Position numbers and translations under genes: made by a program. The notes under the pieces are model-generated. The model was not told the origin of the DNA, ran no database searches, and saw only the letters and a program-made list of their open reading frames with translations. From Candidatus Sericytochromatia bacterium (lineage in GTDB: Bacteria > Cyanobacteriota > Sericytochromatia > S15B-MN24 > UBA4093), in NCBI GenBank assembly GCA_036676985.1, contig JAKFBU010000023.1:261510-325509 (forward strand): a stretch of DNA of 64,000 nt, read 5' to 3'. Shown one piece after another: positions 1-64,000 of the stretch (position 1 is its first letter; each line of letters begins with the position of its first letter).

Positions 1-657
1 TTCCCCGAGAGCGATCGCTACTTCCCGAAGGGCAAGGCCAGAAACCTCGGAAACCCCATCCGCTCCGAGGTCTACACCCTGAGCCGCGAGGCGGCCCGCG
101 AGAAGCTTGGCTTCCCCAAGGCCGAACACCTCCTGCTCGTGACGGGCGGCAGCCTCGGGGCTCGCTCCATCAACCGGGCCCTGGTCTCGGCCCTGCCGGA
201 GCTGTTGCAGGCCGAGGACTGGGGCATCCTGCACGTGGCGGGAAAGGGTGACTTCGGCGAGGTCGAGGCCCAGACGGCCGACCTGAGACTGGGCGATCGC
301 TACCGCCTGGTGCCGTACCTGGAGGACCTGCCGGTGGCGATCGCCGCCTCCGACCTGGTGCTCTCGCGGGCGGGCGCCACCACCGTCGCGGAGCTCACGG
401 CCGCCGCCAAGCCCATGGTGCTCGTGCCCTTCCAGTACGGCGGCAAGGACCAGCCCGCCAACGCGCGGGCCCTCTCGGAGGCAGGAGCGGCGATCGCCCT
501 CGACGACCGGGACCTCACGGGCCTCGGGCCCGCGGTGGCGGAGCTCATGCAGGATGCCAAGCGTCGGGCGGCCATGGCCGAGGCGAGCCGCGGCTTCGGG
601 CGGCCGGACGCGGCCGCCCGGATCGCCGACCGGATCCAGGAGCTCGCGCGCCGCTAA
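1..657 (+). CDS. murG: MurG N-acetylglucosaminyltransferase, 5'-truncated by window edge
   Basis: Frame open from base 1 (FPESD...GNPIR); motifs GGSLGA, SRAGATT, DQPANA; precedes murC. Confidence 0.95.
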   Translation, partial: FPESDRYFPKGKARNLGNPIRSEVYTLSREAAREKLGFPKAEHLLLVTGGSLGARSINRALVSALPELLQAEDWGILHVAGKGDFGEVEAQTADLRLGDRYRLVPYLEDLPVAIAASDLVLSRAGATTVAELTAAAKPMVLVPFQYGGKDQPANARALSEAGAAIALDDRDLTGLGPAVAELMQDAKRRAAMAEASRGFGRPDAAARIADRIQELARR

Positions 658-911
658 GGGCCCCGCCTCCAGACGTCACGAAGTCGTAACCGTCGCCTCA
701 TGCGGGCGCAACTCGGGCCCGCGAAGCTGGAGCTTGGGGGCGCTCCGAGCCCGGGCGAGTCGGGGCTCGCGGGCCGCCCTCTGACCCAAAGTCAGCTTCG
801 GCCCGGTTCTGCGCTTCACGATTTCCCCATAACCGTTGTAAGCTAGGTTATGAGTCGCCCGAGGGCGCGTATAGTCTTCAAAGGGAATCCCCCTGTCATC
901 GAGGAACCACC

Positions 912-2291
912 GTGAACAACACCCCTGCCCACCACTTCATCGGGATCGGCGGCGTCGGAATGAGCGCCATCGCCCAGGTCCTGCATGAACAAGGGGTGAC
1001 GGTCACGGGATCGGACCAGGCGGCCTCCTCGACCTCGCGCCGCCTCGCCGACCTGGGGGTCTCCATCCACATCGGGCATGCCGCCGAGAACGTGGCCGCG
1101 GCCGACGTGGTGGTGGTCTCGACGGCCGTCGGCCCCGAGAACCCCGAACTCAAGGCTGCCCAGGAGCGGGGCCTCGTCGTCAAGCACCGCTCGGAGGTCC
1201 TCGCCGAGCTCATGGCCCGCCACCGCTCCATCGCCGTCTCCGGCACTCACGGCAAGACGACCACCACCGGCATGGTGGCGAGCATCCTCCTGGGCGCCGA
1301 CCAGGACCCCACGGTGCTCGTCGGCGGCGAGCTGCCCCTCATCGGCGGCACGGCCCGCACCGGCAAGAGCCCCTTCCTGGTCGCCGAGGCCGACGAGTCC
1401 GACAAATCCATCCGCCGCCTCACCGCCGAGATCGTCATCCTGACCAACCTCGAGGGCGACCACCTCGAGCACTACCGCGACCTCGACGAGATCTACGAGG
1501 TCATGCTCGCCTTCTTCGCGAGCCTGCCCGAGCATGCGCAGGTCGTGGCCTGCGTGGACGACCCCGGCGTGCGCGCCATCCTCGCGCGCATCCCCCGCCA
1601 GGTCCACACCTACGGCTTTTCGCCCGAGGCGGACTACCGCATCGAGGGCGAGGTGCTCGAGGGCACTGGCGGCTGCTTCGCCCTCAACGAGGTCCCCTTC
1701 CGCACCTCGGTGCCGGGCCGCCACAACGTCTCCAACGCCAGCGCCGCCATCGTGGCCGCCTACCTGCTCGGCCTGGACGCCAACGCCGTCCGCCCGGGCC
1801 TGGAGGCCTTCACGGGCGTGGGCCGGCGCTTCCAGATCAAGGGCACCGAGGCGGGTGTGACGGTGGTGGACGACTACGCCCACCATCCCACCGAGATCAA
1901 GGCCACCCTCCAGGCGGCCCATCTGTTGAACCGCCCCGTCTGGGTCGTCTTCCAGCCCCACCGCTACACCCGCACCCTGGCCCTCTTCGAGGACTTCGCC
2001 GACTCCTTCGGCGCCGTGCGCGGCGTGGGCGTCATGGACGTCTACAGCGCGGGCGAGGCCCCCAACGGCGTCACGACGGCACAGCTGGTCGAGCGCATGC
2101 GGGCCAAACACCCGGAGCTCGCCGTTCACCACTGGCCCGATCACGCCGCCGCCGAAGAGGGCCTGCTCGCCCAGGTGCAGGAGGGCGACCTCGTGCTCCT
2201 GATGGGTGCCGGCAACGTCTTCAAGCTCGCCGATCCCCTCTTGGCTCGGCTGCGCACCCGCCTGGCCGCGCCCACCGGGAGCCCCGCCTAG
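912..2291 (+). CDS. murC: UDP-N-acetylmuramate--L-alanine ligase
   Basis: HFIGIGGVGMS, GTHGKTTT, EADESD, DDYAHHPTEI, FQPHRYTR. Confidence 0.97.
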   Translation: MNNTPAHHFIGIGGVGMSAIAQVLHEQGVTVTGSDQAASSTSRRLADLGVSIHIGHAAENVAAADVVVVSTAVGPENPELKAAQERGLVVKHRSEVLAELMARHRSIAVSGTHGKTTTTGMVASILLGADQDPTVLVGGELPLIGGTARTGKSPFLVAEADESDKSIRRLTAEIVILTNLEGDHLEHYRDLDEIYEVMLAFFASLPEHAQVVACVDDPGVRAILARIPRQVHTYGFSPEADYRIEGEVLEGTGGCFALNEVPFRTSVPGRHNVSNASAAIVAAYLLGLDANAVRPGLEAFTGVGRRFQIKGTEAGVTVVDDYAHHPTEIKATLQAAHLLNRPVWVVFQPHRYTRTLALFEDFADSFGAVRGVGVMDVYSAGEAPNGVTTAQLVERMRAKHPELAVHHWPDHAAAEEGLLAQVQEGDLVLLMGAGNVFKLADPLLARLRTRLAAPTGSPA

Positions 2292-3191
2292 ATGCTCACC
2301 GCGCTCGAGATCCGCGAGGGCGTTCCCCTCGCCCCCTTCACGTCCTGGCGCGTCGGGGGGCCCGCCCGCTACTACCTGGAGCCGGGCTCGGTCGCCGAGC
2401 TGGAGATGGCCCTCGCCTGGGCCCGGGACAAGGGCCTGCCGCACTTCGTGCTCGGCAAGGGCAGTAACTTGCTCATCGCGGACGCCGGCTTCGACGGCCT
2501 GGTGCTGCGCATGACCAGCCGCATGGGTGCTTTCCTCGTGGAGGACGACCTGGTCACGGCCGAGGCCGGCTGCGCCAACAGCGCGCTCGTCAAGGCGGCC
2601 GCCGAGCAGGACCGGGGCGGCCTCGAGTTCCTCACGACCATCCCGGGCACGGTCGGCGGCGCGGTCTTCATGAACGCGGGCGCCCACGGGGCCTCGGTCT
2701 CGGACGTGCTCGTCTCGGCCCAGGTGCTCCTTCCGGACGGACGCCTGCTCACCCAGACGGGCGAGGAGCTCGCCTACCGTTACCGCTACTCCAACCTCGC
2801 GGAGCGGGGCGGCATCGTCGTCGGCGCCACCCTGCGCACGGTCGCCAAGCCCCAGGCCGAGGTCCAGGCCGAGGTCGCGGCCCTCTCCAAGTGGCGGCGC
2901 GAGCGCCAGCCGCAGGGCCTTTCGGCGGGCTCGGTCTTCACCAACCCCCCGGGCACCAGCGCCGGCCGGCTCATCGAGGACACGGGCTGCAAGGGCCTGA
3001 CCGTCGGCCGCGCCCAGGTCTCGCCGGTCCATGCCAACTTCTTCGTGAACCTGGGCGGCGCCACCGAGGCCGACCTGAACGGCCTCATCCGCGAGGTCCA
3101 GGTGCGGGTCCATGACAAGCACGGGCTCTGGCTGCATCCCGAAGTGCGTGGCGTCGGCTGCCACGTCGGCCTGGAGGTGGCCCGGTCTTGA
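2292..3191 (+). CDS. murB: UDP-N-acetylenolpyruvoylglucosamine reductase
   Basis: SWRVGGPA, GKGSNLL, IPGTVGGAVFMNAGA, SAGSVFTNP, HANF. Confidence 0.96.
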   Translation: MLTALEIREGVPLAPFTSWRVGGPARYYLEPGSVAELEMALAWARDKGLPHFVLGKGSNLLIADAGFDGLVLRMTSRMGAFLVEDDLVTAEAGCANSALVKAAAEQDRGGLEFLTTIPGTVGGAVFMNAGAHGASVSDVLVSAQVLLPDGRLLTQTGEELAYRYRYSNLAERGGIVVGATLRTVAKPQAEVQAEVAALSKWRRERQPQGLSAGSVFTNPPGTSAGRLIEDTGCKGLTVGRAQVSPVHANFFVNLGGATEADLNGLIREVQVRVHDKHGLWLHPEVRGVGCHVGLEVARS

Positions 3192-3901
3192 GCGATCGCC
3201 CGGCCGCCCTGTTTCCCGCCCACGGACCCTGGGGCTTCATCCAGGCGTTCGTGCTCGGTGGGGCGCTCGTCGCCCTCTGGCTCATGCCCCAGTGGAACTG
3301 GGCGGGCGAGCTGCGCATCGCGGGCAACCAGCGCCTCACCCATGACAAGGTGGCCAAGGCCGTCAAGGGCCTGGAGGGCAAGCCTCTCTTCCTGATCGAC
3401 CCCGCGGCCATCCGCGCGCGGGTCAAGGGCCTGGACGGCGTGGAGGACGTGAAGGTCCGCCGCTGGCTGTTGCCCGCTCGCATCGAGGTCACGGTCAAGG
3501 AGCGATCGCCGGTGCTCCGGGTGGCGGGCGGGTCCGCCTACCTGGACGCGACGGGGGTGGCCTTCCGCCTTCCCGCCGGTGCCGACCAGGCGGCGATCCC
3601 CATCGAAGCGCTGGTCGCCTCGCGCTCGTTCCTCCCCACCGAGCAGGCCGCCCTCAAGGTGCTCCTCGCCAACTGGCCCCAAGGCGCTCGCGGCACGCTC
3701 GACGTGCGGAATCCGGCCGCATGGGGGGCCACCATCGACGGAGTGCAGATCATGCTGGGCGCTCCCGAGCAGATGGCGGAGAAACTTCGGCTCTATTCCC
3801 ACCTCCTCCCCCTAGCGCGCAAGAGTGGGAAGGCGATAAGATATATGGACCTGCGATTCCCCGAATCCCCCACCGTCCGGACCTCCGAGGCCTCTCCATG
3901 A
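3188..3901 (+). CDS. ftsQ: FtsQ/DivIB-like division protein
   Basis: N-terminal TM, POTRA-like segment (GNQRLT...RRWLLPARIEVTVKER), C-terminal YMDLRF; dcw position. Confidence 0.8.
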   Translation: MSDRPAALFPAHGPWGFIQAFVLGGALVALWLMPQWNWAGELRIAGNQRLTHDKVAKAVKGLEGKPLFLIDPAAIRARVKGLDGVEDVKVRRWLLPARIEVTVKERSPVLRVAGGSAYLDATGVAFRLPAGADQAAIPIEALVASRSFLPTEQAALKVLLANWPQGARGTLDVRNPAAWGATIDGVQIMLGAPEQMAEKLRLYSHLLPLARKSGKAIRYMDLRFPESPTVRTSEASP

Positions 3902-4584
3902 AGAACAACTGGCTCATCCCCGTCGGAGTCGTCTCCATCGTGATGGGCTTCCTCCTCTCCACCCAGATCCGCAACCAGATGGACTACAAGCAGTCCCTGC
4001 CGAGTCGTCGCGTCGAGGACCTGATGGTGCTGCTCAAGAACGCCGAGGAGGCCAAGGCCGGCCTCGAGAAGGAGGTGCAGGTCCTGCGCCAGGCCAAGGG
4101 CGGCGCCAGCCGCCGCTCGGACGCCACGGACCTCGCGGCGGGCCTCGTCGCGGTCCAGGGCCCGGGCCTCGAGGTGGTGGTCTCGGACTCGGCCAAGCCG
4201 CTGCAGAAGGGCGAGGACCCCAACATCGCCATCGTCCACAACGACGACCTCTTGCGCCTGGTCAACGAGCTGAGGGCAGGCGGAGCCGAGGCCGTCGCGA
4301 TCAACGACCAGCGATTGGTCGATACCAGCGAGATCACCTGCGCCGGTTCTACCATCCTGGTTAATCAGTCGCGCATCACCCCGCCCTTTGTCATCCGCGG
4401 GGTCGGAAACCCAGAGACCATGAGCGCTGCGCTGGCCTTGCGGGGCGGAATCATCGAATACTTGCAATTCTACGGAATCCAAGTTAGTATTTCTAAGAAA
4501 ACCGAGGTCCTGATCCCGATGTACAGCGGCGGGAGCCAGTATCGCTACGCCAAGCCCGTGAAGCTACCGGAGAACCCGTCATGA
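3898..4584 (+). CDS. DUF881 family (YlxW/YlxX-like) protein
   Basis: ATG 3898 overlaps ftsQ stop; AGLVAVQGPGLEV, VNELRAGGAEAVAINDQR. Confidence 0.88.
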   Translation: MKNNWLIPVGVVSIVMGFLLSTQIRNQMDYKQSLPSRRVEDLMVLLKNAEEAKAGLEKEVQVLRQAKGGASRRSDATDLAAGLVAVQGPGLEVVVSDSAKPLQKGEDPNIAIVHNDDLLRLVNELRAGGAEAVAINDQRLVDTSEITCAGSTILVNQSRITPPFVIRGVGNPETMSAALALRGGIIEYLQFYGIQVSISKKTEVLIPMYSGGSQYRYAKPVKLPENPS

Positions 4585-4931
4585 TGGGCGCCATCGTTAC
4601 ACTGGGCGGGCTGATCGTCGGTATCCTGCTCGGCGCGTTCTTCCCACTGAGCATCCCCCAGTACCTGTCCAAGTACTTCGCGGTCGCCATCCTCGCGGCC
4701 TTGGACACCGGGTTCGGAGGCATTCGCTCCAGCTTGGAGGAGCGGTTCGGCCTCACGGTGTTCATCAGCGGGTTCGTCGCGAACACGCTGTTCGCCGCAG
4801 GGCTCGCCTATCTCGGCGATCAGCTCGGCATCGACCTGTACCTCGCGGCGATCGTGGTCTTCGGGGTGCGAATCTTCGAGAACCTGGCCAAGATTCGCCG
4901 CCTCATTCTCGGTCGTTTCTGGACATTTTAA
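4581..4931 (+). CDS. sbp: Small basic protein, DUF1290 family
   Basis: VAILAALDTGFGGIR...GIDLYLAAIVVFGVRIFENLA; follows DUF881. Confidence 0.88.
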   Translation: MMGAIVTLGGLIVGILLGAFFPLSIPQYLSKYFAVAILAALDTGFGGIRSSLEERFGLTVFISGFVANTLFAAGLAYLGDQLGIDLYLAAIVVFGVRIFENLAKIRRLILGRFWTF

Positions 4932-4952
4932 GGAAGGCTTAGGAAGAACACC

Positions 4953-6101
<1,149 letters not shown>

Positions 6102-6114
6102 GCGATCGCACTCT

Positions 6115-6148
6115 CGAAAGGGGTCCCCGGTTCCGGGGGCCCCTTTCG
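6115..6148 (+). terminator. Hairpin terminator after ftsZ
   Basis: CGAAAGGGGTCCCCGG-TT-CCGGGGGCCCCTTTCG inverted repeat. Confidence 0.7.
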
Positions 6149-6244
6149 CCGCAAGGGGCGCCGATCCTTTGCTTAGCGCGCCGCATGCCGTAGAATAGGG
6201 AAGTTTGCGGCCTTGCCGCCCGAGCACCCTGGATTGAGGTCACC

Positions 6245-9067
6245 GTGGATTACAAAGAGACAGTCAACCTTCCGACGACGGACTTTCCCATGCGCGCCAA
6301 CTCGGCCCAGCGCGAGCCCGAGATCCAGGCCAAGTGGCTAGCCGACCAGGTCTACGAGCAGATGCTCGCGCGCCGCCAGGACGCGCCCAGCTACATCCTC
6401 CACGACGGCCCTCCCTACTCGAGCTCGGGGGCGATCCACATCGGGCATGCCCTCAACAAGACGCTCAAGGACATCGTCGTCAAGTACAAGTCGCTGTCGG
6501 GCTTCCGCGCGCCCTTCGTGCCGGGTTACGACACCCACGGCCTGCCGACCGAGCTTGCGGCCCTCAAGGAGCTCAAGGCCAAGCACCAGGACCTGAGCCC
6601 CATCGACGTGCGGCGCCTGAGCAAGGAGTTCGCCCTCAAGTCGATCGCCAGCCAGAAGCAGCACTTCATGCGGCTGGGCGGCTTCGGTGACTGGGACCAT
6701 CCCTACGTGACCCTGGATCCCGCCTACGAGGCCCAGCAGATCCGGGTCTTCGGCGAGATGGCCCACAAGGGCTACATCTACAAGGGCCTCAAGCCCGTCT
6801 ACTGGTGCTCGTTCGACGTGACGGCCCTGGCCGAGGCCGAGGTCGAGTACGCCGACCACGTGAGCCCGAGCATCTACGTGCGCTTCCCGCTGACGGAGGT
6901 CCCCGAGTCGGCGGGCCTCGTGAAGGGCCTCCTGGACCAGGGCAAGCCCGTCAGCATGGCCATCTGGACCACGACCCCCTGGACCCTGCCCGCCAACCTG
7001 GCCGTCGCGCTCGGTCCGGACATCGAGTACGTGGTGCTGGACACCCAGGAGCACGGCTACCTGGTGGTGGCGACCGACCTGGTCGACGCCTTCCTCGCCG
7101 AGACGGGCCTGTCGGCCAAGCGCCTGGACGGCGCGTTCTTCGGCAAGGCGCTCGAGGGCGCCCGCTACCGGCACGTCTTCCTGGACCGCGTGAGCCCCCT
7201 CATCCTGGGCGAGCACGTGACGACCGAGACCGGTACGGGGGCCGTCCACACCGCGCCCGGCCACGGCGTCGAGGACTACGAGGTCGGCCAGAAGTACGGC
7301 CTGGACGTGCTCGCGCCCCTCAACGACCGCGGCATCTTCGTCGAGGCGGCGGGTCCTTTGGTGGCGGGCCAGCACTACTCCAAGGCCAACGCCGTCATCA
7401 TCGAGGAGCTGGGCCGGCTCGGCGTGCTCCTCGGCCACAAGGAGTTCAGCCACTCCTACCCGCACTGCTGGCGCTGCAAGCACCCGGTCATCTTCCGGGC
7501 CACCGAGCAGTGGTTCGCGTCGGTGGACGGCTTCCGCCAGCAGGCCCTCGAGGCCATCAAGGGCGTGAACTGGATCCCCGCCTTCGGCGAGGTGCGCATC
7601 GCCAACATGGTCGCCGACCGCTCGGACTGGTGCATCTCGCGCCAGCGCAGCTGGGGCGTGCCCATCCCCGTCTTCTACTGCACCAAGGACAACGAGCCCC
7701 TCATCACGCCCGAGACCATCGAGGCGGTGGCGAGCCGCTTCGCCTTGGAGGGTGCGGATGCCTGGTGGATCCGCGAGGACCATGAGCTCCTGCCCGCGGG
7801 CACGGCCTGCCCCCGGTGCGGCGGGACCGAGTTCCGCAAGGAAAAGGACATCATGGACGTCTGGTTCGACTCGGGCTCGTCCTGGTCGTCGGTCGTCGAG
7901 GCGCGTCCCGAGCTCTCCTACCCGGCGGACCTCTACCTGGAGGGCGCCGACCAGTACCGCGGCTGGTTCCAGTCGTCCCTGCTGACGTCGGTCGCGACCC
8001 GCGGCCGCGCGCCCTACCGGACGGTGCTGACCCACGGCTTCGTCATGGACGGCCAGGGCCGCAAGATGTCCAAGAGCCTCGGCAACGTGGTCGAACCCCT
8101 GGAGGTCATCAAGCAGTACGGCGCCGACGTCCTCCGGCTCTACGTCTCGAGCGTGGACTACATGAGCGACATGCGCATCTCGGAGGTCATCCTCAAGCAG
8201 CTCTCCGAGGTCTACCGCAAGATCCGCAACACCGCGCGCTACCTGATGAGCAACCTCGCGGACTTCGAGCCCGCGCGCCACGCGGTGCCCTTCGCGGAGC
8301 TGGGCGAGCTGGATCGCTACGCCATGCACCGCCTCCAGGAGATGATCTCCGAGGTGACGGGCGCGTTCGAGCGCTTCGAGTTCTTCCGCTTCTACCAGCT
8401 CATCCAGAACTACTGCGTGGTGGACCTGTCGAGCTTCTACCTGGACGTCCTCAAGGATCGCCTCTACGCCTCGAGCCCCAACGCGACGGATCGCCGGGCC
8501 GCCCAGACGGTCATGTACGAGATCCTCTCGGCCCTGATGCGCATGGTCTCGCCCGTGCTCTCGCACCTGGCGGAGGACATCCACACCTACCTGCCCGCGA
8601 GCCAGAAGGGCTCGGAGGCGAGCGTCTTCATGCTCGACTGGCCCAAGGTCCAGGAGGCGTACCGGGACGAGGCGCTCGCCAAGCGCTGGGAGCGGATCAT
8701 CGCCCTGCGCGAGATGGTCAACAAGGCCCTCGAGAACGCCCGCCAGGCCAAGGTCATCGGCGGCAGCCTCGAGGCGAGCGTGACGCTGGTGCCCAAGACG
8801 CCCGAGGTGCACGACCTGCTCCTCAGCCTGGGCGCCAACCTCGCCAAGGTGCTGATCGTCTCGGAGGCCATCGTGACCTCGGCCGGCGCCGAGCCCCCCG
8901 AGGGGGCCGTCGTCGAACCGGACCTCGCGGTCAAGGTGGCCAAGGCGCCCGGTGAAAAATGTGAGCGCTGCTGGGTCTATTCGCCGGCGGTCGGCGAGAG
9001 CCGGGAGCATGCCACGCTGTGCGATCGCTGCGTGGGAGTGGTGAGCGAGTTGGTCGGCACGCGCTAG
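6245..9067 (+). CDS. ileS: Isoleucine--tRNA ligase, bacterial type 1
   Basis: HIGH and KMSKS motifs, WTTTPWT editing motif, WCISRQR, C-terminal CERCW...CDRC zinc finger. Confidence 0.98.
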   Translation: MDYKETVNLPTTDFPMRANSAQREPEIQAKWLADQVYEQMLARRQDAPSYILHDGPPYSSSGAIHIGHALNKTLKDIVVKYKSLSGFRAPFVPGYDTHGLPTELAALKELKAKHQDLSPIDVRRLSKEFALKSIASQKQHFMRLGGFGDWDHPYVTLDPAYEAQQIRVFGEMAHKGYIYKGLKPVYWCSFDVTALAEAEVEYADHVSPSIYVRFPLTEVPESAGLVKGLLDQGKPVSMAIWTTTPWTLPANLAVALGPDIEYVVLDTQEHGYLVVATDLVDAFLAETGLSAKRLDGAFFGKALEGARYRHVFLDRVSPLILGEHVTTETGTGAVHTAPGHGVEDYEVGQKYGLDVLAPLNDRGIFVEAAGPLVAGQHYSKANAVIIEELGRLGVLLGHKEFSHSYPHCWRCKHPVIFRATEQWFASVDGFRQQALEAIKGVNWIPAFGEVRIANMVADRSDWCISRQRSWGVPIPVFYCTKDNEPLITPETIEAVASRFALEGADAWWIREDHELLPAGTACPRCGGTEFRKEKDIMDVWFDSGSSWSSVVEARPELSYPADLYLEGADQYRGWFQSSLLTSVATRGRAPYRTVLTHGFVMDGQGRKMSKSLGNVVEPLEVIKQYGADVLRLYVSSVDYMSDMRISEVILKQLSEVYRKIRNTARYLMSNLADFEPARHAVPFAELGELDRYAMHRLQEMISEVTGAFERFEFFRFYQLIQNYCVVDLSSFYLDVLKDRLYASSPNATDRRAAQTVMYEILSALMRMVSPVLSHLAEDIHTYLPASQKGSEASVFMLDWPKVQEAYRDEALAKRWERIIALREMVNKALENARQAKVIGGSLEASVTLVPKTPEVHDLLLSLGANLAKVLIVSEAIVTSAGAEPPEGAVVEPDLAVKVAKAPGEKCERCWVYSPAVGESREHATLCDRCVGVVSELVGTR

Positions 9068-9105
9068 GCCGATTTCACAGGGACGAGGACGTCCGAGGAG
9101 GTTCA

Positions 9106-10068
9106 ATGGAGACCCTTACTCAGCCCGGGACCGGCGAGGTCCGCATCCGCAAGTTCGAGATCGGGGACCTGCCCCAGGTGGCCGAGATCCGCAACGCCTC
9201 GATCGCGATCTCGACGGACTTCTACTCGATGACCGTCGATCGGATCCGGCCGCCCTCCGAGACCTCGGATCTGGAGCTCACCAGCGAGATCCTGGTGGCG
9301 GACATCGGCGGCAAGGTGCGCGGCTACGTCCACATCTACACCGACCCGTCCCTGATGGCCCACGGCCGCATCAACATCGACGGGCTGCACGTGCACCCGG
9401 ACCACCAGCGCGACGGCATCGGCGCCATGCTGCTCGAAGCCGCGACGGCCAAGGCCACCGAGTGGGGCGGCCGCTACCTGAGCATCGCGATTCCCGCCGG
9501 CGTCGTGAGCTCGCAGACCTTCCTGCTCAAGCACGAGTTCCAGCTGGTCCGCTACTTCTGGAAGCTGCGCCACACGACCCTCGCGGAGCTGCCGGCGCCC
9601 AGCCTGCCCGAGGGCTACTCGTTCCGCAGCTTCCGCCAGGGCATCGACGAGTACGCCTTCCTCGAGCTGCTCAATACCTCGTTTGCCGACAACTGGGACT
9701 TCGCCCCGGTGAGCAAGGAGGAGCTGGAGCGCTGGAAGTTGCGCCCGGACTTCAACCCCAAGGGCTGCTTCTTTGTCTCGCACGGAGAGGTGGACGTGGC
9801 GGTCGCGACCGTGCTCCTGGATCGCCAGCAGGACGCCGAGACCATGGACGGCGCGGCGCGCATCTTCGAGTTCGGTGTGCTGCCCCAGTACCGCGGCAAG
9901 GGGATCGGCTACGGCATCCTGCTCAAGGCAGCGGAGTTCGCCCGCGCCAACGAGCTGCCGGTGCTGGAGCTCGTGGTCGACGGCCATGACGACCATGCCA
10001 AGGCCATGTACGAGCGGGTGGGCTTCCAGGAGAAGCGCGCCATCCTCGTCTTCCACAAGGTCCTCTAG
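9106..10068 (+). CDS. Tandem two-domain GNAT acetyltransferase (MshD-like)
   Basis: GAGGAGG RBS before ATG 9106; VHPDHQRDGIG and VLPQYRGKGIG acetyl-CoA motifs; YERVGF. Confidence 0.85.
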   Translation: METLTQPGTGEVRIRKFEIGDLPQVAEIRNASIAISTDFYSMTVDRIRPPSETSDLELTSEILVADIGGKVRGYVHIYTDPSLMAHGRINIDGLHVHPDHQRDGIGAMLLEAATAKATEWGGRYLSIAIPAGVVSSQTFLLKHEFQLVRYFWKLRHTTLAELPAPSLPEGYSFRSFRQGIDEYAFLELLNTSFADNWDFAPVSKEELERWKLRPDFNPKGCFFVSHGEVDVAVATVLLDRQQDAETMDGAARIFEFGVLPQYRGKGIGYGILLKAAEFARANELPVLELVVDGHDDHAKAMYERVGFQEKRAILVFHKVL

Positions 10069-10071
10069 GCC

Positions 10072-10827
10072 ATGGGCTTCGAGATCGTCGCCCGCAACGG
10101 TCTCAAGCTCGTGCAGTGCTCGGCGCTCACGAGCCGGCATGCCTTTTCCACCCGGCCCGGCGGCGTGAGCGAGGGAGTCTACGGCTCCTTGAACCTCGGC
10201 CTGTCCAGCGGCGACGAGCGCGAGCGGGTGCTCGAGAACCGGGAGCGCTTCTACACGTCAGCCGGGTTCTCGGGCCCCTTGCACGTGGGGCACCAGATCC
10301 ACGGGGCGGTCGTCAACGAGGCCCCCATGGAGCCCGGCACCAAGGGCGACGCCCTCGTCACGGACCGGCCGGGCGTGCCCATCGGCGTGTTCGTGGCGGA
10401 CTGTGTGCCGATCCTGCTCGAGGATCGCCAGACGGGCGCGGTGGCGGCCGTGCACTCGGGCTGGCGCGGCACGGCCCAGAAGGCCGTGGTGGCGGCCATC
10501 GAGGCCATGGGCGCGCGCTACGGCACCCGTCCGGAGGATCTGGTGGTGGCCATCGGGCCCTCCATCAAGGGTTGCTGCTATCAGGTGGGCTCGGAGGTCG
10601 TGGAGGCCCTGAGCCAGTTCCCGGAGCCCGCGGCCTTCGTCCGGAAAGTGAATGGACACCACTACCTGGACCTGCAGGAGGCAAACCGGCAGCTCCTGGC
10701 GGAGGTCGGTGTAGGCGAGGTGCACGTGAGCGGCATGTGCACCCATTGCGACGCGGATCTCTTCTTCTCCTACCGGCGCGACGGCGAGAAGTCGGGCCGG
10801 ATGCTCGGGGCGATCGAGCGGGTCTAG
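10072..10827 (+). CDS. pgeF: PgeF/YfiH family protein
   Basis: STRPGGVS, QIHG, ADCVPIL, HSGWRG, GPSI, FFSYRR. Confidence 0.93.
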   Translation: MGFEIVARNGLKLVQCSALTSRHAFSTRPGGVSEGVYGSLNLGLSSGDERERVLENRERFYTSAGFSGPLHVGHQIHGAVVNEAPMEPGTKGDALVTDRPGVPIGVFVADCVPILLEDRQTGAVAAVHSGWRGTAQKAVVAAIEAMGARYGTRPEDLVVAIGPSIKGCCYQVGSEVVEALSQFPEPAAFVRKVNGHHYLDLQEANRQLLAEVGVGEVHVSGMCTHCDADLFFSYRRDGEKSGRMLGAIERV

Positions 10828-10860
10828 GCCACTCGAGCGTCCGCTCGGCATGATCGACCG

Positions 10861-10960
10861 CTCCCGTCACCCTCGCGCAAGCGGGGGTCCAGCGCAGCCC
10901 TAAACGGCAGTTACTGCGAGCCCCGACCCTGGATTCCCGCTTTCGCGGGAATGACGGGAG
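10861..10960. repeat. Inverted doublet of CGTC-type REP palindromes
   Basis: CTCCCGTCACCCTCGCGCAAGCGGGGGTCCAG ... CTGGATTCCCGCTTTCGCGGGAATGACGGGAG; each arm is itself a hairpin. Confidence 0.8.
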
Positions 10961-11011
10961 GGCCGATCCCGCCACCAACAGCCTACCCGCGTCTGTCGTC
11001 ACAATGGCTGA

Positions 11012-11042
11012 GGCCCGCTCACCGATGCTCGGTGAGCGGGCC
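11012..11042. terminator. Hairpin between convergent genes
   Basis: GGCCCGCTCACCGA-TGC-TCGGTGAGCGGGCC. Confidence 0.65.
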
Positions 11043-11060
11043 GTCGCCTTGTGAGGCGGG

Positions 11061-11525
11061 TTACATGGTGGGAAGGTAAGCCGCCAGTTTCTCGAGCGTC
11101 TGCATCCCGAGCTCCACGGCGCCGAACTTGATGACCTCCGCGCGCTGCTCGGCCGTGTTGAAGACCGAGGTCTGCGTGACGCGGGTCTTGCCGCCCTCGT
11201 CCTCGAAGGTGATCGTCACGTGGAACGTGCCCTCATCATGCTCGTCCGCGCCATGGTCGTAGACCAGGCGCTCGGGCCGGACGACCTCCCGGTACACGAT
11301 CAGGTTGGGGAAGGTCCCGTACTCGGCATGGGTCATGGTGAACCGCCAAACGCCGCCCGGCCGCACATCCATCTCATGCGTCGTGGTCGAGAAGCCGTTG
11401 GGCCCCCACCACCTGGAAACGTGCTGCGGCTCGGTGTAGGCCGTGAAGACCAGGTCGCGCGGGGCCTCGACGACCCGCGTCAGGACGATTTCGCGCTCAG
11501 CGGCGCTCTGCGTGGCTTGAGTCAT
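11061..11525 (-). CDS. SRPBCC/AHSA1-domain protein
   Basis: EIVLTRVVEAPRDLVF, WWGP, DVRPGG; coupled to ArsR gene. Confidence 0.9.
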   Translation of the reverse strand: MTQATQSAAEREIVLTRVVEAPRDLVFTAYTEPQHVSRWWGPNGFSTTTHEMDVRPGGVWRFTMTHAEYGTFPNLIVYREVVRPERLVYDHGADEHDEGTFHVTITFEDEGGKTRVTQTSVFNTAEQRAEVIKFGAVELGMQTLEKLAAYLPTM

Positions 11526-11868
11526 GGTTCCTCTCTTCTCTCGAATTGGACTGCACGCTCGCGAGGTAGTCCTCCAGGCGATCCATGCTCTCTTCCCAGT
11601 AGCGGCGGTACTCGTCCACCCACCGGGCGACCTCCTGGAGGGGCTGGGGCTCTAGCCGGCAAGGGCGCCACTGCGCCTCCTTGGCCCGCGAGATGAGGCC
11701 CGCCCGCTCGAGGACCTTGAGGTGCTTGGTGATGGCGGGAAGGGTCATGTCGAAGGGCTTGGCGAGCTCCGTCACCGTCGCCTCGCCCCCGGCGAGGCGC
11801 TTGAGGATGGCGCGGCGCGTGGGATCTGCCAGGGCCATGAAGAGGACGTCGAGTCGCTCGGCGGACAT
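11497..11868 (-). CDS. ArsR/SmtB family regulator
   Basis: ALADPTRRAIL, TKHLKVLERAGLI. Confidence 0.92.
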   Translation of the reverse strand: MSAERLDVLFMALADPTRRAILKRLAGGEATVTELAKPFDMTLPAITKHLKVLERAGLISRAKEAQWRPCRLEPQPLQEVARWVDEYRRYWEESMDRLEDYLASVQSNSREERNHDSSHAERR

Positions 11869-11870
11869 AC

Positions 11871-11902
11871 TTAACCTCCTGGTTACTTAACCAGTTAGTA
11901 AA
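11871..11902. promoter_or_regulatory. Probable ArsR autoregulatory operator, two sites
   Basis: TAACC-N4-GGTTA (11872-11885) over the RBS and degenerate TAACC-N4-AGTAA (11888-11901). Confidence 0.6.
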
Positions 11903-11934
11903 CTACACGCAGTGACGCTCGGGTGTCAAGCCAT

Positions 11935-11964
11935 GAAAAAAGCGCCGGCAGATGCCGGCGCTTC
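11935..11964 (-). terminator. Intrinsic terminator
   Basis: AAGCGCCGGCA-GA-TGCCGGCGCTT followed by a T-run on the minus strand. Confidence 0.75.
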
Positions 11965-11977
11965 CGGAAGCGTTGGG

Positions 11978-12772
11978 TTACTTGCCGAGCATCTTGGCGG
12001 CAGCACCGACCTTCGAGAGCTGCATGACGCCGGTCTCGACCTTGCCGTCGTCCGAGTCGGTGACGCTGTACTTGACCACGCCGCCCGGCACCTCGTCCGA
12101 GAGCCACCAATCCACCGAGCCGCCGCCCGACGCGTAGCGGACGTGGCGAGTCTTGAAGGTGCCGGCCGGGACCTTGACCGTCTCGGTGCCGACGGTCGCC
12201 CCCTTGAGGCTCTCGGCCGTCAGGCGCGCCGAGGGACGCAAGGTCCACGAGCCCTTGTTCTCTTCGGTGATGGGCACCTCGGAGAGCGCGTCCTGGCCGG
12301 GGAACTTGGCGCGCATGCGCACGATCTGCTGGACTCCCGACTTGTCCGGCACCGAGAAGAGGGCCTCGACGACGGCTTCTTCGGAGCCATCCTTCTTGGA
12401 GGAGCGCACGCGCCACCACTCCTTGCCGTCGGCCTCCTTCTTCAGGAAGGCCTTCTCGAAGCGCTCGCCCTGCGAGAGGTCCGAGCCCTCCCAGAGGGTG
12501 AATTCGCCTGGCTTGTAGGCCTTGCCCTGCCAGGTGTAGCCGCCGTAGTAGTAGAGCATCGAGAAGAGGCCCATGGCGTAGGCCTGCGTGAGCTCGGGGG
12601 TCATGTAGTAGCGGGTGGCGGAGCCGGCGATGGCCGAGCCGACGCGATCGCCGATCATCGAGCCGGCCTTGTTGCCCGCCGAGTTCATGGCGCTGTCCAG
12701 GAAGGACGAGAACAACGCGCAGCCGCTCACCAGGGAGGGCACGACGAGGGACAGGACCAGGACACGCTTCAT
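11978..12772 (-). CDS. Hypothetical lipoprotein
   Basis: GAGGAG RBS then MKRVLVL...LVSGC lipobox; C-terminal ETVKVPAGTF segment (DUF3108-like). Confidence 0.75.
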   Translation of the reverse strand: MKRVLVLSLVVPSLVSGCALFSSFLDSAMNSAGNKAGSMIGDRVGSAIAGSATRYYMTPELTQAYAMGLFSMLYYYGGYTWQGKAYKPGEFTLWEGSDLSQGERFEKAFLKKEADGKEWWRVRSSKKDGSEEAVVEALFSVPDKSGVQQIVRMRAKFPGQDALSEVPITEENKGSWTLRPSARLTAESLKGATVGTETVKVPAGTFKTRHVRYASGGGSVDWWLSDEVPGGVVKYSVTDSDDGKVETGVMQLSKVGAAAKMLGK

Positions 12773-12982
12773 GGCTACTCCTCTTGGGCGACGGGCCCGG
12801 ATCGTTCCGGGGGAAGGGACGGATTCTAAGTACCCGAAAGCTTGCTCGTCTATTAGCCTTCCGGGCGGCACGCATCGGTTCGTCCGTGTAGCCGCCCTTG
12901 ACATCTATAAGCAAGCGAGGGATGGTCTTGGTATCAAACGTACCACTGTAGGGCCTGCCCCTACTCAAGGAGGACTACCACT

Positions 12983-13753
12983 ATGCGGTCATCATCTTGT
13001 CTCATTGCCCTGGCGCTTGTCATGACGAGCGTGAGCCCGGCCTTCGCCCAGATGCGCACCAGCGCCCCCAAGGGCACCGCCGCCGCCACCCCGGCCACGG
13101 GCGGTGTGGCGACTGGCGACGACCAGTTCCGTCCTACCCGAATCCTCGGCGTTGAGCGCGCCCAGGTGCTCGCGGACGGCAACGCCCACATGGGCTTCGG
13201 CGGCCTCAGCGTCGCCATGGGCCTCGGCAACAACATGGAAGTCGGCGGTGGCGCGGGCCTGAACCTCGGCCTGACCCCCTTCAGCCTGGGCATCCCCGTT
13301 GCCGTCTACGGCAAGATGCTTTTGCCCATGCTCAACCTGATGCCCAACATGACGGCGGCCCTGGGCGCCCAGGCGAACGTCAACGTCGCCAGCACCGGCC
13401 TCGGCTTCGGCGCGGGCGTCTTCCTGCCCCTGTCCTTCTGGCGCCTGGGCCCCGGCAACCTGCACATCGTGCCGGGCATCGGCACCACCGCGGGCCTGGG
13501 TATCGGTTACGAGCTGCCCCTGATGCCCAAGTGGTCGCTGCTCATCGCCAACAACTCGACGGTGACCTTCGGCCCCACGACGGCCGTCTCGAACGGTCTG
13601 TCGGTCGGCAGCCGCGTGGCGCTGACGCCGAACCTCACGGCGGATGTCGGCAGCATCTCCCTGACGGGGACCAACCTCACGGTCAACCTGTTCGCCATCG
13701 GCGGCACCTTCGGCGGCCGCGTGGGCGACCTGCGCTCGGCCTGGGGCCTCTAG
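12983..13753 (+). CDS. Secreted Gly-rich beta-strand protein, possibly outer-membrane
   Basis: AAGGAGG RBS, signal peptide ending AFA, alternating hydrophobic strands. Confidence 0.65.
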   Translation: MRSSSCLIALALVMTSVSPAFAQMRTSAPKGTAAATPATGGVATGDDQFRPTRILGVERAQVLADGNAHMGFGGLSVAMGLGNNMEVGGGAGLNLGLTPFSLGIPVAVYGKMLLPMLNLMPNMTAALGAQANVNVASTGLGFGAGVFLPLSFWRLGPGNLHIVPGIGTTAGLGIGYELPLMPKWSLLIANNSTVTFGPTTAVSNGLSVGSRVALTPNLTADVGSISLTGTNLTVNLFAIGGTFGGRVGDLRSAWGL

Positions 13754-13764
13754 GCCTTAACCTG

Positions 13765-13798
13765 AAAGCCCCGGGACCTCACGGTCCCGGGGCTTTTT
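13765..13798 (+). terminator. Intrinsic terminator
   Basis: AAAGCCCCGGGACC-TCAC-GGTCCCGGGGCTTTTT. Confidence 0.85.
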
Positions 13799-13852
13799 CG
13801 TTGCGTGGCTCCAAGATCCCACCAAGCAACCTTGCCCCCACCTGGCCATGAT

Positions 13853-13878
13853 CTTCCCCCCCTCTAGAGGGGGGGAAG
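13853..13878. repeat. Perfect 26-bp palindrome
   Basis: CTT-C7-TCTAGA-G7-AAG. Confidence 0.75.
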
Positions 13879-13940
13879 CCTCCGAGCGGGGAAATGCCAG
13901 GGCCAGGGTCTGTTGACTTGCATGGGCCCCCAAAAGGGAA

Positions 13941-13966
13941 GCGGGGGCTCCGTTCGGAGCCCCCGC
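13941..13966 (-). terminator. Hairpin after S8 protease gene
   Basis: GCGGGGGCTCCG-TT-CGGAGCCCCCGC. Confidence 0.65.
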
Positions 13967-13981
13967 TGGGATGAATCCCGA

Positions 13982-15163
13982 TTACTTGTTGACCGCCTGC
14001 AGCGCGTCGACGCGGCCGTGGCCGAAGTACTTGTCGAAGCCCTTGTCGCCCAGGTCGGCGACGCTCGCCTCGAGGGCCTTGCGAACCTGCTCGCGGTTCC
14101 ACTCGGGGTGCTGGCTGCGGATGAGGCCCGCGACGCCGGCCGCGAAGGGCGAAGCCATCGAGGTGCCGCTCATCGTCTTGTAGCCGCCGGGAACGGTCGA
14201 GAGGATGTTCACGCCAGGGGCCGCGACCGAGACCGTGGTGCCCCAGTTCGAGAAGGAAGCCTTCTTGTCCTGGTTGTCGGTGGCCGCCACCTCGATCACG
14301 CCGGGGTAGGTCGAGGGGAGGTGCGGGGCGGTCGTGGGGTCGTTCTGGGCGTTGTTGTTGCCGGCCGAGGCGACCAGGACGATGTCCTTGTCGAGGGCGT
14401 ACTGGAGGGCATCCTCCACGACCTTCGACTTCTTGTAGAGGCCGAGGCTCATGGTCATGACCTTGGCGCCGTTGTCGGCCGCCCAGACGATGCCGTCGGC
14501 GATCGACTGCTCGCTGCCGCCGCCATTGGAGTCGAGCACCTGGACCATCATGAGGCCGCAGTTGGGGGCCACGCCGGCGACACCCTCACCGTTGCCCACG
14601 GCCGCCGCGGCGATACCCGAGCAGTGCGTGCCGTGACCCTGCATGTCCTTGACGTCGGCCGACTTGGTGAAGACGTTCCAGGTCTTGACGAGCTTGCTCT
14701 TGAGGTCGGGGTGGTTCATGTCGACGCCGGTGTCGATGACGGCGATGACGGTCTTCATGTCACCCTTGGAGACGTCCCAGGCCTTGATGGCGTTGGTGAT
14801 GTTGAGCGAGTACTGCTCCTTGAGACGCGGATCGTTGTAGTCGTCGAGCACCACGCGGCTGTTGGTCGACGCGTAGCGGACCGAGTACTTGCCCTTGATG
14901 TCTGAGACGACCTGCTCGGGGGTCATGTCCGAGGGAACCGCCAGGACGGTCGCGTTGATGCCGCGGATGGTCTTCTTGACCTTGTACTTCAGGCCGCTGG
15001 GCTGCTGGTTGAAGCCGACCACGACCTCGGTCCGCGAGACGCCGTCCGCCCGGAACTCGTTGTCGGCGGCGGTGCGGTTGATGGACGTGTTGGCGCCGGG
15101 GATGCCGCAACCGGCAAGCAGCGAGACGGCGAGCGTGCTGGCGACCAAGGACAACTTCTTCAT
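13982..15163 (-). CDS. S8 subtilase (thermitase-like) lipoprotein
   Basis: LLAGC lipobox; triad VIDTG / HGTH / GTSMASP. Confidence 0.93.
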   Translation of the reverse strand: MKKLSLVASTLAVSLLAGCGIPGANTSINRTAADNEFRADGVSRTEVVVGFNQQPSGLKYKVKKTIRGINATVLAVPSDMTPEQVVSDIKGKYSVRYASTNSRVVLDDYNDPRLKEQYSLNITNAIKAWDVSKGDMKTVIAVIDTGVDMNHPDLKSKLVKTWNVFTKSADVKDMQGHGTHCSGIAAAAVGNGEGVAGVAPNCGLMMVQVLDSNGGGSEQSIADGIVWAADNGAKVMTMSLGLYKKSKVVEDALQYALDKDIVLVASAGNNNAQNDPTTAPHLPSTYPGVIEVAATDNQDKKASFSNWGTTVSVAAPGVNILSTVPGGYKTMSGTSMASPFAAGVAGLIRSQHPEWNREQVRKALEASVADLGDKGFDKYFGHGRVDALQAVNK

Positions 15164-15240
15164 CCGGGCATTCCTCTCTTGCAGGGGGGGAAGCGTTTGT
15201 TAAAAACATCCTAGCAAGGTTAAATCCATTTTGCAATCCC

Positions 15241-15274
15241 TTAATCCAGGATTAACGATTTAATTTTCTCTTAA
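15241..15274. promoter_or_regulatory. Two TTAA-N7-TTAA boxes upstream of the S8 gene
   Basis: TTAAtccaggaTTAA (15241-15255), TTAAttttctcTTAA (15260-15274). Confidence 0.5.
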
Positions 15275-15334
15275 TCTTCAGACCAAAGGCCCCCGGTCAG
15301 GCATAAGCCTGACCGGGGGCCGATCGTGGGGCGA

Positions 15335-16729
15335 TTACTGGATCAGCTGGCTCTTGTCGACGGTGACCACGGGCCCGTAGGGGGCCAGCACCTTCTCCAG
15401 GGCCGCCGGGCGCCCCACGACCGTCACGAGCCGGTGCGCGGGGTCGTAGTACTTGCGCATGACCCGCTGCACGTCCTTGGCGGTGACGGCCTGGATGCGC
15501 TCGACGAAGCGGTCGAAGTAGTCCGCCGGCAGGCCGTAGAAGACGACGGCGCCCACCATGTTCGCGAGGTCCGAGTTGGCCTCGAGGTTCCGCGGGAAGC
15601 TGCCGAGGAAGTAGCGCTTGACGGCCGCGAGCTCGCCGGCCGAAACCGGGCGTTTGCGCATGTCGTCCACTTGAGCCAGGACGGTCTTGAGCGCCTGGGC
15701 GGCCGACTCCTCCTTGGTCTGGAGGCCGATCACGTTGACACCGGAGTCCAGGCGCAGCATGTTGGAGGCATGGACGCTGTAAGCGAGACCCTGCTCCTCG
15801 CGCACGTTCTTATAGAGGCGACTCAGGTAGCCGCCGCCTAGGATCTGGGTGGCCACCACGAGCGGAAAGTAATCCGGGTGGTTGCGCTTGATGGACGGGA
15901 AGCCCACGCTGATGTTGGCCTGCGTGAGCTCCATGGGAACCAGGCGCGCGCCCTTCCAGCCCGTGGGCTTGGGGCTCTCCACCGCCTTGAGGGGGGCGCC
16001 CGCGGGGTTCTTCCAGTCCTGGAAGGGCTTTGCGAAGCGCGCCTTCACCTCGGCAGGCGTGATGTCCCCCACGACCACCATGAAGCTGTTGTCCGGGCGG
16101 TAGTGGGTCTGGTAGAAGCGCTGGACGGCGGACTGCTGAAGAGCCGACACGGCTGCTAGCCCCCCGTCGAGCGGGCGGCCGTAGGCCGATTGGCCGAACA
16201 GGCCCTGGCGGGCGGACATACCCGTCACCTCGCCCGGGTCGTCCAGGGCCGAGCGCAGGCCGGCCGTCTCGAGGGTCTTGCCCTTCTCCAGTTCGGCGGC
16301 CGGGAAGGTGGGATGGCTCACGACGTCGCCCATGAGATCCAGGCCCTTATCGAGGTCTCCCTTGAGGACGTTGAGCTCGACCTCGGACTTGTCGCTGTCG
16401 GCCCCGGCCCCCAGGCTCGCGCCCAAAGCGTCGATCTCGTCGGCGATCGCCTGAGCCGTGCGCCGCTGGGTGCCCTTGGTGAGGAGGGCGGCCGTCATGT
16501 GGGCGAGGCCGTGCTCGTTGGAGGCCTCATGGATGGCGCCCGAGCGGATGACGAGGTTGGCCGAGACGATGGGCAGGTCGTGCCGCTCGACGACGTACAC
16601 CGGCAGGCCGTTCGCCAACGTGAGGCGGGTCGGGCGCGGTGCGAGGCTCTTGGCCTCGGCGGGCTGAAGAGCCGCAGGCAGGGCGACGGCCGTCGCCACG
16701 GCCAGAGCGAGGATGGGACGGGCGATCAC
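15335..16729 (-). CDS. M16B peptidase, non-catalytic partner subunit
   Basis: GTG 16729 overlaps upstream stop; signal peptide; lacks HxxEH; SRLYKNVREEQGLAY. Confidence 0.88.
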   Translation of the reverse strand: MIARPILALAVATAVALPAALQPAEAKSLAPRPTRLTLANGLPVYVVERHDLPIVSANLVIRSGAIHEASNEHGLAHMTAALLTKGTQRRTAQAIADEIDALGASLGAGADSDKSEVELNVLKGDLDKGLDLMGDVVSHPTFPAAELEKGKTLETAGLRSALDDPGEVTGMSARQGLFGQSAYGRPLDGGLAAVSALQQSAVQRFYQTHYRPDNSFMVVVGDITPAEVKARFAKPFQDWKNPAGAPLKAVESPKPTGWKGARLVPMELTQANISVGFPSIKRNHPDYFPLVVATQILGGGYLSRLYKNVREEQGLAYSVHASNMLRLDSGVNVIGLQTKEESAAQALKTVLAQVDDMRKRPVSAGELAAVKRYFLGSFPRNLEANSDLANMVGAVVFYGLPADYFDRFVERIQAVTAKDVQRVMRKYYDPAHRLVTVVGRPAALEKVLAPYGPVVTVDKSQLIQ

Positions 16730-18051
16730 TTCTGGGCCTCCTTCGGAACGAGCGTGACGACCGAGCGGTTGTCCTTCTGGAAGTAGGTCTTGGCGACCCG
16801 CTGGATATCCTGGGCCTTGACCCGGCGGATGTTGTCGACGTAGGTCAAGAGGAGGCGATGATCCTTGACCGTCTCGTAGAAGCCCAGCTGGAAGCCCAGG
16901 GAGCTTGCGCGCTGCTGCCCCATGATGAACTCCGACTCGATCTGCTTGCGGGCCTTGGCGAGCTCCTGCTCGGTCACGGGCTCGTGCTTCAGGCGATCCA
17001 GCTCCCGGTACATGGCCGTCTCGAGCTCGGCGGTGGTGTGCCCGGGCGTGGGCATGGCCGCCATGTAGAAGAGTCCGGGATCCTTGTTCTCGCCGGCCCA
17101 GGCCTGGACCGACTGGGCGATCTGGGTCTGGTCGACCATCGAGCGGTAGAGGCGCGAGGACTCGCCCCGGCTCAGGAGGTTGGCCGCCACGAGCAGGGGG
17201 TAGAGGTCCGGATTCCCCACCTGCGGAATCTTGAAGGCCGCCATGACCGCGGGCGTCTCGACTTCCTTGACGAGCTCCGTCCGGTGCTCGCCGTTCTGTT
17301 TCGGCTCGACGGTGCGGACCGGAGGCGGGGTGGGCCCCGCCTTGATGGGGCCGAAGTGCTTGCGGATGAGGCGCATGGCGTTCTTCGGGTCGAAGTCGCC
17401 GACCAGCACCAGGGTGGCGTTGTTGGGGTGGTAGTAGGTCTTGTGGAACTCGACCACGTCCTGGCGGGTCATGCCCAGGAGGTCGCTCATCCAGCCTACC
17501 ACGGGCCAGTGGTACGGGTGAGCGATGTAGGCCGTCGCCCCGATGAGCTCGAACATCATGCCGATGGGCGAGTTCTCGGTTCGCAGGCGGCGCTCTTCCA
17601 TGACCACCTGCTTCTCGGAGTCGAACTTGTTGGCCGGGAAGGTCAGGTTGGCGAGCGAGTCCGCCTCCAGATCGATGGCGCGCTCCAAGTGCTCGCTGGC
17701 CATCTCCACGTAGTAGTCCGTGAAGTCCTCGCTGGTGCTGGCGTTGTCCTCGCCGCCGTAGCTCTCGACCTCGCGGTCGTAGGCTCCGGTCGGGCGCTTC
17801 TTGGTGCCCAGATAATGCATGTGCTCCAGGAGGTGGGCGATACCCGTGATACCCGGGCGCTCGTTGCGCGAGCCGACCTTGTACCACATCTGGAGGCTGA
17901 ACACCGGGACCTTGTGGTTTTCGACCATCAGGATCTTGAGGCCGTTGGGGAGCTTGGCCTCCTGGACCTTGATGGCGGGCGCCGCGTTGGCGGCGAGCGG
18001 CATCGAGAGCGCGAGCGTCAGCGCCAAGGCCGTGAACGTGCGTCGAATCAT
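16726..18051 (-). CDS. M16B zinc peptidase, catalytic subunit
   Basis: Signal peptide; LPNGL; HLLEH motif; VMEERR. Confidence 0.92.
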   Translation of the reverse strand: MIRRTFTALALTLALSMPLAANAAPAIKVQEAKLPNGLKILMVENHKVPVFSLQMWYKVGSRNERPGITGIAHLLEHMHYLGTKKRPTGAYDREVESYGGEDNASTSEDFTDYYVEMASEHLERAIDLEADSLANLTFPANKFDSEKQVVMEERRLRTENSPIGMMFELIGATAYIAHPYHWPVVGWMSDLLGMTRQDVVEFHKTYYHPNNATLVLVGDFDPKNAMRLIRKHFGPIKAGPTPPPVRTVEPKQNGEHRTELVKEVETPAVMAAFKIPQVGNPDLYPLLVAANLLSRGESSRLYRSMVDQTQIAQSVQAWAGENKDPGLFYMAAMPTPGHTTAELETAMYRELDRLKHEPVTEQELAKARKQIESEFIMGQQRASSLGFQLGFYETVKDHRLLLTYVDNIRRVKAQDIQRVAKTYFQKDNRSVVTLVPKEAQK

Positions 18052-18266
18052 GCGGACCTTCTTCGTGCGATGAACATGGATGACGCTACATCCTACCTCC
18101 CGCTCCCCGCCCCTACCAGCGATCGCATGTCATCCCCCCGTCCGGCGGCTCGAACACGGGGCAGCGAGGCGGCTGCACCCCCCAATGCCGTGATATCCAA
18201 CGAACCTTCCGTTGTGATACGCTACGCACAAGCACAGCGTGGTGTTTTCCCAACGGAGGTGACGCG

Positions 18267-19934
18267 ATGGAACAAGCAGTGGAACGGATCTGGCTCGAGC
18301 ACTACCCGACCGGCATTTCCGCGACGATCGACGCCGACCGCCATGCCTCGATCCCGGCCGCCGTGGACGAGGCCGTCCAGCGGTTCGCGACCCTTCCGGC
18401 CTTCGAGAACATGGGCAAGGTGCTCACCTATGCGGAAATGGACCGCCTCTCCAAGCAGTTCGCGTCCTATCTGCAGCACGTCGTCGGCCTGAAGAAGGGC
18501 GATCGCATCGCCCTCCAGATGCCGAACCTCCTCCAGTACCCGGTGGCCATGATGGGCGCCTTGCGGGCGGGACTCGTCGTCGTCAACACCAACCCGCTCT
18601 ACACGCCGCACGAGATGCGCCACCAGTTCAAGGACTCGGGCGCCAAGGCCATCGTCATCCTCGCGAACTTCGCCAAGCACCTGGAGACCATCCTCCCCGA
18701 GACGGCCATCGAGACGGTGATCGTCACCGAGGTGGGCGACCTCCTGGGGTTCCCCAAGGCTGCCATCGTCAACCTCGCGGCCAAGCACCTCAAGAAGATG
18801 GTGCCCCCGTACCACCTGCCCAAGGCGGTGGCCTTCACCGACGCCCTCAAGCTCGGCGAGAGCCGCCCCTACCAGCCGGTGGAGCTCGGCGGCTCGGACA
18901 TCGCCTTCCTGCAGTACACGGGCGGGACCACGGGTATTTCCAAGGGCGCCATCCTCACGCACCGCAACATCATCGCCAACCAGCTGCAGATCGCCTCCTG
19001 GATGTCGCAGCTCTTGGTCGCGGGCAAGGAGATCATCGTCACCCCGCTGCCCCTCTACCACATCTTCTCCCTGACGGTGAACTGCCTGGCGTTCATGTCC
19101 TACGGCGCGCACAACGTGCTCATCACCAACCCCAAGGACCTGCCGGCCTTCATCAAGGAGCTGAAGAAGCATCGCTTCACGGTGCTGACGGGCGTCAACA
19201 CCCTCTTCAACGGCCTCTTGAACCACCCCGACTTCAAGGAGGTGGACTTCAAGCCGGTGAAGGTGACGGTGGGCGGCGCCATGGCCGTCCAGCGCGCGGT
19301 CGCCGAGCGATGGAAACAGCTGACGGGCAACACGCTCATCGAGGGCTACGGCCTCACGGAGGCGTCCCCGGTCGTCTCGTGCAACCCCATCACCGGCGGC
19401 GAGCGGATCGGCACCATCGGCATGCCGCTGCCCTCGACCGACGTGATCATCGTGGACGAGAACGGCGTCGAGGTCCCGCAGGGGCAGGAGGGCGAGCTCT
19501 GCGTGCGCGGCCCGCAGGTAATGCGCGGCTACTGGGAGCGGCCCGAGGAGACGGCCAAGGTTCTCAAGGAGGGCTGGCTGTACACGGGCGACATGGCCAT
19601 CTTCGAGCCCGACGGTTACCTCAGGATCGTGGACCGCAAGAAGGACATGATCCTGGTGTCGGGCTTCAACGTCTATCCCAACGAGGTCGAGGACGTGCTC
19701 GCCATGCACCCGAAGGTGCTGGAGTCGGCGGTCATCGGCGTGCCGGACGACGCCGCTGGTGAGGTGGTCAAGGCCTTCATCGTGAAGCGCGACCCGTCGT
19801 TGACCGACGAGGAGGTCTTTGCCCACTGCCGCGAGTACCTCACGAACTACAAGCGGCCGAAGATCATCGAGTACCGTACGGAGCTGCCCAAGACCAACGT
19901 GGGCAAGGTATTACGCAGAGCCCTACGGGACTAG
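18267..19934 (+). CDS. fadD: Long-chain fatty acid--CoA ligase
   Basis: YTGGTTGISKG, GYGLTE, TGD, DRKKDMI, VGKVLRR. Confidence 0.92.
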   Translation: MEQAVERIWLEHYPTGISATIDADRHASIPAAVDEAVQRFATLPAFENMGKVLTYAEMDRLSKQFASYLQHVVGLKKGDRIALQMPNLLQYPVAMMGALRAGLVVVNTNPLYTPHEMRHQFKDSGAKAIVILANFAKHLETILPETAIETVIVTEVGDLLGFPKAAIVNLAAKHLKKMVPPYHLPKAVAFTDALKLGESRPYQPVELGGSDIAFLQYTGGTTGISKGAILTHRNIIANQLQIASWMSQLLVAGKEIIVTPLPLYHIFSLTVNCLAFMSYGAHNVLITNPKDLPAFIKELKKHRFTVLTGVNTLFNGLLNHPDFKEVDFKPVKVTVGGAMAVQRAVAERWKQLTGNTLIEGYGLTEASPVVSCNPITGGERIGTIGMPLPSTDVIIVDENGVEVPQGQEGELCVRGPQVMRGYWERPEETAKVLKEGWLYTGDMAIFEPDGYLRIVDRKKDMILVSGFNVYPNEVEDVLAMHPKVLESAVIGVPDDAAGEVVKAFIVKRDPSLTDEEVFAHCREYLTNYKRPKIIEYRTELPKTNVGKVLRRALRD

Positions 19935-20116
19935 CTCGATCCCACCAGCTCGCGCCGGGCGGCCCTACGGGAAATTCCAAAGCCTCGCGAAGGCGATCGG
20001 TCGATTGGAATTTCCCTTCAGGCCACCCGGCGCTCGCCTTGTCACGCTCTCCGTCGACGCGTAGAGGAGCTAGCCTCGATTGGACTTTCAAGCCGTGATG
20101 ACGCCATAATCGAGGC

Positions 20117-21862
20117 ATGCAGATCCAGGACAGCCTCACCGTCGCCGCCGTCGTCGCCGAACTCCGCCACCGACTCGTCGGCGCCCGCATCGAAAAGATC
20201 CACCTGCCCACTGCCCACGAGATGGTCTGGAACCTCCGCGGGGAGGGCCGCTCCGAGCGCCTGCTCTTCTCGATCCGGGGCAACTTCTCGCGCCTGCACC
20301 TGACATCCCGGCGCTACGAGAACCCGGCCCAGCCCCCCATGTTCTGCATGCTCTTGCGCAAGCATCTGGAGGGGACGCGAATCCTGCGCGTCGAGCAGCT
20401 GGAGCTGGAGCGCGTGGTCCAGATCGTGACCTCCGGCCGCGACGAGCTCGGCGACCCCACCGAGCGTGCCCTAATCGCCGAGATCACGGGCAAGCACGCG
20501 AACCTCATCCTGCTCGACAAGCCCTGGGGCACCATCATGGGCAGCCTGCGCACGGTCACGGCCGAGATCAGCCGCGAGCGCCAGATCATGCCGGGCCTGC
20601 CCTACGATCCGCCGCCCATCCCCAAGGGCAAGCGCGACCCGCGCGCGCTCACCGAAGAGGGCCTGTACGAGGTCCTCGCCGCGGGCGGCACGGCCGAGCA
20701 AGCCCTGCTCAAGGGCGTTCACTCCCTGAGCCGGGGGGCGATCGCCCAGCTCCTCCACGCCGCAAACCTCGATCCCAAGGTCGCGGGCGATTCGCTCGAG
20801 GCCGAGGCGCTTGCGCGACTCTGGGAGGTCTGGCGCCACACCATGGGTCTGGTCTCGGAGGGCCGCTTCTGCCCGGAGCTCCAGAAGGGCCCGAGCTGGG
20901 ACTACCGGGTCATGTGCGTCGGTCGTGCTACCGAGGGCCCGGTGGAGATCAGCCCCATGCTCGACGCCTACTATGGGGGGCACGAGCTGGCCGACCGGAT
21001 GGGCTCCCAGCGAGCGGCCCTGATGGGGCTGGTCAAGGAGCGCCAAGACAAGCTCACCTCCAAGATCCAGTCGCTCGAGGAAACGGTGCGCGTGGGCAAG
21101 GAGGCCGAAAGGCTGCGTCAGTGGGGCGAGCTCATCCAGGCCTACGGCTACGGGCTGCCGCCGCATGTCGACCACCTGGTGGCCGAGAACTACTTCGAGG
21201 AGGACCTCCCCAGGGTCTCCATCCCGCTCGATCCGCAGCTGAGCCCCATCGAGAATGCCCAGCGGTACTTCCGTCGCTACCAGAAGGCCAAGACGAGCCT
21301 CGAGACGAGCGAGCGCTTCCTCAGTGAGGCCCGGGACGATCTCACCTACTGGCAGGGGGTGGCCTCGGCCATCCAGCTCAGCGAGACGCCTGCCGAGCTC
21401 GCCGAGATCAAGGCCGAGGTGCAGCCTGCCCCCGTGGGCAAGGTCCAGCCGGGCAAGGCCAAGGCCGTGGCCGTCAGCGAGCCGCTGCGCTATCGGTCGA
21501 GCGACGGCTTCGAGATCCTGGTGGGCAAGAACAACCGCCAGAACGACCTGGTCACCATGAAGCTCGCACGCCCCGAGGACTGGTGGTTCCACACCCAGAA
21601 CATCCCGGGCTCGCACGTGGTGGTCAAGGCGGCGGGAGAGTTGCCCGAGCGTACCCGTGAAGAGGCTGCCATGCTCGCGGCCTACTTCAGCCAGGCGCGC
21701 GAGAGCAGCAAGGTGCCCGTCATCTACACCCAGCGCCGCTTCCTCAAGAAGCCGACCGGCGCCAAGCCGGGCTTCGTCCTCTACGAGCGGGAGAAGACGC
21801 TCTACGTCACCCCGGAGGCCGCTGCGATCGCCGAACTGGCCAGGGAATCCGAAAACGCCTGA
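20117..21862 (+). CDS. rqcH: RqcH/NFACT (FbpA-like) ribosome quality-control protein
   Basis: FCMLLRKHL, EITGKHANLIL, ENAQRYF, VGKNNRQND, PGSHVVV. Confidence 0.92.
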   Translation: MQIQDSLTVAAVVAELRHRLVGARIEKIHLPTAHEMVWNLRGEGRSERLLFSIRGNFSRLHLTSRRYENPAQPPMFCMLLRKHLEGTRILRVEQLELERVVQIVTSGRDELGDPTERALIAEITGKHANLILLDKPWGTIMGSLRTVTAEISRERQIMPGLPYDPPPIPKGKRDPRALTEEGLYEVLAAGGTAEQALLKGVHSLSRGAIAQLLHAANLDPKVAGDSLEAEALARLWEVWRHTMGLVSEGRFCPELQKGPSWDYRVMCVGRATEGPVEISPMLDAYYGGHELADRMGSQRAALMGLVKERQDKLTSKIQSLEETVRVGKEAERLRQWGELIQAYGYGLPPHVDHLVAENYFEEDLPRVSIPLDPQLSPIENAQRYFRRYQKAKTSLETSERFLSEARDDLTYWQGVASAIQLSETPAELAEIKAEVQPAPVGKVQPGKAKAVAVSEPLRYRSSDGFEILVGKNNRQNDLVTMKLARPEDWWFHTQNIPGSHVVVKAAGELPERTREEAAMLAAYFSQARESSKVPVIYTQRRFLKKPTGAKPGFVLYEREKTLYVTPEAAAIAELARESENA

Positions 21863-22882
21863 TTAGCGGGCCAGCCGCTCCAGTGGCAAGCGCGAGACGG
21901 CCGCGAGGTCGAGCCCCGATGTACGGCCCAGATGATAGAGCTCCGTGCCGAGGCCCGCGATCATGGCGGCATTGTCCGTGCACAGGGCCATGGGCGGCGC
22001 CACGAAGCGCCAGCCGCGCTTCTCGGCCTCGGAGGTCAGGCGCTCGCGCAGCTCTCGGTTGGCGGCCACGCCGCCCGCCACCGTGATGGCCGTGATGCCC
22101 TCGGCCTCGGCCGCGGCCATGGTCTTGCCGACGAGCACGTCGACCACCGCCTTCTGGAAGCTCGCGCAGGCATCCGCCACGTTGACCTCTATGCCGGCCT
22201 GCTGGCTACGCTCGAGCATCCGCAAGACCGCCGTCTTGAGGCCGCTGAACGAGAAGTCGTACGAGCCCTCGAGCCATGCGCGCGGGAAATCGTAGGCGCG
22301 GGGGTTGCCCTCCTTGGCGAGCCGGTCGATGGCGGGCCCGCCGGGATACCCCAGGCCCAGGAGGCGGGCGGTCTTGTCGTAGGCCTCGCCCGCCGCGTCG
22401 TCGCGCGTCTGGCCGAGGGTCTTGAAGGTCTCCGGACCGTCCACCCGCACGATGGCCGTGTGGCCGCCCGACACCAAGAGGCAGATGAAGGGCAGCTCGA
22501 GCTCCGGAGCGGCCATCTTGTTGGCCCAGATGTGAGCGGCCAGGTGATGCACCCCGATGAGCGGGATGCCGCGGGCCCACGCCACCCCCTTGGCGGCCAT
22601 GAGGCCGACCAGGAGGGCCCCCTGCAGGCCGGGGCCAAAGGTGGTGGCCACCGCGTCGAGGTCCGACCAGGCGACCCCGGCCTCGGCCAGGGCCTCCTCC
22701 AGGAGGGGGCCGATGGCCTCCATGTGGGCCCGGGAGGCCACCTCGGGGACGACGCCCCCGTACTGGCGATGCAGGTCGATCTGGGAGGCGATCAGGTTGG
22801 AGAGGACCTCGGTGCCGTCGCGAACGATCGCTGCCGAGGTCTCGTCACACGAGGTCTCGATGGCCAGGATGTGAGTGGTCAC
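21863..22882 (-). CDS. tsaD: tRNA threonylcarbamoyltransferase TsaD
   Basis: IETSCDETS, GGVVPEVASRAH, HLAAH, VSGGHT, CTDNAAMI. Confidence 0.97.
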   Translation of the reverse strand: MTTHILAIETSCDETSAAIVRDGTEVLSNLIASQIDLHRQYGGVVPEVASRAHMEAIGPLLEEALAEAGVAWSDLDAVATTFGPGLQGALLVGLMAAKGVAWARGIPLIGVHHLAAHIWANKMAAPELELPFICLLVSGGHTAIVRVDGPETFKTLGQTRDDAAGEAYDKTARLLGLGYPGGPAIDRLAKEGNPRAYDFPRAWLEGSYDFSFSGLKTAVLRMLERSQQAGIEVNVADACASFQKAVVDVLVGKTMAAAEAEGITAITVAGGVAANRELRERLTSEAEKRGWRFVAPPMALCTDNAAMIAGLGTELYHLGRTSGLDLAAVSRLPLERLAR

Positions 22883-22884
22883 GC

Positions 22885-23778
22885 CTAGACGCCCTGCACG
22901 GGGTCCTCGGTCTGGACCGGGTGCACGTGCTCCAGCTTCACCTGATGGGAGGGAGCGTTGCGCTTGAAGTACTCGATGGCCGCCTTGCCCATGGCGAGCG
23001 TGCCCGAGTAGCCGATACCGCCGGCGATCGCCCAGCCCGCCCAGGGCACCACCTTCACGAACTGGCGCGAGATGGTGCGCATGGCGAGCCCGCCGCCCAC
23101 CACCGCCAGGAGCTCCTTGGCACGCTCGACGTTGAGGGGCATGTCGAACATGGCCGCGATGCGCATCAGCATCTTGACCTGGTTGGCCGTCATGATGGGC
23201 AGGTCCGCGCCCGGCAGGGGCAGGGCCCCGATGACGGCGTTCTGCTTGGCGGTCGCCTGGACCTCTTGCCAGCCCGCCTCGGACCGGAAGATGGGGAACT
23301 GGCGCGAGAGCGGGATGACCATGTCCGGGAACCGCTCGAAGACCGCACGGGCGAAGGGCCCCGCCAGGTCCTTGAGCGACGTGACGGGCACGACCTGGTC
23401 CGCCGACAGATCGAGCGTGTGCAGGACCTCGCGCTGACGCGTGGCCATCAGGTGCTCGGGGATGCCGACCAGGGCGACCATGAGCTTGGTGCGGTCGAGC
23501 CGGGCGAGGACCGGCAGCTCGCGCGTGATCATGCCCGTGTTGGTCGTGATGACGGCGATGTAGAGGTCCGCGAAGGCGGGAGACGGCTCGTCGGGATCGA
23601 CGAGCTTGAGGCGCTCGGGGTCATGGCTGCCGATGAGCAGCGCGTCACGCCAGTGCTCGCGGTCAGGGGCCGTCGAGGCCACCAGGCCCAGGGTGATCGG
23701 CTGGGCGGCCTTGCCCTCGATCTCTCGCCAAACGCTCCAGAGCTCCTGTACGGGTCCAGGAAGCGACGCTAACGCCAT
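22885..23778 (-). CDS. DUF697-like protein
   Basis: C-terminal PLPGADLPIMTANQVKM...KVVPWAGWAIAGGI pattern. Confidence 0.6.
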   Translation of the reverse strand: MALASLPGPVQELWSVWREIEGKAAQPITLGLVASTAPDREHWRDALLIGSHDPERLKLVDPDEPSPAFADLYIAVITTNTGMITRELPVLARLDRTKLMVALVGIPEHLMATRQREVLHTLDLSADQVVPVTSLKDLAGPFARAVFERFPDMVIPLSRQFPIFRSEAGWQEVQATAKQNAVIGALPLPGADLPIMTANQVKMLMRIAAMFDMPLNVERAKELLAVVGGGLAMRTISRQFVKVVPWAGWAIAGGIGYSGTLAMGKAAIEYFKRNAPSHQVKLEHVHPVQTEDPVQGV

Positions 23779-24083
23779 GTTCTCTCTCCTCCATCTCCCT
23801 CGGGAAGGCCTGCAACCGGCCGATCGGGGCGGATTTCCGCGCCATTATAACATGAGCCCTCGGGCGAGGCGGCGCTCGCCTGGCAGGCCTCGGAATGCGC
23901 GCGGTGCGCTTGCCAGGCCGGTTTCGACCGCGTAAGATTAACTGGCCCTCGTACGGGTAAAGAGCACCTAACAAAACCAGGCATTTGTTGCCTGTGGCCG
24001 CCTATCGGCGGCTAGAAGGAACAGTTTCGTTAGGCGCTCTAAGTCTAGTTGGCCCCACTCCAGGCGTTTGTGAGGAGATCATC

Positions 24084-25559
24084 GTGCGCAGACTCGGCAT
24101 TCTCGGTTTGGCTGCCTTCTTGATGGCGGGCTCCCCCGCATGGGCAGCGCCCATCGACCTGACCATCCTGCACACCAACGACACGCACGATCACCTCACG
24201 CCCTACGACACCCGCGACGGCAAGGAGCTCGGCGGCGTGGCGCGCCGCGCGACCCTCATCGCCAAGCTCAAGAAGGACGCCGCGCGCGTGCTCGTGCTCG
24301 ACGCGGGCGACACCTTCCAGGGCACGCCCCTCTTCAACTTCTTCTCGGGCGAGCCGGACTACAAGACCATGGATCAGGCCGGCTACGACGCCACCACCAT
24401 CGGCAACCACGACCTGGACCTCGGCCTCGAGAACCTCAAGGCGCAGGCCGCCGGTCGCGGCTTCAAGCTCATCTCGACCAACGTGCTCGATCCCAAGACG
24501 GGCAAGCCCATCTTCGTGGGCACGCACGTCTTCGAGCGCCAGGGCCTCAAGATCGGCGTCTTCGGCGTGCTGGGCGACGCCGCCCTCCTGGCGGTCGCCG
24601 AGAAGTACCGCAAGGACATCAAGTTCGTCTCGCCCTACGCCATCGCCCAGAAGACGGCCGACAGCCTCCGCAAGCAGTCCGACCTCGTCGTGATGCTCTC
24701 GCACAGCGGTCTGGCCGAGGACACGGATCTGGCGACCAAGGTGAAGGGCATCGACGTCATCGTGGGCGGGCACTCGCACACCAAGCTCGAGCAGCCCAGG
24801 GAAGTCGCCAACGGCGACTGGAAGACGCTGGTCGTCCAGGGGTTCCAGTGGGGCGAGTACCTCGGCAAGCTGGACCTCAAGATCGAGAACGGCAAGGTCG
24901 TCTCCTACGTGGGCAAGCTCCTGCCCATCACCAAGGACATCGCCGAGGACAAGACGGTCGCGGCCACCGTCGCCCAGTACAACGACAAGATCGAGAAGCA
25001 GATGGCGGTCGTCATCGGCAACGCCCCCAAGGGCCTCTCGACCGAGGGCAAGTACGTGCGCGACTGCGAGCTCGGCAACTGGGCAGCCGACATGATGCGG
25101 GCCCGCGGTCAGGCGGACATCGGCGCCATGAACTCGGGCGGCCTGCGGGCGGCCCTGCAGCCCGGCGACGTCACGGTCGGCGAGATCTACACCATCTTCC
25201 CGTTCGACAACGCCGTGGTCACGGTGGACCTCGACGGCCAGACCCTGCAGGAGATCCTGGACAAGGCCGCCGGCACCCCCGGCCGAAACGGCACCCTCCA
25301 GTACTCGGGCGTGACCTTCCGGGTGGAGCAGGGCCGTGCGGTGGACGTGATGGTCAACGGCCAGCCCCTCGACCTCAAGAAGTCCTACAAGCTCGCGACC
25401 ATCGACTACATCGCCCAGGGTAACGACGGCCATCAGCTCTTCACCCGCGGCAAGAACTACAAGGCGCTCGGCGTCCTGCTGCGCGACGCGGCCCTCGAGG
25501 CCATCAAGGCCAGCCCGACGGTCCAGCCGCCGGCGGTCGGTCGCATCAAGAACCAGTAA
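24084..25559 (+). CDS. Secreted 5'-nucleotidase / metallophosphoesterase
   Basis: GAGGAG RBS, GTG 24084, signal peptide; HTNDTH, DAGD, GNHD, GGHSH, NSGGLR, PFDN. Confidence 0.92.
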   Translation: MRRLGILGLAAFLMAGSPAWAAPIDLTILHTNDTHDHLTPYDTRDGKELGGVARRATLIAKLKKDAARVLVLDAGDTFQGTPLFNFFSGEPDYKTMDQAGYDATTIGNHDLDLGLENLKAQAAGRGFKLISTNVLDPKTGKPIFVGTHVFERQGLKIGVFGVLGDAALLAVAEKYRKDIKFVSPYAIAQKTADSLRKQSDLVVMLSHSGLAEDTDLATKVKGIDVIVGGHSHTKLEQPREVANGDWKTLVVQGFQWGEYLGKLDLKIENGKVVSYVGKLLPITKDIAEDKTVAATVAQYNDKIEKQMAVVIGNAPKGLSTEGKYVRDCELGNWAADMMRARGQADIGAMNSGGLRAALQPGDVTVGEIYTIFPFDNAVVTVDLDGQTLQEILDKAAGTPGRNGTLQYSGVTFRVEQGRAVDVMVNGQPLDLKKSYKLATIDYIAQGNDGHQLFTRGKNYKALGVLLRDAALEAIKASPTVQPPAVGRIKNQ

Positions 25560-25625
25560 CGGCTCCAACGGCCAGAACGACGCGGCGCCCGGGATTTCCC
25601 GGGCGCCGCGTGTGGTAGGTGTCGG

Positions 25626-26171
25626 TCAGCGCGCCGACGGCGGCGAGCCCAGCTGGATGATGACGGCCGCCTGGCCTGTCTTGCCGCGCCCGACGCCATA
25701 GAGGCGGTACTCGGTGGTTCCGACGGCCTCGTAGCAGAGGGCGCCCAGGGTGTTGGGGCTCCGGATCACCTGCTCGACCTGCGCGGGACCGAGGTCTCCG
25801 CGCATGACCACTGAGACGGGCAGCATGGAAGGCTGCTGGCCGCCCCAGGGCGAGGCGGGCAGCTTGTTGCCCGGCAAATAGCCGCCCTGCAGGATCTCGC
25901 GGTCGAAGGCCGCGGCGTCCGGGGGCACTTGGCCCCCGTGATCCTTGGCATAGGTCTCGATGGCCTGCTGGACCGTGAACGTCTGTTGGATCATCTCGGC
26001 GTTGTGGTCGACCTCGGCCTCCTTGGAGGAAACAGGGGCCTGGCTGGCGTGCTGCGGTCGGACGAACATCCAGATGCCAGCCACCACGACGATTCCGAAC
26101 AGCGCCGCCACCAGCATGGCGCGCCGCCTGCGCATTTGAGCCTGACGTTTGGTCGGTTTGCGTGTCGCCAT
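25626..26171 (-). CDS. Membrane-anchored hypothetical protein with pseudopilin-like C-terminus
   Basis: Basic N-terminus plus one TM; QQAIETYAKDHGGQVP...SPWG recalls the GspG domain. Confidence 0.55.
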   Translation of the reverse strand: MATRKPTKRQAQMRRRRAMLVAALFGIVVVAGIWMFVRPQHASQAPVSSKEAEVDHNAEMIQQTFTVQQAIETYAKDHGGQVPPDAAAFDREILQGGYLPGNKLPASPWGGQQPSMLPVSVVMRGDLGPAQVEQVIRSPNTLGALCYEAVGTTEYRLYGVGRGKTGQAAVIIQLGSPPSAR

Positions 26172-26210
26172 GCCCTCATCGTAGCATGCGAGCCTCCACC
26201 TGTCCCCGGC

Positions 26211-27035
26211 TCAAGGAAGGGCGATCGCGATGGTGTGGCTCGGTACGACGTCATCCAGGCCGACCTCGAACTCCCAGACGGACGGCTCCGGTGCCTCGCC
26301 CGCGGTGGGTCTGGCCTCCACCACAACGGTGTACCGGCCATCGGCTTGTAGATGCGAGAGCCGTAAGGGCCCCGGAACCTGGTTGGCGGGCACTTCGAAG
26401 GTGGCAACGAGGTGGCCGGTGTCTTGGCCCTCCAGGGCGCGATAGAGGCTGACGACAAGGCTTTCGAGGCGGTCCACGTCGCCGGTGACGGAGAGTTGAA
26501 GGTTGGCGGTTGCCCCGAAGGGCGTGTCCATGATGCGCAAGGGCAGGGGCGACTCGGCGATGGGCCGATCGTCGTCCGTCAGTGTGAGATCGACCGACGA
26601 GGCGTCCGGCTTGGAGATGAGGTGGTAGTCCTTGTCGAAGGCCAGGGCGACGATTCGGTAGCGCCCGTGGACCCGCAGACCGCTGAGCGGAATGGGGCGT
26701 TCGAAGGCCGTTTCGGTCGGATAGCCGTAGGCATTGACGAACTCTCCCCAGCGAGGGTAGCTCTGCCAGTCGTCGACCGGCTCCAGGAGCTTGCCCGTTC
26801 CCAGGGCGATCGGTCGGTAGAGGCCGTCTCCGGGGTCGCGCAAGGGCACGATGACCACAAAGGCGATATCGTCCGCGGTCTTGAGCGGAACGAGCGCTTG
26901 GACGGTCCGCACGAGGTACGGCTTGACCCAGAGGACACGGTCGACCGGGGCGTTGCCGGTCGGCAGCGGGGTCAGGCGCCCCGAACAGGCCGTGAGCACG
27001 AGACAGAGGGCCAAGAGGAGAGCAGGCAATCGCAT
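26211..27035 (-). CDS. Hypothetical lipoprotein, paralogue 3
   Basis: LTAC lipobox; shares DDRP...LRIMDTPF with neighbours. Confidence 0.75.
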   Translation of the reverse strand: MRLPALLLALCLVLTACSGRLTPLPTGNAPVDRVLWVKPYLVRTVQALVPLKTADDIAFVVIVPLRDPGDGLYRPIALGTGKLLEPVDDWQSYPRWGEFVNAYGYPTETAFERPIPLSGLRVHGRYRIVALAFDKDYHLISKPDASSVDLTLTDDDRPIAESPLPLRIMDTPFGATANLQLSVTGDVDRLESLVVSLYRALEGQDTGHLVATFEVPANQVPGPLRLSHLQADGRYTVVVEARPTAGEAPEPSVWEFEVGLDDVVPSHTIAIALP

Positions 27036-27044
27036 GGTTCCCTC

Positions 27045-27623
27045 CTATTCCGTGACCAGCTCGCCCAGTTGCAAGCTCTCGCTGCCGGCCGGCACGACCA
27101 TGCCCGGCTCCAGGCCGAGAGCCGGGACCGTGCCGCGACCATCGAAGGGCACATCCTGCAACCGGATGGAAAGCGTCGCCACGACCGGTCGGTCGTCGGC
27201 CTGGAGGTGAACATCGAGGAAGGAGGCCTCGTCGGCGCTGATGACGTCGGAGGACTCGCTGACATGAGACTTGAAGGCCCTGGCCCGCAGACGATAGGCC
27301 GAATGGGGTGCAAGCCCCGTGAAGGTGAAGGGCTCGGCGAGGGCGTTCCCCGTCAGTACCTGGACGACCGTCCTGCCGTTCACAAGGGCAGGGGCCTCTG
27401 CTCCGGTGCTGGAGAGGGTGAACAAGCGGACCTCGACGGTTACGACGTCCTTCGGCGTCCAGGGCTCGACCAGCGCCTGGGCGCGATAGGTTCCGGACAC
27501 GAACTGGGGCAGCACCTCGAGGCGAGCGGTCCCGGTCGTGAGTTGCAAGGTCCCGAGGGCGGTGCAGCCCCCGATGGCCAGGGAGGCGATCGCCAGTACG
27601 TATCCCAATGACTGCCTACGCAT
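27045..27623 (-). CDS. Hypothetical lipoprotein, paralogue 2
   Basis: GGAGGAGG RBS, ATG 27623, IGGC lipobox; DDRP...IRLQDVPFDG. Confidence 0.75.
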   Translation of the reverse strand: MRRQSLGYVLAIASLAIGGCTALGTLQLTTGTARLEVLPQFVSGTYRAQALVEPWTPKDVVTVEVRLFTLSSTGAEAPALVNGRTVVQVLTGNALAEPFTFTGLAPHSAYRLRARAFKSHVSESSDVISADEASFLDVHLQADDRPVVATLSIRLQDVPFDGRGTVPALGLEPGMVVPAGSESLQLGELVTE

Positions 27624-28647
27624 CGCCGCCCTCCTCCGTGCCGGGAACCGTGAACAGGTCGTACAGGACCGTGCCATTGGCCAGGTGAACTTCTACCTTG
27701 TAGGGCTGACCCGGCGTGAAATCGCCCTCGTCGTAGACGAAGAGGTCGAACTCGACGGTCCCCGCGAACGTTCCGAGGCGCGGGAGAAAGCCGGGGTTCA
27801 CGGCGGCGCCCTGGTGGGAAACGCCCAGGAGGCGGTCATTGGGGAAGCCGACGTACTCCCAGGTGCTCCAATAGCGATCGCCGAGTTGCTCACCATCCTG
27901 GTCCAGGCCGATCAGCGAGATGGAACGGATGACGCTCGGGTCGGGCAGGGTGACGGTGACTCGCAGGCGGGCGTCGGTCAAGCCGTCGGGCTGGGCATGA
28001 CGCTTGCTCATGAGATCGCCCTCCAGGCCGATCCAGGTGATCGGTAGGCTCGCTTGCACCCACTCGGACAGAGGGATCTTAATGTCCTCGATCCCGTCCG
28101 GCACGTAGCCCCCCGGCACGATGTCGAAGCCCGGCAGCGACGTCCGGCCGTCGAACGGGACGTCCAGCAAGCGGATGCTCAGCGGCGCGACGGTGGGGCG
28201 ATCGTCGTCGCCGACCACCACGTCCACCGACGCCTCCTGGCTGATCAGGTGCTGGGGCGACTCGTCCGGATCGTCATAAGCCCAGGCATAGACGCGGTAG
28301 TGGGTCTGGGGATGCAATTGAGAGAGGACGATGGGACGATCGAGCTGCGATCGCTGGATCTCAAGCATGAGCGGCCCATCGGGACCAAGGACGGCGTCCT
28401 CGCGGCCAGGGGATACATAAAAGATCTGGACGCGGACGTGATCCACGGCATCGGCCGTATGGGCCGAAACCACCGTCTGGGTGCGTCGGCTCGCCCCGGC
28501 CCGGACGTCCGGGTGCAGAACGAGCGTCGCCTTGCCGGCGACGGCGGTGGCAGGAGGCCGAACCTCCCAGGGGGGCGCACACCCACCCAGCAGGAGGCTC
28601 CCCATGAGGAACAAGGTCGCGAAGGCCTTGGATACTGGCTGCGTCAC
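27616..28647 (-). CDS. Hypothetical lipoprotein, paralogue 1, with extra C-terminal domain
   Basis: GAGGAG RBS, LGGC lipobox; DDRP...IRLLDVPFDG. Confidence 0.75.
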   Translation of the reverse strand: MTQPVSKAFATLFLMGSLLLGGCAPPWEVRPPATAVAGKATLVLHPDVRAGASRRTQTVVSAHTADAVDHVRVQIFYVSPGREDAVLGPDGPLMLEIQRSQLDRPIVLSQLHPQTHYRVYAWAYDDPDESPQHLISQEASVDVVVGDDDRPTVAPLSIRLLDVPFDGRTSLPGFDIVPGGYVPDGIEDIKIPLSEWVQASLPITWIGLEGDLMSKRHAQPDGLTDARLRVTVTLPDPSVIRSISLIGLDQDGEQLGDRYWSTWEYVGFPNDRLLGVSHQGAAVNPGFLPRLGTFAGTVEFDLFVYDEGDFTPGQPYKVEVHLANGTVLYDLFTVPGTEEGGDA

Positions 28648-28886
28648 GGCAAGGTCTCCTCTTTCAAGCTTTCAACCTTAATACATATAATCCTTTTTAT
28701 GTCATAAGTAAACAAAAGTATACTATCGCCTATCCGCCCTGCTCTCCACCGACCTGCCAACGGGGGAGGCGCTAGGCCGCAAGGCTTTCACGAGAGTTAA
28801 CGAGGGCTTCAACGGTTGTTTACCGGATTCGCGGCCCGACCGGCGATAACCCCCACAGCGTGCCCCATGGAAAGGAGCAGGACCCT

Positions 28887-29774
28887 ATGGCTATCCGGGA
28901 AGCGGGTGCCGGTTCATACGGTTCCTATCAGGCCATCCTGAGCCGGCTGCATCAGCGTGTCGGCGGCGAGACCTCGGCTCCTGCGCCCAGTATCCAGGGC
29001 GATACCTTCGTGCGGGCCGGTGGCGGCAGCTACACGGTTCAATCCGGCGACAGCCTCTCCAAGATCGCCCAGCGCACCCTCGGAAACGGCAACCGCTGGC
29101 ACGAGATCTACGAGCTCAACCGCGACATCATCAGCAACCCGAACCTCATCCAGCCGGGCCAGGTCCTGAAGCTGCCCGGCAGCTCCCGCTCGGCTCAGCC
29201 CGCGGCCCCTGCTCAGCCGGCCGCGCCCAAGACCGGCATGCCGGCGGTGATCCAGCGCTTCCACGACACGGTCGAGCGCTACCGGGCTCACAAGCTCGGC
29301 AAGATCACCCCCGAGCAGCTCCAGGCGCTCGGCGAAGCCAACAAGAAAGCCTTCTTCAACGCTCTGCGCCCCGCGGCCGAAGAGGCCGAGCGCAAGTACG
29401 GCGTGCCGGCCTCCATCACCCTCGCCCAGGCGGCCCTCGAGTCGGGGTGGGGCAAGCACGGTATCGGCGGCTACAACATCTTCGGGATCAAGGGCGAAGG
29501 CCCCGCGGGCAGCGTCACCAAGTCCACCCAGGAATGGGAGAACGGACGCTACATCACGATCCAGGCCAAGTTCGCCCGCTACGAGAACTACACCCAGGCC
29601 ATCATGGAGCACGGCAAGGTCTTCCAGAAGGTCTACTACGAGAAGGCCATGGACCGCTACGAGCAGAACAAGGACCCCAAGGAATTCGCCCGGAACATCA
29701 CGGGTGTCTACGCCACGGATCCCAACTACGGGTCCAAGCTCATCTCTTTGATGGACACCTACAACCTGGCCTAA
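28887..29774 (+). CDS. LysM plus GH73 (FlgJ-like) peptidoglycan hydrolase
   Basis: AAGGAG RBS; YTVQSGDSLSKIA...NLIQPGQVL; AQAALESGWG, NIFGIK, YATDPNY. Confidence 0.92.
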   Translation: MAIREAGAGSYGSYQAILSRLHQRVGGETSAPAPSIQGDTFVRAGGGSYTVQSGDSLSKIAQRTLGNGNRWHEIYELNRDIISNPNLIQPGQVLKLPGSSRSAQPAAPAQPAAPKTGMPAVIQRFHDTVERYRAHKLGKITPEQLQALGEANKKAFFNALRPAAEEAERKYGVPASITLAQAALESGWGKHGIGGYNIFGIKGEGPAGSVTKSTQEWENGRYITIQAKFARYENYTQAIMEHGKVFQKVYYEKAMDRYEQNKDPKEFARNITGVYATDPNYGSKLISLMDTYNLA

Positions 29775-29779
29775 AGCGC

Positions 29780-29806
29780 GACGCCCCCCGGAATCCGGGG
29801 GGCGTC
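29780..29806. terminator. Hairpin between convergent genes
   Basis: GACGCCCCCCGGA-A-TCCGGGGGGCGTC. Confidence 0.65.
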
Positions 29807-29810
29807 ACCC

Positions 29811-30557
29811 TTAGCGGCGCTTTTCGGGCAGGATGGCGTCTCCCAGGAGATGCCGGATGCCCTCCGAGGCCACGAAGAAGCCGAAGGTTCCCGGCATGTA
29901 GCTGATGGTACCGTTGACGGTCTTCTGCGGGCCCGCTCCGGGCACCCACTCGCGCTCGATATGCGGAAGCGTCGGCTCGTCGGAGAAGACGGCCCGGACG
30001 CCTCGCTTGAGGCCGTTCTTGCGGGCCATCTTGCGCAGGGCCGTGGCCAAGGGGCAGCCGTGGGTGTCGAAGAGGTCGGCGACCTTGATGTAGGTCGGGT
30101 TCACCCGCGCGCCGGCGCCCATGCTCGAGACGGCGAAGATCCCGCGCTCCTGGGCGGCCAGCAGGAGGCCCACCTTGGAGCTGAGGGCGTCGATGCAGTC
30201 CAGGACGACGTCCACGTCCTCGGGCAGGTACCGCGCGACGTCCTGGGGGCTCAGGCGCTCGTTGATGAGCTCCAGCTCGATGTCCGGGTTGATGTCCCGC
30301 AGGCGCTCGGCCATGACCTCCACCTTGGGGCGACCGACGGTGGAGGTGAGGGCGACCACCTGGCGGTTGCAGTTCGAGGGGGCCACCACGTCGAAGTCGA
30401 TGAGCGTCAGCTTGCCCACGCCCGCGCGGCCCAGGGCCTCGACGCACGAGCCGCCCACGCCGCCCACGCCGGCCACCAGCACGTGCGACTTCCTCAAGCG
30501 CTCCAGGCCGTTGTCGGCCACCAAGATCCGCGTCCGCTCCGCCAGTTCGATTCGCAT
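29811..30557 (-). CDS. tcdA: tRNA threonylcarbamoyladenosine dehydratase (ThiF family)
   Basis: GVGGVGG, SNCNRQ, SSMGAG, CPLA, GTISYMP. Confidence 0.9.
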   Translation of the reverse strand: MRIELAERTRILVADNGLERLRKSHVLVAGVGGVGGSCVEALGRAGVGKLTLIDFDVVAPSNCNRQVVALTSTVGRPKVEVMAERLRDINPDIELELINERLSPQDVARYLPEDVDVVLDCIDALSSKVGLLLAAQERGIFAVSSMGAGARVNPTYIKVADLFDTHGCPLATALRKMARKNGLKRGVRAVFSDEPTLPHIEREWVPGAGPQKTVNGTISYMPGTFGFFVASEGIRHLLGDAILPEKRR

Positions 30558-30566
30558 GTCTTCCTT

Positions 30567-31316
30567 TTAGTCCTTCAACCGAAACACCGCCCGTCCGTTC
30601 GCGTCGGAACAGGCCAACACCGATGCGGGCTCCTCGCCCCTGAGGCGCGCCACGACTCGGGCGATCGCCTCGATCTCTCGCGGCTCGTTGCGCTCGCCGC
30701 GACGCCACTCGGGCGACAGGTCGGGCGCGTCGGTCTCGAGCACGTAGCCGTCCGCCGGACACCGCGCCACGGCGCCCTGTAGTTTGCGCGCGGTCGGCCA
30801 GGTCGCGATCCCCCCGATCCCGAGCTTGAAGCCCAGGTCCAGGTACCGCCGCGCGAGCTCCCAAGGCCCCGCGAAGGCATGCACGACCCCCGTCAGGCCC
30901 GGCCGCGCCTTCAAGAGCGCGATCAGGTCCTCGTGCGCGTGGACCACGTGCAGGATGACGGGCAGCCCGTACGCCAGGGCGAGATCCAGCTGTGCGGCAC
31001 AGAGGGCCTCCGAGTCCGCGTGGCGACGGCGCTTGTCGAGCCCCGTCTCCCCGATGGCCACGAACTCGCCGCTCGCCACGGCGCGCGCGAGGCGCTCCAG
31101 GGCATCCGGCGGGTGATCGTAGAAAGGGTGCAGGCCCGCCGCACGATGCAGACGCAACCCGTGCGCCGACACCGGAGCTCGCTCGAACCACTCGACGCCC
31201 ACGCCCGGCAGCACGAGCTCGCCGACGCCGGCTTCCAGCGCGCGGGCGGCGACGTCCGCGCGATCGGCGTCGAACTCCGGCGCATCGAAGTGGCAGTGCG
31301 AATCGAGGTGGCCCAT
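30567..31316 (-). CDS. tatD: TatD family DNase
   Basis: DSHCH, GLHP, IGETGLD, ETDAPD, RNEP. Confidence 0.92.
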   Translation of the reverse strand: MGHLDSHCHFDAPEFDADRADVAARALEAGVGELVLPGVGVEWFERAPVSAHGLRLHRAAGLHPFYDHPPDALERLARAVASGEFVAIGETGLDKRRRHADSEALCAAQLDLALAYGLPVILHVVHAHEDLIALLKARPGLTGVVHAFAGPWELARRYLDLGFKLGIGGIATWPTARKLQGAVARCPADGYVLETDAPDLSPEWRRGERNEPREIEAIARVVARLRGEEPASVLACSDANGRAVFRLKD

Positions 31317-31358
31317 GGGGCTTCATCGTACCGAAACCAGGGCGTTTCGTCACGCGCC

Positions 31359-31388
31359 AAACAAACGGCCCCGGCGAGGCCGGGGCCG
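31359..31388 (-). terminator. Intrinsic terminator of the small minus-strand operon
   Basis: CGGCCCCGGC-GAG-GCCGGGGCCG followed by TTTGTTT on the minus strand. Confidence 0.7.
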
Positions 31389-31392
31389 GGGC

Positions 31393-31713
31393 TCAGCCCG
31401 TGCGGGGAACCGGTCGTGCCGGACGCTCCGCCTTGCGATAGTGGGCGCAGATGGGATCGGCGGGCTGCCTAGGCTCGATCGAGCAGGGGAGCACGTGCTT
31501 CACCTGGGCCCGCTTGTGCGGCTGCTGGAAGAAGTGGCAGTCCTTGCAGCACTTGCGCGGCTTGTAGGAGTCACAGGCGCGGTACTGGGGCCGCTGATCC
31601 AGGCATGGCAGGTCGTCCATGCTGCCGTTGGGCATGAGGCCTAGCTCGCCGCGCGGGGACACCACGAGGTACTGGCAGCCGCTACAGGTCTTCTCGCCCT
31701 CGCGGGCGACCAG
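31393..31713 (-). CDS. Small Cys-rich protein with two CxxC...C...C units; start uncertain
   Basis: Frame is open upstream of GTG 31665 and encodes KTCSGCQY; CTG at 31713 taken as tentative start. Confidence 0.6.
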   Translation of the reverse strand: MVAREGEKTCSGCQYLVVSPRGELGLMPNGSMDDLPCLDQRPQYRACDSYKPRKCCKDCHFFQQPHKRAQVKHVLPCSIEPRQPADPICAHYRKAERPARPVPRTG

Positions 31714-31714
31714 G

Positions 31715-31954
31715 TCAAGCCGTAATAGCGACTTTGCCCGGCCTTTTCGACTGTGGCGAGGCCTTCTTCTCCTTTCCCTCCGCCTTGAGGAGATCTACGA
31801 TCTCCTGGGCCTTCTGGGCCACCAGCGACAGATCGGCCCTGGGCGCCTGGGCGGCCAGCTTGCGGATCTTGTCGAGCCGGGGCTTGATCGCCTTGGCCAT
31901 GACCGGGCCGAGATCATGCTCCAGCCCGTCCAACTCTTGCAACAGCTCGTTCAT
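31715..31954 (-). CDS. 79-aa helical hypothetical protein
   Basis: AAGGAGGTG RBS just before ATG; GC-rich third codon positions. Confidence 0.75.
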   Translation of the reverse strand: MNELLQELDGLEHDLGPVMAKAIKPRLDKIRKLAAQAPRADLSLVAQKAQEIVDLLKAEGKEKKASPQSKRPGKVAITA

Positions 31955-31967
31955 GCCTCACCTCCTT

Positions 31968-31979
31968 GAACATATGTTC
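31968..31979. promoter_or_regulatory. LexA (SOS) box, GAAC-N4-GTTC type
   Basis: Perfect palindrome GAACATATGTTC abutting the RBS of the 79-aa gene. Confidence 0.7.
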
Positions 31980-32052
31980 TATACCCGGCAACTCCGGCGT
32001 TAAACGGCGTCCGGTCCCCCTTTCCCGGCTGCTCGTGATACCCTGGTGAGCT

Positions 32053-33210
32053 ATGACGACTACGACCATGTCCGATCCCATCTACCTCGACTACAACGCG
32101 AGCGCCCCCCTGGACCCCGACGTGCTGGAGGCCATGCGGCCGTTCCTGGAGACCGCCTTCGGCAACAGCCGCAGCTCCCACGCCCACGGTCAGCGCCTCA
32201 AGGCCGCCATCGGCCACGCGCGAGAGCAGGTCGCGCACATGCTCGGCTGCGAGCCCGACGAGCTGATCTTCACCTCGGGCGGCAGCGAGGCCAACAACCT
32301 GGCCCTCAAGGGCCTCGCGTGGGCCTACCCGGAGCGGCGCCACCTCGTCGTCTCGAGCATCGAGCACTACTCGGTGGCCTACGCCGCGGACTTCCTCGCG
32401 ACCCAGGGCCGTGAGGTCACGGTGGTGGGCGTCGATCGCCAGGGTCGGGTGGATCCCGACGCGGTGGCAGCGGCCCTCCGGCCGGACACGCTCGTGGTCA
32501 GCATCCAACATGCCAACAACGAGATCGGCACGGTGCAGGACATCCCGGCGATCGCCCGGCGCGCTCGCGCCGCGGGCACGCTCATGCACTGCGACGCCGC
32601 CCAGAGCATCGGCAAGCTGACCGTGCGGGTGACCGACCTGGAGGTCGACCTGCTCACGCTCGCGGGCCACAAGTTCGGCGGACCGCAGGGCATCGGGGCC
32701 CTGTACCGGCGGCGCGGCGTGGAGCTCGTGCCGCTCATCCACGGGGCGGGCCACGAGGATGGGCTGCGCTCGGGCACCCACAGCGCGGCCCTCATCGTCG
32801 GACTCGGCAAGGCTTGCGAGCTGGTCTGCGAGCGCCTCGCGGACGACAGCCGGCGCATGCGGAGCCTGCACGATCGCCTCTACGCCAGGCTAAAGGCTGG
32901 CATCCCGGGTCTCGTCCTGAACGGCGATCCGGAAAACCGCCTTCCCCACACCCTCAACATCTCGTTTCCGGGGATCTTCGGCGGGGACCTCCTGGCCCGC
33001 ACGCCGGAAGTCGCGGCCACCACGGGGGCTGCCTGCCACTCGGGCATCAACGAGCCCTCCTTGACCTTGAAGGCCGTAGGGGCCCCTCGGGACGTGGGCC
33101 TCGGCGCCGTGCGGTTGAGCCTCGGGCGTCGGACCACCGACCATGAGATCGATCGTGCGGCCGACGCGCTGCTCGCCGCCTACCAGACTCTCATGCCGGA
33201 GGCTCGATGA
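32053..33210 (+). CDS. Cysteine desulfurase, IscS/NifS group
   Basis: YLDYNAS, FTSGGSEANN, HANNEIGT, GHKFGGPQG, GAACHSG. Confidence 0.92.
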   Translation: MTTTTMSDPIYLDYNASAPLDPDVLEAMRPFLETAFGNSRSSHAHGQRLKAAIGHAREQVAHMLGCEPDELIFTSGGSEANNLALKGLAWAYPERRHLVVSSIEHYSVAYAADFLATQGREVTVVGVDRQGRVDPDAVAAALRPDTLVVSIQHANNEIGTVQDIPAIARRARAAGTLMHCDAAQSIGKLTVRVTDLEVDLLTLAGHKFGGPQGIGALYRRRGVELVPLIHGAGHEDGLRSGTHSAALIVGLGKACELVCERLADDSRRMRSLHDRLYARLKAGIPGLVLNGDPENRLPHTLNISFPGIFGGDLLARTPEVAATTGAACHSGINEPSLTLKAVGAPRDVGLGAVRLSLGRRTTDHEIDRAADALLAAYQTLMPEAR

Positions 33211-34451
33211 GCCGGACGGCTGAAGCCCCCCGTCCCAGCCTCCTGAAGGTCCTGCGGCCGGGGCCGTTCCGGCGCTACATGGGAGCGGAGGTCGTCTCGA
33301 CCACCGGGACGTGGATGCAGGTCATGGCCCAGAGCTGGGTCATGACGGGCCTCACGCAGTCGGCCTTCATGCTGGGGCTCGTCAACTTCGCCTCCGGCGT
33401 GCCCATGCTCCTGCTCACCATCATCGGGGGCAGCGTCGCGGACCGCCACGACAAGCGCCGGATCCTGGCCTTCACGCTGGTGGGGCACCTGCTGCTCGCG
33501 CTGCTCATGGCCTTCCTGGTGGCCACGGGCCACATCGCCCTCTGGCACGTCATCGGGATCGCCGTCCTCATGGGCGTCGTCAACTCCTTCGAGATGCCTG
33601 CCGTCTCGGCGCTCGTGCCCGAGCTGGTGGAGAAAGCGGAGATCGCCGATGCCATCGCCATCGACCGCTCCGCCTTTCACGCCACGCGCCTGGTGGGGCC
33701 TGCGCTCGCGGGCGCGCTCATCGGGCTGTGGGGAAGTGCCGCGGCCTTTCTCGCCAACGCCCTGAGCTTCCTGCCGCTGCTGGCCATCCTGCCCAGCCTC
33801 AAGCCCCGGCATGTGGAGCACCCCGAGGACAGCTCGGAGCGCCGCGGCAGCATCAAGGAAGGGCTCGCCTACGTCCGCTCGGATCGGCCCACCATGGCCA
33901 TGATCGGCCTCTTGTCGATGACGACCCTCTTCGTTTTCCCCATGATGCTCGTGCTCATGCCGCTTTTCGCCCGCTTCGAGCTCGGCCTGCCCGCGAGCGG
34001 CCTCGGCCTCATGATGGGCGTGGCCGGCGTGGGCTCCCTGACGGGCTCCATCGGCCTCCTGGCCGTCCCGCGCGATCAGCGCCTGCGCGGGCTGTCCGTG
34101 GCCGCGGCCGGGGTCGTCGTGGCGCTCGGCGGCCTCGCCTTCGCTCGCACCCTCTGGGTGGCCCTCCCGTCCCTCGCCGTCATCTCCGTGGGGCTCTCGA
34201 CCATGTTCGGGCTCGCCAACACCACCATCCAGGAGCGGGCGCCGGACCACATGCGCGGACGGGTATCCGCCGTCTCGAGCCTCAGCTTCTTCGGGCTGCA
34301 GCCCTTTGCCGCCCTGGGACTGTCGAGCGTCTCGGATGCCATCGGCATGCGGCCGGCGATCGCGGCCTCGGCGGTCGCCTTCGCCCTGGGTGCGGGCTAC
34401 ATGCTTCTGGGGCCGGGCCGTTCCGGCTCCGCCTCGATCCCCAACGACTAA
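33207..34451 (+). CDS. MFS transporter
   Basis: About 12 hydrophobic segments; GSVADRHDKRR motif A; MRGRVSA. Confidence 0.9.
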   Translation: MSRTAEAPRPSLLKVLRPGPFRRYMGAEVVSTTGTWMQVMAQSWVMTGLTQSAFMLGLVNFASGVPMLLLTIIGGSVADRHDKRRILAFTLVGHLLLALLMAFLVATGHIALWHVIGIAVLMGVVNSFEMPAVSALVPELVEKAEIADAIAIDRSAFHATRLVGPALAGALIGLWGSAAAFLANALSFLPLLAILPSLKPRHVEHPEDSSERRGSIKEGLAYVRSDRPTMAMIGLLSMTTLFVFPMMLVLMPLFARFELGLPASGLGLMMGVAGVGSLTGSIGLLAVPRDQRLRGLSVAAAGVVVALGGLAFARTLWVALPSLAVISVGLSTMFGLANTTIQERAPDHMRGRVSAVSSLSFFGLQPFAALGLSSVSDAIGMRPAIAASAVAFALGAGYMLLGPGRSGSASIPND

Positions 34452-34906
34452 CGACGGGCCTTCTCACGATCCGGCGCCATGGTTACCCGCAGGGCGTGCG
34501 CGGCGTGCAGCTTGCGGCTGCGCCAGGCCGTGTAGCCGGCCGCCAAGAAGAGCACGCTCGCGGCCGCCGCCAGGTACAGGCCCAGCCACGCGAACGCGCT
34601 CGCGGGCGCGGCGATCACCCGCAAGCCGAGCGAAAAGGCGTAGTTGCAGAGGGCCGCGATCCGCAGGACCACCGAGGCTGTCGCGAGCTTGAGCTCCGCG
34701 CTCCGGTCGGGCGGCTCGGAGCAGAGCCGCTCCCGCCCGAGCCCCACCAGGCCGCTCACCAGCCCCACCCCCAGCGCCCACTCGGAGAGACGCCACCAGG
34801 CCGGGTCCTGGGTGGCGACGAAGCACGCGTCGCTCACGAGCGCCGCGCCGAAGGCTGCCGCCGGAGGCAGCCACCACCACGCCGCGAAATGGGGTCGTCG
34901 GGCCAT
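34448..34906 (-). CDS. Small membrane protein, DUF2231-like (divergent)
   Basis: GAGGAGGAG RBS; about four hydrophobic segments. Confidence 0.5.
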   Translation of the reverse strand: MARRPHFAAWWWLPPAAAFGAALVSDACFVATQDPAWWRLSEWALGVGLVSGLVGLGRERLCSEPPDRSAELKLATASVVLRIAALCNYAFSLGLRVIAAPASAFAWLGLYLAAAASVLFLAAGYTAWRSRKLHAAHALRVTMAPDREKARR

Positions 34907-34995
34907 CGCTCCTCCTCTGCCGAGGCGAGTCTAGCCCCAACAGGGACCGGGCACAACGCCCCGTCCCTCGCCGGAAAACGGATGTCAGGGGTAGG

Positions 34996-35514
34996 CTAGA
35001 CGCCCTTGAACTGGCGCTCGGCCTGCTTGGCGGTCTTCTCGTCGAAGAGGCCGAGCTCGTAGAGCACGACCCGAAAGGTCAGGCGGACCTCCAACAGCTC
35101 CTCGATCAGCGCGCACAAGACGAGCAGCAAGCCGCAGACGAAGGTCCAGCGCGGCACGAGCTCCAGGCCCTTGAGGTTGAAGAAGTTGAAGGCCGCGATC
35201 TCGAACGACGTGAGGATGATGCAGGCCATGGCCGCGAACAGGAGGAAGATCGCGTCGCGCAGGTGGCGGGCCCGCCGGAAGATGAGGGCGATCTGGCGGT
35301 CCAGGCTCTTGATGCGCAGGGCATCGGCCGGCGTGAGCGGATCGTGGTCCTGGTACTCGCGACGCTCCGCGTTGAGGGCCCGCAGGCGGTCGATCAGGCC
35401 CGAGTACTTGGACTGGGCGTTGGACGTGAGGATGGCGCAAGCCGACAACGCCACGGCGGGCGCGAGGGCGGAGGCGATGAACGCCGTCGGATCCAGGGAA
35501 CGCAATGCACTCAC
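34996..35514 (-). CDS. DUF2721-like membrane protein
   Basis: ALAPAVALSACAIL...IDRLRAL...RRARHLRDAI pattern. Confidence 0.75.
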   Translation of the reverse strand: MSALRSLDPTAFIASALAPAVALSACAILTSNAQSKYSGLIDRLRALNAERREYQDHDPLTPADALRIKSLDRQIALIFRRARHLRDAIFLLFAAMACIILTSFEIAAFNFFNLKGLELVPRWTFVCGLLLVLCALIEELLEVRLTFRVVLYELGLFDEKTAKQAERQFKGV

Positions 35515-35624
35515 GCCCCCATACTAGGCGAACTCCCGCTCGGATGCAAGGTTCTACCCCGATCGGCCTTTCGGCATGGCCGAACTCATGGTGCAATGGA
35601 AGGTCGCGCAGTGAAAGGAGCCCC

Positions 35625-35942
35625 ATGGACGTCAAACGCTTGCAGGACTTCGAGACCTTCTCGGCCGAGAAGATGGCCAAGAACGCGCTCTTCAACTCCC
35701 GCCACCTGTTCTTCGATCTGTATTGCCTCCAGCCCGGACAGGCCCAGAAGGTCCACGCGCACGGCGGATCCGACAAGGTCTACCTGGTCATGAAGGGAGC
35801 CCCGACCTTGACGCTCGGGAGCGACGAGCGCGTGCTCGCCCCCGGCGAGGCCGTGATGGCGCCCGAGGGAGTGCCCCACGGAGTCCGCAACGACGGGCCC
35901 GACGACGCCGTGCTGCTCGTGACCATGGCGCCCAAGCCCTGA
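35625..35942 (+). CDS. Cupin domain protein
   Basis: AAGGAG RBS, ATG 35625; PGQAQKVHAH, PEGVPHGVRN. Confidence 0.85.
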   Translation: MDVKRLQDFETFSAEKMAKNALFNSRHLFFDLYCLQPGQAQKVHAHGGSDKVYLVMKGAPTLTLGSDERVLAPGEAVMAPEGVPHGVRNDGPDDAVLLVTMAPKP

Positions 35943-36095
35943 GTTTCCAAAAATAATACGCAACTTTAACGCGCAAAGGCCCGATAAGATCCTATGACCT
36001 TAACTCGCGGTTAAGTCCGCACGAGGTCCCGGTAAAAAACGACTCATTGGCACGGGCCAACCAGGGATAACCGAGACTGCTGGAAAGGATCTTCC

Positions 36096-37190
36096 ATGGC
36101 AATCCGAAACCCGCTCGCGCACCTCTTCATCACGGCCCTCGCCGGATTGAGCCTGCTCTCGGGCTGCGGCACCTCGCCGGTCGCCACGCTGCCCCAAGCT
36201 GACCTCGTCGACCGCAGCGCGCTCGCGGCCAGCAACAAGGAAAGCGGCCTGTCGCTGGTCGTCATGCCGGAGGCGGGCCCCGACTTCATCATCAAGGCCA
36301 TCAAGGGCGCCAAGAAATCGATCCTGCTCGAGATGTACCTGCTGACCTACAGCGGGATCACGCAGCAGATCACCGACGCCCTCATCGCCAAGCACAAGGC
36401 GGGCCTGGACGTCCGGATCATCCTCGAGAACCAGCCGTTCATCATGCCGACGCCGCCCAAGCCGGGCGAGATGCCGAAGCCGCCCATCAACGTCAACCGG
36501 GCGGCCTTCGAGGCCCTGACCAACGCTGGCGTGCGCGTCAAGCGCTCGAGCCCCCAGTTCGTCTTCACCCACCAGAAGTCCATGGTGATCGACGGCAAGG
36601 TCGGCTACATCATGACCATGAACTTCTCGAACGCCGCGTTCCAGAAGAACCGCGAGTACATCGTCATCGACGAGTCGCCCTCGGACGTCGACGAGCTGAT
36701 CCGCATCTTCGAGGCCGACTGGAGCGAGACGCCCATCGTGCCTAAGGATCCGGACCTGGTCGTCAGCCCCAACAACTCCAAGGAGCGCATCCTCACGCTC
36801 ATCAAGGGCGCCAAGAAGACCCTCCAGCTGCAGGTCGAGTTCATGGACGACCCCGACGTCATCCAGGCGCTCGCCGACCGCAAGAACGCCGGCGTGGACG
36901 TCTCGATCCAGCTCTCGTACCACAAGCCGGACCCCAAGTCGGGCTATGACAGCAACGGCATCATCAAGAAGAAGCTCGAGGATGTCGGCATCACCAACGT
37001 CAAGTTCATCAAGACCGTTGGCCTGCACTGCAAGCTCATCGTCACCGACAACTCCAAGGCCTATGTCGGCAGCGAGAACTTCACGACCAACTCCCTGACC
37101 CGCAACCGCGAGATGGGCATCATCATCAAGGACAAGGTCATCGTCAACAAGCTCTCCGAGATCGCGGCCAAGGACTGGGCCGCCAACTAG
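36096..37190 (+). CDS. Phospholipase D superfamily lipoprotein
   Basis: LSGC lipobox; HQKSMVID and HCKLIVTD HKD motifs; GSENFT, NREMG. Confidence 0.9.
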   Translation: MAIRNPLAHLFITALAGLSLLSGCGTSPVATLPQADLVDRSALAASNKESGLSLVVMPEAGPDFIIKAIKGAKKSILLEMYLLTYSGITQQITDALIAKHKAGLDVRIILENQPFIMPTPPKPGEMPKPPINVNRAAFEALTNAGVRVKRSSPQFVFTHQKSMVIDGKVGYIMTMNFSNAAFQKNREYIVIDESPSDVDELIRIFEADWSETPIVPKDPDLVVSPNNSKERILTLIKGAKKTLQLQVEFMDDPDVIQALADRKNAGVDVSIQLSYHKPDPKSGYDSNGIIKKKLEDVGITNVKFIKTVGLHCKLIVTDNSKAYVGSENFTTNSLTRNREMGIIIKDKVIVNKLSEIAAKDWAAN

Positions 37191-37199
37191 GACCTCGAC

Positions 37200-37958
37200 G
37201 TGACCCACCCGCTCACCGCCCCGTCGGATCGGCCGCTCGTCATCGGCCACCGCGGGGCGATGGCCATGGCGCCCGAGAACACGCTCGCAAGCTTCGAGGA
37301 GGCCTTTCGCCAGGGGGCCGACGGCGTGGAGTGCGACGTCCACCTGACCCGGGACGGGCAGGTGGTCGTCATGCACGACTTCACGCTCGATCGGACGTCG
37401 ACGGGGAAGGGAGCCATCGCCGACCACACCCTGGCCGACCTCGCGGGCCTCGACGCCGGGAGCTGGTACGACCCGCGCTTTTCGGGCGAGCCCGTGCCGA
37501 CGCTTGCGGCCTACCTTTCCCTAGTCGCCGCCGCGCCGCGCCGCCTGGCCGTCATCGAGCTCAAGGCCGGCTCGCGCCGGTACCCGGGCATGGAGCGGGC
37601 CGTCCTGGACGACGTGCGTCGGCACGACCTCCTGGAGCGGACGGTCCTCATCTCCTTCGACCACCACGCGATCCTCGAAGCCAAGCGATTGGAGCCCCGC
37701 CTCGCGGCGGGCGTGCTCTATTACGCCCAGCCCGTCTCGGCGCCCGACCTCGCCAGCGCGGCCCGGGCCGACGCCCTCGGCCCCAGCCTAGAGCTCGTGA
37801 CGGCCGAGGAGGTCGCCGCCGCCCACGCGGCGGGCCTCAAGGTCTTCGTATGGACGGCCCAGCGCCCCGAGCATGCCCGCCACCTGGCGCGGATCGGCGT
37901 CGACGCCTTCGGGGCCAACGCTCCGGGCGAGGCGATCGCTGCCCTGGTCGCTCGATAA
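37200..37958 (+). CDS. Glycerophosphodiester phosphodiesterase
   Basis: IGHRGA, PENT, ECDVHLTRDG, IELK. Confidence 0.92.
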   Translation: MTHPLTAPSDRPLVIGHRGAMAMAPENTLASFEEAFRQGADGVECDVHLTRDGQVVVMHDFTLDRTSTGKGAIADHTLADLAGLDAGSWYDPRFSGEPVPTLAAYLSLVAAAPRRLAVIELKAGSRRYPGMERAVLDDVRRHDLLERTVLISFDHHAILEAKRLEPRLAAGVLYYAQPVSAPDLASAARADALGPSLELVTAEEVAAAHAAGLKVFVWTAQRPEHARHLARIGVDAFGANAPGEAIAALVAR

Positions 37959-38136
37959 TCCGCCGATCGCCCGAAAGCGTCTCCCTGCGGCCCCCTCGTA
38001 GGCCGCGTCAGGATCTTTCGGTCAGGTTGCTCAAGCGCCCGGCTCCACCCATCGCTAGGCTAGGGAAGGACCCACCTCACAGCGAACAAGCCTAATCGAT
38101 GTACGCTCCCTTGGCCGAACCAAAGGAGGTACTACC

Positions 38137-38943
38137 GTGCGTCTTCCTTTTCGCATCCTGAGCGGTGTCATACTCGTCGGCCTGGCAGCCAGTTGCACCC
38201 GGCCCTCCACCCCGATCCCGGCGCCGGGGCAGATCACGCCGACCGGCGCTCCGGTTGGTGGGCCAAACCTCGTGCCCGAGCCGACCCCACGGGCCTTCAG
38301 CTCGCCGCCCCCCGTCAAGGGCGAAGCGCCTCCCTATCCCTACCAGTTGCCGCCCGCTCCCGAGGTCGGCCCCAACGAGATCGCGGGCCAAGTGCTCAGC
38401 CGCGGCACCCCCGCCGCGGGCATCCAGCTCACGGTCATGGGGGGCGGCCAGACGAACCGCGTCACCACCGACGCCCAGGGCGTCTACCGGATCAAGAACC
38501 TGAAGCCGGGCGACTATTATGCCCACTACTACAACGACAGCGACAACAACAAGGTGGGCTTCTGGAAGACCCAGACGCTCAAGGTCACCGACCAGCACGG
38601 CGCGGTCTTCCCCGCCTGGGACGTGTACCTGGTGGGCATGCAGAACACGCCGCGCCAGGGGGCGGCGGTCTCGTTCCCGTTCACGGCCGTGTTCGAGCCC
38701 TACCCGCTCGCCATCACCTACCGCTTCCGGATCCACGACCGGGGCGGTCCCGGCGGACAGGCCCTCTACATCTCCGAGCGGATCCCCGCCGAGGACGTCG
38801 ACCGGTTCCGGTTCTCGGGCACGGCCAACCAAGGCACGGGCGGCAGCCTCGGCGGCGGCATGTACCTGTGGGGCTATCAGTGGGATGCAGGCAAGGCCGG
38901 CGAAGGCGGCTGCCTCTTCCAGGACTTCGTCGTGGGGCGCTAG
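38137..38943 (+). CDS. Lipoprotein with Pro-rich linker and carboxypeptidase-regulatory-like domain
   Basis: AAGGAGGT RBS, AASC lipobox, TTDAQGVYRIKNLKPGDY. Confidence 0.75.
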   Translation: MRLPFRILSGVILVGLAASCTRPSTPIPAPGQITPTGAPVGGPNLVPEPTPRAFSSPPPVKGEAPPYPYQLPPAPEVGPNEIAGQVLSRGTPAAGIQLTVMGGGQTNRVTTDAQGVYRIKNLKPGDYYAHYYNDSDNNKVGFWKTQTLKVTDQHGAVFPAWDVYLVGMQNTPRQGAAVSFPFTAVFEPYPLAITYRFRIHDRGGPGGQALYISERIPAEDVDRFRFSGTANQGTGGSLGGGMYLWGYQWDAGKAGEGGCLFQDFVVGR

Positions 38944-38949
38944 GGGCGT

Positions 38950-40263
38950 CTAGCCCAGGCGCGACCTCGTGGCCGTCCGGCCTCCGCCTTCCTTCTCGTC
39001 GAAGAGGGCGGAGGTCTGGTCTTGGACGCCCTCACCGAACCAGCGCTTGGGCACCGTCACGCGGACGGCCTTCTGGATGAAGTCGTCCAGGGGCATGGTG
39101 TAGCGATCGCCCGTGGCGGGATCGAACAGGTACGCGCCCTCGAGGCGGACCTTCTCCACGGCAAGCGAATGGAGGACGCCGTCGTTATCGATCGTGACCT
39201 TGCCCATGTCCGCCTTCTTGTCGTGGTTGGAGATCAGGTTCAGGAGGAAGGTGGGGTTCTGCAGCACCGTCGTGAGGTTCTGGAACAGCGTCTCCGGCGT
39301 GAAGGACATGAACTGCTGTCCCGTCACGCCCTCGTACAACTTTTCCACCTGGGCGGCCGAGAGGCCCTCGTTGATCGCGCCCGCGCCCGCGTAGTGCGCG
39401 AAGGCCCCCTGCATGGCGTAGCTGACGGGATCCCGACCCGCCTGCTTGGAGGCGTCGTAGGCCGGCAGGACGAGCTTGTCGGGCTGAGGCCCGCCGGGGA
39501 CGCCCGGAATGGTCGCCTCGCCCTTGGTCGCGAGCCCCACGGCGATGCGCGCGAAGTCCGCGGGCGCCTGCCGGGCCAGGGTCGCCTCGAAGGTCGCCTC
39601 GGCGCAGTCGAGCGTGTCCAGGCCCTGGCTCGTCGCCTCGGGGTGGGCCAAGAGGTGGATGATGTCGCGCGCGACGGCCCCCTTGCTGCTCGCGCCCAAG
39701 CCGGGATTCAGGGCGCTCTGCGTGTACTCCTTGAGGTAGTCGATGGTCGTCTTGCCCGAGGCGTCCGTCTCCGTGAGCCGGTCCTTCTCCAGGGCGAGCT
39801 CCATGTCCTTGGCCAGGGTCTCGCGCTGTTCGGGGCTCGCCCCCACCGAGGCCACGGAGAGGAAGTCGTTCATCGCCTGCTTCTGCTCACCCGAGAGGCC
39901 GATCCCCTCATCGTTCTTGTAGGTGTCCATGGACCGCTCGAGCTTGTCCAGGGCCGTGTCGGCAGCACCCGTGTCCACGGGCGGCGCCGGGGGCACCGTC
40001 GGATCCAGGAGGAGGGTCGTGGGCGTCGTCTTGCGTACCACCTGGGTATCGCCGGCCGGGGGCTTGACCTCGGGCACGGGGTCCTTGGGGGCCTCGGTCT
40101 TGGGCGCCTGGGTGACGGGCTTGGCCGGGGCCGTGGGTGCCGCTAGATCGACGGCCTGCGTCATCTGCAGATCGTCGGCCTTGAAGGCCTCGACGACCTT
40201 GGTCGGCACGAAGACCTCGCGAGCCTTGAAGAATCCCACTCCCAGCGCGTTGAACCAATCCAT
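38950..40263 (-). CDS. Hypothetical protein, putative papain-fold cysteine peptidase
   Basis: QGLDTLDC ... HSLAV ... YLFDP order; no signal peptide. Confidence 0.5.
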   Translation of the reverse strand: MDWFNALGVGFFKAREVFVPTKVVEAFKADDLQMTQAVDLAAPTAPAKPVTQAPKTEAPKDPVPEVKPPAGDTQVVRKTTPTTLLLDPTVPPAPPVDTGAADTALDKLERSMDTYKNDEGIGLSGEQKQAMNDFLSVASVGASPEQRETLAKDMELALEKDRLTETDASGKTTIDYLKEYTQSALNPGLGASSKGAVARDIIHLLAHPEATSQGLDTLDCAEATFEATLARQAPADFARIAVGLATKGEATIPGVPGGPQPDKLVLPAYDASKQAGRDPVSYAMQGAFAHYAGAGAINEGLSAAQVEKLYEGVTGQQFMSFTPETLFQNLTTVLQNPTFLLNLISNHDKKADMGKVTIDNDGVLHSLAVEKVRLEGAYLFDPATGDRYTMPLDDFIQKAVRVTVPKRWFGEGVQDQTSALFDEKEGGGRTATRSRLG

Positions 40264-40422
40264 GTGCAGTCGCCCCCTTCTGGATACCCAAATCTGTTAT
40301 CCCCTCCTCCGGGCGCTAAGCTGTTTAAAGCCCCACGTGGAGTTCGTTAGATCTTCGATAAATCTTCGCCCAAACAACGGGGCCCCTCTTGCGAGGGGCC
40401 CGTCGGGGAAGGTGCGATCGCG

Positions 40423-41823
40423 CTACATCACCTTGTGTGGGTTGACCGGCCGGCCGTTGACGCGGACTTCGTAGTGGAGGTGCGGACCGGTGGCGCGGCC
40501 CGTGTCGCCCACCAGGGCGATGGTCTGACCGGCCTTGACCCGTTGGCCCGGCTTGACGAGGAGCTTGGAGCAGTGGGCGTAGCGGGTGACGACTCCTCCG
40601 CCGTGGCTGACGTCCACCGTCTTGCCGTAGTCGCCGTCCCAGCCCGCGGCGACCACCACTCCGGACTTGGCGGCATGAATGGCCGCACCACGGTCGTTCG
40701 GGATGTCCAGACCGGTGTGCATGCGGCCCGAGCGCGGTCCGTAGCTGCTCGACACGCGGCCGGAGGTCGGCCAGATGAAACGCTTGCTGACCGCCCGGGC
40801 GAGATCGCCCACCAGCCCGCGGCTGGCCACTTTTCGGCCATCCTTCTCCCGGAAGCGGCGGCCCTTCGACTCCGTCTCCGTGGCGGGGATCAGCAGCTTG
40901 CGACCGACGCGCAGGGTGGTGTGGAAGTCCAGATCGTTGACCTCGATGATGGCCGCCGTCTTCACCCCGAAGCGCTCGGCGATCTCCGTCAGCGTGTCCC
41001 CGTCCTGGATGACGTAGGTGGATCGCTTGGTCCGGCGGGCGGGCTTCGCGGCGGCCGCTTCGGGCTTGGCCTTGGGGCGCTCGGCCTTCGCCTTGGGCTC
41101 CGCGACCTTGGCCTGCGCGACGCGCGCCGGCGCCTCCTGGCGTGCCTCGGGGGCGCCGGGCACCATGCCCGTGGCCTCGTGGGCCACCAGCTGGGCCGTC
41201 GTGCTGATGACGCCTGGTACGGCCGGTGCCTGCGCGACGGGGATCACCAGGGACTCGCCGATCTTGAGGCGGTGCGTGACCTTGAGGCCATTGGCGGCCA
41301 GGAGGGTCTTGAGCTTGATCTTGTGCGCCTTGGCGACGGTGTAGAGCGAGTCGCCGGTCTTGACCCGGTAGGTCTTCATCGGCACGGGCGCGGGAGCCGC
41401 CGCCTGGACCGCCGGAGCCTTCTGGGCGGGCGTCCAGGTGGGCAATTGCTTCCATGCGAAGAAACCGAGGGCCGGCACGATGACGGCCACGGTCGCCGCC
41501 AAGGCGACCCGACGGCCCGCCTGCGTGCTGCGACGACGCTGGGCGCGGTACTCCTGCACGGGCAGGTGATACCGGAAGACGCCCAGACTCTCCGAAGGCT
41601 CGGGGATCGTGGAGGCCTCGGGCGAGGCCTTGGGGCTCAGCTCCACCAGGAAGCGCACCCCCTGGAGCAGCCTGTCGGACAAGCGTCGGCGGGCCCCGCC
41701 GAAGTGCAGACCGTTGAGGTTCAAAGGGTTGAGCGGGGCCTTCTCCGAAACGCCCGTGTAACGGAAGGCGGAGATCTCGGGGATCTCGCCTTGAGTCCTT
41801 TCTTGCGTCGGATTGCCGCTCAC
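40423..41823 (-). CDS. Membrane-anchored 2xLysM plus M23 peptidase
   Basis: TM segment; YRVKTGDSL, YVIQDGDTL; HTGLD, YAH, TGPHLHYEV. Confidence 0.92.
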   Translation of the reverse strand: MSGNPTQERTQGEIPEISAFRYTGVSEKAPLNPLNLNGLHFGGARRRLSDRLLQGVRFLVELSPKASPEASTIPEPSESLGVFRYHLPVQEYRAQRRRSTQAGRRVALAATVAVIVPALGFFAWKQLPTWTPAQKAPAVQAAAPAPVPMKTYRVKTGDSLYTVAKAHKIKLKTLLAANGLKVTHRLKIGESLVIPVAQAPAVPGVISTTAQLVAHEATGMVPGAPEARQEAPARVAQAKVAEPKAKAERPKAKPEAAAAKPARRTKRSTYVIQDGDTLTEIAERFGVKTAAIIEVNDLDFHTTLRVGRKLLIPATETESKGRRFREKDGRKVASRGLVGDLARAVSKRFIWPTSGRVSSSYGPRSGRMHTGLDIPNDRGAAIHAAKSGVVVAAGWDGDYGKTVDVSHGGGVVTRYAHCSKLLVKPGQRVKAGQTIALVGDTGRATGPHLHYEVRVNGRPVNPHKVM

Positions 41824-41867
41824 TGGAACCCCTCCTTGCTTGTTACGAGCGCTTCATTGCAAAAGTT

Positions 41868-41893
41868 AAAGCCCCCGGCGCTGCCGGGGGCTT
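41868..41893 (-). terminator. Intrinsic terminator after rho
   Basis: AAGCCCCCGGC-GCT-GCCGGGGGCTT with TTTAACTTTT tail on the minus strand. Confidence 0.7.
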
Positions 41894-41897
41894 CGTC

Positions 41898-44000
41898 TTA
41901 GCTGTCGCTGATGGCCATCAGGAACTCTGCGTTGGATTTGGTGCGACTGAGACGGTCGGCCAGGAACTCCGTGACCTCCGCGGTGTCGCCCGCATCCAGG
42001 GTCTTGCGCAGGATGCGCTGCTTGCGCAGCTCCTCCGGCGTCAAGAGCAGCTCCTCCTTGCGGGTGCTCGACCGCTTGATGTCGATGGCCGGGAAGATCC
42101 GGCGGTCGGCCAGTCGGCGGTCCAGCGTGAGCTCCGAGTTACCGGTGCCCTTGAATTCTTCGTAGATGACCTCGTCCATGCGCGAGCCCGTGTCGATGAG
42201 CGCCGTGGCGATGATCGTCAGGCTGCCCGAGCGCTCCAGCTTGCGGGCCGCGCCGAAGAAGCGCTTGGGCTTGTGCATGGCGTTGGGATCGAGACCGCCC
42301 GACAGGGTGCGGCCCGACGGCGGCATCGCCGAGTTGTAGGCACGCGCCATGCGGGTGATGGAGTCGAGCAGGATGACCACGTCCTTGCCGTGCTCGACCA
42401 TGCGCTTGGCGCGCTCCATGACCAGCTCGGCCACGCGCACGTGGTTCTCGGGCAGCTCGTCGAAGGTCGAGGCGACCACGTCGCCGTTGATGGAACGCTG
42501 CATGTCCGTGACCTCTTCGGGGCGCTCGTCGATGAGCAGCGCGATGAGGTGCACCTCGGGGTGGTTCTCCGAGATCGAGTTGGCGACCTGCTTGAGGAGG
42601 GTCGTCTTACCGGCCTTGGGCGGCGAGACGATGAGGGCGCGCTGACCCTTGCCCAGCGGGTTGAAGAGGTCCATCAAGCGCATGGAGAGGTTGTTGGAGA
42701 CCGTCTCGAGCTTGAGGCGCTCGCAGGGGTAGATGGGCGTCAGGTTCTCGAAGGGGATCCGGTGGACCACCGACTCGAGCGGGAAGCCGTTGATCGTCTC
42801 CACCTTGAGCAGGGCGAAGTACTTTTCGCCTTCCTTGGGGGGACGGACCTGGCCCACGACCTGATCCCCGCTCCAGAGATCGAAGCGCCGGATCTGGGTC
42901 TGCGAGACGTAGATGTCGTCGGGCGAGGGCAAGTAGTCGGCCACCCGCAGGAAGCCGTAGCCCTCGGGCATGATCTCGAGCACGCCCTTGGCGGAGATGA
43001 TCCCGCTGGTGTCGCCCTGGGTCTGCATGATCCGGTGGATCAGCTCCTGGCGGCGCAGGCGGCGGTAGTTGAAGATGTTGAGCTGGCGCGCGAGCTCGTA
43101 GAGATCGGGGATGTCCATGTTGGGGAGCTGGGTGACATCCACCTCGACGGTGGGCGCCGCACCCGGCTCGATCCCCTGCTCGGCGAGGAGGGCCTCGGCG
43201 AGCTCCCGGGCCTCGCGCATCTCGCGCATCTCACGCTCGGTGGCGCGGTTGCCGCGGTTGTCCTCGCGGAAGGTGACCGGCCCCCGACGCTGGTCGCGAT
43301 CGCGGCGATCCCGATCGCGCCCCTGCTGCTGGCGCTGGTCACGGTCGCGATGGCGCTGCCCCTGACCCTGACCTTGACCCTGCTGGAACGGCTGCTGGCG
43401 ATCGTGGCGATCCCGCTGCTGGCGATCCCCCCGCTCGTGACGCTCGTGTCGGTCGTGGCGCTGCTCGCGGGGTTCGCGCTGTTCCCGGGGCTCCCGCTGC
43501 TCGCGAGGTTCGCGCTGCTCCCGCTGTTCACGGGGCTCGCGCTGTTCCCGGGGCTCGCGCTGTTCCCGGGGCTCCCGTTGCTCACGGGGTTCGCGATGCT
43601 CGCGGGGTTCCCGCTGCTCGCGCTGCTCCCGACCGGGACGGCCCTCGCGGGGCGCGCGGGTCGGCTGCTCAACCGGGGCCTCGACGGTGGTGACGGCCGG
43701 CGGGGCGACCTCGACCTCGGGAGCGGCGGCGGGCTCGGCGGCAGCGGCGCGACTCCGGCGGGACTGCGTGGATCGGGTGCGAACCGGGGCAGCGGGCGTT
43801 TCGGCCTCGACGGAAGCGGCGACGGGCGGAGCCTCAGTGGCGACGGCTCCCTCGGCCTGGTTGGCGGCTGCGCGGGCCTGGGCGGCACGGGTCGGACGAC
43901 GGCGCGACGTCACAGGAGCTTCGGTGGTGTCTGGGCCCGCCGGCACATCCGTCGCCACGGCGGAATCGGGAGCGTTCACGCGCTTAGCCGAGGTTTCCAA
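41898..44000 (-). CDS. rho: Transcription termination factor Rho with long low-complexity N-terminus
   Basis: [39 protein letters not shown]; TTG start uncertain. Confidence 0.96.
43459..43630 (-). repeat. Degenerate 18-bp tandem repeat encoding (REPREQ)n in rho
   Basis: About nine to ten imperfect units visible in DNA and protein. Confidence 0.85.
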
Positions 44001-44427
44001 GCAAAGTCACTCGCTTTCAGGGGGAATCAAATCGGAATTGTCGAGGGAATGTGACCTGGGTCACCGGGGCATCATAGCATTAAGGCGTGAACGCGTCAAT
44101 CTGAGCAAGTTGGCGAGCCAATCCGGCGCACCATGACTGGATTTCAGGCTTAGCGACAGCGAGCGCCCGAAAACCGTTGGCCTGGTTAGCCAGCCCTAAC
44201 CAACGCTTCGACGCTCATGACTTACAGACGACGACTAGCACGGACATCTCTCCCTTCCTTGAACAGCAAGGCCCCGAGCCGATTTCGAACAACCACGCGG
44301 GCGTTGTCCGGGGGGCTTGGCAAGGGCATAATCCCCACCGTGGGTACCAAGAGCGGGCGCTGCAAATCCAGCCTTCGCCTCAATCGACGGTACCTAAGCA
44401 CCCGTACTTTCAGGAGGAAAAAACCAA

Positions 44428-45246
44428 ATGCTTAAGCGTTTCGATGCACGCCTTTTGACGATGGGCGCCCTGGTTCCGATGATGATGGCGGGTTGCTCCA
44501 CGACGGCGCCGACGAGCGCGCCCGACACCCCCCAGGCCCAGCCGGCCCCGGCCACTCAGGTCGCCCTGACGGCTCAGGCGAGCGCGGCCAAGTACAGCAT
44601 CCAGGGTGGCCAAGATCTGGGCGGCGCTTACATGAATTATGCGGCCAACCCCTGTGGTGAGTGCCCGGCGGCCGTTCCGGCGCTGGCCGCGGGCATCCTC
44701 GTGAGCCCGTTCGCGCTGTGGACGTTCGACTACCTGTCGAGCCATCCGCTTCTGGACTACAGCTGGTACTACGCCCGCGGCAACTTCGCGGTCTTCGGAT
44801 GGGCCAACGACTACTATGCCCACCTCGCCGACTTCATGTGGTATCCCACGGCCGCCGGCTACTGGCCGTACGCCTACAACGCGGGTGTTGCCGCCTATAC
44901 TCCCTACGTGGGTTACGCCGGTGGAGCCCCGATCTATCCGTACCTCGGCTACGGGCTCGATCCCTACGTCGGGCTCGAGGTCGGCGCCGGTCTCGCCGCC
45001 CCGGTGATGAGCCTCGGCACCATCCCGGTCCCGGCCGTCGGCGGCTACGGCGGCTATGACGGTAAGAAGGGCGACGTCGGCGCCTACAGTGGCGGCAAGG
45101 GCGACGTCGGCGCCTACAGTGGCGGAAAGGGCGCTCCCGCTCAGACCTACAGCGCCCCCAAGAAGGACCGCGGCGGCAACGGCGGCCAGGCTTACAGCCG
45201 CAACGGCGGCCAGGCCATGCAGCAGGGTCAGCGCTCCGGTTACTAA
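44428..45246 (+). CDS. Tyr/Gly-rich lipoprotein
   Basis: AGGAGG RBS, MAGC lipobox, about 10% Tyr, GGYGGY. Confidence 0.8.
   Translation: MLKRFDARLLTMGALVPMMMAGCSTTAPTSAPDTPQAQPAPATQVALTAQASAAKYSIQGGQDLGGAYMNYAANPCGECPAAVPALAAGILVSPFALWTFDYLSSHPLLDYSWYYARGNFAVFGWANDYYAHLADFMWYPTAAGYWPYAYNAGVAAYTPYVGYAGGAPIYPYLGYGLDPYVGLEVGAGLAAPVMSLGTIPVPAVGGYGGYDGKKGDVGAYSGGKGDVGAYSGGKGAPAQTYSAPKKDRGGNGGQAYSRNGGQAMQQGQRSGY
45067..45133 (+). repeat. 30-bp tandem duplication (KGDVGAYSGG x2)
   Basis: AAGGGCGACGTCGGCGCCTACAGTGGCGG at 45067 and 45097. Confidence 0.9.
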
Positions 45247-45262
45247 GCGCGTCTCCGCAACA

Positions 45263-45295
45263 GAAGGCCGGGCGGGAAACTCCCGCCCGGCCTTC
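45263..45295. terminator. Hairpin between convergent genes
   Basis: GAAGGCCGGGCGGGA-AAC-TCCCGCCCGGCCTTC. Confidence 0.7.
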
Positions 45296-45314
45296 CTTAT
45301 ATATAGGAGTCGAT

Positions 45315-45578
45315 TTAGCCGATCTGCGCCAGCAACTGCAGGATGAGGCGCAGGGCGATGCTGTAGACGAAGTACGCCACGATGGGCGAGATGTCGATGC
45401 CGCCCATGGGCATGAGCCGGCGGAAAGGCGCGAGCGTCGGCTCGATGATCTGCGCGATGAACTGCACGGCCGGATGGTTGCGCGGCACCTGCGGGATCCA
45501 CGACAGGATCACCCAGATGAAGAGCAGGATCTGCCAGATCTGGAAGAGGTTGACGAGCGCCTGGCTCACGATTGCCAT
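45315..45578 (-). CDS. yggT: YggT/YlmG family membrane protein
   Basis: ILSWIP, EPTLAPFRR, GIDISPIVA. Confidence 0.92.
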   Translation of the reverse strand: MAIVSQALVNLFQIWQILLFIWVILSWIPQVPRNHPAVQFIAQIIEPTLAPFRRLMPMGGIDISPIVAYFVYSIALRLILQLLAQIG

Positions 45579-45581
45579 GGG

Positions 45582-46391
45582 TTAGTGACTCGCTTTCCCG
45601 AGCTCCTTGGAGCGCAGCGTGGCGGCCTTGACCGCCAGACAGAGGGTCGCTCGGACCGCCGCCTCCTCGAGGACCTGCAGGCCCGCCGCGGTCGTGCCCG
45701 CGGGCGTGACCACCTGGTCCTTGAGCTCGGCCGGATGCTTGCCCGATTGCTGAACCAGCATAGCGGAGCCCACCACCGTTTGGCAAACCAGCTCCCGGGC
45801 GATGCGGCGGGGCAGTCCCTGCTGGACGCCCGCGTCGATGAGCGCCTCGAGGATGAGCGTCACGTAGGCCGGGCCTGAGCCGGAAAGCCCCGTCACCGCG
45901 TCGAAGTACGTCTCGGGCAGGTCCAGGACCTCGCCTACCGCCCCGAAGATGGTCCGTGCCGCGGCCAGGTGCTCCTCGGTGGCATGCTCGTTGCCGGCGA
46001 TCGCCGTGATCCCCTGCCCGATGACGCAGGGCGTGTTGGGCATAGCCCGGATGATCGGAGGCACGGGCGCGAACGCGGCGCCGATCTGCTCAAGGCGAGC
46101 GCCCGCCACGATGGAGAGCGCCAAGGAGGCCTGGTCCCAGCGGGGACCGACCTCCTTGAGCACGTCTTGGAGCTGGACGGGTTTGACGGCGAGCACGATG
46201 ACCGGAGCGCCCAGGCACTCGGCGTTGTGCGCCGTGGTGCGGACGCCATAGGTCGACGTCAGGTACTCGCGCCTGGACTCGAGGGGGTCGCTGACCAAGA
46301 GATCCTGAGGGGCATGCACCCCCTTGCCCAGGAGGCCCTTCACGAGGGCCTCGGCCATGGTTCCCCCGCCGATGACCGCCAGCCGGGTCAT
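45582..46391 (-). CDS. proC: Pyrroline-5-carboxylate reductase
   Basis: IGGGTMA, LAVKP, RAMPNTP, SGSGPAY, VTPAGTT; ATG overlaps sepF stop. Confidence 0.96.
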   Translation of the reverse strand: MTRLAVIGGGTMAEALVKGLLGKGVHAPQDLLVSDPLESRREYLTSTYGVRTTAHNAECLGAPVIVLAVKPVQLQDVLKEVGPRWDQASLALSIVAGARLEQIGAAFAPVPPIIRAMPNTPCVIGQGITAIAGNEHATEEHLAAARTIFGAVGEVLDLPETYFDAVTGLSGSGPAYVTLILEALIDAGVQQGLPRRIARELVCQTVVGSAMLVQQSGKHPAELKDQVVTPAGTTAAGLQVLEEAAVRATLCLAVKAATLRSKELGKASH

Positions 46392-46849
46392 TAGCGAACG
46401 CGCCAGAACAGGTCCTTGGTCGGAGTCTGGGTCTGGGCCTGGGCGACCATCCACTGGGTGTCGCCGCTCAGAGCGTTGATCTTGACGTTGGACGGGGTGA
46501 ACAGGAAGATCGCCTCGCCGATGCGCTCCTGGTGGCCGTCGAGCGCATGGCATGCACCCGAGACGAAGTCCACGAGGCGCTGCGACTGCTCAGCGGTGAG
46601 GCCCTGCAGGTTCAGGATGACGGCGCGACGCGAGCGCAGGTTCTCGAGGACCCCGAGGGCGTCGTCGAAGCCGCGCGGCTCGAGCACGACCATCTCGCTC
46701 TGGGTCGCCGAGGGCAGGCCCACCAGCGTGCGGCCGGTCTGCTTCTGAGCCTTGGGCTCCGCGGTGGTCTCTTCCTCGTCCATGGCCTCCTCGTACTCCT
46801 CGTTCAACCCGACGAAGTTCTTGACCTTGCTCCAGATCTCGGCGCTCAT
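46391..46849 (-). CDS. sepF: Cell division protein SepF
   Basis: EPRGFDD, QRLVDFVSG, IFLFTPSNV. Confidence 0.93.
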   Translation of the reverse strand: MSAEIWSKVKNFVGLNEEYEEAMDEEETTAEPKAQKQTGRTLVGLPSATQSEMVVLEPRGFDDALGVLENLRSRRAVILNLQGLTAEQSQRLVDFVSGACHALDGHQERIGEAIFLFTPSNVKINALSGDTQWMVAQAQTQTPTKDLFWRVR

Positions 46850-47562
46850 CTAGCCTCCTCATCAAGACCTGGTCTCCCAGGTCGCTCGCCAAAAATGCCG
46901 GTGCCGATCCGGACCAGCGTCGCCCCCTCGGCGATCGCCACAGGATAGTCCGACGACATCCCCATCGAAAGTTGTCCCCGACCCGCCGGGTCCCCGTACG
47001 CCGACCAGAGCTCGGCCAGCCGCCTGAAGACCCAACGAACCGCTTCCGGATCCGACACGTACGGTGCCAGGGTCATGAACCCGCGCACCGAAACTCCACT
47101 CAGCCCGCGGGCCGTCTGGAGGGCCTCCGGCACCTCGTCGGTGCGAAAGCCGAACTTGGTCGACTCCTCGGCCACGTTCACCTGCAGGAGGATGTCCTGC
47201 CGGATGCCCATGGACCGCGCCGTTTGGTCGATCGCATGCAGGATCCGCATGCTGTCGACCGAGTGTATCAAGGCGAAGCGCCCGACAGCTTGTTTGACCT
47301 TGTTGGTCTGCAAGTGTCCGATCAGGTGCCATTCGAGCGGAAGGTCCGCCAACGCGGCCTGCTTCTCGAGGGCCTCCTGAACCCGATTCTCGCCCACCAA
47401 GCGAACTCCGAGGCCGTAGGCCTCGCGCATTCGCTCTGCCGATACCGTCTTGGTGACGGCCACGAGCTGCACCTGGTCGCTCGACCGGCCTGCCTCCTCG
47501 GCAGCTTGTGCCATTCGTTTCCGCACCACCGCCAGGCGGTAAGCCAAATCAGACTGGAGCAC
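46846..47562 (-). CDS. yggS: PLP homeostasis protein YggS/PipY
   Basis: AVTKT, GENRVQE, HLIGHLQTNKV, LSMGMSSDY, VRIGTGIFG. Confidence 0.95.
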   Translation of the reverse strand: MLQSDLAYRLAVVRKRMAQAAEEAGRSSDQVQLVAVTKTVSAERMREAYGLGVRLVGENRVQEALEKQAALADLPLEWHLIGHLQTNKVKQAVGRFALIHSVDSMRILHAIDQTARSMGIRQDILLQVNVAEESTKFGFRTDEVPEALQTARGLSGVSVRGFMTLAPYVSDPEAVRWVFRRLAELWSAYGDPAGRGQLSMGMSSDYPVAIAEGATLVRIGTGIFGERPGRPGLDEEAR

Positions 47563-47765
47563 GACAGCAAGTCAACAAATGATCGATGCCCACGATATTA
47601 CCACCTCTCGGCAGTGTTTACAATAACGCTCGTTCGGCCGTCATGGCGGTGTGCTGGATCACGCCACTCCCCTTGCACAAGTTCGATTGGCCAGGTTGCG
47701 CTAAGGCCCCCGGCCCCGCGCACGTTATAACCGAGAGGCCCCCATGGCCGCCGAAAGGAGTGCCG

Positions 47766-48842
47766 ATGGTCTCCGTCGCGTGTCGCGTGCCAGCCATGCT
47801 GGCCCTCTGCATGGGCCTGACCGGCTGTGCCCAGCCCCTGGCGGGCCCCCTGCCGGGCGGGGCCACCTTCGCGATCCAGGCGGAGTACGTGGTCCAGGCC
47901 GAGGAGGACGAACCCACCTGGAACCTCCAGCGGATCGGCGTCTACCCCTCGGCCGTGCGCCCCATGCCGGGCGCCAACCTGGTGGTGGCGGCGGTGGTCG
48001 ACACGGGCGCGGACCCCCAGCATCCGACCCTTCAGCCGCGCCTCTTGCCCATGATCGACCTGGTCGGCGGCGACACCTTCAACCGCAACGGCCAGGCCTA
48101 CGAGTTCCGCGGGCGCGACGGCAACGGCCACGGCACGCACGTGGCGGGCATCGTCAAGGCGACGGTGGGCGAGAACAACCCGATCGACATCCTGTCCGTC
48201 AAGGCCATCGGCCACACGGGGGTGGGCGACGACGGCACCATCGCCGAGGGGATCCGCCGAGCGGTCGACTGGCGCGACCCTGCGAACCCCGACCGGCGGG
48301 TGCGGGTCATCAACCTCTCGGTTGGCGGCAAGACGAGCTCCAAGGTCCTCGAGGACGCCCTCGCCTACGCCGTCAGCCGCGACGTGCTCATGGTCGTGGC
48401 GGCGGGCAACCGCGAGCGCGACGTGGACTACCCCGCGGCCCTGCCCACCGCTCTGGCCGTCTCGGCGACCACCCGCCAGGACGGCCTTGCGAGCTACTCC
48501 AACCGCGGGACCACGGTGGGCATCTCGGCACCCGGAGGCGACTCGGACGGGGCCATCGTCTCGGCCTGGCCGACCTACCTCACGGCCTCGGACCTCAAGA
48601 AGGGCCTGACGACGCCGCACACGGACGGCTCCATGGTGGGCACGTCCATGGCCGCCCCGCACATCACGGGTGCTGCCGCCCTCCTCTTCGCTCAGGACCC
48701 GAGCCTCACGGCCCTCCAGGTGCGGGCGCGCCTCCAGACCTGGACAGCGGACCTGGGGCCGGTGGGACCGGACGGGTACTTCGGCGTCGGCCGGCTCATG
48801 GTGGAGGCGGTGCTCGCCAAAGGAGCGCACGATGCGCGCTAG
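47766..48842 (+). CDS. S8 subtilase lipoprotein with very short pro-region
   Basis: AAGGAG RBS, ATG 47766, LTGC lipobox; VVDTG, HGTHVAG, GTSMAAPH. Confidence 0.9.
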   Translation: MVSVACRVPAMLALCMGLTGCAQPLAGPLPGGATFAIQAEYVVQAEEDEPTWNLQRIGVYPSAVRPMPGANLVVAAVVDTGADPQHPTLQPRLLPMIDLVGGDTFNRNGQAYEFRGRDGNGHGTHVAGIVKATVGENNPIDILSVKAIGHTGVGDDGTIAEGIRRAVDWRDPANPDRRVRVINLSVGGKTSSKVLEDALAYAVSRDVLMVVAAGNRERDVDYPAALPTALAVSATTRQDGLASYSNRGTTVGISAPGGDSDGAIVSAWPTYLTASDLKKGLTTPHTDGSMVGTSMAAPHITGAAALLFAQDPSLTALQVRARLQTWTADLGPVGPDGYFGVGRLMVEAVLAKGAHDAR

Positions 48843-49758
48843 GGGGCTCCTCGTCGCCGTCGGCCTCCTGCTCTCCGGCTGCGGGCTGTTCGCGCCGGTG
48901 CCCTTCGAGGGCACGGTGGTGGACGCCGCGGGCAAGCCCCTCTCCGGGGCGGTCGTCTCCTCGGACAAGTCCGCCGCCCTCTCGGACGGGGACGGGCGCT
49001 TCTTCCTGCCGGACTCCGCGGGCACTCTCACCGTGCGCAAGATCCGCTACCAGGCCCGGATCGTGAGCCGTTCCATGGATCGGATCGTGCTCGAACCCGA
49101 CGGGCGCAAGGTCACGGTGGCCTGGGACCAGCGCTGGCAGTCGCCCGGCATGGAGGGGCTCATGGGCCACCTGGCGGCCAACGGCTTCGCCGTCACGCCC
49201 ATCAAGGAGGGCAACCTGCCCGAGGACCAGGACGTCTACGTGCTGCCGTCCCCGGCATGGTTCAGCCAGGCGGCCTATGAGGAGTACCTGCGGCTGGCGG
49301 GGCGGGGGGCCAAGCTCGTCGTGCTCGGCGAGTGGGGCGGCTACGACGGCATCGATCTGGCGGCCTGCAACGCCCTGGGCTCCAAGGCGGGCATCACCTT
49401 CGTGGCGGCGGCGGTCCGGACCTACAGCGATCGCGCCTCCGAGGAGTGGCTCACCTTCAAGCCCTCGGGCGGGCTCCTGGATGCCGAGCTGCCCAAGGGG
49501 ATCCGGCTCTTCACGGCGGGCGCGCTCGACGTGGCGGCCCCCGCCCGCCCCCTGCTCACGACGGATGCCGAGGGGATCCGCATCCAGTCCTGGTCGCGCG
49601 GCGTGCAGTCCGTGGTGGCCGCCGGCCCCCTCGGGCGGGGCTCGCTCGTGGCGCTGGCGGACACCAGCCTCTTCACCGACGAGAAGGGGCCGGACGGCAC
49701 GACCCACTGGCAGTCCCTGGACAACCCGGCGTTCGCCGTGAGCCTCCTCAACTGGTGA
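48832..49758 (+). CDS. Lipoprotein with carboxypeptidase-regulatory-like and DUF4350-like domains
   Basis: LSGC lipobox; GTVVDAAGKPLSGAVV; GRGSLVALADTSLF...DN. Confidence 0.65.
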   Translation: MRARGLLVAVGLLLSGCGLFAPVPFEGTVVDAAGKPLSGAVVSSDKSAALSDGDGRFFLPDSAGTLTVRKIRYQARIVSRSMDRIVLEPDGRKVTVAWDQRWQSPGMEGLMGHLAANGFAVTPIKEGNLPEDQDVYVLPSPAWFSQAAYEEYLRLAGRGAKLVVLGEWGGYDGIDLAACNALGSKAGITFVAAAVRTYSDRASEEWLTFKPSGGLLDAELPKGIRLFTAGALDVAAPARPLLTTDAEGIRIQSWSRGVQSVVAAGPLGRGSLVALADTSLFTDEKGPDGTTHWQSLDNPAFAVSLLNW

Positions 49759-49913
49759 CGCGAGGCCCGACGCGGCTCCACGCCCGCTCTCGGCCCGCGC
49801 CGCGCCAGGGCTCGGCGCATAGACGGGGATGACGTTCCCTGTTATGCTTAACCTCGCGTAACCAGCGCGGTTATGCCGAGATCCGTGGAGCGCAGGACGA
49901 CGAAGGCCGCTAC

Positions 49914-51755
49914 ATGACCATCGCCGACAACCTATCCGGCTCGGGCCGCTCGCTGCCGGCCCCGCCCACCCCCCATCAGCGCCGCGTCGAGATCGCCTCG
50001 ATCCTCCTCAAGTACGGCTGGGACGCCCTGGTCTTCCGCCTGAGCCTCGCAGACTTCCTGCCCGCCGGCCTCAAGCAGAAGCTCGCGGTCTCCTCGTTCC
50101 TGCGCCAGGAGGCCGAGAGCGGGGACGACGACGCCGACCTCGCGCTGCCCCTGCCCTCGGTTCTGCGCCAGATCCTCGAGGAGCTGGGCCCGACCTTCGT
50201 CAAGCTCGGCCAGGTGCTCTCGACCCGCGCGGACCTCCTCCCGCAGGCCTACATCGACGAGCTGGCCAAGCTCCAGGAGCAGGTGACGCCCAGCCCCTGG
50301 CACGAGATGGAGCAGGTGGTGCTCGGCGAGTGGAACGCCATGCACCACGGCACGGGGCAGCCCCTGGCCCGGAGCGTCTACGACATCTTCCCCGAGTTCG
50401 ACACCGTGCCCCTGGCGGCAGGCTCCCTGGGTCAGGTCTACAAGGCCAAGATCCGCAACGAGCGCGGCGACCTCCAGCAGGTGATCGTCAAGCTGCTGCG
50501 GCCCGGCATCGAGCAGACCATCGAGGCCGACATCGCGGTCATGCTCGAGTTCGCGCGGCTCCTGACGGCGCGCACCAAGTGGGGCCGCTGGAACAACATC
50601 ATCGGGCTCGCCGAGGAGTTCTCGACCATCCTGAGGAACGAGCTGGACTTCACGCTCGAAGGCTCCAACACCGAGATCATCGGCAGCAACCTGTACCGGG
50701 ACTACGGCCAGAGCATCAAGGTGCCCGAGGTCTACTGGACCTACACCTCGCGCCGCATGATGACCCTGGAGTTCCTGGTCGGCAACAAGGTCTCGGCCCT
50801 CTTCCCCAAGAAGAACGGCGGGGAGGCCCCGGTGCAGCTGACGCTCGCTCAGCGCCAGCGGCTGACGCAGACGCTGACGGTCGCCTTCCTGCGCCAGATC
50901 TTCGTCGACGGCTTCTTCCACGGCGACCCGCACCCGGGCAACGTCATGTTCCAGTTCAAGGACGGCAACCCGGACAGCCTGCCCACCTTGATCCTGATCG
51001 ACTTCGGCATGGTGGGGCGCCTGGACCCCCGCTCGCGCGAGATCCTGATCGACTTCCTCTTGGCCCTCTTGCAGTTCGACGCGGCGCGCGCCACCGACCG
51101 GATCCTCGAGTACGGCCACCCGCAGCAGCTCATCGACAAGCACCGGCTGACCGTCGAGCTCGACCACATCATGCGCGAGTTTTTGGGCAAGCCCGTGAGC
51201 GAGGTGCAGATCGGCGCGCTCATGAACCGGGTCATGGAGCTGATGCTCCAGTACCGGGTGCGCATGCCGACCTCGTTCCTCATGATCGCGCGCGTGCTCG
51301 TGACCACCGAGGGCATCTGCCGCCAGCTCGACAAGGACTACATGCTCATCAACGTGGCGGAGCCCTTCATCCTGAGCCTGATGCAGCGCCAGTTCACGAG
51401 CATCATGAACGGCCAGGAGATGATGCGCATCGCCCTGGACTGGAAGAACATCCTCCTGCGCACGCCGCGCCGGCTGGACGATCTCCTCACGGCGGCGGCC
51501 TCGGGCCAGCTCCGCGTCGAGTACGAGCTGCGCAACCTCCAGCGCCTCGAGCGGACCATGACCGTCATCGGCAACAAGGTGGCCTTCAGCCTGCTGACGG
51601 CCGCCCTCTTCATCGGGGCGGCCCTCATGGCCCCCATCCAGCAGGGGCCCCACCTCATGGGCTTCCATGCGTTCAGCTTCTTCACCTTCCTGGTGGGCGG
51701 GCTGCTCAGCGTGTGGCTCCTGGTGTCGATCCTGCGCTCCGGCCAGCTCAAGTAG
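49914..51755 (+). CDS. ABC1/AarF/UbiB family kinase-like protein
   Basis: ELGPTFVKLGQ, AGSLGQVY, ELDF, FHGDPHPGN, IDFGMVG, C-terminal TMs. Confidence 0.95.
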   Translation: MTIADNLSGSGRSLPAPPTPHQRRVEIASILLKYGWDALVFRLSLADFLPAGLKQKLAVSSFLRQEAESGDDDADLALPLPSVLRQILEELGPTFVKLGQVLSTRADLLPQAYIDELAKLQEQVTPSPWHEMEQVVLGEWNAMHHGTGQPLARSVYDIFPEFDTVPLAAGSLGQVYKAKIRNERGDLQQVIVKLLRPGIEQTIEADIAVMLEFARLLTARTKWGRWNNIIGLAEEFSTILRNELDFTLEGSNTEIIGSNLYRDYGQSIKVPEVYWTYTSRRMMTLEFLVGNKVSALFPKKNGGEAPVQLTLAQRQRLTQTLTVAFLRQIFVDGFFHGDPHPGNVMFQFKDGNPDSLPTLILIDFGMVGRLDPRSREILIDFLLALLQFDAARATDRILEYGHPQQLIDKHRLTVELDHIMREFLGKPVSEVQIGALMNRVMELMLQYRVRMPTSFLMIARVLVTTEGICRQLDKDYMLINVAEPFILSLMQRQFTSIMNGQEMMRIALDWKNILLRTPRRLDDLLTAAASGQLRVEYELRNLQRLERTMTVIGNKVAFSLLTAALFIGAALMAPIQQGPHLMGFHAFSFFTFLVGGLLSVWLLVSILRSGQLK

Positions 51756-51935
51756 AGCGTCTGACGAACCGGTTCCGGCAAGCCGTCGGAAGGCGGCCCG
51801 CGGCGCCCCATGCCGGGTTTGGTCCGCTGCTCTAAGGCTCACTCGATCGGTACCCCCGGCCCGTTTCGGGGTATAAACTGCCTCCTGGGGTCGTGCGCCG
51901 CGATGAGGAGGCGGGACCCCGAGAGAGGAGCTCGC

Positions 51936-52511
51936 ATGACCAGGCTGCATTTCGGAGTGGACGTGGACGGGGTGCTGGCGCACCACCTGCCCTCGATGCT
52001 CGACATCGTCAAGGAGATCACGGGCATCGCCCTGCACCCCGACCAGGTGACGGACTACTACTTCGCGGGGCTCGTCTCCCGGGATCAGATGGAGCGGGTC
52101 TTCGAGCAGTGCATGGAGTGCGCGCTGGAGCTGCCCCCCTTGCCGGACTACCACCTGGTCAACGAGCTGCCGGGCGACGTGACGATCGTGACCCACCGCC
52201 ACGAGGACGTGGCGGGCGCGGTGACGCGCGCCTGGCTCGAGCGCCACGACATCCGCTACTCCAACCTCATCTTCACGCGCGGGCTCAAGAGCCAGACGGG
52301 CACCTTCGACTTCTTCGTGGACGACGCCCCCCACAACGCCCTCGACCTGGCCCAGGCGGGCTCCACCATGTTCCTCATGGAGCAGCCCTACAACCGCCAC
52401 ATGGAGCTCGGCGAGCACGGCGAGCGCATCGTGCGCGTCAGCTGCTGGACCGACATCAAGAACTACCTCGACGAGCGCTCCATCTGGACGTCACCGCGCA
52501 TCGCGAGCTGA
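51936..52511 (+). CDS. HAD-superfamily 5'(3')-nucleotidase-like (NT5C) protein
   Basis: GAGGAG RBS; DVDGVL, VTHR, FVDD, PYNR. Confidence 0.8.
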   Translation: MTRLHFGVDVDGVLAHHLPSMLDIVKEITGIALHPDQVTDYYFAGLVSRDQMERVFEQCMECALELPPLPDYHLVNELPGDVTIVTHRHEDVAGAVTRAWLERHDIRYSNLIFTRGLKSQTGTFDFFVDDAPHNALDLAQAGSTMFLMEQPYNRHMELGEHGERIVRVSCWTDIKNYLDERSIWTSPRIAS

Positions 52512-52534
52512 GCCCCGCCCGAAAAACCCCACCC

Positions 52535-52572
52535 CGCGCCAGCCCCCGGCCCATGGGCCGGGGGCTGGCGCG
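52535..52572. terminator. Perfect 38-bp palindrome after HAD gene
   Basis: CGCGCCAGCCCCCGGCCCA/TGGGCCGGGGGCTGGCGCG. Confidence 0.6.
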
Positions 52573-52761
52573 CTCCGGAGCCGTGAGCGCACCGTCAGCG
52601 ATCGGTGAACGACCCGTGAGGCTTGCGAAATAGGCGGACCGTCCGCCCTTGCAATCGATTGCTTGGCGAAGCGGACGGGTATGTGATCAGCGTCTGTCCC
52701 CCGTAATCCGGTTCGCCTCCCGGGTGCTTTTCTGGTCTTAGCACCTAGCAAGGAGTTGGTC

Positions 52762-55700
52762 GTGAGCTTGGGTCATGCGCGTCGGCTGATCGCCTGTATC
52801 GCCATCAGCCTGCTCCTTTGCCTGATCACGGCATGCCCCCGTTCTCTGGTCTCGACGCCCGTCGGCTTGACGGCCGCCCAGGCGGATCCCGGCACGCTGC
52901 ATGGCTTCGTGGACTTCGACGACCGCCGCCAGGTGCAGGCCTCGTTGGAGTCCGTCGCCAAGGGAGCCACCGTCGCCCTGATCCGTGTGAGCAACGGCGA
53001 GACGGTCGCCACGACCCTCACCGACGCCCGCGGCGGCTTCAGCATGCGGATCACCAACGGCTACAAGCCCATCAACAACGAACTCTACTACATCGAGGCG
53101 CTCAAGGGCCTCTCCCTCGGCGACGGCTCCGCCAACGCGGTGGGCGGGAGCCTCGCTCGCGTGCGCACCATCGCCCTCTACAAGGACAACAACTGGTCGA
53201 CCCTGGCCGGGACGACCGGGGCCGTCATTCTGAACCAGACGACCACGGCGATCGCCATCGTCGTCAGCCTGCGGAGCGTCCCGGGCTTCGGGCCCGCGAT
53301 CGATCCCATGCAGCTGCTCTCGACGGTGACGCTGAGCCAGCCGCAGGGCGGGTACCCGGATACTATCACCCTGCCCGAGGCCTTCACCATGGGGGCCCAC
53401 CCCATCTTGCCCCTGAGCCTCATCCAGCGGACGATCGATCTGGTCGCCGACGCCCTGAGCAAGAACCGGGATCCGCTCCGCTGGATCGCCCTGGCGAGCT
53501 CGGACCCGGACCACAACACGGTCGCCCTGCCGGACGCGCCCTTCGCGATCGCGGGCCTCTCCCCGAACTCCGCGGCCCCGGGCGACTCGATCGTCCTGGT
53601 CGGCAGCAACTTCGGCGACACGCCCGAGGCCAACCAGGTCACGTTCACCGCGCCCTCGGGCGCGACCGTCTCGGCCACGGTCGCCGCCGTGAGCCCCGAC
53701 ATGTCCCAGCTGACGCTGGTGGTGCCGCCGACGGCCGTCACGGGCCCCCTCACCCTGACGCTCAAGGGCAAGACGCTGCCCGGGCCCATGTTCAACCTGG
53801 CCGTCCGCTCGGGTCACGGGACGGTGGACGTCTCGGGCAACGTCTACATCGCGAACAAGGGCATGGGCACCGTCTCCATCACCCAGACCATCCCGGGCAG
53901 CACCCGCCTGGGCGTCAAGGCGCTGGTGTCCAACCTCGACAACCCGAGTGCCCTGACGTTCGGAAAGAGCGGCTACCCCGAGCTCTACGTGGCCTGCGGC
54001 GGGACGACCAAGAAGATCTTCAAGATCGACGTCTCGGGCCCCACCCCGACGGCCGTGGCCTCGTCGAGCGTGGCGCCCTTCGCGAGCCCGAGCGGCATCG
54101 CCTACCAGTTCTCGAGCGGCGACTACTTCATCGCCGACGCGTCGCAGAACCTTCTCTACAAGATGGCCGCCGGCGGCCCGACCCCCGCCGTCACGGCCTT
54201 TCCCGTCAGCGGCGTGACGCTCAGCCAGCCGCGCGGCCTGAGCTTCGGACCGGACGGCAAGCTTTACGTCGCCAACACCGGCGCGAACAACGTGCTCGCC
54301 ATCGACGTCACGACCGGCGCCGGCTCGGAGTTCCTCTCGGGCCTGGCCTCGCCCTACGGCGTGGCGTTCGACAACCTGGGCAGCTTCTACGTCAGCAACA
54401 ACTCCGGCAACTCGGTCTACACCAAGCCGGTCGTCTCGGCCCCCGGCGTCACGCCCAAGGTCTACGGCAGCCTGACGGCCTTCGCGAGCATCCCGACGCC
54501 CGGCGCCATCACGGCCGACTCGAGCGGCTACCTCTACGTCGCGGACACCGTCTCCAACGGCATCTACCGCATCAACCAGAACGCCGAGAGCTACCAGGTC
54601 GCCTACGGCCTCAGCTACCCGAACGCCGTCTGGTCGGACGCGAGCGGCCACTACATCATGACCGACGCGGGGCGCATCCTCTACTACGACCCGGTCAAGC
54701 AGATCCTCTCGGTCTTCGCCGAGGGCCTCTACTCGGCCAAGGGGCTGGTCCGCGACGGCGACGGAAACTTCTACACCAACCAGAGCAGCATCGCGTCCCT
54801 GGTCAAGATCGCCCCCAACGGGACGACCTCGCAGCTCCTGTCGGGCCTGACCTCGTGCACCAACAGCGGAGTGCGCCTCAACGGCCGCAAGCTGTACCTG
54901 CGCTCCAGCGTGAGCGTCGAGTCCGCCCAGTACACGAGCCAGGGCGAGGTCCTGGAGTACGACCTCGACAACCTCGGCTCCACGCCCAACGCCCGCTACA
55001 AGAGCCACGCCAAGACGACGGTGGCGATCGCCCGGGACGAGTCCGGCGGCGTCTACAACAACTACTACTACGGCGTCCAGACCGGCGACGCCTCGCCCTC
55101 GATCGTGCGCATCAACCGGCTTGCCACCCAGTATGCCGAGTACACGCTCGTGACCCGGGACACCTCGGGCCGCCTGAAGGATCCGCGCGACATCTGGGTC
55201 GACCCGAACGGCCGGATCTGGGTCGCGGACTTCCAGGGGCAGAGCGGCAGCGGCGGACTCTACGTCTACAACGCGGACGGCACCCCCTATGCCGACTACA
55301 GCAGCAGCGTGGTCAAGCCGACCAACCTCACCTCCGACGGGACGCTCGTCTACGTCAACAACTACCAGACCGCAGGCGACGTGCGCGCGCTGGATCGGAA
55401 TACCGGAGCCGTCGTCCGCATCCTGACCGGCTACAAGAACCCCCGGGGCATCGCCTTCAACACAGGCACCCACACCATGTACGTCGACGAGGGCGGCAAC
55501 AAGCGCATCCTCGCGGTGGCCACCTACGACTCCGCGCCGGGGGCCTCGCCCTCCTTCTATGCGGCCAACGGCAACTACAACGACATCGAGACCGTCGGCA
55601 CGACGATCGTGTTCACCAACGGCGGCCTCATCTCGCGGATCGCCGCCGACGGCCAGACGGTCACGAACCTCAAGACCCACTACGACTCCCAGCTTCGGAT

Positions 55701-56235
55701 CTTCAAGAACTCGGACGGGAAGTACGTCTGGACCGACGGGTGGGGCAACCTGCATCACAGCGACATGGGCGACTACACCACCTGGGGCGGCCCGCTCCGG
55801 ACGGAGAACGGCCGGGGCGTCTTCGGCGTTCGCGGGGACAGCACCAAGTCCGGCAGTTCCGTCTTCACCTTCGGGCGCGCCTCCTGGACCGCCCTGATCA
55901 CCGAGATGGCCGCCGACGGGAGCTACACCCGGACGTGCTACTGGGCCACGGGTCCGGACGATACCAAGGAGTACAACAGTGTCGCGGACGACGGAGCCGG
56001 CACGCTCTTCCTCGGCATCGCCACCAACGGCCTGGTCGTCAAGTACTCGAACGGGACGTTCACCACGCTGGGGAGCGCCCCGAGCAGCAGCGGCCCGGAC
56101 ACCGCCACCGGCCTGACCTACTACAACGGTCAGGTCTACCAGGTGCTCCGGACGTTGCACCGGCTGGATCAGATCGATCCGACCACCGGGACCCGGACCT
56201 CGCTCAAGATCGGCCTCATGGCCCCGGAACTGTAG
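52762..56235 (+). CDS. Large lipoprotein: N-terminal domain, IPT/TIG domain, NHL-like propeller repeats
   Basis: AGGAG RBS before GTG 52762; ITAC lipobox; GDSIVLVGSNFG; many LxxPxGxAxDxxGxxYV repeats. Confidence 0.85.
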   Translation: MSLGHARRLIACIAISLLLCLITACPRSLVSTPVGLTAAQADPGTLHGFVDFDDRRQVQASLESVAKGATVALIRVSNGETVATTLTDARGGFSMRITNGYKPINNELYYIEALKGLSLGDGSANAVGGSLARVRTIALYKDNNWSTLAGTTGAVILNQTTTAIAIVVSLRSVPGFGPAIDPMQLLSTVTLSQPQGGYPDTITLPEAFTMGAHPILPLSLIQRTIDLVADALSKNRDPLRWIALASSDPDHNTVALPDAPFAIAGLSPNSAAPGDSIVLVGSNFGDTPEANQVTFTAPSGATVSATVAAVSPDMSQLTLVVPPTAVTGPLTLTLKGKTLPGPMFNLAVRSGHGTVDVSGNVYIANKGMGTVSITQTIPGSTRLGVKALVSNLDNPSALTFGKSGYPELYVACGGTTKKIFKIDVSGPTPTAVASSSVAPFASPSGIAYQFSSGDYFIADASQNLLYKMAAGGPTPAVTAFPVSGVTLSQPRGLSFGPDGKLYVANTGANNVLAIDVTTGAGSEFLSGLASPYGVAFDNLGSFYVSNNSGNSVYTKPVVSAPGVTPKVYGSLTAFASIPTPGAITADSSGYLYVADTVSNGIYRINQNAESYQVAYGLSYPNAVWSDASGHYIMTDAGRILYYDPVKQILSVFAEGLYSAKGLVRDGDGNFYTNQSSIASLVKIAPNGTTSQLLSGLTSCTNSGVRLNGRKLYLRSSVSVESAQYTSQGEVLEYDLDNLGSTPNARYKSHAKTTVAIARDESGGVYNNYYYGVQTGDASPSIVRINRLATQYAEYTLVTRDTSGRLKDPRDIWVDPNGRIWVADFQGQSGSGGLYVYNADGTPYADYSSSVVKPTNLTSDGTLVYVNNYQTAGDVRALDRNTGAVVRILTGYKNPRGIAFNTGTHTMYVDEGGNKRILAVATYDSAPGASPSFYAANGNYNDIETVGTTIVFTNGGLISRIAADGQTVTNLKTHYDSQLRIFKNSDGKYVWTDGWGNLHHSDMGDYTTWGGPLRTENGRGVFGVRGDSTKSGSSVFTFGRASWTALITEMAADGSYTRTCYWATGPDDTKEYNSVADDGAGTLFLGIATNGLVVKYSNGTFTTLGSAPSSSGPDTATGLTYYNGQVYQVLRTLHRLDQIDPTTGTRTSLKIGLMAPEL

Positions 56236-56247
56236 GCGGAGCGGACC

Positions 56248-59200
56248 ATGCTGAAAGTCGTCTTCCTGCTCTTCACTCTCCTCTTGACCAGCTGCCGCAT
56301 GCCGGGGCTGGTCGGCCCCATGTCGCCCGTCCGCGGGATCCAGGCGCCGGCAGGCCAGGTCGTCGCCCAGCCCCTGAGCGGCACCGTCGAGTGGCCCGCC
56401 GAGCGAGGGGTCCAGGCCGCGATCGCCGACGTCGCGAGCGCCTCGGTCGTCTCGATCATCGATGCGGCCACCGGCGTGAGCGTCGGGGCCAGCGTGTCGG
56501 ATGCGAGCGGGGGCTTCGCGATCCGGTTCGGCCCCCTCTTTCGCCCGACGGTCAACCAGGCGTTCATCGCCGAGGCCGTGAAGGGGCTGCGGTCGCCGGG
56601 TGCCGGCCCCGACGGCCAGTTCAACCAGGCCGGGGCCGAGGCCGTGCGCCTCCGGACCATCGTCTACTACGACGGCGGGTCCGGAGGCTGGAAGGGCCTC
56701 ACCTCCGGGACCCCCGGCACCGTTCACATCGGCCAGAAGACCACGGCCCTCTCGGTGGGCATCGCCCTGAGGCAAGCGGCCGGGCTGCCCCTGGTGCTGA
56801 CGGACTACATCAACGCCATCCCGGGCAACGGCACCTACGTGCCGCCCAGCGGCGGGATCGACACTCCGGAATTCGACTCCCTGACGACGCTGGTCGGCGA
56901 CGCCCTCGCCCAGGACCGCGATCCGGTCCACTACGTGTCGCTGGACACCTCCTCGGGGCGCTTCGCCTCGACCTTCGTCGGCTTCGCCATCACGGACGTG
57001 CAGCCGCGCACGGGCACGATCGAAACGCCCTTGACCATCACGGGCACCGGCTTCGACACGGGCACCATCACGGTGGCCATCAACGGAGTGCCGGCCACCA
57101 TCACCTCGTTCACGGCCGACACCATCCAGGCCAAGGTAGGCCCGGGCAGCCGCACGGGGCCGGTCACCGTGACGGTGGGCGGCGCCTTGCAAGCAGGGCC
57201 CACCTTCACCGTCAACGTCTCGGACGGCCACAACGTCTTCCTGAACGGCTCCATGTACGTGGTCAACCCCGCCTGGGGCACCCTGAGCCGGATCGATGCG
57301 GCGGGCTACGTCAAGACGGTGGGCAACGGGATCAACTCGCCCCAGCAGGTCGCCGTGGGACCGGACGGCCTCGTCTACGTCTCGGGCCAAGGGGACAACA
57401 AGGTCTGGCGGTTCGACCCGGCCAGCGGCTTCGCCTCGAGCAGCTTCGCCGTCGTCACGGCACCCAACGGGCTTGCTTTCGATACCAGCGGCAACCTCTT
57501 CGTGTCGAGCAACCAAGGCGCCGGCAACGTCTACAAGCTGAATGCCGGCGGCACGGTCGTGAACACCTACCCGGGCTTCACCAACCCGCAGAGCCTCGCG
57601 TTGGACTACGCCGGAAAGCTCATCGTCGTCGAGGCGGGCGGTGCTGTCACCAAGATCACGCCCGACGACCCCGCGGGCAACCCGCGGACGCCCCTGGCCT
57701 TCTTGCCGACACCCAGCGGGCTCGCCGTCGACTCGGCGGGCAACGCCTTCGTCACGTGCACCAGCAGCAACTGCATCTCCCGGGTGGACCCGCTCGGCAA
57801 CACGTCGGTCTTCGCCGTGGTGACGAGCCCGGGCGGGATCGCGTTCGACTCCTCCGGGGCGCTCTTCACGTCCGACACCACCAACAACCTCATCTATCGC
57901 ATCTCGCCCTCCGGAAACCTCTCGACCTTCGCCTATGGCATCAGCACCCCCCGCGGGCTGGCGGTGAACCCCAGCACGGGCGTGGTGTACGTGTCACTGT
58001 ACAACTCCAACGCTATCCTGCAGGTGAACCCCGCGGACGGCGTGCTCAAACCCCTCGTCAAGGGGATCGCTCCACCGCTCACGCTGACCTACCGGGACGG
58101 GGGGCTGTTCATCGCCCACCCGGACACCAACGCCGTCTCCTTCGCCGATCCCAGCGGCCAGATGACCACGGTCGGCACCAACCTGACGCAGCCGAGCGGC
58201 GCCGACAAGGATCCGGTCTCGGGCAAGGTCTACGTGGGACGCTACGGCATCCCCTGGTTCAGCTGGGCCTACACCTCGGGCTGGACGGACGGCGGCTACC
58301 ACGTCCTCGACGGAGGATCGGTGACGACGGCCTATCCCAACCAGCGCAAGGATTCCGCCGGCCTCACGGTGGATGGCAACGGCGTGGTCTTCTCGGTCAG
58401 CTCCAGTGGACGGCAGCTCAGCATGAGCACTCCGATCGGCCCGGGCTCCTACCAGACGCGCCTCCTCCATACGTTCGCCACCAATCCGAACAAGCTGGCG
58501 CTCGACGCGGCCAACAACCTCTACGCGTCCGTCGGCTCCGAGCACAAGGTGTATCGCTTCCGGGTCGCCGCCAACTACGCCAAAGAGGAGATCACGGGCT
58601 TCAGCAATCCCTACGGGCTGGCCTTCGACGGCAGCGGCACCCTGTGGGTCTCCAACATGAGCGACGGCAAGCTCCGGAAGGTCACCAACCCGGAGCTTGC
58701 AACCACCGTGACGGCGGATGCCTGGCTGTCCGCCGTGGTGGGGACCGGCGTCAGGGGCCTCGCGGTCTCGGGCGGCGACCTCTTCATGGCCAACGGGACC
58801 AACCTGGACTGGTACACCATGGCGGCCGGGACCTCCAGCAACTTCGTCTCCGGGCTGGCCGGCAGCATCTCGGACATCTGGGGACGGCCCGGGGAGATCT
58901 ACGCCCAGTCGGGCTCCACGATCTTCAAGATCGATCAAGCCTCGCGCGTCGCCTCGTACTTCCTGTCCGGGGACGGGCGTCTCATCCGGATCGCCTTCGA
59001 CCCCGCCGGCAAGCTCTATCGCGCCTTCTCGAGCAGCGGGAACATCATCTCGACGGCCACGTCGCCCCAGGTCAACCTGGTGCGGCTCGGCTACACGCAC
59101 GAGATGGGCCTGGACGGTGACCAGCTCTACTTCACCACCACCTACAACACCGACGGGGTCAGCGGATGTGCCGGGATTTACCGCTTCGACCTCACGTCCG

Positions 59201-59487
59201 GCCAGCAGTACCAGTATCCCCTTGGCGTGACCTGGTCGCTGGCAGTGGCGAGTGACCACACGATCTACGTGGGCACCAATGCCAACAAGGTCGTGGAGCT
59301 GAACACCACCACCGGGGCGACCACCGATCGCTTCTCGCTCGGAACGCGCCCCTACGGCCTGGACATCTACGAGGGGGCCTCGCCCGCGACCCTGTGGGCC
59401 GTCGGGGCCGATGGCCGGGTGTTCGAGATGCAGGTGGGCGGGTCCATGACGATCCACTACTTTGGCCTGATGCAGCCGAGGTTCTGA
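56248..59487 (+). CDS. Paralogous large IPT/TIG plus NHL-repeat lipoprotein
   Basis: LTSC lipobox; LTITGTGFD; repeats such as PNGLAFDTSGNLFV. Confidence 0.85.
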   Translation: MLKVVFLLFTLLLTSCRMPGLVGPMSPVRGIQAPAGQVVAQPLSGTVEWPAERGVQAAIADVASASVVSIIDAATGVSVGASVSDASGGFAIRFGPLFRPTVNQAFIAEAVKGLRSPGAGPDGQFNQAGAEAVRLRTIVYYDGGSGGWKGLTSGTPGTVHIGQKTTALSVGIALRQAAGLPLVLTDYINAIPGNGTYVPPSGGIDTPEFDSLTTLVGDALAQDRDPVHYVSLDTSSGRFASTFVGFAITDVQPRTGTIETPLTITGTGFDTGTITVAINGVPATITSFTADTIQAKVGPGSRTGPVTVTVGGALQAGPTFTVNVSDGHNVFLNGSMYVVNPAWGTLSRIDAAGYVKTVGNGINSPQQVAVGPDGLVYVSGQGDNKVWRFDPASGFASSSFAVVTAPNGLAFDTSGNLFVSSNQGAGNVYKLNAGGTVVNTYPGFTNPQSLALDYAGKLIVVEAGGAVTKITPDDPAGNPRTPLAFLPTPSGLAVDSAGNAFVTCTSSNCISRVDPLGNTSVFAVVTSPGGIAFDSSGALFTSDTTNNLIYRISPSGNLSTFAYGISTPRGLAVNPSTGVVYVSLYNSNAILQVNPADGVLKPLVKGIAPPLTLTYRDGGLFIAHPDTNAVSFADPSGQMTTVGTNLTQPSGADKDPVSGKVYVGRYGIPWFSWAYTSGWTDGGYHVLDGGSVTTAYPNQRKDSAGLTVDGNGVVFSVSSSGRQLSMSTPIGPGSYQTRLLHTFATNPNKLALDAANNLYASVGSEHKVYRFRVAANYAKEEITGFSNPYGLAFDGSGTLWVSNMSDGKLRKVTNPELATTVTADAWLSAVVGTGVRGLAVSGGDLFMANGTNLDWYTMAAGTSSNFVSGLAGSISDIWGRPGEIYAQSGSTIFKIDQASRVASYFLSGDGRLIRIAFDPAGKLYRAFSSSGNIISTATSPQVNLVRLGYTHEMGLDGDQLYFTTTYNTDGVSGCAGIYRFDLTSGQQYQYPLGVTWSLAVASDHTIYVGTNANKVVELNTTTGATTDRFSLGTRPYGLDIYEGASPATLWAVGADGRVFEMQVGGSMTIHYFGLMQPRF

Positions 59488-59825
59488 TGAGAGCGTCTTG
59501 GCGCGCCGGGCAATTGCTCGGCATGGGACTCTGGTTGGCGGGCAGCACGCTCGGATGTACGGACCCCGGGGCCCTCGAGGTGGCGGGGCCGCCGCGCTCG
59601 ACGATCGCGAGCAAGGCGCCGTCGGCCGCTCCCACGCTGGCCGCCACGCAGCCCCCGGCGAGCACTCCGTCGCCCAAGTGGACGCTACCGGCTCCGACGC
59701 CGACGCCCACCCAGGTCCCTTACCGGACCCCGATCCCCCAGGAGAGCGTGGAGCTGCCCGATCCCACCCCGACGCCCTATGAACCCTGGGAGCCGCCGGT
59801 CGACGATCCGACGCCAGAATCCTAG
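59487..59825 (+). CDS. Small Pro/Thr-rich lipoprotein
   Basis: TGATG coupling to upstream gene; TLGC lipobox; PTPTPT. Confidence 0.6.
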   Translation: MRASWRAGQLLGMGLWLAGSTLGCTDPGALEVAGPPRSTIASKAPSAAPTLAATQPPASTPSPKWTLPAPTPTPTQVPYRTPIPQESVELPDPTPTPYEPWEPPVDDPTPES

Positions 59826-59887
59826 CGTGTTTGTCACCTGGGAGCGCCTATCTCACTTGCAGCGGACCCAACCAGCGCCGTGAAAAT

Positions 59888-59925
59888 CGTCAGGGCCCCC
59901 GGGGACTTCCCCGGGGGCCCTGACG
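59888..59925. terminator. Hairpin between convergent genes
   Basis: CGTCAGGGCCCCCGGGGA-CT-TCCCCGGGGGCCCTGACG. Confidence 0.7.
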
Positions 59926-59938
59926 GCGTGGCATCAGG

Positions 59939-62362
59939 CTACGAGCAGCGCGAGTAACCGCAGCCGCGGCAGACCGCGCACCCCTCGCCGAACTCCAGCG
60001 AGTGGCCGCACTCGGGGCACTCGGGGCTCTCGCCGTAGACCTCGACGGCGTTCACGCCGTACCGGCCCTGGAGCGCCGGGGCCGCGACGGCCTCGACCTT
60101 GGGAGCGAGCATGGGCGCCTGGTGCAGCACCGGCTGCGCCGAGAGGATCGAGCCGAGCTGGCGCGGGCTGTCCTTGAGCACCTTGCCGATGGCATCCGGG
60201 ATCGAGAGGATCTGCTTGGGGCCGAACCCGGTGGGGTTGGCGCCACGGATGCCGATGAGCTGAGCGGCCAGCTCGTCGACGGGCACGTTGTACTGCAAGG
60301 CCAGGCTGATCAGGCGACCGATGCCCTCCGACAGGCTGTTGAGCGTACCGCCCGAGCGGCCCACGTTGGTCACGACCTCCCGGATGCCCTGCTCGTCGTA
60401 GTTGACGGTGGTGTAGAGCTTGCCGTCGCCGGTCATGGTCACCCGGGTGTAGCCGTAGAGGTCCTCCGAACGGACCCGGGGCAGGGGCGCCAGGTGCACC
60501 ACCTCGGGCTTGGTCTCGGACTTGACCTCGAGCTTGGCCTCCGCCTTGGGCTCGGCCTTGGCGACGCTCAGGGGCTGGAACTGCCGGCTGTTGTTGCGGT
60601 AGATGGTGATGCCCTTGCAGTTGGTCCGCCAGGCGAGCGAGTAGGCCGTCTCGACGTCCTCGAGCGTCGCGTCCTCGGAGAAGTTGATGGTCTTCGAGGT
60701 GGCCGAGTCGTTGTACTTCTGGAAGGCCGCCTGGATGAGCACGTGCTCGCTCGGCGTGATGTCGTGGGCCGTCACGAAGGTCTCGACGGCGCTCATGGGC
60801 AGGCCGAAGCCCTCGAGGCCGAGCAGGCTGCCGTGGTTGGCCTCGACGGCCTCCATCAGCTCTTCGGAGTAGTAGCCGTGGGCCTTGGCATGGTCGAGGA
60901 AGATCTTGTCCACGTCGACCATGTGGGTGTCGGCCTGCCACCGCTTGAAGGCCAGGGCGAAGACCGGCTCGCAGCCGCCCGAGGTGTCCGCGATGATCGA
61001 GATGGTGCCGGTGGGCGCGATGGTGGTCGTCGTCGAGTTGCGGATGCCGTGGGCCTCCACCTCGCGGACCAGAGCCGCGTAGTTGGCGAGCGGGTGGCGG
61101 TGCTCGTGGCGATCGCGCTCCAACAGCAGGCGTTCGAAGAAGGCGTTGGACTCGGCCTCGTGGCCGTTGCGGCCCGGGAACTGGCCGCGGGTCTTGGCGA
61201 GCTCGATGGAGGCGACCTTGGACTCGAAGTCGATGAAGCTGAACAGCTCCTCGGAGAGCTTGAAGGAGGCCTCGGAGCCGTAGCCGATGCCCAGGCGGAA
61301 CAGCAGGCGGGCGAAGCCCATCACGCCGAGCCCGATCTTGCGGGTGGCGAGGGTCACGTCCCGGATCTCGGGGATCGGGTAGTGGTTGGCGTCGATGACG
61401 TTGTCCAAGAGGTGCGTGCTGACGTGCACCGCCGTGCGGAGGCGATCCCAGTCGATCTGGGCCTCGCCCTGCTCGCTGGTGACGACGAAGTTCTCGACGT
61501 TGATCGAGCCCAGGTTGCAGCTCTCGTAGGGGATGAGGGGCTGCTCGCCGCAGGGATTGGTGGACTCGTAGCCGCCCATCCAGGGCACGGGGCAGTAGCG
61601 GTTCATGCGATCGATGAAGACCACGCCGGGCTCGCCGGTGTTCCAGGCGCGCTGGATGATCTCGTGCCACACGAGCTTGGCGTCGAGGGTGCCCACCACC
61701 TCACCCGAGCGGGGATTATGGAGATGGTAGTGCTTGCCGGCCTCGAGGGCCTCCATGAAGGCGTCGGTGACGGCCACCGAGATGTTGAAGTTCGTGAGCT
61801 TCGAGAGGTCTTCCTTGTGGCGGACGAAGTCCAGGATGTCCGGATGGTCGACGCGCAGGATGCCCATGTTGGCGCCGCGGCGCATGCCGCCCTGCTTGAT
61901 GGACTCGGTGGCCGCGTTGAAGACGTCCATGAAGCTGACCGGACCCGAGCTGACGCCCTTGGTGGACTGCACCAGGTCGTTCTTGGGGCGCAGGCGGCTG
62001 AAGGCGAAGCCGGTGCCGCCGCCGGTCTGGTGGATCAGGGCCGCGTGCTTGATGGTCTCGAAGATGCCGCCCAGGTCGTCGGGCACGGGCAGGACGAAGC
62101 AGGCGCTGAGCTGTCCGGTGCGGGTGCCGGCGTTGGCGAGCGTCGGCGAGTTGGGCAGGAAGTCGAGCCCGTACATGAGGTCGTAGAACCGCTCGGTGGT
62201 CGCCTGCACCTCGGCATCGGTCGCGCCGTACTGGGCGTCGATCTCCGCCAGGGTCGAGGCCACGCGCTGGAAGAGGTCCTCGGGGGTCTCGCAGACCGCC
62301 CCGCTCTCGTCCTTGCGCAGGTAGCGCTTCTCTAGAACCGTAACCGCGTTCTTGCTCAGCAT
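59939..62362 (-). CDS. nrdJ: Class II (adenosylcobalamin-dependent) ribonucleotide reductase
   Basis: PNSPTL, LSACF, RRGANMG, TNPCGEQ...CNLGSIN, APTGT; C-terminal TSCPD-like domain and CPEC...CRGCGYSRC; no beta-subunit gene adjacent. Confidence 0.92.
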   Translation of the reverse strand: MLSKNAVTVLEKRYLRKDESGAVCETPEDLFQRVASTLAEIDAQYGATDAEVQATTERFYDLMYGLDFLPNSPTLANAGTRTGQLSACFVLPVPDDLGGIFETIKHAALIHQTGGGTGFAFSRLRPKNDLVQSTKGVSSGPVSFMDVFNAATESIKQGGMRRGANMGILRVDHPDILDFVRHKEDLSKLTNFNISVAVTDAFMEALEAGKHYHLHNPRSGEVVGTLDAKLVWHEIIQRAWNTGEPGVVFIDRMNRYCPVPWMGGYESTNPCGEQPLIPYESCNLGSINVENFVVTSEQGEAQIDWDRLRTAVHVSTHLLDNVIDANHYPIPEIRDVTLATRKIGLGVMGFARLLFRLGIGYGSEASFKLSEELFSFIDFESKVASIELAKTRGQFPGRNGHEAESNAFFERLLLERDRHEHRHPLANYAALVREVEAHGIRNSTTTTIAPTGTISIIADTSGGCEPVFALAFKRWQADTHMVDVDKIFLDHAKAHGYYSEELMEAVEANHGSLLGLEGFGLPMSAVETFVTAHDITPSEHVLIQAAFQKYNDSATSKTINFSEDATLEDVETAYSLAWRTNCKGITIYRNNSRQFQPLSVAKAEPKAEAKLEVKSETKPEVVHLAPLPRVRSEDLYGYTRVTMTGDGKLYTTVNYDEQGIREVVTNVGRSGGTLNSLSEGIGRLISLALQYNVPVDELAAQLIGIRGANPTGFGPKQILSIPDAIGKVLKDSPRQLGSILSAQPVLHQAPMLAPKVEAVAAPALQGRYGVNAVEVYGESPECPECGHSLEFGEGCAVCRGCGYSRCS

Positions 62363-62503
62363 GAAGGTCTCCTACACGTTTGGGAGGGAAAAAAGGCTAT
62401 GGGATTGCCGGAAGGTCGGGAATGAATGGCCGAGTCGGCCGGGGTGCAAACCTAGCGGTAGTGCGTCGTGACGACGATCTTGGTCATAGAGGGCTAACGA
62501 GAG

Positions 62504-62547
62504 ATATCCACAACCTTGTCCACAGGATATCCACACTAGATGTAGCG
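62504..62547. promoter_or_regulatory. Three DnaA-box-like 9-mers plus NrdR-like box upstream of nrdJ
   Basis: ATATCCACA 62504, TTGTCCACA 62516, ATATCCACA 62527; CACACTAGATGTAGCG 62532-62547. Confidence 0.6.
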
Positions 62548-63195
62548 CCCTCTCAAGCCTTGCTCACTATAACACCCCTATATGGCAGTGGCAAGCAAGT
62601 AAATGGCCCGTTATTGTCAAGCACATTCATCCAAAAGCAACAAAATGATGCATATACGTTCAACTTTTTTTAAGAAGCAAAAAATGCATCACGCAATCGT
62701 CAAATCGCGCTAGCTTCTTCTCAGTAAATGCTCTACTGCTTGGAGCTTGTAACGCGCATCATGAAAGCGTCCTAAACCACCTAGTTTTCGCGGTTATCGC
62801 ATTGATTCCGATTTAGACAAACTGCCGAAACAGCTATTACGCGCTGTACGCTTTTCGTCTTATCGTCTTGCCAGTGTGTCACCATGGCGCACAGAGCAAC
62901 CCTGAAACCGCTCGGTGGGTCTTCTGCGTCCCGCAACTGTCAACAACGTCCATGGACGGACCTCGTGCGATCGAAGGCGTCACGCGGGCGGGGACTCGGA
63001 GTTATGTCATGCGGGAACCCGCACGGCGCCTGGAGCGTCAATGGGATCATTAGGGCGCTGTCAAGGAGGTTTGTACCTCCATGCGACTCCCGTTAATTCT
63101 CGATTAAACGTCTTGCCAAGGTTCTGATGGTGATTCATAATTTTTATGAAGGGTTCTATGCTTTGTGCCCAAGAGAGAGAAGGACGGTTCCCGCA

Positions 63196-63684
63196 ATGGT
63201 GAAATGGTTAACCTCTCTGCTAAGCGCGATTCGCGCCCTTTGGCGTGCGCCCAAGGCCAAGGATCCGGGGTTCTCCTGGGTCCCTGATTCCCCTTCGCAG
63301 CTGATCTCCGCCTGGCACCAGGCCCGCAACTCCCAGTCGTTGGGCTTCATCCTCAACCAGGCCCGCATCTCCAAGGGCCTGAGCCTGCTGCAGCTGCAGA
63401 CGGGCACGGGGATCAACGCCACCTACCTGGTCAAGCTGGAGCACAACCTCATCAACCAGCCCTCGATCTTCGTGCTCGTGCAGCTGGCCGAGGCCCTGGA
63501 CCTGGACCTCAAGCAGGTCATCATGCGTCTCGATCCGCGCGCCTACAGCCCCGAGGACCTGCTGGCCCTCGAGCGTCGGTGGCGGCTCTGCCTCCTGGCG
63601 CAGCCCGGCAACCGCAACGGCATCCTCATGCTGGAGGCCATCTCCCTGCTGTGGGCGCAGACGAGCGCTCGCGCCTCCCGTTAG
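63196..63684 (+). CDS. XRE-family helix-turn-helix protein; start uncertain (63127 or 63196)
   Basis: LGFILNQARISKGLSLLQL...YLVKLEH...PSIFVLVQLAEALDL. Confidence 0.8.
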   Translation: MVKWLTSLLSAIRALWRAPKAKDPGFSWVPDSPSQLISAWHQARNSQSLGFILNQARISKGLSLLQLQTGTGINATYLVKLEHNLINQPSIFVLVQLAEALDLDLKQVIMRLDPRAYSPEDLLALERRWRLCLLAQPGNRNGILMLEAISLLWAQTSARASR

Positions 63685-63761
63685 CGTTTCCACATCCCAG
63701 CGCCCCGGGCCCATGCCTGGGGCGCTTGCCATTTGGGGCGCCTAGGCGCTAGGCTCGGCGT

Positions 63762-64000
63762 ATGGGCCACTACGTCTACCTGTTGCGGTGCGCGGACGAC
63801 ACCCTCTACACGGGCTACACCACGGACGTGGAGCGCCGGCTGGCGACGCACAACGCCGGCAAGGGGGCCAAGTACACGCGTTCGCGTCGCCCCGCGAGCC
63901 TCGTGGCGCACTGGGAGTACCCGACCAAGGGCGAGGCCCTGTCCGCCGAGTACCGGCTGCGGCGTCTGCCGCGGCCCGCGAAGCTCGCGGCCGCCCAGCG
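63762..64000 (+). CDS. GIY-YIG nuclease, UPF0213 (YhbQ/YazA-like), 3'-truncated; absent from ORF track
   Basis: Manual translation [44 protein letters not shown]. Confidence 0.92.

Follow-up and report, generated by a model that had tools for sequence, protein, structure and literature searches.

A glutamine-containing motif behind the lipobox as the likely signature of an uncatalogued N-terminal beta-sandwich module in Sericytochromatia lipoproteins

Why should the same five-residue pattern recur shortly after the lipid-anchored cysteine of several neighbouring lipoproteins? In the window (the whole stretch of DNA that was analysed, 64,000 nucleotides from a Candidatus Sericytochromatia bacterium), the first-pass annotation had pointed out seven such sites of the form [RYF]xxQ[ATG]. 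It had proposed that they represent a lineage-wide cleavage or surface-sorting signal, carried by at least four otherwise dissimilar families. All seven motif strings are indeed present as placed, in open reading frames that bear a lipobox (Table 1). The reading favoured here, and regarded as rather likely, is that [RY]x[TV]QA is the signature of an uncatalogued N-terminal beta-sandwich lipoprotein module, with the motif lying in an exposed loop between strands A and B.

Table 1. Lipoprotein genes of the window and the motif sites that they encode
Feature	Position	Strand	Length (aa)	Lipobox Cys	Motif residues	First motif residue, distance from lipobox Cys	Remarks
Family A lipoprotein gene 26211	26211..27035	-	274	Cys17 (codon 26985-26987)			
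RTVQA of gene 26211	26895-26909	-			43-47	26	
Family A lipoprotein gene 27045	27045..27677	-		Cys38			Numbered from printed start
YRAQA of gene 27045	27474-27488	-			64-68	26	
Family A lipoprotein gene 27616	27616..28647	-	343	Cys23			
RRTQT of gene 27616	28474-28488	-			54-58	31	
Orphan Tyr/Gly-rich lipoprotein gene 44428	44428..45246	+	272				Lipobox rule
YSIQG of gene 44428	44593-44607	+			56-60	33	
Lipidated S8 subtilase gene 47760	47760..48842	+	360	Cys23			Peptidase_S8 7e-45 (Pfam)
FAIQA of gene 47760	47868-47882	+			37-41	14	
Lipoprotein gene 52756	52756..56235	+	1159	Cys27			S1 module, then TIG + NHL propellers
RQVQA of gene 52756	52927-52941	+			58-62	31	
Lipoprotein gene 56248	56248..59487	+	1079	Cys16			S1 module, then TIG + NHL propellers
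RGVQA of gene 56248	56404-56418	+			53-57	37	

The carriers of the motif are less diverse than was proposed. Two paralogous families with one shared N-terminal module account for five of the seven, genes 26211, 27045 and 27616 being paralogs of one another and genes 52756 and 56248 likewise. In the BLAST clusters, gene 26211 groups via its C-terminal part with genes 27045 and 27616 and with a further locus of the same genome, C43:8165-8941. The segment HMM missed the 26211 protein, and its membership of the module, therefore, rests on paralogy. The 27045 and 27616 proteins are matched by this HMM (i-E 3.2e-4 and 1.8e-4, respectively), each being itself among the training sequences. The true start of gene 27045 is likely an internal methionine, 18 codons downstream of the printed one. 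The segment HMM also matches the 52756 protein (7.6e-10), whose N-terminal module is of the S1 (transthyretin/CarboxypepD_reg-like) type, and the 56248 protein (6.2e-8).

In the latter protein, a second loose match, RGIQA, is present at residues 29-33, inside the linker. When genome contigs were searched with it, one named relative was found, a metagenome-assembled record titled Stenomitos sp., with 77% identity to the C-terminal part. The host, an uncultured bacterium, belongs to a non-photosynthetic class of Cyanobacteriota, and Photo_RC was found in 0 of 21 genomes of this class; this label is, therefore, treated with caution.

The two remaining sites are of another kind. The 47760 subtilase is not matched by the segment HMM, and its site lies outside the module and is not an instance of it; YVVQA is also present in this protein, at residues 43-47. 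The 44428 protein has homologs in none of 20 relatives (E <= 1e-5) and matches the segment HMM weakly (1.6e-3) despite being a training sequence. The strand pattern that flanks the motif elsewhere was not found around its site, which is probably a chance match. A Pfam search of the 26211, 27045, 27616 and 44428 proteins gave no matches, and no Rfam family was matched within the window.

Could all the sites be of this accidental kind? A degenerate five-residue pattern, picked out after the fact, is open to such suspicion: its definition was post hoc, 0.0014 matches per position (about 6% of 46-residue segments) are expected from composition alone, and the 44428 site looks like just such a case. 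The genome-wide counts speak against it. They depend on our own crude gene caller (3721 genes) and on a PROSITE-like lipobox rule, which gave 457 predicted lipoproteins, 13 of them within the window, and probably over-predicts. Between positions +5 and +50, the loose motif [RYF]xxQ[ATG] was present in 67 of 448 lipoproteins, against 25.9 +/- 4.6 in shuffled sequences (maximum 40 in 500 shuffles). Its density was 0.0037 per position in lipoprotein N-termini, compared with 0.0012 over the remainder of these proteins and 0.0013 for non-lipoproteins. For the strict form, [RY].[TVIA]Q[AT], 54 matches in 19141 N-terminal positions (0.0028, against 0.00016 and 0.00022) make the lipoprotein N-termini 13-17 times denser than the sequence elsewhere. 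The motif is also conserved among orthologs, and 56-67 of 75 distant representatives carry it. It is thus real and restricted to lipoprotein N-termini. As a general explanation, chance has a negligible probability; it is refuted for the module sites and stands only for the 44428 site.

A signal that acts irrespective of the domain following it should also be enriched outside any one family, and this part of the original claim did not hold. When each BLAST cluster is represented by one randomly drawn member, the excess of the loose motif shrinks to 18.7 against 12.5 +/- 3.3. Once the 76 module proteins are removed, it is present in 18 of 380 lipoproteins, against 20.7 +/- 4.5 expected, and the enrichment is gone. 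Without the module proteins, the form [RYF].[TVIA]QA is still found 8 times, where 3.0 +/- 1.7 are expected and 10 of 1000 shuffles reach 8; at least two of these eight proteins are module-like and were missed by the HMM.

The module itself has a recurring layout. The lipobox cysteine is followed by a linker rich in Pro, Ala and Thr, an alternating beta-strand A, the motif loop, strand B and the rest of a beta-sandwich of about 100 residues. The segment HMM detects 71 proteins of this genome at i-E < 0.01, and 73-76 after iteration, the HMMs having been trained on motif-bearing sequences. In this genome, the module occurs once per protein and is N-terminal in all but one (residues 150-181). 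The lipobox rule is satisfied by 68 of 73 module proteins, and the other five either have a lipobox upstream or are truncated by a contig end. The motif begins 22-66 residues after the cysteine (median 33), and over 73 sequences its columns read R41/Y27/F3, any residue, T32/V23, Q67 and A56. The module accounts for about 2% of all genes and roughly one in six predicted lipoproteins of this genome. The domains behind it vary (TIG + NHL propellers, Kelch, F5/8-C, Big_2, or nothing). Since a single-copy module precedes such varied domains, the recurrence of the motif in the window is attributed to paralogy and module shuffling, and not to a tag on unrelated proteins.

When 25 modules are aligned (13-29% identical to the first of them), the glutamine is the only invariant column. 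The orthologs of a stand-alone module of 139 residues (P0009) keep the glutamine in 14 of 15 cases and an 'IP' in 15 of 15, and this family also has an invariant C-terminal G-x-F-x-L-x-L-E. Two classes of sandwich carry the motif. By hhalign on the post-motif parts, subfamilies S3 to S6 are inter-linked (up to 93.6%) and S2 is linked weakly (at most 33%), while S1, the CarboxypepD_reg-like class, shows no detectable homology to the others (<= 13%). No family matching the module was found in Pfam or NCBIfam, and the ESM Atlas gave no named family. Topical literature searches on Sericytochromatia lipoproteins and on lipoprotein sorting signals gave no description of the module or the motif.

Beyond this genome, the suggestion that the motif is lineage-restricted was borne out. 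In three families (f1, f2 and f4) of one order of this non-photosynthetic class, the module is abundant, with 6-46 matches per genome in 13 of 13 genomes, the present one included. Elsewhere among 101 genomes of the phylum, it is found in few copies or not at all. In a library of 1.84 billion proteins, there were 463 module matches at E <= 1e-3. Among the best 150 of these, 75 single-stretch N-terminal matches were picked as representatives; a lipobox is present in 65 of them, the loose motif in 67 and the strict one in 56. The same best-150 list holds 68 giant Ig/fn3 repeat proteins with multiple stretches, in which the strict motif occurs only 6 times in 112,550 residues.

The placement of the motif in an exposed loop, a check suggested by the first-pass annotation, was examined on two AlphaFold models, whose alignments were shallow (15 and 20 rows) and which were read only through DSSP and pLDDT. 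In the P0009 model, a strand at residues 30-37 is followed by a loop at 38-50, with pLDDT < 50 at 42-44, and a strand at 51-60. The model of the 56248 protein (P0007, residues 1-251, mean pLDDT 82) has a strand at 43-47 (block pLDDT 93), motif residues 55-57 with pLDDT < 50 and the next strand at 67-72. Both models, thus, agree with a predicted low-confidence loop between confident strands, and the A-B loop is predicted to be both exposed and the best-conserved part of the module. The low pLDDT of the motif loop may stem from the shallow alignments and need not mean flexibility. An uncontrolled complex prediction for the stand-alone module truncated after the motif (two copies of P0009 residues 46-139) scored 0.01 and 0.04, with the mark at 0.42, and nothing is concluded from these scores.

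As to the fold, Foldseek returned generic Ig/fn3 and transthyretin-like matches, and sub-threshold Pfam matches were seen to CarboxypepD_reg in 3 of 25 modules and to fn3 in 2 of 25. The predicted beta-sandwich resembles the CarboxypepD_reg/transthyretin-like and fn3/Ig-like sandwiches of lipoprotein N-termini. It differs from them in staying below the curated cut-offs and in occurring only directly behind the lipobox. None of the 25 modules exceeds the gathering cut-off of CarboxypepD_reg (PF13620, 32.3 bits; best E 0.0016), and PF13620 is absent from the Pfam matches of the whole 52756 and 56248 proteins. Generic Ig/fn3 repeats lack [RY]x[TV]QA, whereas the A-B connection of the module carries it. 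One motif-bearing lipoprotein matches DUF4382.

What, then, would such a loop do? The module would form a membrane-proximal pedestal of cell-envelope lipoproteins. Its loop could be a docking site at which a common partner in trafficking or anchoring reads the motif in trans, without any cleavage; this is put forward tentatively. In a broader form, which is possible but rather doubtful, the exposed loop may be a signal in trans that marks about 75 lipoproteins per genome for surface export or anchoring, or for maturation between Q and A. The lack of enrichment outside the module counts against any such role in trans, as do the many columns of the S1 subfamily that are as invariant as the glutamine. 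Furthermore, a co-distributed partner was not found, and the genes next to the module genes are generic, comprising kinases, TPR proteins, two-component systems, ABC transporters or other lipoproteins; 41 of 76 module genes adjoin another module gene.

The same facts lend themselves to a purely structural explanation, in which the Gln, the Ala and the aromatic residue or Arg stabilise a turn or an A' strand joining the two sheets (for instance, as a Gln-capped turn) and nothing reads them in trans. The motif is always accompanied by strands A and B and shows no enrichment outside the module; S3-S6 have detectable homology downstream of it, and the weak fn3 and CarboxypepD_reg matches fit an ordinary sandwich. 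In the relative P0126, the module has a second, internal copy that still carries RSTQA; this suggests a structural role that does not depend on the lipid anchor, and it speaks against a reader in trans. Yet, the one column that is invariant across subfamilies has, in both models, the lowest confidence within the folded part. The motif is common to two sandwich classes without detectable downstream homology, and it is missing from generic Ig/fn3 repeats. In 72 of 73 proteins, the module also follows the lipobox directly, though sandwich domains are usually internal as well. A solely structural role is, therefore, viewed with some scepticism.

Proteolytic maturation is still less probable. Here, a protease of the lineage, possibly a lipidated S8 subtilase, would cut the loop, for example between Q and A with R/Y/F at P4; the lipidated strand A would then stay bound non-covalently, or the ectodomain would be released. 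Subtilases have a preference for aromatic or basic side chains at P4. The likeness to the recognition sites of subtilases, kexin and S1P, which have P4 and P1 determinants, lies in the [R/Y/F] at -3 from the glutamine, which would be P4 if the Q-A bond were cut. Both models place the motif in a low-confidence loop, and this genome has 19 S8 matches, with two lipidated copies within the window. In a papain-like lipoprotein (C44:23-943), FEIQA directly precedes residue 79, which aligns to position 1 of Peptidase_C1, and so sits where the mature enzyme would begin. Of 10 fetched orthologs of the 47760 subtilase, 7 retain [YF/L]xIQA after the lipobox and two more have looser variants that contain a Q. 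However, the papain-like and subtilase cases amount to about a chance number outside the module, and a cut within a folded sandwich would not alone release the protein. Distribution does not support the idea that the lipidated subtilases of the window are the processing enzymes: all 41 class genomes searched have an expanded set of S8 subtilases, and family f3, in which the module is rare, also has full-length orthologs of the window enzyme. The module is, thus, not co-distributed with the window enzyme nor with any subtilase, and cleavage here is hypothetical.

The first-pass annotation had also drawn a parallel with type V pilins. Type V pilins have two sandwiches, whereas module proteins have one, followed by varied non-pilin C-terminal domains, and come from a different phylum. 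In this scheme, cleavage at a conserved R/Q would let the N-terminal strand leave, and the C-terminal strand of the next subunit would fill the groove to build a polymer. The type V pilins of Bacteroidota (FimA/Mfa1), whose mechanism is described in PMC5954841, are lipoprotein precursors with an N-terminal strand, a conserved Arg and a beta-sandwich. Module proteins are likewise lipoprotein precursors in which an N-terminal strand and then a conserved Arg precede a beta-sandwich body. The invariant C-terminal stretch of the stand-alone family and weak structural similarity to Bacteroides 'cell adhesion' proteins, FimA (6jzk_A, rank 32, E 1.5e-2, TM 0.41) and Mfa2 (5nfi, rank 1, E 1.1e-2, TM 0.24) point the same way. 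The fold matches are, however, generic at such scores, and most module proteins have large propeller or enzyme-like C-terminal parts and no common C-terminal strand. Even with a threshold of E <= 1, the window proteins, another 20 module proteins and the 25 modules had no match to any type V pilin family of Pfam, and the host is a member of the Cyanobacteriota and not of the Bacteroidota. A pilin relationship is, hence, highly improbable.

To return to the reading of the loop as a docking site, the sorting machinery of this genome is of interest. Lgt (PF01790) has one match and LspA (PF01252) two over the cut-off, while LolA was not found in this genome. The Omp85 family has seven matches, and no linkage of its genes to module genes was observed. 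A protein combining Peptidase_MA_2, PD40 and Omp85 is encoded beside an LspA paralog. It was considered as a reader of the motif and rejected, since it occurs throughout the class (in 34 of 41 genomes) and the module-bearing genera g7 and g3 gave no match to it. A known parallel is the lipoprotein export signal of Bacteroidota, an acidic motif at positions +2 to +5 behind the cysteine. Each is a short motif that many lipoproteins of a single lineage share in their mature N-termini. The present motif differs in lying 22-66 residues after the cysteine, within a folded module, and in its composition, and its role in export is hypothetical.

If the motif is indeed read in trans, it would represent a sorting or processing code in a diderm lineage without LolA. 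As it is embedded in a folded pedestal domain and not in a tether, this code would differ from both the Lol +2 rule and the Bacteroidota export signal. It bears on how diderm bacteria lacking the Lol chaperone sort their lipoproteins. Whatever the loop does, the stand-alone module of 139 residues, with its single conserved and mutable glutamine, offers a concrete handle on it. The module also provides the databases with a defined new domain family, one that accounts for a large fraction of the 'hypothetical lipoproteins' that these metagenome-derived genomes encode.

The first-pass annotation had noticed a short motif in seven lipoproteins of the window and had read it as a lineage-wide cleavage or sorting signal carried by unrelated families. 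All seven strings are indeed present, 14 to 37 residues past the lipobox Cys. The window, C23:261510-325509 of the genome, has a G+C content of 67% and holds 13 lipobox-bearing ORFs according to a PROSITE-like rule. In the whole 4.68-Mb genome, a simple codon-usage caller gave 3721 genes, and the lipobox rule predicted 457 lipoproteins, a total that probably overstates the real number. The loose motif, [RYF]xxQ[ATG], was found at positions +5 to +50 in 67 of 448 lipoproteins, against 25.9 ± 4.6 in shuffles (maximum 40 in 500), and its density per position there is three times that in the remainder of those proteins or among non-lipoproteins. The strict form, [RY]x[TVIA]Q[AT], is 13–17 times denser in lipoprotein N-termini. 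Because of this excess over shuffles and the density of the strict form, the motif signal is real. With one representative per cluster, as a correction for paralogy, the excess drops to 18.7 versus 12.5 ± 3.3.

Across the listed motif matches, the context is constant: an alternating beta-strand leads into [RY]x[TV]QA, and a second strand follows. An HMM of this segment, hereafter the module, identified 71 proteins of the genome at i-E < 0.01 and 73–76 after iteration, with one copy apiece; the HMMs were trained on motif-bearing sequences, and the counts therefore depend on the motif. The module lies directly behind the lipobox in all copies but one (residues 150–181), and five module proteins outside the lipoprotein calls either have a lipobox upstream or are truncated by a contig end. 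The lipobox Cys and the motif are separated by 22–66 residues (median 33). In 73 sequences the motif columns read R41/Y27/F3, any residue, T32/V23, Q67 and A56, and Q is the sole invariant column in an alignment of 25 modules with 13–29% identity to the first sequence. Downstream of the module come TIG and NHL propellers, Kelch, F5/8 type C, Big_2, or nothing. Once the module proteins are taken out, the loose motif is no longer enriched (18 of 380, with 20.7 expected); the stricter form occurs 8 times versus 3.0, at least two of the eight being module-like. Thus, the motif is the signature of a module and not a tag on unrelated families. What stands of the original claim is a real, strongly conserved and lineage-restricted motif in lipoproteins; the free-standing signal does not survive.

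The residue after the lipobox Cys in the 71 module lipoproteins is most often Q (13), followed by A (8), T (7), L (6), H (6), R (6) and P (5). Gly is outside these seven, whereas it follows the Cys in 118 of 386 other predicted lipoproteins, a difference that could reflect either family history or sorting. Nine predicted lipoproteins outside the window carry one to six tandem copies of the hexapeptide TTVAPL, after which Y/W-R-T.. or ..RRVQAT usually comes; in three of them the repeats, judged by sequence pattern, apparently fall within a CarboxypepD_reg-like domain. These repeats may be a variable linker carrying along a motif-like sequence.

In the window itself, five of the seven sites belong to the one module, in two groups of paralogs, and not to dissimilar families as had been supposed. 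The subtilase site falls outside the module; of 10 orthologs fetched, 7 retain [YF/L]xIQA and two others have a looser variant of it. The protein of the 44428 gene is an orphan with a homolog in none of 20 relatives and lacks the strand context, and its motif site is probably due to chance. This orphan lipoprotein is rich in Tyr, Gly and Ala and, close to its C-terminus, contains an internal repeat of the GKKGDVGAYSGG type. The transcription terminator Rho encoded in the window has an N-terminal extension of roughly 290 residues ahead of its Rho_N domain.

Features and their coordinates (window positions, or contig and position in the same genome)
Feature	Location	Strand
Lipobox-bearing S8 subtilase	window 13982-15163	-
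Lipobox-bearing S8 subtilase	window 47760-48842	+
Three paralogous module genes	window 26211-28647	
Two paralogous module genes	window 52756-59487	
Rho	window 41898-44000	-
Orphan lipoprotein	window 44428-45246	+
Stand-alone module	C39:108424-108843	
Peptidase_MA_2/PD40/Omp85 fusion	C26:17133-19994	
LspA paralog	C26:20147-20734	
TTVAPL-repeat lipoproteins (among others)	C23:2566-4137; C23:7943-9580; C59:30658-32232; C38:173582-174733; C41:20267-21322; C77:3-869	

Two AlphaFold2 models bear on the placement of the motif. The stand-alone module P0009 (139 aa, 15-row alignment) is predicted as a beta-sandwich with a mean pLDDT of 70, in which a strand (30–37) is followed by a loop (38–50) containing RAVQAIP, with pLDDT below 50 at 42–44, and a further strand (51–60). 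For the 56248 protein, residues 1–251 were modelled from a 20-row alignment (mean pLDDT 82), with a strand at 43–47 in a block of pLDDT 93, then V55-Q56-A57 below 50 and a strand at 67–72. Both models thus place the motif in a low-confidence loop between strands. P0009 and its 14 metagenome homologs also share an invariant C-terminal G-x-F-x-L-x-L-E, modelled with low confidence. Foldseek returned only generic Ig/fn3 and transthyretin-like sandwiches (best E 3.4e-4 with TM 0.41; E 1.1e-2 with TM 0.24). Among the subfamilies S1–S6 of the module, profile-profile comparison of the 85 residues past the motif, for which the small alignments give little power, interlinked S3–S6 (up to 93.6%) and S2 weakly (at most 33%), while the CarboxypepD_reg-like S1, which includes the two large window genes at 52756-59487, showed no link to the others (at most 13%). 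As far as this comparison goes, the strand-plus-motif element would be common to two sandwich classes.

The module has no counterpart among Pfam or NCBIfam families, and the ESM Atlas offers no named family. In a library of 1.84 billion proteins, its profile gave 463 matches at E <= 1e-3. Among the 150 best of these, 75 single-stretch N-terminal matches were chosen; a lipobox is present in 65 of the 75, the loose motif in 67 and the strict one in 56. The remainder are mostly giant Ig/fn3 repeat proteins matching just the back half of the profile. In 68 such giants the strict motif occurs 6 times in a total of 112,550 residues. Scanned with a 46-column module profile, all 13 genomes of three families of the class (f1, f2 and f4, the window's own genome included) gave 6–46 matches each; among five genomes of f3, one gave a match. 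Of the sister families, f5 gave 1–2 weak matches in 6 of 12 genomes and f6 none in five, and 64 genomes from elsewhere in the phylum yielded a single marginal match. As YKTQA and FSTQ[AV]IP are retained in fetched examples from f3 and the sister order, the module predates its expansion.

Photo_RC is found in 20 of 61 genomes of the phylum sample and in none of 21 from the window's own class, which we infer to be a non-photosynthetic class of Cyanobacteriota, probably Sericytochromatia. A close homolog of the 56248 protein (77% identity) turned up in just one named genome record, titled Stenomitos sp. after a photosynthetic cyanobacterial genus; since Photo_RC is found in none of the 21 class genomes, that contig may be mis-binned or mislabelled. 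The window's genome is diderm, with seven Omp85-family matches, one Lgt and two LspA; LolA and Photo_RC were not found in a whole-genome search, and the lipoprotein trafficking route is not obvious.

What the loop does can be read in several ways. A purely structural role is somewhat doubtful, though nearly as likely as docking; in its favour, the motif is always accompanied by its two strands, is not enriched outside the module and is retained as RSTQA in an internal second copy in the relative P0126. Yet no part of the module is better conserved than the motif or modelled with less confidence, the two sandwich classes have it in common, generic sandwich repeats do without it, and the module is hardly ever found off the lipid anchor. 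These points argue for recognition in trans, with the loop as a docking, sorting or cleavage site. That the motif is cut is unlikely, though FEIQA adjoins position 1 of Peptidase_C1 in a papain-like lipoprotein, and orthologs of the lipidated window subtilase retain the motif. The subtilases, once proposed as possible processing enzymes, do not co-distribute with the module: S8 enzymes are strongly expanded in all 41 class genomes searched (4–30 per genome, 19 in the window's own), and orthologs of the window enzyme are present where the module is rare. Immediately upstream of one of its two LspA (signal peptidase II) paralogs, the genome also encodes an unusual 953-aa protein in which Peptidase_MA_2 is fused to a PD40 propeller and an Omp85 barrel; homologs are found in 34 of 41 class genomes.

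The closest known domains are ordinary lipoprotein N-terminal sandwiches (CarboxypepD_reg, fn3 and DUF4382), at sub-threshold matches only. The Bacteroidota export signal is acidic and adjoins the Cys, whereas the module motif lies 22–66 residues off, inside the fold. Type V pilins, as outlined in PMC5954841, begin as a lipoprotein precursor that is subsequently cut by Rgp, and the precursor is the outline that the module has in common with them. By sequence, however, the module does not belong to the pilin family. Its Foldseek matches to the pilin proteins FimA (TM 0.41) and Mfa2 (TM 0.24) are those of a generic sandwich, and a pilin-like role is most improbable. No description of the module was found in the literature searches made.

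The feature was thus spotted correctly in the first reading but over-read; an uncatalogued module of lipoproteins has the motif as its signature loop. The alignments establish a lipobox-linked module with an invariant Gln in its predicted A-B connection, which the models render as a low-confidence loop. Tentatively, this loop may serve as a docking site, with no cleavage involved.
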